64,000 nt of DNA from Azolla caroliniana (GCA_043228905.1 JBHGNT010000002.1:21080001-21144000), one strand, 5' to 3'; positions 1 through 64,000 are shown, counted from the first letter of the stretch. Made by a program: numbers and translations. The notes: generated by a model not told the origin, from the letters alone.

Positions 1-934
1 ATCATATTTTAGTCTATGTAGCTAGAATTCAATGCAATGCATTAAAATGCAAGAGTATTTTTTTAATGGAAATTTTTAAAAAATTCCAAGACTTACAGGA
101 ATCTGATGCATTATATCCAATTCTAGATGTATAGATTAAAATTCGACATGTTGCATCAAATCTAGATGGAATGAATCAGATTTCTGTACGACATCAAAGG
201 CTTACTATGAGAATCTTTAAGACATTTTTTAGATTCTAATGATTTTGGTAGAAAGCTTCTCTCACATAATCTAATCTTGTAAATGGAAAGTACATAATGA
301 AATATCATAACCAAAAAGTGAGGAGGAAAGATGCATCAAGCACATCTACTCTTACATTGGATAATGTTTATATATTAGTGTATGACTTATCTTTGACCAA
401 AACAAGTTATCTGTGACAGACCACAATGAAGATACTAAAAGAGGATCTGGAATGTGGCTTCAGACACAACACAAAGACAAAGAAGAAGCATGGCTCATAA
501 ACTCGATGAGGTTGGATTGCAATTGGATCAACACAATGCATTAGTTGCCATTGATGATGAGGATGAGACCTCATAAACTCATACTAGTTCATCTAATGGG
601 TATGAAGATGATGACATAAACTTGAAAAATGATTGTCCTGATACGTTAACGATAAATATTGTATTGCACATCAAGATTTGGATTCAGAATTTCTATAAAT
701 ATTGGGGTTAGTCATTTTGGACATTCATTTGTAAGTTTGGCATGTCCATTATTTAGGCATTTTTTTGAACACCTAAATTTCTGTACATGTTAAAAATCAA
801 TATATTTTTGGGTCATTTTTAAAATTCCTTTACGCATGCAACACCCCTTATTGTGAATCACCCTAATTTGTGTCATTTTTTGATGGACAGTTCTCAAAAT
901 GGGACATATTACCTGTTTCAAATGTCCTGGTGTT
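1..934 (+). mobile_element. 3' end of a DNA transposon (decayed transposase C-terminus plus terminus)
   Basis: ~330-640 encodes STSTLTLDNVYILVYDLSLTKT..VGLQLD..NALVAIDDEDET, homologous to ORF 14765-15340. It ends in ...TTTCAAATGTCCTGGTGTT at 934, exactly where the Gypsy pol (EFAEAF) is cut. Confidence 0.75.
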
Positions 935-2241
935 AAATGCTTCTGCAAACTCATTGATACTTAGACCAATCCTAGCATTGCGGATCGTAACTTTATTCAC
1001 TGGTTGAAGATCTTGTATAAACCTTAAGGTTCCATTCTTCTTTGGTACCGTGAACCAGTTATTCGAGTAAGGGGCATTTGATGGCTCCAGAATTCCCATC
1101 TCAACCTTCTCTTTCAAGAGCTTGATTAATTTTGGAATGTTCGCTCTTGGGACTGGTATTGGCTTCAGGTTCCACGACACATGTGGTATTGTGAATACCA
1201 TAATCGGTTTTATCATCCTTGGATTGGTGCATCCTATTTCATTTGGATGGAATGCAAATGCTTTCCCATGTCTTTTGAGCATTTCCCAAAATGCGACTTC
1301 CTCTTCTAGCAACAAAAAATCATCTTTCTCGGCACGAAACTTTTCTCTTGTCTCTTTACTGAAGGCATGTCTGATTCCTCTCGGATCCCATAGGCTTGGA
1401 TCTTGTGCAACTTCATTCATCCTTTGACAACTATCCTCAAATAGTAAAATAGCAACATGCTTTACTTTCTTGTCCACTGTTTTGTATTTCGTATTAGCTT
1501 CGACATTCTCTGCCATGATACTTTGATTATACTCGTCAATGGCGACATACATCTCGATGGAGTTTATCTGAATTGATCGCTAGCTACGAGGGCCCAAGTT
1601 CACGAAATTCTCCATTCCTCCAATGGTGTTGTTAAATGAGGCTTCCTCCATAACCCATTCGATGCTTTCATCACTTTCCAATATTTGTTCTTCTCGTAAA
1701 GCTTCCTTGAAGCTTTGCATCGGAGACTTCTCTTCTTTGTCAAACGTGTTGATTTTGCACACTCCATTAGGGGCTACGTACAACCCTCCTTTTGCAAATT
1801 CGAACTTTTCTTTCTTCTTGGGGCATACACTTCTTTGGACTATTCACACTCCGCTTGCAACCTGAAGCATCTTCTCCGAGACTATCCCGATTCCTTTCAT
1901 GATTGGCACGTATAGTCAAGAACTGTACGGCCTTCTTCCCATCAAGACTCCTTATTCGAGAAAATGCCGCACCATTATCGAATACTTTGGTTTCCATACG
2001 GGATGATATTATGTAGAATTTCCCAAGAATGATAGGATGGGATGTTGAATCTTGAACAAAAAAATGTTGATCTATCTCGACGTTGCCAATCATCATGGGG
2101 ATATTAGGACATGCACCATAGAGGTCTTCGGTAGATTTCGTTGCCGCATGGATCTTCCACCCATGATTCGTATTTATGGGCCATCTTCCCTTTTTGTAGA
2201 CCTCAGTCGATATAAGGTTGATCTTGTACCCATGGTCTATT
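1..2241. repeat. Segmental repeat, left copy (DNA-transposon end plus Gypsy junction)
   Basis: Near-identical to 61740-64000. The right copy has a 20-bp insertion, and ORF 863-1552 differs from ORF 62622-63311 by one residue. Confidence 0.95.
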
Positions 2242-5200
2242 AAAGCTACGACTGTATCTTTTCTCTCTCCCAACTTTACTAACATCTCCGTCGTCGCTCG
2301 TGCCCAATGAGGCCGAGTATAATGGTTGTCCACCATATCATTATTGACTTCATCCCCTGCCATCGTTATGGATTTTTCTTTTGCTTCTTATGGCTTCTCT
2401 TCTTCCCCATCTGACTTTCGCCTTTTTCTCCTTCAAGGTCCACGATCGTACCATGAAATTCCTTCTTCCTAATGCCAAACAATTCCCTCAAGGACAAGGT
2501 CACATGGCTATCAAGAACACGGTCCTTGAGAATTTTCTTCAAATTGGTCATTTGTGCTATGTCCGACCATAGGTTATAGGTAGGCATAGTTCTTGTCTTC
2601 CGAGCGAGGTCTTCGACGTCAACCCTCATGAGCCGAACCATTTCTTCGACTCGTTTGCTCGACTCCCCTTTCCGGCTTGAGTCTCCATCCTTCGTTCGTA
2701 AAGCTCGACTTGCCTCTGCATCTTCTTTCTTTTCTGTGCTCCTTGTTTCATGTCTTTTTGATGGGTTTTCTTGCTCTTCTATTCTTTTTCTCTTTTCATC
2801 CACGAGCACCTCGTGCTTGTGACACATCACTTCTGCAAGTATGGTGTTGTCATCTAATGGATCCGACCATCCAGTTATCTTTGCACACTTTGGTCCACAA
2901 GCTCTACATCGTCTGAAGTAACTTTGCCCTTTTTCTTACACTCTAGAACAGAAGACCAAAACTTTCCCAACTCTTATTCCGGTCAATGCAGCATAGTGCA
3001 TCGCATCCACATGAGTCGCGTCGGCATCTTACGTAACTTTCTTCATTCCCCCTCTTCCGAAATTCACCCTCAAGGGTCTTCTGGTTTCATTCGAGCAGAT
3101 CATGTTGCCATCCATGTATAGGATATTTTGTCGAAAGGCCTCTCGAAGGGTCGAACAGACCCTTCTCATGTGGTCCATGTTGTCGCACCACACACATCTA
3201 AAGGGTTCTTTTCCTTTCGGGCCTCGACGATTCATGTTCGCTAGTGTGACTGTCTCGAACTTCTTCTCTCCAATTCTTCAATGATGTCATCATCAATCTT
3301 CTTTTCATCTGGGTTGCTTTGTTTGGGCGACTCAGTCACCTTTGGTTATCTCCGTTCCCCCCCCCCCCCCCCTCAATCCTGCCAAGTCAGTGTCATGAAC
3401 CCATTGACGACGCTTGTCGAGCCTGTTGCATGCTCACTTCACTGCAATCCAGTCTGCCACAAGCCCCTTCTCTTGGGTATCATCTTCGAGGAGAGTCTAG
3501 AATTCTCGTCTATCCTTCATATCCACAGCTTTCAAGAAGTAAAAAGTCTTGTCCTCCTCAAGCAGCACTTCGTTCGTGGCGGGGAGATGATTAAACATCT
3601 GGTCAAACTCGTCGTATAACCTTGTTATCCATGGGACAAAAAGATAAATTAGTTAAATATAATACGACGGTAGGTAAGGTTAGTAGGTGAGGAAGGTAGA
3701 GTTTAGGAAAACGCCGAGCTTCGAGCCTCACAGTCAGTCGACGGCTCGGCTTTGTATGAACAAAAAGTATATAAACCGAGGTCTGCGTACCTCGGCAAGG
3801 GGGGCTACCTAGATCATTCTGAGCGAGGGTAATATCATAGGAGCAAGCTCTGTACATATTGTTTCCAGTTGAGGTGGAGTATTGTAATCGCTGTAAGCTT
3901 TATCATGAAATATAAGTTTCGTCTTTTCTAAACTTCTATTTGTGTATTCTCCCCGTACTCGTAAATCGGGCTACGTTCATACTTAACGGGTTGTAGCTCG
4001 TGTACGATCCGTGTTCTCCATTTTTTCCCCCGTGTAGAAGAAGCTTCCACGTAACACGATCCCTTGACATCGATAGCTTGTGGGCTCATCGAAGGTGTTT
4101 TCCAAAGGAACGGATAACAACCCTCCAAAGGTGTTCTCCACCAAGGAAACAAAGGGAGAAGATTTTGGCGCTCTAATGGGTGAAATCAAACCTCACGAGG
4201 ATCAAGCCTTACAAAAGATAGGACGGAAGAAGCAAGCATAGAATGCTTCGCTCCTCATGGAACTACCAGATCTGAACATGGCCTTAGTTGAGGCATATCG
4301 CAATCTACACCACACTACTCAGGCAGCCAAGGACATGGCCTGACATATCAAAACGGTCCATCAGCAAGCCAAACGGGCTACTGAGCTATGGCAAGCTGCC
4401 GAGGAGAAACTTGCGACATTCAAGCAGCAACAACCGCCCTTAAGCCTCCTTGCGCAGAGTGACGTTGTCTCACCAGCCACTCTTCCGAACCTGAGCCCGA
4501 GTGCTGAAGGTACCACCCACCCCAGGGTAGCCACGGTCGAGGCCAGCACAATGAAGGACTCGGTACAGACAAGTGAACCATTGTCACGAGCAGATATGAG
4601 CCTGCACCCCCAAACCAGCCAAGCCTCCACGCAAACGCCACCACCCTCCGTTGTCATGGAACGATCTACACAGATAGACAGGGAGCCCTCGCCCCAAATC
4701 CAGCAAGCGGCAACCTAGACAGGGCCTCCTCTCCAGGACTACCAGGAGGAGCTTCAGGCCCAGATCGCTCTGGCCGAGTTGGCAGAACAGAACCACAATA
4801 ACATTCTTGGCCAGCTAAGGGAACAAGCCACAAGCCGCGAAGCGAACCTCAAGCGACTGCTTGCTGAAAGGTCGGGCGCGCTTGAAGTATGAGAATGAGA
4901 GGTGATGACCCTTCAGGTCTCTATCATTGAGGCCAAAGAATGTTTCCTCAAAGAAGCCGAGTGGAATAGCCAACGGGAACAAGAGCTCTTGGAGAACAAC
5001 CAAGAATTACGACGTCATCAAAGAGCCTTACAAGACATGGCCAACGAACATATGCAAAAATGGAGGATTTCGGAAGAGCAAAGGGAAAAAATTTCCGATG
5101 CCTATCACCAGTTGCAAACCGAGCACCTCGCCGCTAAAGAACAACATCGGGATGCTTGGCGACAGGACATGGACGAAATTGTAGCTCAGATCACCACACG

Positions 5201-6884
5201 CTATGAGCAGACAATCACGCTCATCACCGAGAAAGCAAAGGATAATCAAGCTACTTTAGCTACTTTAGCACTCCTCATCTGCAAAAGCTAAGTAAAAGCC
5301 AGCATGGAAGGCAATGGAAGTTCACCACGGTAGCATCAACATGGATGATACTAAAATCAAGATCCTAATCAACAAGTATCGCCAACAATTCACCATGAAG
5401 ATCAAAGAAATGCTTGACCATGTCTGGCAGGGGTGGTCAACCCAAGCCGCGGACCTACACATACTACGCGCGGATGCCGAGAACCGACGGAAGGAGGGCC
5501 GAGGTTTTTACAAGATGGATGACACCAGCATCCAGACCCTCCGCGAGGACTTAACGGAGGAATATCATGCCTTAGCAGCTTCCCACACCGCGGCCATGGA
5601 GCAACTCTTAGAGGAATTCAACGACGATCTAATGGTGTTTCGCTTAGAAGCCAAAGCGTACAAGGAGGAATGACTCGATACAGTGATTAACAGAGCTCCC
5701 ACAACCACCGAGCAAGGACCCGAGTCAACCACCACGGCAGTTAGACCGGAGAAACCTGCCCCTACAGACCTCGACATCCCACCCGAGCCACAGACTATAA
5801 CCCCGACCCTGCCTTAATCGGTGCCAACAGAGGAGGGCACAAACGACGACACCGTCATCCCCAATTCGGCAACACAACCTCCATCACAACCTCCAAAGCG
5901 TACAAGGAGGAATGACTCGATACAGTGATTAACAGAGCTCCCACAACCACCGAGCAAGGACCCGAGTCAACCACCACGGCAGTTAGACCGGAGAAACCTG
6001 CCCCTACAGACCTCGACATCCCACCCGAGCCACAGACTATAACCCCACCTGCCGAGCAGCCAGACCAACCCCACGCCCCCGAGGATATCCTCGGCATATT
6101 GGAAGAGTTATAAAACCAACCTATAAGCCCTCGTAGGAACGGGCAATTTTTGTAATTTGTGTTGTTTTGCCAAATCCTTGTCCATGTGACAAAAGGATAA
6201 ATTAGTTAAATATAATACGCCGGTAGGTAAGGTTAGTAGGTGAGGAAGGTAGAGTTTAAGAAAACGCCGAGCTTCAAGCCTCACAGTCAGCCGACGGCTC
6301 GGCTCTGTATGAACAAAAAGTATATAAACCGAGGTCTGCGTACCTCGGCAGGGGGGGATACCTAGATCATTCTGAGGGAGGGTAATATCATAGGAGCAAG
6401 CTTTGTACGTACTATTTCCGGATGAGGCCGATTATTGTAATCGTTCTAAGCTTTATCATGAAATATAAGTTTCGTCTTTTCTAAACTTCTATCTGTGTAT
6501 TCTCCCCGTACTCGTAAATCGGGCTACGTTCATACTTAACAGGTTGTGGCCTATGTACGATCCGTGTTCTGCTTTTTTTCCCCCGTGTAGAAGAAGCTTC
6601 CACGTAACACGGTCCCTTGACACCGATAGCTTGTGAGCTCATCAAAGATGTTTTCCAAAGGAACGGATAACAACCCTCAAGGCGCTCATCTTCTTATTTT
6701 TCTTCTTTATCCACTTCATAAAGAAATGTCGAGTCATTCTCGACAAATCTTCCGTCGTGAACTCTACTAATATTTCTTTCTCGAACTCGTACCATGTTGT
6801 CTTCCCTTCTTGAAGCTCGATGACCCGCCTTTGCACGTTGTTGGCGACAACTCTCTTGAAACTTGAGATTTGACGTTGTCATGT
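935..6884 (-). mobile_element. Truncated Gypsy (non-chromovirus) gag-pro-RT remnant, interrupted by a nested element at 3623-6672
   Basis: Zinc knuckle CVWCDNMDHMRRVC, protease region ALIDHG, and RT N-terminus YSNNWFTVPKKNGTLRFIQDLQPVN. Same family as 52188-60240. Confidence 0.88.
3623..6672 (+). mobile_element. Non-autonomous LTR-like element with ~495-bp direct terminal repeats and a decayed coiled-coil ORF
   Basis: Repeats at 3623-4119 and ~6179-6672 (TGTTATCC...GGATAACA), with an imperfect 5-bp TSD (AACCT/ACCCT). Removing the element restores host gag LRVYDEFD. The internal ORF (~4177-5673) has CAG>TAG and CGA>TGA stops, and there is an internal ~155-bp duplication (5651-5806/5893-6047). 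No pol. Confidence 0.8.
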
Positions 6885-7222
6885 TGTTATGTGTGCGCGT
6901 AGGAAACTAAGGCAGAACTGTAGCGGCCCTGAACCGAGGAGTGAGCGAAAGAAGAGGGAGAAGAGAAGAGAAACGATGGAATGGCAAAAACCGGGGAAAT
7001 GCAACTCAAGAAGAACCAATTACTACAAGTAAGTGATTACAACCCTGTTGAGATTAGAACCGGCGTGCTGGCGATCAATCAAACACACTCACACACACAC
7101 ACCTAGGGATACACAATGGGGCCCTGCCGAAAGCACATGGGCTTCCCACGCAAGCGGACGCAAAAAACACCCCGTCCTCCGAAATGCCCATTTTTATAGG
7201 CCGCTGAGCGTGGGCTGTTACA
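6885..7222. mobile_element. Possible LTR fragment (TGTTA...TTACA)
   Basis: TG...CA ends and GA/CA-rich content between two unrelated retroelements. No TSD. Confidence 0.3.
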
Positions 7223-7299
7223 TCCTAGTTACATCACCTTTTATTCTCTGTCCCTTCAGATAGAGATACGCCTTGATTTGCTAATCCTATTAATATGTT

Positions 7300-10200
7300 T
7301 ATATTTACATCACGCTGACCTATTCTTAAATAAGGTACATTAACTTAAATTGGGCCGGCTCGGACTTCGTTCTCGAAGGTTCGTCTTCATTCTTTCCAAA
7401 GTCGGATTTGCTCCGATCCGACTCGTCTCTACCGGTGGCGTATTCCGGTGTGAACCGTCTCCTCGGTTCCTTGTGTGAGGAGAGCACGATAGACTCTCGA
7501 CTACTCACTGGCTCATCATCGGACTGGTCATTTTGACTCAGTCGCTCATCCGGCCAACTTAGCTGGAATGAGATCGGACACTCATCTAGAATACCAAATC
7601 CATCTTCATTCGGATCGTTTCGGGCTCATTGGCCTCGTCCTCCGGAATCGGGTCGGAGTCGTATATCAGAGTTTGTTAAGAGTATCATGATGCCAACTCA
7701 TCAAATTCGACATCTCGGCTCACTCAAACTTGTTTTGTTTTGGGGTTATAGCTCTTATAACCCTTTTGCTCATGTGAGTAGCCGACAAGGATGCACTTCT
7801 CCGAGTTCGGGTCCAGCTTTCTCCGCTTCTCATCCGACACATGCATTAATGCAATGCTACCAAATATCTTAAGATGCCTTAAATTCAGCTTCCGCCTGAA
7901 ATACAGCTCGTGTGCTGACACCTTATCCCCGATCCGGTTTTGGATGTAGACAGCCGCTTCGGCCCAGTAGAACTTGGGCATGCTCTTCTCTTCCAACATT
8001 GCCCGTGTTGCCTCCACAATTGACCAGTTCTTCCTTTCGGCCACACCATTTTGTTCTGGTGTGTATCGACAGCTGAATTCCCTCCGAATTCCTTTCTGCT
8101 GCAGATAATTGTTGAATTGGCCGAAAAAATATTCTTTTCCGCCATTCGACCGCAAGCACTTGATTGTCCTCTCTGTTTTCCGTTGTACAAGATTTTGCAA
8201 GTTCCAGAAATAATCGAAAACTTTGTTTTTCCTTTCAATTAGGTAGACCCATGTGTGTCAGCTGTAGTCGTTGATGAAGGAGACAAAATATCTGCTTCCG
8301 CCAAGACTAACGTTCTGTGTTAGTCCTGATACATCTGAATGTATTAGATCGAGCTTGTTACGGCTTCGGTTTCTTTCAGTGGGGAATGGAAGTTCGTGTT
8401 GCTTCCCGAGCTGATAGACTTTACAAATTTGGGCCTTCCAGCCACTAAATTTTGGCAATCCGAAAACAACATGTTTCGATTGTAGGTCTTGAAGCCTCTG
8501 ATAGATGACGTGGCTGATCCACTTGTGCCACATGTGGATATCCGTTTCGACCTTACGTGCTTTTTCGAACATGGCGATGACAAAGCAACTCCTGTACCTG
8601 CACTCTTGCAAAATTATTCAGCCTTCTTCCTAGATGAAGCACCCAAGGTGCATAAACCGCACTTGTATCCCCTGGTCAACGATCTGCCCGACCAACACCA
8701 GGTTCTTTGTGATTGTCGAAACATTTAATACTTTCATTTGCTTTCCCTTTTTTCCGACATGCCTTAAAGGGACTTCTCCGACATGCACAATGGGGTGAGG
8801 AGTGTCGTTTTCGGTTCCTAAACTCCCGGTTGCTCCAGCTTTTCCGAAAATATGAACCACTGTTCACGGCTCGTCATGTGGTTTGATGCTCTTAAGTCAA
8901 CGTACCACACTTCTCCCGATCCAGAAGGGGTCTTCTTCATTGAGTTCGCCTTGTGCTTCATCACAAAGGCTGGCCCTTTTTCGGTCTTACCGGTTCCTGA
9001 TCCTTCTGATGCTTCTGCGTAGTGCGAGCTTTGTCAGTTCCCTTGTCCGATCTTGCCGTATCCAGATTTATCTCAATCGGAGTGCTTTTTCTAGCACTCG
9101 CTTTCCCGGTGGCGTTTCTTGCCACAGTAGTAGCATTCCGTGCCAGTTTTCCCTTGCCGGTTTCTGCGACGCTTTAACTCCCGCCGCTTGTGGCGGGTTT
9201 GGAACTGCTATCGACACTATCTTTGTGCCTTGGGTTCCGCTCTTGTCGGCCGCCTGCATTGCATGCCGACCACCTCATTCTCCATGCCCATAGGCCCAAT
9301 CCACCTCTATGTAAAACATCTAGTTGTCCGAATGAGTGGTCCTTGACACACTCGCATGGTTTCCTTTGAATTGCCATGTGGATTTACCCCTACCGTTGTG
9401 CTAGACCACCTAGCCAGATCTCATCCTCATCCAATGTCACGTTGTTAGAACTGAGCGCGTCGTAGATCTCCTTAGTCTTGGTGGTGTAGTCGGTGACCGA
9501 CATGTCCTATTGTCAAATACTGTTGAGCTCTTGCCGGAGCTGCAACTTCCGCGCCGTGGTACTTGTGATGAAAATCTTCTGGAGATTTTCCCAGGACTCC
9601 TTCTATGACTTTGCATCTTTGATGTAGCCTAGCATCTGGTCGTGCACATAGGATGCGAGGCAATACAACACTCGGCTCGCTCCTTGCTCCCATACCGGGA
9701 AGTTCTTGTGTGCCGAATTCGGTGTTTCTACATTTGCTCCTTCCATGTAGCTCCAGTATCCGTTGTCCAGGAGGTACTGATGCATTTTATACGACCAGGA
9801 TGCATAGTTGCTCCGGTCGAGCTTTTCTGTTGGAAGGAAGCTTGCCATGCTTCATGTCCATACCTTCTCTTTTCGGTCTGTTCTTTTACCAATCGTTAGG
9901 TTTTTTCTTTAGAAAAAATAACTTTTCTTTGCAACAGAGGTTCTGAACCCTCACGCTTTGATACCATGTAAAAGTTTATATGAGGAAGCTTTGACAAACC
10001 GGTTTATTTGAATAGCAACAGATAACAGACACAAGGTGTAATGGAAGCTTCAATCATAGAGATATAGAGTGGGAGAGAGAATGAGAGAACAAAGCAACAT
10101 AAACTCAATTCATAATAATAATGCTCTGTATGTATAGTGTGCTCAATGAGCGCTTTTACACACATTCTTAAAAGGACTCATAGATGTGCTTAAAAGTACT

Positions 10201-10402
10201 TCAATGCTCATACGAGCGACTCACACATACTCCTAAAAGTATGCCTATGTACTAGCCTAGATTCGTAGGCCTCTAACGTCCTACTAGTTCCAATCCGATT
10301 CAACTCCTGGTTCTGGATACCATCTAGACATCGATCTGGTTCTTCGTTCCGGCTCTAGCTTGTTCAACCGATTTGGATCCGGTTGAGCTTGTCCACTCAA
10401 CA
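7300..10402 (-). mobile_element. Copia element, 5' part (5' LTR 10402-9967, PBS-iMet, gag, protease, GAG-pre-integrase, integrase), 3'-truncated
   Basis: PBS TGGTATCAAAGC follows the LTR end. gag MASFLPTEKLDRSNYASWSYKM; integrase LDLIHSDV..RYFVSFINDYS..IKCLRSNGGKEY..TPEQNGVAERKN. Confidence 0.9.
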
Positions 10403-12475
10403 TGAAATAACGGAGGACGACTCGACATCGAATGACCAAGCTGATTGAAGAAATCGAACTGACAAAATCAGCACCTAGGAGATCCAGACAAGTCTGAAGG
10501 CCTACAGAGTTCTATCAACCAGGCCTCGACTATGTCTACTACACAGGCGAAGGAGAACCGAGCTCCTACGAGGAAGCCATAGTTGCGTGAGACACCGACA
10601 CATGGCTACAAGCCATGAAATCCAAAATGGATGTGATTCATCAGAACCAAACATGGGAGTTGGTAGAACTACTAGCCGGAAGGAAACCGCTACCCTGCAA
10701 ATGGTTTTTTAGATAAAAATATGTATTTGATTCAGAGAAGCCCAAATACAAAGTTCCGCTCCTCGCAAAGGGATTCAAACAAGAACACGGTGTCGTGTGG
10801 TTTTCCACACACAATATGAAAACTAGTAAAATAAGTATTTAAGATTAGCTTAATGGCTTGATATGGAAAGATAGATGTCTTGAAAAGCTTCATAACGCAT
10901 TTTACTACACATGAAACGGATAAGTAAGTATTAAGTTATGTGAATATAGAGTTTGAGAAGATAAGGAAAATAGAATTGTGAAATATCCCACATAGATCTA
11001 TCTATATAAGCAGATTGAGAACCATTAGTTTCCATCTATGTGTTGAGAGCACAAAAGGAATAGTTGGACTTGGACCAATTTGTCTACATGGACAAATGTG
11101 GCTAAAGAAACGGCGACTGAATAGAGCCGACAATCGGATAGAACCGGCAACAAAGCCGAGAATCGAAAACTATATGGAGCCGGCAACTGGATAGAACCGA
11201 CAACAAAGCTGGGAACCGGAAACTAGATAGAACCGGCAACAAAGTCGGGAACTGGAAACCGAAAACCGAAAACCGGATAGAGCCGGCAATCGGAAACTGG
11301 CAATCGGACGGAGTCGGCAATCATCAACCGGACGACGACGGAACGGAAACCGGATGCGGACCGGACGGATCGGATGGGCGACGGTCGAGATGGACGAATG
11401 ATAGGATCATGTGGCGAATTAAAGTAAAGTAAAGTAAAGGCGAAGCAACTAAATAAAAAGAGGCCATGCAACTAAAAAAAAAGGCCAAGCAACTAAAAAT
11501 GGAGGCCATGCAACTAAAAGCGGACGCATGCAAAGGATCATGGGAGGCTATGATCAACGAAGAACTCCATGTATATTCCATTCTTTTCCTCCACTTTATC
11601 CTCTCTCCATTTTTTTTTCTTTTCTTTCTCAGCTTCCTTATCTTATCAAAGCCATAACACTCAAAAACCCTAATTTTCCCTACGGAAGCGATATCTCTCG
11701 TATAACCTAATTCTAATTTTCCCTACGGAAGCCATAACACTCAAAAACCCTAATTTTCCCTACGGAAGTCATATCTCTCAAAACCCCTAATTTTTCTTTT
11801 CTATTAATCTCAGTAAACCTAAAACTTCGGAATCCCAATCTTGGGACATATTGTAATTTCTTTTACTTTGTTAATGAAAATTATTAAATTTCATATTTCC
11901 GTTCATTGTTAAAAATATAAACGCACGAATGTGATATCCTTTATCGGAGGCCCCAAGGTCCTGCCTCAAGTTCACGTATCCTCGTCGTATTTTCGCAACA
12001 ACGGGGTTGACTATGATGAGATATTCTCTCCAATAGTCAAGATGACCACCCTTCGGTTCCTACTCGGGGTCATGGTGGCAAAGGATGTAGAGCAAGAGCA
12101 GATGGACGTAAAGACTACATTTGTACACAGAGATTTGGAAGAAGATATTTACATGTCTCAACCGACAGGCTTCATTGGACAGTGGGAGATTTAACCCCAA
12201 ATCATTTGTATACATACAAAAGAGTAGTCCTTTTATGGGGGAGTTTGTTGGCATAAAAGGTCGACTCCTTCCGCTTTGAATCTATAAGTGTGAACATGTC
12301 CGATAGTTAGGGCGTGACTACATAAGCTCTAACCTAACTTTGTATAAGTGAGTGTCTTGAGTCTTGGAGTGAAAGAGTTAGAGAGAGAAATAAGAACTTC
12401 CATTCGTGCTTGAAGTATGTCTATAATCATCTTCTTATTCCTATATATGTGGCATTTGTTGTGCATATATCAACA
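10403..12475 (+). mobile_element. Copia RT fragment with PPT and short 3' LTR (12246-12475), interrupted by a solo LTR
   Basis: EPSSYEEA..QTWELVEL..CKW..AKGFKQEHG|VDYDEIFSPIVKMTTLR..QMDVKT. PPT TGGGGGAG precedes TGTTGG...TCAACA. Confidence 0.8.
10791..12000 (+). mobile_element. Solo LTR of the tRNA-Trp-primed Gypsy family, 4-bp TSD ACGG
   Basis: TGTCGTG...CGCAACA, homologous to LTR 59181-60240. ACGG lies on both sides, and excision restores Copia QEHGVDY. Confidence 0.9.
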
Positions 12476-12649
12476 GGTTCTCACACATATTCTTCCGCGC
12501 ATTCTTTCATACATCATCCATCAATTCAGACACAGATGATTTTCGCTCAGCGAATTTGGCTATAGTTTTTCAAGCCAACCAATTTCGACTTATATCTTTT
12601 AGCCCAGCCGACTCGACTTTAATTCTTTGGCCCAAGCTGATTCGGCAAC

Positions 12650-13885
12650 TGAAGACAAAACTTAAGTGAAACCATGCCTTAATGGTTTAAACGGCTTGGT
12701 TCAGTTCAGTTCGATTTTAATGGTTTGAAATTGCGGTTAAAATGGTTTAACGGTTTGTAAAAAAAAATTATTTCAAAAATATTACTTGTTTTAAACAACC
12801 ATTTAATTTTAAGCCTAATTCTCACATTTTAGGAAAAATATTTAAAATTTTGAAAAATTAAAATTAGAAATAATGAAATCATTTTTAAATTTTAAATTGT
12901 AAAATTTGAATTGTGACCTACGTTGAAACGATGTCGTGAAAATCCACCACTACGTGCGGATCGTGAGGCGGAACCGCCAGGGTTATGGATTGGAAGGAAT
13001 TAGGGCTCATACGCATAACACAAGGAAGATTTACACATAACACATGTAGATGAAAGAAAAAATTAGTTTATGTCAAAATAATAGATTCTTTTAGTATAAG
13101 AATCATATTACAACGGTTTGGATGTGAATATAAAGGATTGTTTATAAAGGAATGGGGGAAGACAGGTGGAGAAAAGAAGAGACTGGAATATAGAAGGAGT
13201 TCCTTTGTTGATGACACCTCTTGATGTTGTTGACCCTTCTCCTTCCGCTCTCCAATTTAGTAGAGCTTCCACATCCCTTCTCCCTTCCCCCTTCTTCTTA
13301 AATGGAGCTCTTATTATAGGTTTAGGATTTCTTGCTTCCCTTCTTTTGTTTTCCCTCAAAGTTTGTCTATATGAATTGAGTTTCTTTTTATCACTATTTC
13401 TGTTTCGTAACATCAAATCTGACATGCAAGATATTCTTAGAAAGCTCTTTATGTTAGCTTTCTTATGCATATTTCCTTTTCTGATTTGGAAATTGGACGA
13501 GGAAATTAATAGCTTTTTACTCGACCTTGCTCCTCATATCGACGCCTAGCTTTTCTTTTCCCATCTTTTTCTCTACTTTTCTCTACTTTTGAAAACAACG
13601 TCTAACTTTTTATCCTTTCATTTATTACTATAGTTGATTTAACAACATTAGTTTATTTGGACTACTATTTTATTCTCTTTTGAGGGTGGTTTCACACTAT
13701 GTGTCGAAAACATCATGACAACGGTTTAATGGTTTAACGGTTTGGACTTTGACCTAATGGTTTTAGTTGAACGGTTTTGTGGTTCGGTTCAGTTTGGTTG
13801 AGGTCTCGAAATTTTTAAATGGTTTGGTTTGGATAGTCTTGAGCTTAATTGAACTAAACCGAACCTTTGTTGATTTTTATTGAAT
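12650..13885. mobile_element. DNA-transposon-like subterminal region rich in AACCG/CGGTT/GGTTT motifs (hAT-like), host of a solo LTR
   Basis: Clustered CGGTT/TGGTT motifs lie on both sides of the solo LTR. No transposase seen. Confidence 0.35.
12932..13720 (-). mobile_element. Solo LTR (related Gypsy family), TSD ACGA/ACGG
   Basis: Minus-strand ends TGTCATGATGTTTTCGACACA... and ...ATTTTCACGACA resemble the ends of LTRs 10791-12000 and 59181-60240. Confidence 0.75.
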
Positions 13886-14471
13886 ATAGGGATATAATGG
13901 CCATATTCACATTACCCCATTGGAAAAATTAGGATAGGTTATTTATGTAAATAACATAAAGGGTAATTGCCCTAGTCTAGTTTGTATATAACCAGTTTGT
14001 AAGATGATGTTGCCATTGGTTTGTAACTAACTATTGAATTATATAGAGTATTGTTTGTGTGCCTCTCTCTCTCTCTCCCTTTACTTGTTCAGCTTGATCT
14101 TGAAGTTTGTCTATGTCTAATCTTGTTCAATCTACTTTGATCCCTCATCGTGTTAGTTTATTGACACATTTTGTTGGAGTTGTATCTACATCTTGACGAC
14201 CTTATTCCCAACAAAAATGAAAGTTATTTTCTAATGCCATGATGCGCTCTTAGGAGCAGCCTAGAATACATCTGACACTTGTTCGCATGGCACCAATGTC
14301 AATTCAACAAAGTTGAGTGACTTAAAGATGTGGGACTTTTATGTCCCTTGGACATTCCCAACAATAAATGCAAAACTATATATCCTTGGATTTTATTGTT
14401 AGCCTTCCTCGCACCCAAAAAGGCCATGATGCCAGTTGGGTATTTGTTGATAGACAAACTAAAATGACCAG

Positions 14472-15870
14472 AACCCCGGGTCATTTGAAATAGGTAATGT
14501 CACATTCTAAGAATTTTCCGTCATAAAAAGGCACAAAATAGGTCATTTCAGAAAAAGGGATGCCGCATGCGTAAAGGTTTTTCAAAATTGAATCAAAATA
14601 TATTGATTTTTAGCATGTCCGAAAGTTTAGGACTTTCCTCAAATGCCTAAATAATCGACACGCAAAACTTACAAAAGAATGTACAAAATTTACAAAAGGA
14701 CTACCACCTATATTTATACATATTCGTGAATCGACAATTTGTTGTAAAATACATTTTTTATAGTTCATGTATCTGAACAATCACTTCCCAAAGCTATGTC
14801 ATCCCCTTTAGACCCATCCAATGAACTAGAAGAGCTTTGTGAGGTCTCATCCTCATCATCACTAGCAACCAACGCATTGTCTTCATCCAATTGCAATCCA
14901 ACGTCACCGTGATTATGAGACATGCTCCTCGTTCTTCTTTGTGTCATTGTGGGAGCTACATTTGGTATCTTCACATTTATTATCTTGGTTGTGGTTTGTC
15001 TTAGATGGCGTGTTTTGGTCAAGGAGAAGTCATACACTAGTATGTCTACATTATCCAATGTGAGAGTAGACGTGCTTGGTACATTCTTTTTTCTCCGGTT
15101 TCTGTGTGTGCGTTCGATATCCTTAACCATCTCTAAAGAGTACTTCCCAGTAAATGCATCTGGGGAAGAGGTATGATACCAATGAACCACAATGGACATA
15201 ACTTGATTGCCTTGTTCATCCTTAATCATTTCAAGAATTCTAGCAATCCAAAAGGGAGGCCCCAACTCATCACCCCTAGCTAATATTGCAACCAACATAC
15301 CAACTTGTAGCTCATGCAAACTGCCTTTCCATCTCGCCATTCAACATTCAACACCACCATTCAACATCATGATCACCAGCGTACTTCCTGGTGCACTCAA
15401 TATTTTTTTATTTCTCTTCCAAGCATCGCATCCAATATATCTTTTTCTCTTCAATCAAACTACCAAGAGTCAATCTTTTATAGTTATCATACGACATTTG
15501 TTCTGCACCATGGATTACCGCATAAGGAAAACGCAATAGGAGCCTACATCCCTCTTGTGGCTCTCATTGTGAACTAGATGAGTATTGTTTGGCATACAAC
15601 AATATTTGTTTGTGGCTCATAGAACTTCTTTTTATGAGGAAGATGTGGTTAAAATTGATATTATTAAGCGGTACAAGAACCCTACATAGAGCCCCATCAC
15701 CATCCACGCAAAAGTGTTTAAAATCATAAACTTCATCCAAATGTTGTACTTCTTGCTTTGCGGTATAAGGTTCAAGGATCAACTTTGACAGCGTAGGAAG
15801 CATGAAAGCATCACATCTCGCTAATTTCTTTGAGAACCTACTAAACGTTTGATCTTTATGATCATGTGTA
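14472..15870 (-). mobile_element. DNA transposon remnant: DDE transposase C-half (Sola-like/GHTH-type) with BAH-like C-terminal domain and terminus
   Basis: HTHDHKDQTFSRFSKKL..FMLPTL..VYDFKHF at ~15870-15700. C-terminal VGMLVAIL..PFWIARILEM..IVVHWYH. Terminus AACCCCGGGTCATTTGAAA at 14472 is homologous to the termini at 934, 38121 and 62693. The superfamily assignment is tentative. Confidence 0.65.
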
Positions 15871-18800
15871 TGATCTTTTTGAAAAACTAGAGAGGAAGAG
15901 AGAAGAGGAGAGAGAGAGAGAGATGATGATAACAGATTATATATTATAAGAAGAGTAAGTACAAAAGGGTTATGAGGCTAAAGACTGGCATTGGACCAAT
16001 TTGGTTCAACATAATGCCTAGTGCCCTCTTTTATAGTGTTCTCAGGAGTAATCCTGAAGCTTCTAGAATGTTCCAGAAAAATCTGGAATATACATTAATT
16101 TTTTATAATAAAATGTAAATGAAAATAATATTCTACGTAGTACAATAAATGATATAATGGTCAAGAGCTCGACCCATATAACTTAAGGTCATGGGCTCGA
16201 GTCTTGCCATATCATGACATTATCCTCCCTTTAAAACGACGAGTGTCACAAGTCGTTTTGGATGGAGGACCCGGTTTGTGTGGATATTGACGATGGAAGT
16301 CTTCAAGAAGCGCACGAGCATTGGTCACATTCTCGATTGGTTCCCAAGTACGTTCGTTGGGACTATAGCCTAGCTAATCGACTAGATAGTAGAGCTTGCT
16401 GCGAACAATCTTGGAATCAAGGATGGCGGCAACCTCGTACTCTGCTCCATCTTCAAGCTCGATCGGGGGTGGAGGTTGTATAATACGTCCTGGGATGGTG
16501 CTCTCGTGATAGCGTTCGAGGAGAGAACTATGAAACACTGGATGTATCCAAAGTTGAGGAGGTAGATCGAGGCGAAAAGCGACATCATTAATCTTTCCGA
16601 TAATACGGAAAGGACCTAATCGCCGATAATCCAACTTCTCACATGGGCGAGTAGTCTTGATGGGTCGTCGTAACAGCCACACCTGATCTCCAATGTTAAA
16701 ACTAGATGGAAGTCGATGACGATCCGCGTAGACCTTGTGTGTTTGTTGAGCTTGCTGGAGATGAGTAGATAAATCCACTTGTATCTTGCGTAACTGCTCC
16801 AGCCGATCCTCCGCGCAAGGATTTGTGGACACTTCTAGGGTTTCAAGTACACTCCACCGAGGGTGACATCCCGTATAAGCATAAAATGGCGTAACTTTAG
16901 TGGAGAATATCTACCCAGTTATCTTGACGATAGCTGAGAAAGCACCGCAGATACTGCTCCAGCGTTTGATTTGTTCATTCGGCTTGGCCGTCGGTTTGTG
17001 GGTGGTAGCCAGAGGAGAGGTTATAAGTGACTTTGAGCATTTTAAAAAGGTGCTTCTAGAATTTTGACACGAACTGGGGTCCACGGTCGCTGACGATACT
17101 ATCGGGAAGTCCATGATGCCGACATAGTTCACGCATGACAATTTCGGCGGTGTCTTCCCTGGAGATTTTCTTAGTACATGGCAAAAAATGAGCCATCTTC
17201 GTATATCCATCTACCACTGTTAGAATTGCATTGAACCCTTTAGAGACTGGAAGATCTGTGATGAAGTCTAGAGCAATGGATTGCCACAGCTTGCTTGGAA
17301 TTGGTAATGGTTCTAATAAACCATATGGATGATGCCTTGGCATTTTCACTCTGTAGCATGTATCACAAGTCCGAACAAAATCTTCGACAAATTGTCGCAT
17401 ATGGGGCCACCAGAATGATCGTTGTACTAAATGTAATGTTTTAGTACTACCAAAATGCCCAGTTGTATATGTGTCATGACAGTTTTGTACTACTCGAAGG
17501 CGGCAAGAACCATTAGGACCATACAAAAGTTCTTTAAAGAAGAGTAATCCATCATGGTATTTGAATTGCCGATAGTCCGTACCTGGTGGTTGCGATTGTG
17601 AACACGGAGCTCGAGAGGGATCAATTTGTGCTATTATAGCTTGGGTGAAAGCATCTGTCTTCAGGTCTGCATGTATGACATTAATAACGTGGGAATCCAT
17701 GGGCATGCCAAAAACCTGTGTTGCTTGCAATCGTGCCGGTCCCAAGATTACTTGCTTTTGGTTATCAAAAGCTGGCTCGCCAAGACGCGGTGTTAGATAC
17801 GAATGTCGTGATAATGCATTTGCCTTCCCTTGGTGCTTCCCTAGACGATATGTAATTTTGAAGTTGAAACGCGTGAGGAGGTGGGCCCACCGAGCTTGAC
17901 GTCGATTTAACACACGAGCATCCTGAAAGTAGGCAAGGTTTTTATGGTCACTGAATACGGTGACTTGATGAGAGGATCCCTCTAAAAAATGCCTCCATTG
18001 CATAAACGAGTCCATTATTGCCAATAGCTCCTTATCATGAATTTCGTAGTTGATTTTGGCAGCGTCAAAGTTGCGTGAGTGAAAATCCACAGGATGTAGC
18101 TTCTCATCATTACCCCGTTGTGACAGAATGCTCCCCAATGCGAAATCCGATGCGTCAGCTTCGATAATGAATGGTTTTTCTGGATCGACATGAGCTAGAA
18201 TTGGAGCCAATGTAAATGCTTTTTTAAGACTCTCGAAAGCCATATCTGCTTCTTCAGACCAAACGAACGATTGTCCCTTCCTGGTAAGTGTGTGAGAGGC
18301 AGAACAAGCTTTGAGTAATCTTGTATAAACTTCCGGTAAAAATTGGCAAAGCCTAAAAAGCATTGCACATCCCACACCGAGCGCGGAGTCTGCCATTCTA
18401 CCACCGTCTTGACCTTAGCTTGGTCCATGGAGATGCCTTCTGATGAAATGGCGTAGCCGAGAAATTCCACCTGGTTGCACCCGAAACTACATTTTTCTAG
18501 CTTTGCGTAAAGACCATGTTCTCGAAGTCGTTTTAGTACTAACAGTACATGAGAATCGTGCTCTTCTTCGGTCTTTGAGTAAACTAGTAGGTCATCCAAG
18601 AGATCTCGGAATATATCATTTGCCATGTGCTGGAAGACTATTGGCGCATTAGTGAGGCCTAACGCCATGACCGTATACTCGAAGTGCCCATATCTATTGC
18701 AGAACGCGGTTTTCCATTCATCTCCTGCTCGGATCCGTACGAGGCTATAGGCCCCCCATAAGTCGATTTTTGTGAAGAACCTGGCACCATTGATCCATTC

Positions 18801-21400
18801 TAAAAGACTTGAGTTAAGGGGAAGTGCATACCTATTGCGGACTGTAACTTTATTCAACCCACAGTAATCTACCACCAGACGAAGTGAGCCATCCTTTTTC
18901 TTGACGAAGAAAATGGGTGCGTCGGTTGGAAATTTTGAATGTCAAATGAATCCATTCTCCAAATTCTCCTCTATATAGGCTCGAAGGACTTCTAGCTCGG
19001 TTGGTGACAAATTGTAGATCGGTCCCTATGGTGGGTGGCTCTTTCCCCGGTTGTAAATCGATGGGGCAATCATATGGTCGATGGTGAGGAAGCGTATTGG
19101 CTCGTACTTTATCGAATACATCGGCATAATGATGATACTTCTTTGGAAGTTGAACGGTGGACTCCTCTTTAATGCTGTCGGAGGGTTTTAGTGATATTGC
19201 GAAGAGAAACATTTCTTCCTTGCGTCCTTCTTCCCGCAACTGATGTAGTGAAATGGTGGCAATCTTCTGAGTAGATCCTTGGGTTTGTCGACACCGGATT
19301 TCTCTTGTTCTCCAATCTATGTCTAGGTTATGTAACTCGAACCATGGTAATCCCAAAACGATGGGATGTTCTGGGATACTAATTATGTTAAATGATACTA
19401 CACATTCTAAGTTATCTAGGACAATATTAACGGGTTTTGACTCTTCTATGATATTTCCGGAAGCAATGGGACGACCATCAATGACGACTACAGAGGCTGG
19501 ACACGGGAGTTTTCTAAGAGATATCTGATGAGCTTGGGCAAAATTCCTATCCATAAAGCAAGAATTAGCTCCGGAGTCTAGAAGTGCTAAGACGTGTATT
19601 GGAGGGGTACTTTTAGTACTAGTTGTTACTTGGGCTACGAACACATTGCTAACTTGCTTAGAGGGAATGGAACCACTAATGGGTTGCACAGATCTAGGGC
19701 TGTCCAACCAAACAACTCCTATTTTGGCTGGACTTAGTCGTTTAACTCTTCTTCTAACTGACTAAGGACATCAAATTTGTTCGCTAGATCTAGGCTATTA
19801 GTACTATTAGTACTATCAGATATCCCTATTGTAATAGGCTCAGGCTTAATACAATTAGAACTAGCAACTATTTGGTTTACCTGTCTTCTTTGGCATATGG
19901 GGACAATTTATTGCAATATGTCCTGGTCCACCGTAGTAGAGACATAGTCGATTTGTTCGGTGTCGTTGCTTTTCTTTTTCGGATAATGGCCCTCGACAAC
20001 GTGTAGTGTCAATCTCCATCAGAGTCGGCGTATTCACTGGAGACGCATTATAGGACTCCCTCGGTAAAGGTTTTGCTACCATTGAGGTGTAGGTGGGCTT
20101 TGCTCTTGCCCTCAGCATCTGTAGTTGTCGTTCCGAACGTCGCTCAAAGAGGCGGTTGTCACATCTCACAGCGCGACTGATTGCTTCTGTTAAGGACTTT
20201 GGCTCTTCAGGGAAGGTCAAGAGTAAATCCTTGACATCGTTGCGTAAACCATAATGAAATTGCTCCATCAACGCTTAATCATCCCAAGGGATGTCAACGG
20301 TGAGTAGGCAGAAATTTGCAGCATATGCGGAGGCTGGACGGTCTCCTTGGTGTAATCACCGGATTTTGTTGATTGCGGTCCTTATGTTGTCAATATCTCC
20401 AAAGCATGCTTTAAACTCACCTATAAACTCTTCAAAGTTGTTCAATAATGGAGACTCCTTTTCCAACAGTGGAGCGAACCATGCCAACGCTGAGCCACTT
20501 AACAACGTCCCTACTAAACCCACTCGTGATGCATCGGTAGGATATCGGGAAGGATGCATTTGAATAACTAATCGTACTTGATTAAGGAACGCTATAAACT
20601 GCGATCGTGTTCCATCGAACTTCGTGGGAAGGCCAATCTTGGGTTCCTTATGAATCCCTTGTGTTCTGGGGCCTTGTTGTTGCATCGCTGCGATGGTTGC
20701 TTCGAGTTGTTGCACGCGTAATGCAAGTTCCCCATGTTGTCGTTGCGTTTGCTGCTTTTCTAAGGAGATTTGTTGAAGATCCCCCAGCAACCGTTGATTT
20801 TCTTGTTCCAAAGCAAGGAACTTCTCTTTCAAGCATTGAAACACTGAGAAAACAGATTGATATTCCTGAGCGCTACCAATGGCCATGGGATGAAAAGAAA
20901 AGAGGAATAAGAGATTAGTATGAAGGGAGAGAGATAGAAGGAAAATTGGTTCAAACAGTTAGGAATAGTACTAAACAGAGAGAGAATTAGTACTAGAGAA
21001 GGGAAATACGATTAGTACTAAGAGGACGGGACTGCGTAAGACTCCCGAGAGAGGAAGAGAGAAGAGGAGAGAGAGATAGAGAATATGAGAGATAGAGAGA
21101 GAGATGATGATAACAGATTATATACTATAAGAAGAGTAAGTACAAAAGGGCTATGAGGCTAAAGACTGGCGTTGAACCAATTTGGTTCAACATAATGCCT
21201 AGTGCCCTCTTTTACAGTGTTCTCAGGAGTAATCCTGAAGCTTCTAGAATGTTCCAGAGAAATCTGGAATATACATTAATTTCCTATAATAAAATGTAAA
21301 TGAAAATAATATTTTATGTATTACAATAGATGATATAATGGTCAAGAGCTCGACCCATATAACCTAAGGTCATGGGTTCGAGTCTTGCCATGTCATGACA
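15871..21400 (-). mobile_element. Tcn1-like chromovirus (Gypsy) with both LTRs, decayed gag-pol and chromodomain
   Basis: LTRs at ~21400-21050 and 16219-15871 (TGTCATGA..), PPT AAAGGGAGGATAA. gag LLSGSALAWFAPLLE; PR ALLDSGA; RT FTKIDL..KTAF..YGHFEY; RH EADASDFALG; IN GHFG..CDTC..DFITDLP..SDRGPQF; chromodomain EYEVAAILDSK..YYLVD*LGY..ERTWEP. Confidence 0.92.
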
Positions 21401-21790
21401 GATAATCGCTTCTAAATTGGTTTACCAATTTGTTGATGAGTCGTTTCATTTTTAAGGGTTACCAATAGATTTTGTGAATGATCACGATTGAAGGTGTAGT
21501 AGTGACTTTTGGACGAAAATCCCTAAGAAGTTAGAAAGAACCTTGACCATGAGATCCACGGAACATCTTCAATCGAATGCACGGACGAAACACATGAATA
21601 AAATTTTTAAGGACATGCTTGGAGCATACATTCTTGCAAAGCGAACAAAATGGGAATGTTATCTCCCAACTTTTGAGTTTGCTTATAATAGCTCCAAGCA
21701 TACATCAACGGGATATAGTCCTTTTATATTTATGTATGTATTTGAGCCACATGCCCCTCTTGATACAAAACTTTCCAAGGGATATCCAAG
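21401..21790 (+). pseudogene. Old Gypsy integrase fragment (paralog at 38148-38540)
   Basis: DFW..HLQS..MNKIFKDML..KWECYLPTFEFAYNSSKHTSTGYSPF. Confidence 0.7.
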
Positions 21791-22322
21791 ATAATATTGC
21801 ATATTTCTGGACATAATGTATAAAAACCTCAAGATAGAAGACATTTTTATGCCAACTAGAATAGGCAACCCTGTGTATTCAGCCTTGCACATAATGTACT
21901 TCTATGTGTGCCTCAAGATTCTAAAACATTGTCTATGGGTCTATGCTAGTCTAATCACATTCTCTTTCTTGTAAGTCATTTAAAAGAACTTAATGATTTT
22001 GGCAATAATATACTTAAAATGAAAATTTCCATTATGACCTTAAGTGTTATATTTATTACAACCATATGTGAGGAGGACAATTTTGATCTCACCAAGCTTA
22101 GATTACAAATGTTGTTCTAACTCTGTTATTGCTTATTCCACTTTGTACACCAGCAAATTTGATTTAAACTTTGATCTTCCCCAACTTAGATTACAAATGA
22201 TGTTATTACTCTATGTTGTTAATTATTCCACTTTGTACAATACCTTATAATATTCACCCCCTACATTTGTTTTTACAACCTTGTCCCCTTCAACAATTAG
22301 TGATTTTGTGAGTATATTTGAT

Positions 22323-25300
22323 TCAAGCATAAATGGCATAAGGATTTCCATTCATTCTCATTTCCATGTCAATGGGATGGCGAGGATTTGATTCTCTATT
22401 ACTTATGCATTGATTCACTGGGAACCATAAACATCTTAACAATATTATTCCAACATACGACACGGCTATGACAATGAATAGACCCCCGTAACTATGGAGA
22501 GACATTTTTACTGTGTCAGGAGAACTTGTAATGCAGACTCCGGAACCAAGCCACTTATCCTTGATCCTTTGAAGATCTCCGTTTTGTTGTAAAGATAGAA
22601 TAGAAAGTGACATATCATTAGTTAAGGGTGAGTTCTTTTGAAATGCCTGCAGGCGAGGGGGGAAATCCCTTAATAGACCACATCGATTGAAGAATATCCA
22701 TATGGAAGTGGCAAGTTTAAATGCGATCAAGAATACTTACAAATGCAAATCCGCCAAAGTAGCCAATGTTCGAGTCAACGATTGTGTATTTGCATCCTAG
22801 GTTGGTAAGGAAGGTTGCCAAGTAAGGTGACTCATCAATAATTGCCGACACATTACCTGACGTCAATGCATTGTCATAATCTTCTTGAGTAATCAAGTTC
22901 ATGAGTCGTTCTGATGAAATGTTGAGGTTATTCTTCAAGTAATTTACTTCGAATGAACCTTCTTGACATCCTATTTTTAGATGACTTTTTTGCAAGTCTG
23001 CGAAACTTCGAATGGTTGGACGTTGTTGTTGTTGTTGCGCTATTAATATAGATGACAAGCTTGCTATATAGCTCGATGAAAATATGAGTACAAAAACTAG
23101 CCAAACTAGTGTGAATGCTCGACCTGAGTGGGTTTTGGCGTCATCCCCTGCGAAGCATTCCCTTTGTTTAGTAAAATGTGTTGAACATTTTCAAGGACAA
23201 TATTAATATATGATATCTAAAAAATTTTGAACTTAGGTTTTCTTATATTCAACAGTATTTATCCACTCATCATGTATAATCTGAATGTGTACTTACTATG
23301 AGAGAAGAAGATGGCCATGGCTGTCAACCTGGCAAGATCAATAAATAATTGATGGAATACAAATTAGAAACGATGTATTCTATTAGAATTTAGAGAATAA
23401 AAACAAGACTATAGAGATGGGTTTTGAATAATGTGGATAATGTTTGGTTAAAAACCAAACCATGGAATGAACATTTAACTAGCAAAGAGAAAGAGAGAGT
23501 TGTAATGCGTAGGTAATGCCACTACCCTTACTAACATAGATTTGATGAGGTAATAGGTCATACCAAACCATTGGGAATGTACATAGAACAATATAATCAC
23601 ATCTATCACATTATTTACCATTCCACAATTCATATAGTTTCTTCTTCCTTTAATTAAGGCTTTCTAATTACCAACATTTTGGGAAGGACAAGTGAGACAA
23701 TATGTTATTTAGTTACCCAATTATATAATGAGTTCTAGGGGGTTCGTTAGGAATATGTCCCTCCTATGGGAGGAACCAATTGGTCGGGCCGAGAGCCGAC
23801 AATCGATGTCACAGAGAGCGGACAATTGTAGACAAGGACTAGCCGACTAGTCGGGCCGAGACGCAACAGTCAATGTCATAGAGAGTCAACAACAGACGAT
23901 CCCAGTCGAAGACAAGACCGACTAGTCGGACCGACCAGAGGGTCGACGACAAGGCCGATTAGTCGGGCCGACTAGACAATCGACACTGGAGTCGACTACT
24001 CGATCAGTCAGTTGATTAACTGCGATTATTGTTAGTATAATAATAGAAGTGAGAGTAGTACTAAGGAACTATATATGTAAATAACCCATAAGGTGTATAA
24101 GTATAAATACACTTAGGGCAAAACATCGTGTGATGCATTGTAGAATAGAAAGAATAGAATAGCGTAGAGTTCCTATAGATGTGTGTTACAGAGTGAAGAG
24201 TGAGTGTGTGATAGTGAGAGTAGTACTAAGGAACTATATTTGTAAATAACCCATAATGTGTGTAAGTATAAATACACTTAGGCAAAAACATAGTGTGATG
24301 CATTGTAGAATAGAAAGAATAGAATAGCGTAGAGTTCCTATAGATGCGTGTTACAGAGTGAAGAGTGAGTGCGTGATAGTGAGAGTAGCGCCATAGTTGT
24401 GTGAGCTTAGTAACTGTGTGTTACAGAGTGAAGAGTGAGAGTGGCGCCATAGTTGTGTGAGCTTGGACGCCAAGAACCCTACATGGCGGATACACACTGT
24501 GCAGAGAGAGTGTTGTATACTATCTCCTTTGTATTCTCCATTGTATAGTGGATCTTTGTTCCCGTGGTTTGCCCCGTTTACGGTTTCCACATTAAATTGT
24601 GTATTCAGTGCATTTGTTGTTTTACTATTTCCGCATTATTGTGCATTTCATAATCGGATTTCCTCACAAATCTCCATGATCGAAGACCAACAAACTGGTA
24701 TCAGAGCTTGAGGTGCAAGCATGGAAGCATGCGTGAGTGGCTTCCTAGGCATGATAGTTCTACACTTTTAGAACTTTGCAGATTGGAAGATAAAGATGGA
24801 AGGCCTTCTCTTAGTCAAAGACCTATACGAGCCCATCGATAGAGCATAAATACCCACGGGACTATTACAGTCTGAATGGAAAGTTCTGAACAGAAAGGCG
24901 GTGGCCACCATTAGATAGTGTGTTGATGTGAGTGTCCTTCAGCATGTGCCAAACGACACAAATGCGTACGAGATGTGCCAGAACTTGTCAGGTCTATATG
25001 AGTGGAAGAATGCCATCAATGAAACATCTTTGATGAGAAAGATTGTGAGGTTGAAGTATAGGGACGGGGAAAGCATAGTCGAGCATGTAAGCACATTCAT
25101 GGGGTATGTAATCCAGATTGTGGCAACTAAACTTTTCCTTAAGGATGCAATTCAGGCCATCCTGCCACTGTGTAGACTACCGGACAAGTGGGAGAACCTG
25201 GTGGTGACTCTCAACACCACGTTTGAAGAAGAGAACTTGTCTCTACAAATGGTACAGACAAGCATCTTTAGCGAGGAGACAAGAAGGAAGGACAAGGGTG

Positions 25301-28300
25301 TCCTATCCCAGTCGGAGTCAAATCTGACTCAACATACATGTAGGGGAAGAAATCGGCAAAGAAGTCCACAAAGAACGGAGAAGTCCTAAGCCAAATCCAA
25401 GTCTAGAGTCAAGCTAGCATGCTTCTATTGTGGAAAGCCTAGACACTTCGAGAGGGACTGACAACACATGATGAAGGACAAAGGTGTCCATAATAATGTC
25501 GAACCCAGGAAGATTCCTGATGAAAAGTGCACATTGGTCGTAGATACAAGTGTTAAGGAGATTTTGTTCATTTGTGAATAGGCAAGCACAAATCTTGCAA
25601 GTGAAGAGTGTACTTGGGTAATCGATTGGGGCAGATCTTTCCACATAAGTCCATCGAGAGAGTGTTTCTTAACTTGCATAGCCGGGGATCATGGCTATGT
25701 AAAGATGGGAGATAATGAGGAGTGCAAGATAGCGGACATAGGAAGTGTAAGCCTGATGACGTCGACAGATTATCGATTTAATATGAGGGAAGTTCGAGAT
25801 GTCCTCGATATCATATTGATTTGATATCGACTGGAAGGCTAGATGATGAAGGCTACAATGGTAGCTTTTGAAATGGCAAGTGGAAGTTCTATCGAGGAAA
25901 CCTCATAGTGGCCCGAGCACAGAAACAGGGCACATTGTATATGATGCATGTCCGACTGTGCAAGTAAAAAATGAACGTGGCAGCCAACTCGAGTGGAGAG
26001 TTAGGGCATAAGAGGCTAGACCATATGAGTTAGAAAGGAATGCATCTACTAGCTGAACAGGAACTTCTACCAGAAGTGAAAGGCGTACACTTGGAGAAGT
26101 GTGTCGGGTGCTTAGTCGGAAAGCAGAACAGAACAACATTCCACTCAAGACCACCGAAAAGAAGAGAAATGCTCTTGGAACTAGTGCACACCGATGTGTG
26201 CTATGTGGAGGCTCCATCACATCGAGGCGGACAGTACTTCGTCACGTTCATCGATGACTACTATAAAAAATTGTGGGCTTTAGTACTAATATCGAAGGAT
26301 CAAGTATTGTCGTTCTTCAAGGAGTTCCAAGCAACGACAGAAAGAGAGTCAAGTCAAAAGTTGAAGGTGGTCCCAACCGACAACGGTGGCGAATATAGAG
26401 GGCATTTCGAAGAATACTGCGAGGCCCAAGGTATTCGAATCGAATACATAGTGCGAAAGACCCCAGCATTGAACATGCTTGTAGAGAGGATGAATCAGAC
26501 GATAATGGAAAGAGTAAGGAGCATGATGTTGCATGCTATACTGGCGAAAATGTATTGGAATGAGACGATGTACACAACTATTTATTTGATCAATAGGTCT
26601 CCCTCAATACCATTGAAAGGTGATGTCCCACATTAGCCCAAAGTCTTTGCGGAGAAAGAGAAAGAGAACCTACTATGTCAACTAAAGAAAATCTTGTATG
26701 GTTCGAAACAAGCTCCATGGCAATGGTATAAGAAGTTCGAGTCCTTCATGTTGGAATATAGGTTCCAGAAAACACAAGTTGATTAGTATGTGTACGTAAA
26801 GAGGTATGATGAGGGTTACTTCCTAATTCTCTTATTATATGTGGATGACATCTTGATAGTCAGACAAGACACGAAGAGGATCGTGAGCTTAAAGAAAGCT
26901 CTAGGCAAGTCGTTTGCAATAAAAGAACTTGGACCCGCTAAACAGATTTTAGGGATGCACATAGTTTGGGACAGAACTAAGAAAGTGTTGTGGTTGTCAC
27001 AAGAGAAGTATGTGACAAAGATCCTAGAAAGATTCAACATGTCGGAAGCAAAGCTAGTCGGCTCTATGTCACCGACCAACTAAGCTAAATGTTAAGCAAT
27101 GCCTAAGGGGTGAAAAAGAAAAGGTTGAGATGAGGAAAGTACGATATGCCTTTAAAGCCGTCGGCAGTTTAATGTATGTTATGGTTTGTACGAGACCATA
27201 CATAGCATTTGCTATGGGGACAGTAAGCCGATATAGGAGTAATCTAGGAAGAGAACATTGGGCAACTATTAAATAGATACTCAGGTACTTGAAAGCCACC
27301 TTTGGGGTATGCCTAAGGTATGGTTGAAGGGTTTACCGACTCGGAAACATTGGGGGACACAAACTCAATTTCATCTACTTCAAGGTACATCATGACTTAT
27401 GCATGGGGAGTAATGTCGTGGCAATCACAACTTCAAAAATATGTGGCCTTGTTGACCATAGAGGCAGAGTATATGGCAGCGGTAGACGCTGGCAAAGAGC
27501 TGATCTGGATGAGAAATTTTCTCAGTGAGTTAGGAATGAAGCAAAGGGAATCCTTGCTTCACTGTGATAGCCACAACCCCATACATCTAGCCAAGAATGC
27601 TATGTACCACTCCTGAACCAAGCACATATAGAGAAGGTATCACTGGTTATGGGAGAGAGTGGAAGATGGAGAGTTTACTCTTGCGAAGATCCATACTGAC
27701 CAAAATGGATACGACATGCTCACAAAGAACCTATCGATGGACAAACTCAAAGTAAGTCGACAAAGGACAAGGATCTCTATTCCCGTGGTTTTCCCTGTTT
27801 AGGGTTTCCACGTAAAACTGTGTACTCTGTGCATTGCCTATTTTTTTGTTCCCGCATTATTGTGCATTTCATCATCGGATTTCCTCACGAATCTCAGTAA
27901 TCGAAGACCAACACGTTTGTAGTTGAAGATTTGGGCAAGAATACTCTTCTATTGTCATGTACTCAAGCAAAAGCTTTGTTGAACGGTAGATGCTCCTAAT
28001 GGGACAAGGATCTTCAAAGATGAGATGAGGCAAGGCGTAGTATGTTAGTTAGGTACTCAATTATATAATGCGCACTAGTGAGGGCATAGTCTATAGTCCT
28101 TCAACACCCAGGTGACTCTCCATCGAAGGTAACTAACTTGTAATTTTAGCTGCTTGATATATTTATTTTCCTAATATATTTATTGTTATGATGAACTCTA
28201 CACATGGTTCACGTCTCTAGATTTTTCTCTTCTTCAACGACACATTGTCTTCCGGCATTCCTCATGATATCTATCCCTTTCATGTATTTCAGTTTATGCT

Positions 28301-30528
28301 TGTAACTAATCTCCCAACCAACTATGGCTAGCAATCAATCGTAAGATTGGTGTCTAAATAGCTCCTAGAAAACAATCTAGAGCAATTGGGTAGCAGTTAC
28401 TATGAAACCCTAAACCCTATTAGGTGAGGGTTACTTGAGAAACCTAGACATCTATCTTCGGGTTTGGGTTAACTTCCTTTGGATATAGAGCGCGATATTA
28501 CACATGTACTCCCAGCCCGTACCTCCTTTAATTCCATGTTCCTAAACCCTAAACCGTAAACCCAAGACATCTGTCTTTGGGTTTGTCTTGACTTCTTTTT
28601 GCTATAAACACTACCTCGACAAACCCTCCACCTAAGAGAGTATTGCATCCCTTGTCAATGTCATAGTACCTGTTATTGAAAGTTGTTCCACACATTGTCA
28701 ATTGCCATCAATGCCATATTATGACTCCAATTTAACATATTTATTATCAATATATACAATTAAATATTCGCATTCATATGTGGTGTGCGTTTATATTACA
28801 CACTAATATGAGGTGTTGAAAAATGTGGTTTGATACAAACAATATGATATGAGGTGATCATGAGTTCTTACCAAAACGATTTTGAGAAGGCCTTTCTCCA
28901 ATCTCCATTATGTTCATGAGCTTGGCCACACCATTCCACGAAGAAGATCAAAGACATTGTGACAATAAATAATGCTCCAATGGTTATCCAAAGTTGCCAA
29001 GAGAAAGGGGAAATGAATGTCCAGAATGAAATATTACTCCTAGGTTGAAGTGGCGCAATCATTTGAAGACTCGATTCTATATATGGCTGGGTAAAGTCTA
29101 CTAACTTTAACCGGTCACTAGTGATCGTCAAATCAGCAACTACTCCATCTACGTCCTATGACCATGCATGCATACAGTGAAAACCAATACAAACGTATTC
29201 CTGGAGCACATAATTAATTAAAACCTTATTAATCCAACTTGTTGTATGCTACGTAAATATCATTATCAAGCAGTGGAAATAATGAGTCGAATTATTCATG
29301 AGCTACATACCTTGGAGATTTACTCACACCGTTTACATCAAAGTTGCCAAGGTATGTCATGGTGCTACGATATTCATCACACTTATTATAGTGCATACAT
29401 TTTTGGCTCTTACTCCATACACTTGTACTTGATTGCACATGTATTTCTTTGAGTAAAAATTTCAATCTTTGGTATTAAATTTGCTCAAACTATTCCTTGG
29501 ACCATTCTACACAAGGATTACTAACAAAGTTACTTTATCTCTTCGAAGTGAGCACATCGTACTCTCTTGAGAGTAGCTTTTCCATACAATACAACAAAAC
29601 CAATTATTCACCGAATAAGCCTCTCATATTTGACTTATTTGGCGCTAAGAAATATAGATCTTGCACAATTAATCAAATAGATCTTACAAGAATAACTAGA
29701 AAACATTACCTTGGCCAACCGATGCTTGAATAGTATATCATGGAATGTCAAAATAATTTTAGCGATGCTAAAAATTACTTTTAAAACACTCATATGTATT
29801 GGAGTTCAAACTCTTGTCCACTGGATCAAACCCTCAATTATAGATGGAATTATCAACAATTTGTTAGTGCCTATGTCAATCTTTGAACGAGATTCCATGG
29901 TAAGGGGTATGATATTAGGACAATCTTAGTAATTTGTTACATATAATCTCGAGGTATTTTATGGACTTAGATATTAGTTTCTCCCTGTCTAGCCATGACA
30001 TCCTACTTGAGGATTGCCACAATCCCTTATGTCTTTTCTATCATTAATGTGCACGTAGAAATTCTTGCTAACATAAATATAAACACATTATCGAGGTCCA
30101 TTTATCATAAATGATTAACCTTAAGCGATTGATTTTTACGAAAATTAAGTGTCATTACTACAACAAAAACAAAAAAAAATTAGGTATAGCTAATGTAATA
30201 CCTTAGAGACAAGCTTTTGCACAAGGTCATTATAGGTTGGGTCTACAAGGCCATCTCCATAGCCAATTAATGTGTAATTAATACGATAATTAAGCTTCTC
30301 AACGCATTCTTGAAACACATTGATGGCGAAGCCGGAGAAATTGACGACGGAGTTGGGCGTGACCGGTATCTCAGACGATTGCCAACTCACAAACTCTTCG
30401 AATCCAAGTTTGAGAGGAACAAGGATCTTCAAGTTGGAGGAATTGGTCGCGTGCGCAGTCGGAAATTCAGGGGAGAAGAAGATGGCAAGCACTAGGAGAG
30501 CCGTGATGAGGCGCATCGGAGCATACAT
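22323..30528 (-). CDS. GLR: Glutamate receptor-like channel, copy 1, lacking the amino-terminal domain (~457 aa). Exons 30528-30202, 29155-28872, 23328-23297, 23147-22741, 22646-22323
   Basis: The spliced frame is open (327+284+32+407+324 = 1374 nt) with GT-AG introns at GLR-typical positions, including the 32-nt pore-loop exon. Segments in order: signal peptide MYAPMRLITALLVLAIFF..AHA; S1 LKILVP..GFEEFV..GFAINVF..YNDLVQ/DGVVADLTITSDR..VDFTQPY; M1 FSWQLWITIGALF; pore W-LTAMAIFFSH; M3 VWLVFVLIFSSSYIASLSSIL; S2 GCQEGSF..IIDESPY..GGFAFAFQKNSPL..KWL; M4 YGGLFIVIAV. Confidence 0.93.
23745..27913 (+). mobile_element. Copia element in GLR copy 1 intron 2 (5' LTR 23745-24692, PBS 24696-24707, internally deleted, PPT and most of the 3' LTR deleted)
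   Basis: PBS TGGTATCAGAGC; gag, zinc knuckle, IN (LELVHTDVC..FVTFIDD..TDNGGEY), RT (LLYVDDILI), RH (EAEYMA). Confidence 0.92.
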
Positions 30529-30594
30529 GGTCGGGGGATGAGAATGAAGGCCCCAACGGGTGGCCAAGTGTGAACTGAGGGGGTGGAAGGGACG

Positions 30595-30683
30595 AGGGAG
30601 AGAGAGAGAGAGAGAGAGGGGTTTATATATGTAATAATGTATGTATACATACACATATACATAATATATATCATGTATATGTA

Positions 30684-30722
<39 letters not shown>

Positions 30723-30725
30723 CAG
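30595..30725 (-). promoter_or_regulatory. Core promoter of GLR copy 1: TATA box (TATATAAA, 30629-30622), (CT)n pyrimidine tract and upstream (TACATA)n microsatellite
   Basis: The TATA box is ~94 nt upstream of the ATG at 30528 and is followed by a CT repeat, a typical plant core-promoter/5'UTR layout. Confidence 0.65.
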
Positions 30726-33700
30726 AATGAGCAAGTCATGGTCTATTGCTCAGAGAGGATCATCTGGAGAGAATCATGCATTTTGGTCAATCCTTCGCTG
30801 TAAGGATGGATTGATGTGTCGCTGCTAGAACCAGGAGATTCTGATTGAGCTCTCCTCGTTCGTAAGGTCATCTAAAGGGGAGACCCACAGATCGTGCACT
30901 GCTCAATCGCCATTCAACTCATTGAAAAATTTAATCTGCACAGACTCATTATATTCAAACCTCTTTTTCAGGAAATTATGTAGAGAGGAATTCTTTTGAA
31001 CATCATCTGTGCGCACTACCCTCTGTATATGTGTTGACCTTGAGGAGATTCCTACCCAGCATATTCTTCGTATTTTTTTGTTCTTTTTGGGGGGGTATTG
31101 TATCGTCTCCCATGATCCATCCTTTTTCCATAACTTCAATAACAACATAACATACAATATGCAATTTTATTTGTCTAATCTACGAAATCTAAATAACATA
31201 ATTTGGATTAGGTTTTTTTTCCACATTTTTTATGGTTTTTTTTTTCATCATCTATCGTTTTGACCATATTTGCATTACTCTACTTAATATATATGGAAAA
31301 TGAAGTATAAATCAAGCAAAATGTAATTTGCAATATAATGAGATAAATGTCAAAGGCCTACTCTACTTAATCTATCATTCATAAAGTAATGGAAAGCAAC
31401 ATTATCCGTAATATAGTTTAGGGGAGTACAACCCCTTTTATTTATAGTTCTTCATTTCCTTTTCTTGAAGTGTTCCTATTACTCCTCCGTTAGTAGTTAC
31501 CATTAAAATTTGAGCTACATATAGAACTAGATGGTGAGGAATGTCAAATGGAAATAAAATGACAAGTCGCAATGATGAAGAGCTTATGCCAATGTTTATA
31601 TGTATATAAATTAATGCATTTATATTTCTATGATTGTATGCAAATGATTGTAAAAAATGTGCGTGTGTGATTGTTATATGCATGTGTAAATGAATGAATG
31701 TATGCATTTGTATAAATTAATGATTGTATGTTTATATATGTACAAAGTACAATTGTAAGTATGTTTATGATTTTATGCATGTATTAAATGTTTCTATATG
31801 GCAAATGACTTCTCAAATTTGGCCTTTACATATTCTTTGTTCCCATATAACTTCATTGCTTCATAAAGTTACAAAGTATAGTGAAGCTTGGGGATGAAGT
31901 TTTGGAGAGGACATTCATGCCATCATCTAGACAACCTTCAACCTTCTTATTTCCATTACCGGGTATAGTAGTGCTCCAACTCAAAGCTTCTAAGGTGCAT
32001 ATTGTTGCACAATGCCAATGGTCCTCTCATATTTTCCAATGTAGTGTAGGCTAGGCTTGAAGCCTTGGAGATTTATGTCATGGCATTGTCCAAACTATTC
32101 CAAGGGATCTCGTTTTCACACATGTTCTTATCTTTAGCCTTATCATTGGGCACTTCACGATCAAATGATGCGAAGTGTTCTACACCACACTTACACCCTT
32201 GTTATAATCTTCATGTCCCAATGCATGGACCATTGTATTGACCACCTTCTTTCCTTTTATATTATCATCAAGCATTCTAATTCACGAGAAAAATATATCC
32301 AATATCTCAAAGGTACTTGGGACTTCATTGTTAAATTGTAATGTGCGTGTGTATGGTAATGGACACATGCACATTATACAGGTTATTTATGATTTCATAT
32401 ATATGTACACATTACCACAATCATATACAAACATCCATATAATAATTTATTCATTAACACATTCATGCACGTACATTTATACACTCGTACACATAGATAC
32501 CTTACGTTTAACAATTCAATTATAAACTAGCATACATATATTCAAACTAACATTTATACACAAGATTCTCATTCATACATGCACATTCAGTCATACACAT
32601 ACATACTAAAATTGTTTATGTACGTGTTTTAGGTATTATGGAGCTTATGTTGGAGAAATTACCATCAACCATCCCAACACTTATATTCTCCATATAGTTG
32701 CACGATGGTATCGGGGTATACAGATGAGGATATAACATCACACTTGGCTCTCTTACAAATGCTCGAGTATGATGACCTCCGTAAGTGCTTCTCTGATGCC
32801 ATTGCAAACACAAACTAGGAGGACAACTCAAGTACAACCACCAGCACCAGAACCATCACCAAAACCAAGAACACGTATAGGCACCGTCAAGGGCACTTCC
32901 TACATTGTTATCATGTTGCAAATAATGCAATAAGGTTTGATTGAAAGATCCAACTAGACTGACTTGACAAGATGGAGGGTCTTGAAAGGTTTGTATGTCA
33001 AGAAACATTAGCCATATTTTAGTCCATAGTTTCTTGATTATCTTGCTTTATTTTGTTAGGACATACTAGAGGTGTACCAAAGGTCGTAACCAGTTTGACT
33101 TCTAGCATGGGCTGAAACCTACAACTGGTGGGTTTACAAATACATCATCAACTTCCACACGATCACGCGTGACTCTAAGAATTGATTGTAATCTTGACAA
33201 GAGCCTTGATGGGATTTCTCTAGGAGTTAGGGTTTTGTTTAAAAGAGTTAGATGACCTTGTGGAGTCATACCTCCCTCAAATAGAGAGACCCATTGAAAG
33301 AGTTCATAAAGGTTTTCACATGCTCTCAATGTCATAACATGATCCTATAATAAACACGTTCGCGTTCAGAAGTGGAAGGATAGTGCATTCCATTTTTAGA
33401 TTCTTTTTATAATTTTGCAAATTTATGCAATATATAGAAACTTGTTACATTAGTATCACATGTTCGTCAACCCATATAGAATTTGCTAAATTATTAATAG
33501 TTAACAAGTTTTAAAGTAAAAAACATGTATTCTTTGAATATTTATAAAGTTGATGATCTCTGAATACAAAATTTAATTAAAATTAAGAATATGACAATTG
33601 TTTATTCAATTGAAATGCTATATTATGTAATATGCAAAGTTGGTTGAAATATTGAGAAAATCATGAGCTCCAGACATAAAATGTAATTAAATTACAGGTT

Positions 33701-33976
33701 ACGCACATGGTGTATACAACATTTGATAGCTATAGTTAGTGATTATGCATTATGCACTCTAATACTTAGTGAATGCGGCCCGATATAATACCTTACTCTA
33801 ATGTTAGTAAGAAAGAAGAAAATCAAACATATGGACACTATGGACATAAAGTCCATGTGAAATATCATCTAGAGTTTTCCCAATACACACACATGAATGA
33901 GGACATCCATACACATGTATCATATAGTGGATACACTTGGAGACTCATTATGGTCACACCCAAAAGTATGGCTTAC

Positions 33977-34630
33977 CAAACAAGGTTCTCTACACCATGA
34001 CAACGAGATCTCAACGCTTGAGCCATAGAATATCTTTGGTCCATGCTATGAAAGACCACTATTCTCCACAAGCTCGTTTTGGTCAACTTTTGCGAAATCC
34101 TTCACCATTTTCTCCAATTGTTTGAACCTAAATGGTTAATCATCATAAGAAGATCCGACCATATATTAATCGTATGGAATATCCACAATGAGTAACGTGT
34201 AATGCTTGTTTGGCAACTTCTGGATCATCTTCGGCACATCACCATAGTACACATTATAATACAATTCTTGGGTGATATCATTTTTGTGGCTAAACTTCTT
34301 GAAAGTTCCGTAATCGTCCACATCGAATGCCTTCATTAAGCACCGATTGTTTTGTTTCTGTGCTCTTTCAAGATGGGCAAGAAAGGAAGCTGGAAAATCA
34401 TGTTTGTCTTTGACTTCTCCAGGCTTCTTGCTATGACATGGTTTCTATGTGAAACAACAAAAGAAGTAACTCATACATTGTTCACATATGTAATAAACTA
34501 GAATGGCAAATTTCAAATATGTAATACTAACCCAATCCTTAAAAGCAATAAAATTTTCCGATAACTCCTTGTATGAAGATGTAATCGAATACTCTTCAGT
34601 CACTTGTTCTCATGTTAAGCAACCAAGTGT
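33977..34630 (-). pseudogene. Beta-class N6A/N4C DNA methyltransferase-like, N-terminal catalytic half (2 exon remnants), copy in unit A
   Basis: VYYGDVPKMIQKLPNKHYTLLIVDIPY (motif IV at 34183-34172) ..FKQLEKMVKDFAK..LWRIVVFHS..NLVW|GTAAG. Intron 34531-34445 (GT..AG). Contains stops and a frameshift. Confidence 0.7.
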
Positions 34631-34739
34631 TGCCGGTTAGGAACATGGCCTACCCTCAGTCCTTCGGGGTACGTATCAAGGTGATCGTGGTACAGGGTAG
34701 GAAATTGCATAGCGTGTGGAACGTACTGAGTTAGAGCAT

Positions 34740-35002
34740 TGTGGTGAAAATACGACGAGGATACGTGAACTTGAGGTAGGACCCCAGGGCTTCCGACCAA
34801 AGGATATCAGTGCGTTTATACTTTTAACAATTAACGGAAATGAGAAAATATTGTAATTTTTCATTAGCAAAGGAAAAGAAAATTACAATATTTCTCATTT
34901 CCGTTAATTGTTAAAAGTATAAACGCATGAATCTCATATCCTTTGGTCGGAGGACCCGGGGTCCTACCTCAAGTTCACGACACTCGTCGTATTTTTGCAA
35001 CA
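34740..35002. repeat. Fold-back (head-to-head) LTR ends forming a ~260-bp inverted repeat, followed by PBS-Trp (35007-35024)
   Basis: The ~120-bp arms are reverse complements and both match the U5 end of LTR 59181-60240. Confidence 0.9.
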
Positions 35003-35172
35003 TCTTTGGTGAACCCGACGTGAAACAAGGCGGTAGGAGTGGGAGTGGGAGAATACCTTGTCAAGTCTATAAAACTTTTTGCATGAATGTCACTGTAAGA
35101 TTAGGGTCATTATGGATATTAGGATAAGTTAGGAAGACTTGAGGCTTTATTGTTTGACGTATTACCTACTAA

Positions 35173-35577
35173 ATGCATTTGTACAAGGCATTCATCTCCA
35201 ATATCCTTCTGCGACCTTTGGCATATTACAAATATTGGGTCGCCGATAGAAGGCATTCATCTCTTTTTGAACATAGTCCATGTGATTGAATGGTTAGTGT
35301 GGTTGAACATCTTTTTGTGGGCTACTACGATGCAATTACGAAGAGAAGGCTTGGGCACATGTCAATGTAAAAAATGTTGTCAACTACATCATGCACCCAT
35401 CGTTGACAAAGAAGCTACGCCATGTATCTAGCGATAAGAGCCTGTTGGTGAACCCCTACCAAAAGCCACAAAGATTAATCAACCGCCTCATGGAGCTATT
35501 TTCAATTTTAGATTTGTTTTCTAGCACATGTATATAATATAAAACTTTTCATATCAATTTAGATTAACGTATAGTCC
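35173..35577 (+). pseudogene. Beta-class DNA methyltransferase-like C-terminal exon fragment (duplicate of 36651-37048)
   Basis: ..VEHLFVGYY..VNPYQKPQRLINRLMELFS-ILDLFSST|GT. Confidence 0.7.
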
Positions 35578-35589
35578 AAATACAACAAT

Positions 35590-36650
35590 TGCCGGGGAAG
35601 ACCAGCCCGTAATCACCCTTCATTCTCCAAGTCGTTGTCCGCGTTGGTGTTGTCGTCACCATCGTCTAGGCTTGCCAGGTCCAGTTCGTCCTCGTGTCGC
35701 TTCTTAAATACTTTGATCCTCTTCCCTGCTACTGGCACATCTATCCGCATCCTCTCAAGCTCCACGAGATGGTACATGCCATTGTCGTTAGCGCTCGTCA
35801 CGACGTAGGGCCCGAACCACCTCTTCGCAAATTTTCGCACTGTTTTGTGCTGATTGTTGAGGTTGTTGTCATATACCAGCAGCCAATCGCCTTCTTCAAT
35901 CTCCTTCGGCCGGAGCCGGTGTGTCCGATCGAACCGGGCCTTGTTCCTTCCCCGTGTTGTGCGCAACTTCTCCCTTGCTCGCTCTACGTCCTCTGGTCTC
36001 CGTTCAAGCTGTCGAATCAACGCCGCCAATAGCTCTTCCCGGCTCATTTCGTTCCTCCAATCCACCGCGGCCCACGAAGTGATTGCCCGCTCCACCAACA
36101 TAATCGGTTTATGCCCGTACATCAACTCCGCCGGCATGAACCCAGTCACCAAACTGTGCGCCAGTCTGCCCACAATGCATAAGGTAGAAGCCGCGGCCAA
36201 TTCCCAACCTGTCCTTCACACGCTCGCACCAACGCCTTCACGATTGGGCCTTGCCCTCGTTCCACCTTCCCGTTCGCCTCTGGGTTGTATGCCGTAGTGA
36301 GGGAGAGCTTGACCCCGAACCGGTTGAACAACTCTTCGACTTCCTGCGCGTCCAGCTCCCCCCAATCTGCCACAATCTTTCCTACGCACCCGTACCAGCA
36401 CACCACCTCCTTAATCAGGAATCGGCATACCGCCAAAGTCGTCTTATTCTGCAGTGCGCGGACCTCCACTTGGTTCTTCAAGTCTTCTCGGGCCAGTACC
36501 AAGTACCGCATCTGTCCTACCCCCATCGACATCGTCACCAAATCTACCATCCACTTGAAATGGACGGTTGGCGGGTAGGTCGGGTGTAGCTCGTCTCGAT
36601 GCCAGATCATGGAGTGCATCTGGCAACTTTCGCACGTCGTCACGAACCAG
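35590..36650 (-). mobile_element. Gypsy integrase fragment (same family as 58120-59116)
   Basis: CESCQ..KWMVDLV..LAREDLKNQVE..TTAYNPEANGKVERG..KRWFGPY. Confidence 0.85.
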
Positions 36651-37446
36651 TGCATTTGTACAAGGCATTCATCTTCAATATCCTTCGGCAACCTTCGACA
36701 TATTAAACATATTGGGTCACCGATAGAAGGCATTCATCTCTTTTTGAACATAGTCCGGGTGATCGAATGGTTAGTGTGGTTGAACATCTTTTTGTGGGGT
36801 ACTACGATGCAATTACGAAGAAGAAGGCTTGGGCACATGTGAATGAAAGAAATATGTACATCTTGTGCCCAGCGGTAACAAAGAAGTTATGCCATGTATC
36901 TAGCGATAAGAGCCTGTTGGTGAACCCCTACCAAAAACCACAAAGATTAATCAACCGCCTCATCGACCTATTTGAATTTTAGATTTGTTTTCTGGCACAT
37001 GTATATAATATAAAACTTGTCACATCAATTTAGATTAACGTATAGTCTATTCTTTAGTTTGTTTGAACATGTGTAGTTTCATACTACTATTAGGTACTAC
37101 CACAATATGCACATTAAAGATGTTCAAGAACTCTGTTCCATTAGAGAAGGACCCTGAGCAGGTTAACATCATCAAAATGAGGATCCAAGGTATCTAGGAT
37201 TGTCCTTATCAAGACCAAGAAGTTGGGGCAAAGCAGATCAATGAAATAGATATGTTCCAGATGACTTCTAGAGAACCAATGGAACCTATAGATGAAAAAG
37301 CAAGGGATCTTGTGAACTTAGAAGGTGTGTCAAAGCCCTAACATACTAAAGATTCTATTGAGCTTATTGATGAAGCCAATGAGGACAATCCTGATCAAAT
37401 AGCTAATCTTGAAGAGCCTCCCTTACCGGAGTTACTATTGGATTGA
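36651..37446 (+). pseudogene. Beta-class N6A/N4C DNA methyltransferase-like C-terminal half (2 exons, intron 37001-37093)
   Basis: RMVSVVEHLFVGYY..VNPYQKPQRLINRLIDLF (motif X), then ILDLFSGT/xTTTICTLKMFKNSVPLEKDPEQVNIIKMRI (motifs I-II, SAM binding), then an acidic tail. Contains stops and frameshifts. Confidence 0.8.
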
Positions 37447-38084
37447 ATGCATATGGCTTATTCTAAAGTTTGAACAATATTAATTGTTAATTTAAGTTTG
37501 GTGTAATATATAATTTGAGCTTATTTCTAATTTGCGAGTAACACTTATTGAACTTAGAGTTTAAGTATAATTTTTATGTGTATATGTTGGACTCTAAAGT
37601 CTACATTATCATTTGGGGTATTCACTTGATAAATTTATACTCTGTCATTTGTTCGTATGATTTGGAAGTTATTGCAACCTAGTTTATTTTTACATTAACA
37701 ATGTCATGTGTCACGTGTCAATGGAATATTTCTCTCAACATAGTAACATCTCTTAATTGTAACATTCACAAATTGCTTTAAGATTTATTATATATAAATA
37801 TACACACAAAATTAGAAGAAGAAACTTATTTAGTGGGGTATGACTTTTAGATTATGCACAATGACTAGTGATACAATTTTACTTGCATTGACTTCCATAC
37901 CATACACTAGATTTGGTAAAAAGCATGGTAGACAGAATATATGCTTGATGATTTTGTTGTCATGATATTATTTAGTTCTATTTTTCGTTATGTTTCACGA
38001 AACCATGTACACATGCATCGAGCCTTTTTGAAATTCTACTAAAATAAGGCATTTTTTAACATCTCACCAACATATGAAAAAGAG

Positions 38085-38121
38085 AATGCGACATATTAGC
38101 TGTTTCAAATGACCTGGTGTT
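38085..38121 (+). mobile_element. DNA transposon terminus downstream of the MTase gene
   Basis: AATGCGACATATTAGCTGTTTCAAATGACCTGGTGTT matches the terminus at 898-934 (AATGGGACATATTACCTGTTTCAAATGTCCTGGTGTT). Confidence 0.7.
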
Positions 38122-39069
38122 GCTAGGTTTATTGCAACTAAAATCACGATAATTGCTTGTAAATTGGCTTACCAATTTGTTGATGAGTTGTTTCATTTTT
38201 AAGGGTTACCAATAGATATTGTGAATGATCACGATTGAAAGTGTAGTAGTGACTTTTGGACGAAAATCCTTAAGAAGTTAGAAAGAACCTTGAGCATGAG
38301 ATCCACATATCATCTTCAATCAGATGCATAGAAGAAATGCATGAATAAAAATTTTAATGACATGCTTGGAGCATACATTCTTGCAAAGCGAACAAAATGG
38401 GAATGTTATCTCCCAACTTTTGTGTTTGCTTATAATAGCTCCAAGCATATATCAACGGGATCTAGTCCTTTTATATTTATGTATGTATTTGAGCCACATG
38501 CCCCTCTTGATACAAAACTTTCCAAGGGATATCCAAGATAATATTGCATATTTCTGGACATAATGTATAAAAACCTCAAGATACAATACGTTTTTATGCC
38601 AACTAGAATAGGCAACCCTGTGTATTCAGCCTTGGACATAATGTACTTCTATGTGTGCCTCAAGATTCAAAGACATTGTCTATGGGTCTATGCTAGTGTA
38701 ATCACCCAGTCTTTCTTGTAAGTCATTTAAAAGAACTTAATAATTTTGGCAATAATCTACTTAAAATCAAAATTTCCATTATGACCTTTAGTGTTATATT
38801 TATTACAAACATATGTGACGAGGACAATTTTGATCTCACCAAGCTTAGATTACAAATGTTGTTATAACTCTGTTATTGCTTATTCCACTTTGTACACTAG
38901 CAAATTTGCTTTAAACTTTGATCTTCCCCAACTTAGATTACAAATGATGTTATTACTCTCTGTTGTTAATTATTCCACTTTGTACAATACCTTATAATAT
39001 TCACCCCCTACAATTGTTTTTGCAACCTTGTCCCCTTCAACAATTAGTGATTTTGTGAGTATATTTGAT

Positions 39070-42000
39070 TCAAGCATAAATGGCATAAGGATTTGCATTC
39101 ATTCTCATTTCCATGTCAATGGGATGGTGAGGATCTGGTTTTCTATTCCTTCTGCATTGATTCACTTGGAACGATAAACATCTTAACAATATTATTCCAA
39201 CATACGACGCGACTATGACAATGAATAGACCCCCGTAACTATGGAGAGACATTTTTACTGTGTCAGGAGAATTTGTAATGCAGACTCCAGAACCGAGCCA
39301 CTTATCCTTGATCCTTTGAAGATCTCCGTTTTGTTGTAAAGATAGAATAGAAAGTGACATATCATTAGTTAAGGATGAGTTCTTTTGAAATGCCTGCAGG
39401 CGAGGGGGGAAATCCCTTAATAGACCACATCGATTGAAGAATATCCATATGGAAGTGGCAAGTTTAAATGCGATCAAGAATACTTACAAATGCAAATCCG
39501 CCAAAGTAGCCAATGTTCGAGTCAACGATCGTGTATTTGCATCCTAGGTTGGTAAGGAAGGTTGCCAAGTAAGGTGACTCATCAATAATTGCCGACACAT
39601 TACCTGACGTCAATGCATTGTCATAATCTTCTTGCGTAATCAAGTTCATGAGTCGTTCTGATGAAATGAAGAGGTTATTCTTCAAGTAATTTACTTCGAA
39701 TGAACCTTCTTGACATCCTATTTTTAGATGACTTTTTTGCAAGTCTGCGAAACTTCGAATGGTTGGACGTTGTTGTTGTTGTTGCGCTATTAATATAGAT
39801 GACAAGCTTGCTATATAGCTCGATGTAAATATGAGTACAAAAACTAGCCAAACTAGTGTGAATGCTCGACCTGAGTGGGTTTTGGCGTCATCCCCTGCGA
39901 AGCATTCCCTTTGTTTAGTAAAATGTGTCGAACATTTTCAAGGACAATATTAATATATGATATCTAAAAAATTTTGAACTTAGGTTTTCTTATATTCAAC
40001 AATATTTATCCACTCATCATGTATAATCTGAATGTGTACTTACTATGAGAGAAGAAGATGGCCATGGCTGTCAACCTGGCAAGATCAATAAATAATTGAT
40101 GGAATACAAATTAGAAACGATGTATTCTATTAGAATTTAGATAATAAAAACAAGACTATAGAGATGGGTTTTGAATAATGAGGATAATGTTTGGTTAAAA
40201 ACCAAACCATGGAATGAACATTTAACTAGCAAAGAGAAAGAGAGAGTTGTAATGCGTAGGTAATGCCACTACCCTTACTAACATAGATTTGATGAGGTAA
40301 TAGGTCATACCAAACCATTGGGAATGTTCATAGAACAATATAATCACATCTGTCACATTATTTACCATTCCACAAATCATATAGTTTCTGCTTCCTTTCA
40401 TTAAGACTTTCCAATTACCAACATTTTGGGAAGGACAAGTGAGACAATATGTTATTTAGGTACACAATTATATAATGAGTTCTAGGGGGGTTGTTAGGAA
40501 TATGTCCCTCCTATGGGAGGAACCAACTGGTCAGGCCGAGAGCCGACAATCGATGTCACAGAGAGCGGACAATTGAAGACAAGGACTTGCCAACTGGTCG
40601 GGCCGAGAGGCAACAATCGATGTCATAGAGAGTCAACAACAGACGATCCAAGTCGAAGACAAGACCGACTAGTCAGACCGACCGGAGGGTCGACGACAAG
40701 GCCGATTAGTCGGGCCAACTAGACAATCGACACTAGAGTCGACTACTCGATCAGTCAGTTGATTAACTGCGATTATTGTTAGTATAATAATAGAAGTGAG
40801 AGTAGTACTAAGGAACTATATTTGTAAATAACCCATAGGTGTATAAGTATAAATACACTTAGGGCAAAACATCGTGCGATGCATTGTAGAAAACAAAGAA
40901 TAGAATAGCTTAGAGTTCCTATAGATGTGTGTTACAGAGTGAAGAGTGAGTGTGATAGTGAGAGTAGTACTAAGGAACTATATTTGTAAATAACCCATAA
41001 TGTGTATAAGTATAAATACACTTAGAGAAAAACATAGTGTGATGCATTGTAGAATAGAAAGAATAGAATAGCGTAGAGTTCCTATAGATGTGTGTTACAG
41101 AGTTAAGAGTGCGTGCGTGATAGTGAGAGTAGCACCATAGTTGTGTGAGCTTAGTAACTGTGTGTTACAGAGTGAAGAGTGAGAGTGGCGCCATAGTTGT
41201 GTGAGCTTAGATGCCAAGAACCCTACATGGCGGATACACTCTATGTAGAGAGAGTGTTGTATACTATCTCCTTTGTATTCTCCATTGTATAGTGGATCTT
41301 TGTTCCCGTGGTTTGCCCCGTTTAGGGTTTCCACATTAAATTGTGTATTCTGTGCATTTGTTGTTTTTCTATTTCCGCATTATTGTGCATTTCACAATCA
41401 GATTTCCTCATAAATCTCCATGATCGAAGACCAACAAACTGGTATCAGAGCTGGAGGTGCAAGCATGGAAGCATGCGTGAGTGGCTTCCTAGGCATGATA
41501 GTTCTACACTTTTAGAACTTTGCAGATTGGAGGATAAAGATGGAAGTCCTTATCATAATCAAAGACCTATACGAGCCCATCGACAGAGCATAAATACCCC
41601 CGGGACTATTAGAGTTTGAATGGAAAGTTCTGAACAGAAAGGCGGTGGCCACCATCAGATAGTGTGTCGATGTGAGTTTCCTTCAACATGTGGTGAATGT
41701 CACAAATGCCTATGAGATGTGCCAGACCTTGTCAGGTCTATATGAGAGGAAGAATGTCATCAATGAAACATCTTTGATGAGAAAGATTGTGAGGTTGAAG
41801 TATAGGGAAAGGGAAAGCACAGTCGAGCATGTAAGCACATTCATGTGGTATGTAAACCAAATTGCAGCAACTAAGTTTCCCCTTGAGGATACAATGCAGG
41901 CCATTCTGTCATTGTGTAGACTACCGGACAGGTGGGAGAACCTGGTGGTTACTCTCAACACCTCATTTCAAGAAGAGAACTTGTCGCTACAAACGGTAAA

Positions 42001-45000
42001 GATAAGCCTCTTTAACAAGGAGACAAGAAGGAAGGACAAGGGTTTCAAATCTGACTCAACATACATGTAGAGGAAGAAATCGGCAAAGAAGTCCACAAAG
42101 AAGGGACAAGTCCTAAGCCAGATCCAAGTCCAAAAGCAAGCTAACATGCTTCTATTGTGGATAGCCTAGACACTTCCAAAAGGACTGTGAACACATGAGG
42201 AAGGACAAAGGTGTCCGTAATAATGTCGAACCCAGGAAGATTCCTGATGAAAAGGGCACATTGGCCGTAGATACAAGTGTTAAGGAGATCTTCTTCATTT
42301 GTGAACAGGCAAGCACAAATCTTGCAAGTGAAGAGTGTACGTGGGTAATCGACTCAGGTGGATCTTTCCACATAACTCCTACGAGAGTGTGTTTCTCGAC
42401 TTACATAGCTAGGAATCATGGCTATCTAAAGATGGGAGATAATGGGGAGTGCAAGATAGTGGACATAGGAAGTGTAAGCCTAATGATGTCGATAGATTAT
42501 CGATTTAATCTGAGGGAAGTTCTAGATGTCCCCGATATCAGATTGATTTGATATCGACTGGAAGGCTAGACGATGAAGGCTACAATGGTAGCTTTTGAAA
42601 CGGCAAGTGGAAGTTCTATCGAGGAAACCTCATAGTGGCCCGAGCACAAAAAGAGGGCACATTGTATATGATGCATGCCCGACTGTACAAGTCGAAAGTG
42701 AACTTGGTAGCCAACTCGAGTGGAGAGTTATGGCATAAGAGGCTAGACCATATGAGTTAGAAGGGAATGCATCTACTAGCTGACCAGGAACTTCTCCCGG
42801 AAGTGAAAGGAGTACACTTGGAGAAGTGTGTCGGCTGCTTAGTCGGAAAGTAGAATAGAGCAGCATTCTACTCAAGACCACCAAGAAGAGAAGTGCTCTT
42901 GGAACTAGTGCACACCAACGTGTGCTATGTAGAGGCTCCATCACATCGAGGCGGACAGTACTTCGTCACGTTCATCGATGACTACAGTCGAAAATTGTGG
43001 ACTTTAGTACTAAAATTGAAGGATCAAGTATTGTCGTTCTTCAAGGAGTACCAAGCAAGGGCAAAAAGAGAGTCAAGTCAGAAGTTGAAGGTGGTCCGAA
43101 CCGACAACAGTGGCGAATATAGAGGGCATTTCAAAGAATACTGCAAGGACCAAAGTATTCGAATCGAATACACAGTGCCAAAGAACCCAGCAATAAACAA
43201 GCTTACAAAGAGGATGAATCAGATGATAATGGAAAGAGTAAGGAGCATGATGTTGCATGCTATGCTGGCGAAAATGTACTGGACTGAGGCGATGTACACA
43301 ACTGTTTATTTGATCAATAGGTCTCCCTCAATACCATTGAAAGGTGATGTCCCACATTAGCCCAAAGTCTTTGCGAAGAAAGAGAAAGAGAACCTACTAT
43401 GTCAACTAAAGAAAATCTTGTATGGTTCAAAACAAGCTCCATGCCAATGTTATAAGAAGTTCGAGTCCTTCATGTTGGAATATAGGTTCCAGAAAACACA
43501 AGTTGATCACTATGTGTATGTAAAGAGGTATGATGAAGGTTACTTCTTAATTCTCTTATTATATGTGGATGACATCTTGAGAGTCGGACAAGACATGAAG
43601 AGGATCTTGAGCTAAAAGAAAGCTCTAGGCAAGTTGTTTGCAATAAAAGATCTTGGACCCGCTAAACAGATTTTAGGGATGCACATAGTTTGGGACAGAA
43701 CTAAGAAAGTGTTGTGGTTGTCACAAGAGAAGTATGTGACAAAGATCCTAGAAAGATTCAACATCTCGGAAGCAAAGCTAGTCGGCTCTATGTTACCGGC
43801 CAACTAAGTTGAATGTTAAGCAATGCCTAAGGGGTGAGAAAGAAAAGGTTGAGATGAGGAAAGTACGATATGCCTTAGCCGTCGGCAGTTTAATGTATGC
43901 TATGGTTTGTACGAGACCATACATAGCATTTGCTATGGGGACAATAAGCCGATATAGGAGTAATCTTGGAAGAGAACATTGGGCAACTGTTAAATAAATA
44001 CTCAAGTACTTGAAAGGCACCTTTGGGGTATGCCTAAGGTATGGTTGAAGGGTTTACCGACTTGGAAACATTGGGGGACACAAACTCAAGTTCATCCACT
44101 TCAGGGTACATGATGACTTATGCATGGGGAGTAATGTCATGGCAGTCACAACTTCAAAAAATATGTGGCCTTGTTGACCATAGAGGCAGAGTATATGGCA
44201 GCGGTAGAGGCCGGAAAAGAGCTGATCTGGATGAGAAATTTTCTCAGTGAGTTAGGAATGAAGCAAAGGGAGTCCTTGCTTCACTGTGATAGCCACAACC
44301 CCATACATCTAGCCAAGAACGCTATGTACCACTCCTGAACCAAGCACATATAGAGAAGGTATCACTGGTTACAGGAGAGAGTGGAAGATGGAGAGTTTAC
44401 TCTTGTGAAGATCCATACTGACTAAAATGGATCCGACATGCTCACGAAGAACCTATCGATGGACAAACTCAAAGTAAGTCGACAAAGGACAGGGCTAACT
44501 AACTCCACCCATAGGAGTGAAGGGGGAGTTTGTTAGGGATATGTCCCTCCTATGGGAGGAGCCGATAGTCGAAGACAAGGAGTAGCTGACTGGTCGGGCC
44601 GGGAGACAACAGTCGATGTCAAGGAGAGTCGACAACAGAGGATCCAAGTCGAAAACTAGACCGACTAGTCGAGCCGACCGGACTGTCAACGACAAGGCCG
44701 ATTAGTCGGGCGAACTGGACAGTCGACACTAGAGTCGACTAGTTGAATTGACTATTCAATCAATCGGTTGATTATTTTCTATTATTATTAGTATAATAAT
44801 AGAAGTAAGAGTAGTAGGAACAGAGTGAAGAGTGAGAGTGAGAGTGACGCCAAGACTCTGTGCAGAGAGAGTGTTTTATATTGTCTCCTTTGTATTCTCC
44901 ATTGTATAGTGGATCTCTATTCCCGTGGTTTTCCCTGTTTAGGACTTCCACGTAAAACTGTGTACTCTGTGCATTTCCTATTTTTTTGTTCCCGCATTAT

Positions 45001-47656
45001 TGTGCATTTCATAATCGGATTTCCTCACGAATCTCAGTAATCGAAGACCAACACGTTTGTAGTTGAAGATTTGGGCAAGCATACTATTCTATTGTCATTT
45101 ACTCAAGCAAAAGCTTTGTTGAACGGTAGATGCTCCTAACGGGACAAGGATCTTCAAAGATGAGATGAGGCAAGGCGTAGTATGTTAGTTAGGTACTCAA
45201 TTATATAATGCACACTAGTGAGGGCATAGTCTATAGTCCTTCAACACCCAAGTAACTCTCCGTCGAAGGTAACTAACTTGTAATTTTAGCTGCTTGATAT
45301 ATTTATTTTCCTAATATATTTATTGTTATGATGAACTCTACCCATGGTTCACGTCTCTAGATTTTTCTCTTCTTCAACAACACATTGTCTTCCTACATTC
45401 CTCATGATATCTATCCCCTTCATGTCTTTCAGTTTATGCTTGTAACTAATCTCCCAACCAACTATGGCTAGCAATCAATCGTAAGATTGTTGTCTAAATA
45501 GCTCCTGGAAAACAATCTAGAGCAATTGGGTAGCAGTTACTATGAAACCCTAAACCCTATTAGGTGAGGGTTACTTGAGAAACCTAGACATCTATCTTTG
45601 GGTTTGGGTTAACTTCATTTTGATATAAAGCGCGATATTACACATGTACTCCCAGCCCGGACCTCGTCCAATTCCATGTTCCTAAACCGTAAACCCTAGA
45701 CATCTATCTTCAAGTTTGGGTTGTCTTCTTTTTGCTATAAACACTACCTCGACAAACCCTCCACCTAAGAGAGTCTTGTATCCCTTGTCAATATCATAGT
45801 ACCTGCTATTGAAAGTTGTTCCGCACCTTGTCAATTGCCATCAATGCCATATTATGACTCGAATTTAACATATTTATTATCAATATATACAATTAAATAT
45901 TCGCATTCATATGTTGTGTGCGTTTAAATTACACACTAATATGAGGTGTTGAAAAATCTAGTTTGATACAAACAATATGATATGAGGTGATCATGAGTTC
46001 TTACCAAAACGATTTTGAGAAGGCCTTTCCCCAACCTCCATCGTGTTCATCAGCTCGGCCACACCATTCCACGAAGAAGATCAAAGACATTGTGACAATA
46101 AATAATGCTCCAATGGTTATCCAAAGTTGCCAAGAGAAAGGGGAAATGAATGTCCAGAATGAAATATTACTCCTAGATTGAAGTGGCGCGATCATTTGAA
46201 GACTTGATCCTATATATGGCTGGGTAAAGTCTACTAACTGTAACCGGTCACTAGTGATCGTCAAATCAGCAACTACTCCATCTACGTCCTATGACCATGC
46301 ATGCATATAGTGAAAACCAATACGAACGTATTACTGGAGCACAGAATTAATTAAAACCTTATTAATCCAACTTGTTGTATGCTATGTAAATATCATTATC
46401 AAGCAGTGGAAATTCAAAGCACCGTGTGCTTGGCATTCAAAGATAACGCAATATCTTCATCAAATAGGCTTCCGTATGTCAAAATCGGACAACTCCCTCT
46501 CCATACGAAGCGATTCTACTGCATACATTTTTGGCTCTTACTCCATACACTTGTACTTGATTGCACATGTATTTCTTTGAGTAAAAATTTCAATCTTTGG
46601 TATTAAATTTGCTCAAACTATTCCTTGGACCATTCTACACAAGGATTACTAACAAAGTTACTTTATCTCTTCGAAGTGAGCACATCGTACTCTCTTGAGA
46701 GTAGCTTTTCCATACAATACAACAAAACCAATTATTCACCGAATAAGCCTCTCATATTTGACTTATTTGGCGCTAAGAAATATAGATCTTGCACAATTAA
46801 TCAAATAGATCTTACAAGAATAACTAGAAAACATTACCTTGGCCAACCGATGCTTGAATAGTATATCATGGAATGTCAAAATAATTTTAGCGATGCTAAA
46901 AATTACTTTTAAAACACTCATATGTATTGGAGTTCAAACTCTTGTCCACTGGATCAAACCCTCAATTATAGATGGAATTATCAACAATTTGTTAGTGCCT
47001 ATGTCAATCTTTGAACGAGATTCCATGGTAAGGGGTATGATATTAGGACAATCTTAGTAATTTGTTACATATAATCTCGAGGTATTTTATGGACTTAGAT
47101 ATTAGTTTCTCCCTGTCTAGCCATGACATCCTACTTGAGGATTGCCACAATCCCTTATGTCTTTTCTATCATTAATGTGCACGTAGAAATTCTTGCTAAC
47201 ATAGATATAAACACATTATCGAGGTCCATTTATCATAAATGATTAACCTTAAGCGATTGATTTTTACGAAAATTAAGTGTCATTACTACAACAAAAACAA
47301 AAAAAAATTAGGTATAGCTAATGTAATACCTTAGAGACAAGCTTCTGCACAAGGTCATTATAGGTTGGGTCTACAAGGCCATCTCCATAGCCAATTAATG
47401 TGTAATTAATACGATAATTAAGCTTCTCAACGCATTCTTGAAACACATTGATGGCGAAGCCGGAGAAATTGACGACGGAGTTGGGCGTGACCGGTATCTC
47501 AGACGATTGCCAACTCACAAACTCCTCGAATCCAAGTTTGAGAGGAACAAGGATCTTCAAGTTGGAGGAATTGGTCGCGTGCGCAGTCGGAAATTCAGGG
47601 GAGAAGAAGATGGCAAGCACTAGGAGAGCCGTGATGAGGCCCATTGGAGCATACAT
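39070..47656 (-). CDS. GLR: Glutamate receptor-like channel, copy 2, lacking the amino-terminal domain (~457 aa). Exons 47656-47330, 46288-46005, 40075-40044, 39894-39488, 39393-39070
   Basis: Same exon sizes, splice sites and motifs as copy 1. The frame is open and M3 reads IFTSSYIASLSSIL. Confidence 0.93.
40492..45053 (+). mobile_element. Copia element in GLR copy 2 intron 2 (5' LTR 40492-41436, PBS 41440-41451, PPT, 3' LTR 44531-45053)
   Basis: Same insertion as 23745-27913 in the paralogous intron. PPT GAAGGGGGAG precedes TGTTAGG. Confidence 0.92.
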
Positions 47657-47722
47657 GGTCGGGGGATGAGAATGACGGCCCCAACGGGTGGCCAAGTGTG
47701 AACTGAGGGGGTGGAAGGGACG

Positions 47723-47807
47723 AGGGAGAGAGAGAGAGAGAGGGGTTTATATATGTAATAATGTATGTATACATACACATATACATAATATATATCATGT
47801 ATATGTA

Positions 47808-47840
<33 letters not shown>

Positions 47841-47843
47841 CAG
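47723..47843 (-). promoter_or_regulatory. Core promoter of GLR copy 2 (TATA 47753-47746, CT tract, TACATA microsatellite)
   Basis: Paralogous to the copy 1 promoter with slightly shorter microsatellites. Confidence 0.65.
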
Positions 47844-50800
47844 AATGAGCAAGTCATGGTCTATTGCTCAGAGAGGATCATCTGGAGAGAATCATGCATT
47901 TTGGTCAATCCTTCGCTGTAAGGATGGATTGATGTGTCGCTGCTAGAACCAGGAGATTCTGATTGAGCTCTCCTCGTTCGTAAGGTCATCTAAAGGGGAG
48001 ACCCACAGATCATGCCCTGCTCAATCGCCATTCAACTCATTGAAAAATTTAATCTGCACAGACTCATTATATTCAAACCTCTTTTTCAGGAAATTATGTA
48101 GAGAGGAATTCTTTTGAACATCATCTGTGCGCACTACCCTCTGTATCTGTGTTGACCTTGAGGAGATTCCTACCCAGCATATTCTTCGTATTTTTTTGTT
48201 CTTTTTGGGGGGGTATTGTATCGTCTCCCATGATCCATCCTTTTTCCATAACTTCAATAACAACATAACATACAATATGCAATTTTATTTGTCTAATCTA
48301 CGAAATCTAAATAACATAATTTGGATTAGGTTTTTTTTCCACATTTTTTATGGTTTTTTTTTTCATCATCTATCGTTTTGACCATATTTGCATTACTCTA
48401 CTTAAAATATATGGAAAATGAAGTATAAATCAAGCAAAATGTAATTTGCAGTATAATGAGATAAATGTCAAAGGCCTACTCTACTTAATCTATCATTCAT
48501 AAAGTAATGGAAAGCAACATTATCCGTAATATAGTTTAGGGGAGTACAACCCCTTTTATTTATAGTTCTTCATTTCCTTTTCTTGAAGTGTTCCTATTAC
48601 TCCTCCGTTAGTAGTTACCATTAAAATTTGAGCTACATATAGAACTAGATGGTGAGGAATGTCAAATGGAAATAAAATGACAAGTCGCAATGATGAAGAG
48701 CTTATGCCAATGTTTATATGTATATAAATTAATGCATTTATATTTCTATGATTGTATGCAAATGATTGTAAAAAATGTGCGTGTGTGATTGTTATATGCA
48801 TGTGTAAATGAATGAATGTATGCATTTGTATAAATTAATGATTGTATGTTTATATATGTACAAAGTACAATTGTATGTATGTTTATGATTTTATGCATGT
48901 ATTAAATGTTTCTATATGGCAAATGACTTCTCAAATTTGGCCTTTACATATTCTTTGTTCCCATATAACTTCATTGCTTCATAAAGTTACAAAGTATAGT
49001 GAAGCTTGGGGATGAAGTTTTGGAGAGGACATTCATGCCATCATCTAGACAACCTTCAACCTTCTTATTTCCATTACCGGGTATAGTAGTGCTCCAACTC
49101 AAAGCTTCTAAGGTGCATATTGTTGCACAATGCCAATGGTCCTCTCATATTTTCCAATGTAGTGTAGGCTAGGCTTGAAGCCTTGGAGATTTATGTCACG
49201 GCATTGTCCAAACTATTCCAAGGGATCTCGTTTTCACACATGTTCTTATCTTTAGCCTTATCATTGGGCACTTCACGATCAAATGATGCGAAGTTGTTCT
49301 ACACCACACTTACACCCTTGTTATAATCTTCATGTCCCAATGCATGGACCATTGTATTGACCACCTTCTTTCCTTTTATATTATCATCAAGCATTCTAAT
49401 TCACGAGAAAAATATATCCAATATCTCAAAGGTACTTGGGACTTCATTGTTAAATTGTAATGTAAGTGTGTATGGTAATGGACACATGCACATTATTCAG
49501 GCTATTTATAATTTCATATATATGTACTCATTACCACAATCATATACAAACATCCATATAATAATTTATTAATGAACACATTCATGCACGTACATTTATA
49601 CACTCGTACACATAGATACCTTACGTTTAACAATTCAATTATAAACTAGCATAAATATATTCAAACTAACATTTATACACAAGATTCTCATTCATACATA
49701 CACATTCAGTCACACACATATAGCATACATAAATTGATGCACACATTCATTCCTACAATCAATCATTCATGCACACACATACATACTAGAATTGTTTATG
49801 TACGTGTTTTAGGTATTATGGAACTTATGTTGGAGAAATTACCATCAACCATCCCAACACTTATATTCTCCATATAGTTGCACGATGGTATCGGGGTATA
49901 CAGATGAGGATATAATATCACACTTGGCTCTCTTACAAACGCTCGAGTATGATGACCTCCGTAAGTGCTTCTCTAATGCCATTGCAAACACAAACTAGGA
50001 GGACAACTCATGTACAACCACCATCACCAAAACCATCACCAAAACCAAGAACACGTATAGGCACCGTCAAGGGCACTTCCTACATTGTTATCATGTTGCA
50101 AATAATGCAATAAGGTTTGATTGAAAGATCCAACTAGACTGACTTGACAAGATGGAGGGTCTTGAAAGGTTTGTATGTCAAGAAACATTAGCCATATTTT
50201 AGTCCATAGTTTCTTGATTATCTTGCTTTATTTTGTTAGGACATACTAGAGATGTACCAAACGTCGTAACCAGCTTGACTTCTAGCATGGGCTGAAACCT
50301 ACAACTGGTGGGTTTACAAATACATCATCAACTTCCACACGATCACGCGTGACTCTAAAAATTGATTGTAATCTTGACAAGAGCCTTGATGGAATTTCTC
50401 TAGGACTTAGGGTTTTGTTTAAAAGAGTTAGATGACCTTGTGGAGTCATACGTCCCTCAAATAGAGAGACCCATTGAAAGAGTTCATAAAGGTTTTGACA
50501 TGCTCTCAATGTCATAACATGATCCTATAATTAACACGTTCGCGTTCAGAAGTGGAAGGATAGTGCATTCCATTTTTAGATTCTTTTTATAATTTTGCAA
50601 ATTTATGCAATATATAGAAACTTGTTACATTAGTATCACATGTTCGTCAACCCATATAGAATTTGCTAAATTATTAATAGTTAACAAGTTTTAAAGTAAA
50701 AAACATGTATTCTTTGAATATTTATAAAGTTGATGATCTCTGAATACAAAATTTATTTAAAATTAAGAATATGACAATTGCTTATTCAATTTAAATGCTA

Positions 50801-51156
50801 TATTATGTAATTTGCAAAGTTGGTTGAAATATTGAGAAAATCATGACCTCTAGACATAAAATGTAATTAAATTACAGGTTACGAACATGGTGTATACAAC
50901 ATTTGATAGCTATAGTTAGTGATTATGCATTATGCACTCTAATACTTAGTGAATGCGGCCCGATATAATACCTTACTCTAATGTTAGTAAGAAAGAAGAA
51001 AATCAAACATATGGACACTATGGACATAAAGTCCATGTGAAATATCATCTAGAGTTTTCCCAATACACACACATGAATGAGGACATCCATACACATGTAT
51101 CATATAGTGGATACACTTGGAGACTCATTATGGTCACACCCAAAAGTAAGGCTTAC

Positions 51157-51810
51157 CAAACAAGGTTCTCTACACCATGACAACGAGATCTCAACGCTTG
51201 AGCCATAGAATATCTTTGGTCCATGCTATGAAAGACCACTATTCTCCACAAGCTCGTTTTGGTCAACTTTTGCGAAATCCTTCACCATTTTCTCCAATTG
51301 TTTGAACCTAAATGGTTAATCATCATAAGAAGATCCGACCATATATAAATCGTATGGAATATCCACAATGAGTAACGTGTACTGCTTGTTTGGCAACTTC
51401 TGGATCATCTTCGGCACATCACCATAGTACACATTATAATACAATTCTTGGGTGATATCATTTTTGTGGCTAAACTTCTTGAAAGTTCCGTAATCGTCCA
51501 CATCGAATGCCTTCATTAAGCACCGATTGTTTTGTTTCTGTGCTCTTTCAAGATGGGCAAGAAAGGAAGTTGGAAAATCATGTTTGTCTTTGACTTCTCC
51601 AGGCTTCTTGCTATGACATGGTTTCTATGTGAAACAACAAAAGAAGTAACTCATACATTGTTCACATATGTAATAAACTAGAATGGAAAATTTCAAATAT
51701 GTAATACTAACCCAATCCTTAAAAGCAATAAAATTTTCCGATAACTCCTTGTATGAAGATGTAATCGAATACTCTTCAGTCACTTGTTCTCATGTTAAGC
51801 AACCAAGTGT
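51157..51810 (-). pseudogene. Beta-class DNA methyltransferase-like N-terminal half, copy in unit B
   Basis: Same as 33977-34630. DIPY at 51363-51352, intron 51711-51625. Confidence 0.7.
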
Positions 51811-51919
51811 TGCCGGTTAGGAACATGGCCTACCCTTAGTCCTTCGGGGTACGTATCAAGGTGATCGTGGTACAGGGCAGGAAATTGCATAGCGTGTGGA
51901 ACGTAGTGAGTTAGAGCAT

Positions 51920-52187
51920 TGTGGTGAAAATACGACGAGGATACGTGAACTTGAGGTAGGACCCCAGGGCTTCCGACCAAAGGATATGAGATTCATGCGT
52001 TTATACTTTTAACAATTAATGGAAATGAGAAAATATTGTAATTTTTCATTAGCCAAGGAAAAGAAAATTACAATATTTCTCATTTCCATTAATTGTTAAA
52101 AGTATAAACAGATGAATCTCATATCCTTTGGTCGGAGGACCCGGGGTCCTACCTCAAGTTCACGACACTCGTCGTATTTTCGCAACA
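51920..52187. repeat. Fold-back LTR inverted repeat (unit B copy) standing in place of the 5' LTR of the downstream Gypsy
   Basis: Same structure as 34740-35002. PBS TGGTGAACCCGACGTGAA at 52192-52209. Confidence 0.9.
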
Positions 52188-55100
52188 TCGTTGGTGAACC
52201 CGACGTGAAACAAGGCGGTAGGAGGATATCAAGTGCGATGATGGCTTCGACAAGCGGAACTCAAGGAGAGGAATTAACGAAAGGCATGGTGTTCGTCGTG
52301 GAATACATGCTGAAGGTGAGAGATCGGGAGGCTTTAATCGACAAAGATGTTGATTGAACGGTGGAGATAGTTGGATGGTTTGGTGGCAAGAATATCACAG
52401 ATCTGCTTGCTACCTATCTAAACGAGATGTAGCAGAGGGATGTCAATGATCTCAAACAAATTTCTAGCTTTAAACGTGTGGTGGAACCAGGGATCTGTGA
52501 GCGCATAATGGAGATCTAAAACGAGCACACAACTTGGGCAGAGTTCGAAAATTTGGTTCTTGCTGAATACATGCTTGAAGATGCGTCAAGGATGACTCGA
52601 CATACACTAATGATTTGGATCGAGAAGAAAGGGAATAATCTGTGTGCGGCAGGAGTATATGCGGAATTTGACCAAAAGTACAACTGACTTCTGAGTGCGG
52701 ATCAACGAGTTCTCGAAAGAGATAAAGTCCTGCTGTTCTTGAAGGTGGTGGATATGAAAGAACGGCGAGAATTGGGCAGCCTTTTGGAGGTTGAAATGCA
52801 ACCAAATGGCTTGGTAGCGGATTGGGCGGCGGTGAAGAAGACTTGTAGCCGTCTTGATAAGCATCAACAATGGTTAGAGGAGACTGATGTGGAGAATCCA
52901 CAATCGTGGAGGACGATGCCTACAATGATCGAGCCGAGCAAGCTGATCAACAATTTCGACAAGAAAGCGATGGAGGAATCTATAATCGAAGAACTCTCCA
53001 AGAAGTTTGAAGCTGTATCACTAGCCAACTTAGGTCGACGCGGGCCCAAGGGCAACATGATCCACTCGAGTGAGACCCGGAAGCCACTTCGAGTGATCTT
53101 CGGAAGAGGCTTTAGATAGTCATGTCGACCTTACTTTGAGAGAACTACTTGGGATCGCGAAGAAGGAGTTCCATGATACTATCGTGGACCTTATTAAGTG
53201 GAAGCGGTAACAATATGATGAAGGGGAGATGAAAACAAGTGCCATAACCATGACAAGATCGAAAGAGGAGGAGGAAGAAGAAGTGGTGGGAGATAGCCAT
53301 TACTCTCAACCTCATTGGCCAAGAGCGACAACGGAGATGCCGGTGAAGATCGAGGAGAAGAAAGAGACCGTGGTGGCCTTGATTGACCATGGCTTGGAGA
53401 TCAACCACATGTCGACCGAGTTCTACAAGAAAGTAAGATGGACGATTAATACAAACCACAGATGGAGGATTTCAGTGGCAACGAAGGCCACATGGACTTG
53501 TACGTAGCTTGCCCCAATGTTAAGGTCACGATCAGGGATGTGGAGATTGATCAACACTTCTTCGTGCAAGACTCGGCTTTGCATCCTGTCATCCTAGGAC
53601 AACCGTATATAACATCGTCCCGGATGGAGACCAAGGTGTTCGATAATGGAGTAGCCTTTGCGTGAGTCAAGAGTCTTGATAGTGAAAGATCTGTTCAACT
53701 CCTGATGGTGCCAGCTAATCACGAAAGGAACTGAGATAGCCTTGGAGGTGAATCCTCGGATTTTTAAAGCGAACTATTGACACGTGGCCCACAAATAGTC
53801 TGAGCAATCAAAAATCTCCACAAGGAAGCAAAGACCGTGGATTGCAAGGAGAAGCAACATGCGTCACACCTAGGGCACATGTAAACTAACACTACTCAAC
53901 CAGAAGGACAAGCATTGGATACAAGACTCCAAGAAGGTGCTAGACGAAGAAAGCATAATCGAAGAAGAAGAATTCCTATCTCATATTCTGGAGGAAGCCT
54001 CATTTAACAACACCATCGGTGAAATAGAGGAAGTCATGGACTTGAGCTATCCACTCTGGATACGATCAATTCCAGTTGGCAATCAACGGTCGTGACATTA
54101 CAACCATGAGGACTCCGATCGGGCTTGTGCGGATGTGTACCTTACCTCAAGGTGCAATGAACTTGGTGGCTCATATGGTGAATGCCATGAACAAGGTCTT
54201 GAAGGATTGCATCCCAAGCATCACGATGCCATTCTTGGATGACAATCCGAGAAAACGATGTTTGGATGAGGAGAAGGATGAATCGAAAGATAAGGATGGA
54301 TGCAGAAAGTTCGTCATGGATCATATGAAAGATTGCGAGAAGGTGCTCCAAATGCTCAAAGATGCGAATTTGACATTTTCGGAAGAAAAAATCTCATTCG
54401 GGAAACTAGAGATCTTGGTGGTTGGTCACTTGTGTGGAGCATACAGTCAGAAGGCTTCACCATCCAAGGTGAATGCGATCCAAGACATGAAAGAAGAATG
54501 AGTAACCCAAACGGAGGTTCAAAGGTTCCTTGGAGCATGTGTGTTTTATCATATTTGGATTCCACACTACGCCCACATTGTTGAGCCATTGTATGGTCTA
54601 CTAAAGAAGAAGTAGAGGTTCGAATGGATGAGCGAGCATACTTTCTCCATCTGAAGGCTGAAGAAATTATTGATGGAGGCACCTGCATTATGGAAGGCAG
54701 ACTATTCAAACGGCAAGCCCATTTTCGTGACCGTGGATACTAGTCCGACCGGAATTGGATGGGTTGTCAACCAAGAAGACGAAGATTGCAACCGATATGC
54801 AATTCAATTTTGCGCAAAAGTGTTAAGTGATAGGCAAAGAAGGTATGCCCAAGTGAAGAGGGAGCTATTGGGAATTGTATCGGCAATCAAGTCTGATCGT
54901 GACTACCTTATTGGAGGAGAAGTCATAATCGAGACAGATTGCCTACCAATCTTGGGTATGATATGTAGTTGTAGTACACTAGATATTGCCATACTACGTT
55001 GGATTGCATATATCAAATCACTCAACCTAGAGATCCTTCATGTAGCTGGGAAGCGTAACGTCATTGCAGACATACTAGCACGAGAAAGATACGACGGAGA

Positions 55101-58100
55101 AGAAGGGCAAGCCCAATGGACGCCACGAAGAGAGGTTGGAGAAACAAGCATGAAGCCCAATGGATTGAGCCAACCTGCTCAGATGGAAGTTGATGAATCA
55201 GCGAAGAAAGAAGAAGAATAAGTGGCACAGACTTACAAGTTAAGGTTGGACATAGAACAAACAACTAACTTGCAGAAGGTCCTTGAGAAGAAGGCTTTAG
55301 TTAGTCATGTCGACCTTACTTTGAGAGAACTACTTGGGATCGCGAAGAAGGAGTTCCATGATACTATCGTGGACCTTATTAAGTGGAAGCGGCAACAATA
55401 TGATGAAGGGGAGATGAAAACAAGTGCCATAACCATGACAAGATCGAAAGAGGAGGAGGAAGACGAAGTGGTGGGAGATAGCCATTACTCTCAACCTCAT
55501 TGGCCAAGAGCGACAACGGAGATGCCGGTGAAGATCGAGAAGAAGAAAGAGACCGTGGTGGCCTTGATTGACCATGGCTTGGAGATCAACCTCATGTCGA
55601 CCGAGTTCTACAAGAAAGGAAGATGGCCGATTAATACAAACCACGGATGGAGGATTTCAGTGGCAACGAAGGCCACATGGACTTGTACGTAGCTTGCCCC
55701 AATGTTAAGGTCACGATCAGGGATGTGGAGATTGATCAACACTTCTTTGTGCAAGACTCGGCTTTGCATCCTGTCATCCTAGGACAACCGTATATAACAT
55801 CGTCCCGGATGGAGACCAAGGTGTTCGATAATGGAGTAGCCTTTGCGTGAGTCAAGAGTCTTGATAGTGAAAGATCTGTTCAACTCCTGGTGGTGCGAGC
55901 TAATCACGAATGGAACTGAGATAGCCTTGGAGGTGAATCCTCAGATTTTTAAAGCGAACTATTGACGCATGGCCCACAAATAGTCTGAGCAATCAAAAAT
56001 CTCCACAAGGAAGCAAAGACCGTGGATTGCAAGGAGAAGCAACATGCGTCACACCTAGGGCACATGTAAACTAACACTACTCAACCAGAAGGACAAGCAT
56101 TGGATACAAGACTCCAAGAAGGTGCTAGACGAAGAAAGCATAATCGAAGAAGAAGAATTCCTATCTCATATTCTGGAGGAAGCCTCATTTAACAACACCA
56201 TCGGCGAAATAGAGGAAGTCATGGACTTGAGCTATCCTCACAATCAACATGTGATTTCTGTTAACTCTGTCAACATGTATACTATCATTGATGAATATCA
56301 TCGAGGCATCTTGATGGAGGAAGCTGAAGTCACCACAAAATATAAAATGGTGGATAGGAAGATGAAGCCAATTGCAATTCCGCTACCGGAAGATAGCTGG
56401 CAAAAGATGAAGGAAGTTGCAAGAGATCCAAGCTTAAGGAATCCAAAGACAATAGGTCACGTCTTCATTGAAGAGACGAAAGGAAAGGTACAAGTTGGAA
56501 GGGAGGATTTCCTCCCCCTTGAAGAGGAGCGAATGTTCTGCAGAATGCTTGAAAGAATTTGGAATGATGGAATCGGTCTGAGTGTGGATGAATTTGCCAA
56601 GGCGTTTGCGTGCCGGTCCATCTACTCCATTGCTGATCTCTACTCTGGATATGATCAATTCCAGTTGGCGATCAACAGTCGTGACATTACAACCATGAGG
56701 ACTCCGATCGGGCTTGTGCGGATGTGTACCTTACCTCAAGGTGCAATGAACTTGGTGGCTCATATGGTGAATGCCATGAACAAGGTCTTGAAGGATTGCA
56801 TCCCAAGCATCACGATGCCATTCTTGGATGACAATCCGAGAAAACGATGTTTGGATGAGGAGAAGGATGAATCGAAAGATAAGGATGGATGCAGAAAGTT
56901 CGTCATGGATCATATGAAAGATTGCGAGAAGGTGCTTCAAATGCTCAAAGATGCGAATTTGACATTTTCGGAAGAAAAAATCTCATTCGGGAAACTAGAG
57001 ATCTTGGTGGTTGATCACTTGTGTGGAGCATACAGTCAGAAGGCTTCACCATCCAAGGTGAATGCGATCCAAGACATAAAAGAAGAATGAGTAACCCAAA
57101 CGGAGGTTCAAAGGTTCCTTGGAGCATGTGTGTTTTATCATATTTGGATTCCACACTACGCCCACATTGTTGAGCCATTGTATGGTCTACTAAAGAAGAA
57201 GTAGAGGTTCGAATGGATGAGCAAGCATACTTTCTCCGTCTGAAGGCTGAAGAAATTATTGATGGAGGCACCTGCATTATGGAAGGCAGACTATTCAAAC
57301 GGCAAGCCCATTTTCGTGACCGTGGATACTAGTCCGACTGGAATTGGATGGGTTGTCAACCAAGAAGACGAAGATTGCAACCGATATGCAATTCAGTTTT
57401 GCGCAAAAGTGTTAAGTGATAGGCAAAGAAGGTATGCCCAAGTGAAGAGGGAGCTATGGGGAATTGTATCGGCAATCAAGTCTGATCGTGACTACCTTAT
57501 TGGAGGAGAAGTTATAATCGAGACAGATTGCCTACCAATCTTGGGTATGATATGTAGTTGTAGTACACTAGATATTGCCATACTACGTTGGATTGCATAT
57601 ATCAAATCACTCAACCTAGAGATCCTTCATGTAGCTGGGAAGCGTAACGTCATTGCAGACATACTAGCACGAGAAAGATACGACGGAGAAGAAGATCGAC
57701 ATTCTAATGAAGAGGATGTTGGCTTGGATTTCTTTACAAGTTCCTATGCTCGGGTGCTGACTACTTTCATAGAAGAGGACTACGAAGGAGAATTCGTGGT
57801 GATCGGGAAATACTTGAGTTCTCTCCAAAAAGATGAATCATGGTTGACAGAAGACTTCCACCAAATTCGGAAGAAGGGGTACAAGTATTTCCTTAAGGAT
57901 GGAGCTCTTTGGAGGCATGCAAAACAGAAGAATGGGACCCCAATGAGAGTTGTTTGCAAGCTGGAAGACCGACAAAAACTAATGTCTGAATTTCATGACA
58001 ATGTTTTTGTAGGCCATCGAGGAATATGGGCTACATTCGCGAAGCTTAAGGAGAAATATTGGTGGTCGTGCATCTACAAAGATGTAGCAACTTATGTGGA

Positions 58101-60240
58101 AACATGTAAGGAATGATAGATGTTTTCAAATGTTCGCCATCGAGATGAACTTCATCTGACTTACCCGTTGGCTATGCATGACAAGTGGATGGTGGACATC
58201 GTAATGATGCGAATGGGGCGATGGCATATGAAGTATCTTGTGCTCGCGAGAGAGGATCTTACCAATCAAGTTGAAGGGCTAGCATTGAGAATTAAGAAGA
58301 CATCATCAGTATGCAGATTCCTTCTTGGAGATGTTATTTGCAGATGTGGATGCGTCAGCAAGATAGTGGTTGATAGAGGCGAGTTGGATGCCAACGAAGC
58401 TAGAGAATTCTTGTCTAGGATGGGAATCAAATTATCTCTTACCACGGCGTATAATCTGGAAGCGAATGGGAAAGTGGAATGTGGACATGGACTGATTGTG
58501 AAGGCTCTAGTGAGAGCTTGCCATGGGAAAATAGGAGAATGGCCATGTCTATTGCCATTTGCACTATGGGCTGACAGGACTACTCATCGCACGGTGATGG
58601 GATACATGCTGGAAGATCTTATATTCGGTCAGAAGCCGATAATGCCAGTGGAACAGAGTATTACAGTTTCATGGTTTGCATTGCCATGGCAAGATGAGAT
58701 AAGTAGAGAAGATCTTCTAGCATTGAAGATTCACTAGTTGGAGCGGAAGTTGGAAGATATAGAAGTGGCTAAAGCGTGGCAAAAGAATGCAAGGCTGAAA
58801 AACAAGAAAGACTTCGACAAACGACATTGACTTTGTTCGAGGAAAATCGTTGAAGGAGATTGGGTGCTGGTCTACGACAGTAGCCTAGACAACCAACATA
58901 TTACGGCTCGAAAATTTTCACAACGATGGTTTGGACCATGTGCTGAAGAAAGTGGAAAATAATGCAACATATCGTTTAGTAGAACTGGATGGTACACCAC
59001 TTGCTTTGCCAATTGCAAGAAACAGAATCAAGATCTTTAAGAGAAGAGAGGCCCCAAATCTTGAAATCAAAGCTCTAAACGATGTAGCCTCGACCATCGA
59101 GGTTGAAAAAGAGTAATCAAACGAGGAACCTCACCACAATTGGCACATATTGGTGGATGTGCAGGTTTGGTGGGGGTGAATGTCATGTAGTTCTTCACAC
59201 ACGATGTCAAAAAATAGTAAATAATTGTTTTAGATTAATTTAAATGTCTTAGTACAAAAAGATGGACGTCTTCAAGATATCCCACACAGATAGGACAACA
59301 TCGGATCCAATAGTATATAAGGAGGGTCAGAACCTATTTGTTATATCAATGTGTGGAGCATAGAATGTTCAAGGTGATTTGGGCTAGATTGTGTTGATGA
59401 ATGGGTAGAACGACGCACGGGCGCATGCACCGTTCGGAAGGATGCGTGGCTCGGCAATTTGTGACGTACGGCTTGGAGTCTGAATCGCGGGATGGGTGCA
59501 CAGTTCAAAAGGACGTGGGCTCGACGGTTCATTACACACACAGGCACATGCACAGTTCAGAAGGACGCGTGGCTCGGCAATTTGTGACGTACGGCTTGGC
59601 GGCTGAAGCGCGGGATGCGTGCATAGCTCAAAAGGACGTGGGCTCGACGGTTCATTACACACGGCTTGGTGTGGCTCAATTGCGGGATGCACGCACGGCT
59701 CGGTCAGGACAATTGCACGGCTCGAGTCGGTCGGGACGCAAGTACGAATCATGCACGGGCTGAACTTTATGGATGATTGATGCAACTAAAAGTAAAGGCC
59801 ATGCAACTAAAAGTAACGGTCATGCAACTAAAAGTGGGCATGCAAAGGAACATCAAAGGCAAAGATCAACAAAGAACCCCATATATATTTTACTCTCTTC
59901 TTTTCTCCATGGGGGTTGCTCCCTTATCTTATCAAAGCCATAACACTCAAAAACCCTAATTTTTTTATCAGGGCCATAAACCGTAATTTTCTTTACAGAA
60001 GCCATATCTCTCAAAAACCCTAATTTTTCTTTTTTTCTATTAATCTCAGTAAACCTAAAACTTCTGAATCCCAATCTTGGGACATATTGGAATTTTCTTT
60101 CCCTTTGCTAATGAAAAATTACTAAATTTTCTCATTCCCATTAATTGTTAAAAGTATAAACGCACGAATCTAATATCCTCTGTTTGGAGGCCCTGAGGTC
60201 TTGCGTCAAATTCATGTATCCTCATCATATTTTCACGACA
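52188..60240 (+). mobile_element. Gypsy (non-chromovirus) element primed by tRNA-Trp, with internal tandem duplication and 3' LTR 59181-60240
   Basis: The PBS is complementary to the 3' 18 nt of plant tRNA-Trp. gag; PR (ALIDHG); RT (DLYSGYDQ..LPQGA..PFLDD); RH (VTVDTSP..IETDC); IN (GHRG..VVDRGE..YNLEANGKVE); PPT GTGGGGGTGAA. Segment ~53118-55100 is repeated at ~55302-57690. Confidence 0.9.
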
Positions 60241-60650
60241 ATGTGTTTACTAACGGCGTAACACTTGAGACGGCTACAACCGAGCTCCTAGTGTGCGTAA
60301 CCACGCAACTTGTATTCACCTTACACACTTACGTTGATACAGTCACACAGAGACAACAGAGAAGAGACAAGAGATAAGAGACAGAACTTAGAGAAGACCA
60401 AAACTATATTAAACGATTGTGCTTAGTATTGTGCTAGCTCTTTATAATGTTCATATGCCCTTTATATACACAGGGCCTAGTCGGTTACGCTTCCCGCCAG
60501 AACCATTAAACGCGTTACTTCAACGCTTCTATTATAATTAATACGCTTCTTTATCATGAGTTATTTACGTGTGTCCTCTTACGGCAAACAACACATGGCA
60601 CGCCTGTGGGACAATGCCTTGGCATGTCGGACCCCTCCTCCCTTTACTCG
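60241..60650 (-). mobile_element. Possible LTR fragment
   Basis: Minus-strand TATA, CT-rich tract and a polypurine run nearby. No partner found. Confidence 0.25.
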
Positions 60651-60688
60651 TCTTCCAATTTCCATTGAAAATCCTGTTGAAAATGATC

Positions 60689-61745
60689 TGTTTTCAACGG
60701 GAATCCGATGCAGTGCATCGGATTCCCGTTGAAAACACATCATTTTAAATGGAGAAAATCACAATTTGTTTATTTTTAACACTTTTTTAGAGAAAAATAT
60801 AAACAAATAAGAAAATTTTTAAACAAACAAGAAAAAGTGGACTTTCAATGGAAATCCGATGCAGTGCATCAGATTTCCGTTGAAAATCCATTTTTTTCAA
60901 TTCCTATATATTTATTTATGATAAAAACAAAAACAATTCAAAACAAATACAAAAACAAATTCAAAATATCTGAAAAATTGGAAACAAATAAGACAAAATG
61001 GATTTTCAATAGAAATCCGATGTAGTGCATCGGATTTCTGTTGAAAACCCATTTTTTGCAATTTTTTTTTATTTATTTATGGGAAAAAATGAGAAAAAAT
61101 TTAAAAAATACAAAAAAATATTTTAAAATATGAAAATTTGGTAACAAATAGCAAAAAGTGGACTTTCAATAGAAATCCGATGCAATGCATCGGATTTCCT
61201 TTGAAAATTCATTTTTTCAATTTCTATATAGTTATTTATGAGAAAATAGACAAACAAAATAAACAAACAAAAAGTGGATTTTCTACGGAAATCCGATGTA
61301 GTGCATCGGATTTCCATTGAAAATCTGTTTTTTCAATATTTATTTATTTTTTATAGAAAAAATTCAAAAAAATAAAATAAAATAAAGGAAATTTGGAAAA
61401 AAATACGTAAAAGTGGACTTTCAACCAAAATCCGATGCAGTGCATCGGATTTCCGTTGAAAATCCATTTTTTCAATTTTTATTTATTTTTTTATGGGAAA
61501 AATAAAAACAAATTCAAAAACAATTCAAAAAATAAGAAAATTTTCAAAAAAATAAGAGAAATTGGATTTTCAATTGAATCCGATGCACGGAATTGGATTT
61601 CCATTGAAATCTAATTTGTCAATTTTTATTTATTTATTTACGAGTAAAATAAAAAATGTTTATTTATTTATTTATGGGAAAATGTTTTATTTTTTCAATT
61701 TGTATTTATTTATGTATTTTCGGGAAATCCATGCAATGTATCATA
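60689..61745. repeat. Array of 7 or more palindromic ~54-bp units separated by AT-rich spacers
   Basis: Units begin at ~60689, 60837, 60998, 61158, 61274, 61413 and 61563. Consensus TGGA(C/T)TTTCAANGGAAATCCGATGCA-G-TGCATCGGATTTCCNTTGAAAATCCA. Confidence 0.9.
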
Positions 61746-62693
61746 TTTTAGTCGATGTAGCTAGAATTCAATGCAATGCATTAAAATGCAAGAGTATTTT
61801 TTTAATGGAAATTTTTTAAAAATTCCAAGACTTACAGGAATCTGATGCATTATATCCAATTCTAGATGTATAGATTAAAATTCGACATGTTGCATCAAAT
61901 CTAGATGGAATGAATCAGATTTCTGTACGACATCAAAGGCTTACTATGAGAATCTAAGAAAAATGGAAAACATCTTTAAGACATTTTTTAGATTCTAATG
62001 ATTTTGGTAGAAAGCTTCTCTCACATAATCTAATCTTGTAAATGGAAAGTACATAATGAAATATCATAACCAAAAAGTGAGGAGGAAAGATGCATCAAGC
62101 ACATCTACTCTTACATTGGATAATGTTTATATATTAGTGTATGACTTATCTTTGACCAAAACAAGTTATCTGTGACAGACCGCAATGAAGATACTAAAAG
62201 AGGATCTGGAATGTGGCTTCAGACACAACACAAAGACAAAGAAGAAGCATGGCTCATAAACTCGATGAGGTTGGATTGCAATTGGATCAACACAATGCAT
62301 TAGTTGCCATTGATGATGAGGATGAGACCTCATAAACTCATACTAGTTCATCTAATGGGTATGAAGATGATGACATAAACTTGAAAAATGATTGTCCTGA
62401 TACGTTAACGATAAATATTGTATTGCACATCAAGATTTGGATTCAGAATTTCTGTAAATATTGGGGTTAGTCATTTTGGACATTCATTTGTAAGTTTGGC
62501 ATGTCCATTATTTAGGCATTTTTTTGAACACCTAAATTTCTGTACATGTTAAAAATCAATATATTTTTGGGTCATTTTTAAAATTCCTTTACGCATGCAG
62601 CACCCCTTATTGTGAATCACCCTAATTTGTGTCATTTTTTGATGGACAGTTCTCAAAATGGGACATATTACCTGTTTCAAATGTCCTGGTGTT
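61740..62693 (+). mobile_element. DNA transposon 3' end (duplicate of 1-934)
   Basis: Near-identical to 1-934. Confidence 0.75.
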
Positions 62694-64000
62694 AAATGCT
62701 TCTGCAAACTCATTGATACTTAGACCAATCCTAGCATTGCGGATCGTAACTTTATTCACTGGTTGAAGATCTTGTATAAACCTTAAGGTTCCATTCTTCT
62801 TTGGTACCGTGAACCAGTTATTCGAGTAAGGGGCATTTGATGGCTCCAGAATTCCCATCTCAACCTTCTCTTTCAAGAGCTTGATTAATTTTGGAATGTT
62901 CGCTCTTGGGACTGGTATTGGCTTCAAGTTCCACGACACATGTGGTATTGTGAATACCATAATCGGTTTTATCATCCTTGGATTGGTGCATCCTATTTCA
63001 TTTGGATGGAATGCAAATGCTTTCCCATGTCTTTTGAGCATTTCCCAAAATGCGACTTCCTCTTCTAGCAACAAAAAATCATCTTTCTCGGCACGAAACT
63101 TTTCTCTTGTCTCTTTACTGAAGGCATGTCTGATTCCTCTCGGATCCCATAGGCTTGGATCTTGTGCAACTTCATTCATCCTTTGACAACTATCCTCAAA
63201 TAGTGGAATAGCAACATGCTTTACTTTCTTGTCCACTGTTTTGTATTTCGTATTAGCTTCGACATTCTCTGCCATGATACTTTGATTATACTCGTCAATG
63301 GCGACATACATCTCGATGGAGTTTATCTGAATTGATCGCTAGCTACGAGGGCCCAAGTTCACGAAATTCTCCATTCCTCCAATGGTGTTGTTAAATGAGG
63401 CTTCCTCCATAACCCATTCGATGCTTTCATCACTTTCCAATATTTGTTCTTCTCGTAAAGCTTCCTTGAAGCTTTGCATCGGAGACTTCTCTTCTTTGTG
63501 AAACGTGTTGATTTTGCACACTCCATTAGGGGCTACGTACAACCCTCCTTTTGCAAATTCGAACTTTTCTTTCTTCTTGGGGCATACACTTCTTTGGACT
63601 ATTCACACTCCGCTTGCAACCTGAAGCATCTTCTCCGAGACTATCCCGATTCCTTTCATGATTGGCACGTATAGTCAAGAACTGTACGGCCTTCTTCCCA
63701 TCAAGACTCCTTATTCGAGAAAATGCCGCACCATTATCGAACACTTTGGTTTCCATACGGGATGATATTATGTAGAATTTCCCAAGAATGATAGGATGGG
63801 ATGTTGAATCTTGAACAAAAAAATGTTGATCTATCTCGACGTTGCCAATCATCATGGGGATATTAGGACATGCACCATAGAGGTCTTCGGTAGATTTCGT
63901 TGCCGCATGGATCTTCCACCCATGATTCGTATTTATGGGCCATCTTCCCTTTTTGTAGACCTCAGTCGATATACGGTTGATCTTGTACCCATGGTCTATT
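62694..64000 (-). mobile_element. Truncated Gypsy pro-RT remnant (duplicate of 935-2241)
   Basis: ORF 62622-63311 matches ORF 863-1552. Confidence 0.88.

Follow-up and report, generated by a model that had tools for sequence, protein, structure and literature searches.

Genes A and B, a tandem pair in the window (the whole 64,000-nt stretch of Azolla caroliniana DNA that was analysed), encode GLR subunits without an amino-terminal domain (ATD) and belong to a real, selected and expanding ATD-less GLR subfamily that is old and conserved in ferns. Both genes are transcribed, as judged by contigs of run X1, which is presumed to be RNA and was available as contigs that are uninformative on transcription start or expression level. 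The two genes are, with high probability, native fern GLR subunits whose products never carry an ATD, a state reached through an old loss of the domain with the introns retained.

Structure of the tandem genes and their products

Genes A (22323-30528) and B (39070-47656) both lie on the minus strand in a 14-kb tandem duplication. Each consists of five exons, with all introns of the GT-AG type and all eight splice sites canonical, and correct splicing gives in both copies a 1374-nt CDS with an intact frame of 457 codons, in agreement with the ~457 aa proposed in an earlier note on this DNA. In both, the domain order is signal peptide, S1, M1, pore helix, M3, S2, M4 and a short tail. The features are as follows.

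21401-35039, no strand: tandem duplication unit 1, paired with 38148-52224 by self-BLAST
22323-22646, minus strand: gene A exon 5, 324 nt with the stop codon; end of S2, M4, short cytoplasmic tail
22741-23147, minus strand: gene A exon 4, 407 nt; pore loop RDDAKTHSGR, gate motif SYIASLSS within M3, most of S2 (GSF, DESPY)
23297-23328, minus strand: gene A exon 3, mini-exon of 32 nt; pore helix LTAMAIFFSH
24928-27755, plus strand: decayed Ty1/copia-type element within gene A intron 2; its ORFs encode an integrase core domain
28872-29155, minus strand: gene A exon 2, 284 nt; remaining S1 with the ligand-binding Arg (DLTITSDR), M1, M1-M2 loop, ending ..SFW
30202-30528, minus strand: gene A exon 1, 327 nt, from ORF and translation; ATG, signal-peptide-like N-terminus, first half of S1
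30575-30629, minus strand: gene A core promoter and leader; TATA box TATATAAA at 30622-30629, then a CT-rich tract, from sequence and pattern search
38148-52224, no strand: tandem duplication unit 2, from self-BLAST
39070-39393, minus strand: gene B exon 5 with the stop codon, from splice sites
39488-39894, minus strand: gene B exon 4, from splice sites
40044-40075, minus strand: gene B exon 3, pore-helix mini-exon with the same sequence as in gene A
46005-46288, minus strand: gene B exon 2, differing from gene A at 11 bases
47330-47656, minus strand: gene B exon 1, with frame and splice sites as in gene A
47746-47753, minus strand: gene B TATA box TATATAAA, from pattern search

The signal-peptide-like N-terminus of gene A consists of MYAPMR, LITALLVLAIFF and SPEFPTAHA, and the exon-1 ORF translates as MYAPMRLITALLVLAIFFSPEFPTAHA followed by TNSSNLKILVPLKLGFEEFVSW..., with the onset of S1 ~30 residues past the Met. 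Exon 1 of gene B has 4 base differences from that of gene A, which change 1 amino acid. The placement of a signal-peptide-like stretch and the start of S1 in one first exon, as the earlier note had claimed, is borne out by the ORF, its translation and the alignment of exon 1 to residues 488-561 of AtGLR3.4 (PDB 7LZH). Exons 2, 4 and 5 align to residues 572-655, 673-804 and 803-869 of the same protein, respectively.

The exon 1 donor (AAG/GTATTA) is used in the X1 contigs, where the joint 29154->30201 removes intron 1 exactly, skipping 29155-30200 (CT..AC on the plus strand, equivalent to GT..AG on the minus strand). Past exon 2, X1 contigs read TGACAGCCATGG, an exact match to 23315-23326, and the 32-nt mini-exon was therefore recognised; in gene A it is bounded by CAG and GTAAGT. 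The same letters ruled out a four-exon model of 451 aa, in which ..SFW was joined to ECFAGDD.. and the pore helix seemed six residues short. A 36-nt mini-exon combining a weak donor (GTACAC) with the old acceptor was also rejected, as the old acceptor is absent from the paralogue contigs L007 and L008. The strong GTAAGT donor together with the TTCGCAG acceptor of exon 4, the only acceptor in frame with the mini-exon, is kept in these two contigs and leaves no indel relative to fern homologues. All features given in the earlier note are present in the sequence at the coordinates named there, with one correction, namely that the pore helix is encoded by a mini-exon of its own, giving five exons per gene.

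The ligand-binding domain (LBD) is bipartite, with S1 and S2 split by channel segments as in the plant GLR/iGluR superfamily, whereas the LIVBP-like ATD that defines canonical plant GLR clades 1-4 (Pfam PF01094, ANF_receptor) was not found in either gene. When each exon was scanned alone against Pfam, matches to SBP_bac_3, Lig_chan-Glu_bd and Lig_chan were weak and below the cut-off. Hydrophobic segments are found in exons 2, 4 and 5, and hydropathy and the NxS/T sequons fit a signal peptide, M1, M3, M4 and an outward LBD. The ligand-binding Arg, the GSF and DE motifs and M1-M4 are thus kept, as had been stated before. The motifs DLTITSDR and DESPY are shared by the two copies and by members of the clade; they include Asp/Thr/Arg in S1 and Glu/Tyr in S2 (AtGLR3.3 numbering), the residues that hold the alpha-amino acid in this superfamily. 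In M3, the SYTANLAAF-type gate reads SYIASLSSIL.

Channel activity, ligand binding and assembly are predicted from these conserved motifs. The pore loop RDDAKTHSGR takes the place of RENTVSSLGR in a canonical GLR and, given this divergence, permeation may differ from that of canonical GLRs. An AlphaFold2 model (pLDDT 83.4) of the fern homologue P0018, a different protein from the products of the two genes, matches the LBD-TMD of AtGLR3.4 (7LZI) with an E value of 5e-29 and includes no extra domain.

The two duplication units (21401-35039 and 38148-52224) are 94-99% identical overall by self-BLAST, with 94.4-95.4% identity over 21401-29280 and 97.4-98.9% over 29385-35039. Mismatches between the genes are spread too unevenly along the unit to serve as proof of constraint on the exons, at ~5.5% in intron 2, ~0.8% in introns 3 and 4, and 2.5% in the exons. 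The Ty1/copia-type element has a counterpart in gene B at ~41672-44338 and was therefore inserted before the duplication. Retrotransposons surround both genes.

Absence of the ATD and the 5' end

A tblastn search with 32 ATD-bearing GLRs found no ATD-coding sequence anywhere in the 64 kb, the only matches being the exons of the two genes, and ATD-only queries gave a best E value of 0.15 within the whole window. As a positive control, the same queries matched the ATD of a canonical Selaginella locus with E values down to 1e-130.

The TATA box TATATAAA, which is followed by a CT tract, precedes the ATGs (30528 in gene A, 47656 in gene B) by 94-101 nt. The TATA box and CT tract previously placed ~94 nt upstream were thus confirmed at both genes by sequence and pattern search. 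The CT-rich leader and a TTCACACTTGGCCACCC block are conserved in paralogue contigs.

An alternative is that the genes encode full-length GLRs, with ATD exons further upstream, either outside the window or unrecognised, that are spliced on upstream of the ATG. The frame is open for 42 codons upstream of the gene A ATG, to 30654, and a pyrimidine tract with CAG at 30575 resembles an acceptor. However, one X1 contig matches the genome collinearly over 30302-30584, running unspliced through the ATG and this CAG into the leader, and the X1 contigs show no ATD exon spliced on. These contigs are a few percent off the window sequence, with alleles or very close paralogues as possible sources, and carry the letters of gene B at three listed exon-2 positions. 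The 7.5 kb separating genes A and B and the 16 kb that lie upstream of B yielded no ATD sequence. Within 10 kb upstream of the orthologue-type gene of Adiantum there was likewise no convincing ATD, but one weak match (E 0.003) on the opposite strand. Furthermore, fern transcript ORFs begin with a signal peptide right before S1. In the canonical Selaginella gene, the ATD and early S1 lie within one exon, so that splicing on an ATD exon from upstream would require an intron at a site that has none. Full-length products are thus scarcely credible, and the claim that the genes are natively ATD-less stands.

A fern clade of ATD-less genes

In a phylogenetic tree in which the four larger exons of gene A were entered as separate fragment rows, these exons and 12 fern ATD-less proteins form one clade (UFBoot 96, SH-aLRT 99) with no ATD-bearing protein inside it. 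The same clade was recovered with support of 98 in a larger tree of 154 GLR units. The 12 proteins, with Adiantum, Pteridium and Ceratopteris members, are 438-658 aa long, and PF01094 is present in none. Some are ORFs of Pteridium transcripts, and some are encoded on short Logan contigs of about mRNA length.

P0157 of Adiantum capillus-veneris has the same five exons, including a 10-residue pore mini-exon, and the canonical Selaginella gene P0253 shares all four intron positions and has a homologue of the mini-exon. All four introns of the Azolla genes therefore match both a canonical and an ATD-less gene, which confirms the ancestral intron positions stated in the earlier note.

Among related contigs, which are short ORF fragments from metagenome assemblies retrieved by a word-based protein search with single exons, 20 distinct exon-1 homologues share the same layout. 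In each, a Met, a hydrophobic stretch and LKILVPLK.GF.EFV.W are encoded in one exon, S1 being conserved and the signal peptides divergent. In comparisons of the genes with paralogue and orthologue contigs, dN/dS (NG86) was 0.12-0.55, and 0.12-0.33 for exon 1 alone. As judged by the monophyly of the ATD-less fern clade, the 20 homologues and these ratios, the genes do represent an amplifying subfamily, as had been suggested.

Comparison of A with B gives a dN/dS of 0.70, not distinguishable from 1, with 25 non-synonymous against 10 synonymous changes, most of which affect the M1-M2 loop and the tail at the C terminus. Some related contigs are defective, L003 with a stop in exon 4 and L007 without exon 2 and the mini-exon; the family therefore also sheds pseudogenes.

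These last observations bear on the possibility that A and B are 5'-truncated relics, namely decaying pseudogenes that arose by partial tandem duplication of the LBD-channel half and have a chance ORF start. The A-B ratio, the defects in related contigs and the retrotransposon surroundings, with one element in an intron, would fit such an origin, and in flowering plants tandem GLR duplication goes with ATD loss (PMC4995503). Against this, the frames and splice sites of both genes are intact, spliced contigs are present in run X1, and promoter-proximal sequence is conserved among paralogues. Moreover, proteins of one well-supported clade in three other fern genera have the same architecture and exon structure, and dN/dS against paralogues is low, exon 1 included. 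The relic explanation is very unlikely for the two genes, and for the family it has already been largely refuted.

The shared intron map points to loss of the domain by truncation in the ancestral exon, not by exon skipping. In the preferred reading, an old native loss, the ancestor would be a canonical GLR in which truncation or deletion occurred inside the large exon that the ATD shared with the first half of S1. The remnant exon would have acquired its own promoter and a cleavable signal peptide directly before S1, with the remaining four introns unmoved. The subunits would enter the secretory pathway and assemble as tetramers via the LBD and membrane layers, and may act, alone or with canonical GLRs, as amino-acid-gated cation channels that lack ATD-based regulation.

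As the earlier note had proposed by analogy with insect IRs, the products could instead be accessory or 'tuning' subunits, which would depend on ATD-bearing GLRs as partners in heteromers or serve as modulators that bind ligand. Multiplication of the family, with 20 exon-1 variants and a tandem pair, and the clade-specific pore loop are consistent with this role. In addition, adjacent Adiantum locus tags suggest tandem pairs in that fern too, and canonical ATD-bearing GLRs are also kept in ferns (for example, P0180 and P0034 of Ceratopteris). However, in the sequences seen, the residues at the core of alpha-amino-acid binding (D..T....R in S1, E..Y in S2) have been conserved instead of diversifying, and homomers of ATD-deleted animal iGluRs or of bacterial GluR0 are functional. 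Such an accessory role is considered unlikely. A broader proposal, which we regard as doubtful, is that ferns have a deeply separate second class of GLR subunits that lost the ATD once, early, forms tandem arrays, and co-assembles with or replaces canonical GLRs in some tissues, providing an IR-like modular amino-acid sensing absent from seed-plant models.

Comparison with known systems

No description of an ATD-less fern GLR clade was found in open-access papers and preprints, and ATD-less models have so far been noted solely as scattered domain losses. A conserved, transcribed and selected clade of this kind is a natural experiment on the role of the ATD in assembly, trafficking and gating in plants, and its compact subunits of ~450 residues would be useful for structural and electrophysiological work. 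It also indicates that GLR diversification outside seed plants took a different route.

The fern genes share with canonical clade 3-type GLRs (AtGLR3.4, 7LZH/7LZI; AtGLR3.3 LBD, 6R85) the S1-M1-pore-M3-S2-M4 order, with exons collinear with residues 488-869 of AtGLR3.4. The ligand-binding Arg, GSF, DExPY, a SYTASL-type gate and the four intron positions are also common to both, and the modelled clade member fits the LBD-TMD structure. Unlike canonical GLRs, the fern genes lack the ATD (~45% of a canonical subunit), have the signal peptide directly before S1, and form a separate deep clade in the tree. The clade has signatures of its own, namely VAD(L/I)TI for VGDITI, (K/R)TH(S/T)GR in the pore loop, and FGGF(G/A)F for GWGF.

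In flowering plants, ATD-lacking GLR gene models have been reported as scattered domain losses that fall mainly within GLR1&2 (Chen et al. 2016, PMC4995503). Examples include an Impatiens 'GLR2.8-like' model of 498 aa and a Quillaja model of 510 aa. Like the fern genes, such models are often tandem duplicates, and some have a signal peptide directly before S1. In contrast to these sporadic losses, the fern loss defines a whole clade, with its own exon 1, present in several genera and under purifying selection.

Bacterial GluR0 likewise has no ATD and a channel that interrupts the LBD, but it lacks M4 and has a K+-channel-type filter (PMC11479355), whereas the fern genes have M4, a plant-GLR pore helix and no GYG-type filter, and branch among the sampled streptophyte GLRs. 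Insect tuning IRs, which work with IR8a/IR25a, are also ATD-less subunits of the iGluR family multiplied by tandem duplication; the likeness is one of analogy only, and the fern ATD loss is independent and lies within the plant GLR lineage. Domain content and size are the same in engineered ATD-deleted animal iGluRs, such as the GluD1/GluD2 LBD-TMD constructs in the PDB (422-479 residues; 9nwq, 9jrg, 9jrj). However, these are laboratory-made, whereas the fern architecture is natural and inherited.

Exon structure and encoded proteins

The two minus-strand GLR-type channel genes, A (22323-30528) and B (39070-47656), each consist of five exons with identical lengths of 327, 284, 32, 407 and 324 nt, GT-AG at every intron and a coding sequence of 1374 nt (457 residues).

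Exons of genes A and B in the final models
30528-30202, minus strand, gene A exon 1
29155-28872, minus strand, gene A exon 2
23328-23297, minus strand, gene A exon 3 (pore mini-exon)
23147-22741, minus strand, gene A exon 4
22646-22323, minus strand, gene A exon 5
47656-47330, minus strand, gene B exon 1
46288-46005, minus strand, gene B exon 2
40075-40044, minus strand, gene B exon 3 (pore mini-exon)
39894-39488, minus strand, gene B exon 4
39393-39070, minus strand, gene B exon 5

A four-exon model of 451 codons, in which the pore helix was six residues short, was contradicted by the letters following exon 2 in contigs of X1, a public run presumed to be RNA. These 12 letters are not those of exon 3 in that model but have exact matches at 23315-23326 and 40062-40073, and thus revealed the 32-nt mini-exon, which is preceded by CAG, followed by GTAAGT and codes for LTAMAIFFSH. 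The frame closes when TTCGCAG, located 14 nt downstream of the exon-4 acceptor of the first model, serves as acceptor; the acceptor of the first model is absent from paralogue contigs, unlike TTCGCAG, which is kept there. As intron 2 (5.5-5.9 kb in both genes) houses a decayed copia-type element, splicing must bridge this distance from the exon-2 donor to the mini-exon acceptor.

The exon products align in order with residues 488-869 of Arabidopsis GLR3.4 (PDB 7LZH), exon 1 with 488-561, exon 2 with 572-655, exon 4 with 673-804 and exon 5 with 803-869. The proteins therefore start where S1, the first half of the ligand-binding domain (LBD), starts in the canonical subunit, and only the latter has an amino-terminal domain (ATD). 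As judged by eye and by a hydropathy scan, residues 1-27 have the form of a putative signal peptide, opening with the short charged MYAPMR, continuing with a hydrophobic run of twelve residues (LITALLVLAIFF) and closing, before TNSS, with a polar end that has Ala-His-Ala. The scan also revealed three more hydrophobic segments compatible with M1, M3 and M4, and all six NxS/T sequons lie within predicted outward-facing parts. The residues by which the LBD of plant GLRs, such as AtGLR3.3, holds an alpha-amino acid are kept: DLTITSDR contributes Asp, Thr and Arg, DESPY contributes Glu and Tyr, and GSF is also present. The gate sequence is SYIASLSSIL, and the pore region FWLTAMAIFFSHRDDAKTHSGRAFTLVWL, mini-exon included, equals that of fern homologues in length.

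Absence of the amino-terminal domain in the window

When 32 full-length ATD-bearing GLRs were compared with the window by tblastn, matches were confined to the four larger exons of each gene, and the ATD portions alone gave a best E of 0.15, with matches scattered across both strands. The search was sensitive enough, since a canonical GLR locus of Selaginella was matched by the same ATD queries with E values as low as 1e-130. Apart from the genes, the window consists of retrotransposon sequence, with Ty3/gypsy elements at ~17-20 kb and 54-59 kb and copia elements within introns.

X1 contains 52% of the sampled words from exons 4-5, and its contigs were mapped on 28800-34000 (5,201 letters). 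Two of them join 29154 to 30201, omitting 1046 nt that correspond exactly to intron 1, with junction ends CT..AC on the plus strand, i.e. GT..AG on the minus strand; these intron-1-spliced contigs extend past exon 2 to the mini-exon. A further contig is collinear with genomic positions 30302-30584, crossing the ATG and a potential CAG acceptor (30575) to reach the leader. No upstream exon joined to exon 1 was found in the X1 contigs over 28800-34000, which carry no information on the start or level of expression. Gene B letters occur in X1 contigs at three exon-2 positions, and one contig shows 11 exon-2 differences from gene A, equal to the count for gene B; others, different by a few percent, may represent alleles or close paralogues. 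The contigs thus represent spliced transcripts without an upstream exon. The splicing of upstream ATD exons onto exon 1, envisaged in the earlier note as the outcome that would overturn its reading, was not seen, and the genes are natively without an ATD.

The TATA box and CT tract that had been placed ~94 nt upstream of the ATG were found in both genes, TATATAAA lying 94-101 nt upstream of either ATG with the CT tract next to it. Paralogue contigs, at a synonymous divergence from gene A of ~0.4, retain both the leader block TTCACACTTGGCCACCC and the CT-rich tract. Each TATA box is immediately preceded by a (TATACA)n-type microsatellite (30631-30731 and 47755-47850), and the CT tract downstream of the box differs in length by two CT units between genes A and B.

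Fern relatives and the loss of the domain

A HMMER scan with the exon-4 ORF stretch (157 aa, 23190-22720, including 16 intron-encoded flanking residues) returned 729 proteins. In some of these, 438-480 aa long, the match lies where expected for an ATD-less subunit; their sources are Pteridium aquilinum (a transcript ORF), Adiantum nelumboides, Adiantum capillus-veneris and Ceratopteris richardii. A search from the Pteridium protein gave further members, including proteins on short Logan contigs of about mRNA length, and a subgroup of 576-658 aa. In this subgroup, the cytoplasmic M1-M2 loop contains a long insert, rich in proline and serine and poorly conserved (alignment A3, columns 270-420), that is absent from the window genes and from canonical GLRs. 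In all members, S1 begins with L(R/K)xLVP(L/W)K within 10-50 residues of a hydrophobic N-terminus, and the ATD (Pfam PF01094, ANF_receptor) was found in no member of the fern clade.

In maximum-likelihood trees in which each of the four larger gene A exons formed a row of its own, all four fragments and 12 fern ATD-less proteins formed one clade (ultrafast bootstrap 96, SH-aLRT 99), outside which fell 30 ATD-bearing GLRs of lycophytes, ferns, gymnosperms and flowering plants. In a FastTree analysis of 154 GLR units, the clade was supported at 98 and was joined by only two additional ATD-less proteins. The findings agree with a fern as the source of the genome. The AlphaFold2 model of the Pteridium member (mean pLDDT 83.4, >95 in the LBD) matched the LBD-TMD part of AtGLR3.4 (7LZI) at E 5e-29 and the AtGLR3.3 LBD with a TM-score of 0.93-0.94 by target, and contained no extra domain beyond the LBD-TMD. 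The locus tags of Adiantum ATD-less GLRs are adjacent or nearly so (GOP47_0016660/0016661 and GOP47_0012736/0012738; A. capillus-veneris contig CM043957.1), and tandem arrangement of the subfamily may be general in ferns.

Two proteins were mapped onto their own genomic loci. The ATD-less gene of A. capillus-veneris has five exons as in the window genes, the 10-residue pore mini-exon included, and the canonical Selaginella gene has six, its last four introns being at the four places of the window genes (after ..VANK, after ..FW, after ..FFSQR and between GF and AF in GFAF). All four positions are common to the three, which bears out the view that they are ancestral. In Selaginella, a single exon encodes residues 87-541, which include the larger part of the ATD together with the first half of S1, and the ATD was thus not lost via exon skipping. 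The ancestral large exon was instead truncated or internally deleted, and the shortened exon gained a promoter, leader and signal peptide of its own. This could have occurred through a new promoter or through a deletion fusing the old signal peptide to S1, and the data fit either route.

Duplication, selection and relation to known receptors

Each half of the tandem duplication, unit 1 (21401-35039) and unit 2 (38148-52224), carries one minus-strand GLR gene. The units are 94.4-95.4% identical over the 3' two thirds (21401-29280) and 97.4-98.9% identical over the 5' third and upstream DNA (29385-35039), the latter part covering exon 1 and intron 1 together with 4.5 kb of upstream DNA. This uneven identity suggests that the promoter-proximal part later underwent gene conversion, or that the units have a two-step history. 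The decayed Ty1/copia-type element, with an integrase core among its ORF fragments, lies antisense in intron 2 at 24928-27755 (plus strand) and 41672-44338 (plus strand); as it is present in both copies, its insertion predates the duplication. Between the units, ~400-bp direct repeats (35174-35576 and 36651-37047, 90% identical) bracket integrase-like ORFs (35613-36733, minus strand). Ty3/gypsy bodies with protease, RT, RNase H and integrase lie on either side of the pair (17056-19707, minus strand; 54670-58737, plus strand), and internal repeats (53103-54052/55287-56237 and 54050-55105/56639-57694) suggest that an element is rearranged or nested. Because the window ends (1-2241 and 61740-64000) are direct repeats, 98.6% identical and ~61.7 kb apart, the GLR pair may lie inside a larger segmental duplication with more copies beyond the window.

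Genes A and B differ at 35 coding positions, 10 synonymous and 25 non-synonymous (dS 0.034, dN 0.024, dN/dS 0.70), mostly in the M1-M2 loop and C-terminal tail, a count unaffected by the exon redefinition. Since 25 of 35 is near the neutral expectation of ~27 of 35, estimated from site counts, this ratio is indistinguishable from 1; the duplication is too young for the test. Against 13 more distant relatives, on contigs from metagenome assemblies containing host DNA, dN/dS was 0.12-0.55 (by exon against related contigs, 0.12-0.33 for exon 1 and 0.13-0.62 for exon 4), below the value of about 1 that the earlier note listed, for unexpressed loci or ones without constraint on the LBD and transmembrane core, among the outcomes against its reading.

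Twenty distinct exon-1 homologues, 44-95% identical, share one layout of Met, a sequence-variable hydrophobic stretch, conserved S1 and the same terminal donor. Among the related contigs from metagenome assemblies, L003 (721-1128) has an in-frame stop in exon 4, and L007 (1-1726) has the end of exon 1, 500 nt and exon 4 without exon 2 and the mini-exon; these broken copies indicate that the family both gains and loses members. Together with the tandem pair, the homologues uphold the proposed expansion, and the window genes are confirmed as native ATD-less GLRs of an expanding subfamily.

According to a 2023 review, plant GLRs are built of ATD, LBD and TMD, and absence of the ATD is ascribed only to bacterial GluR0 (PMC11479355). 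Chen et al. 2016 found the ATD missing in 11% of plant GLR gene models, three quarters of these in flowering-plant GLR1&2, and viewed this as loss of the domain in the course of tandem expansion; their sampling did not include ferns (PMC4995503). Flowering-plant ATD-less models were also among our matches (Impatiens 'GLR2.8-like', 498 aa; Quillaja, 510 aa). The fern proteins are labelled 'hypothetical protein' or 'Ionotropic glutamate receptor C-terminal domain-containing protein' in public databases, and no description of an ATD-less fern GLR clade was found in the open literature. The analogy of such minimal 'tuning' GLRs with insect IRs, raised in the earlier note, is only a hypothesis. Being conserved, transcribed and compact, the window genes are of moderate interest to plant ion-channel biology, and they are a variant within the known GLR type rather than a new kind of system.
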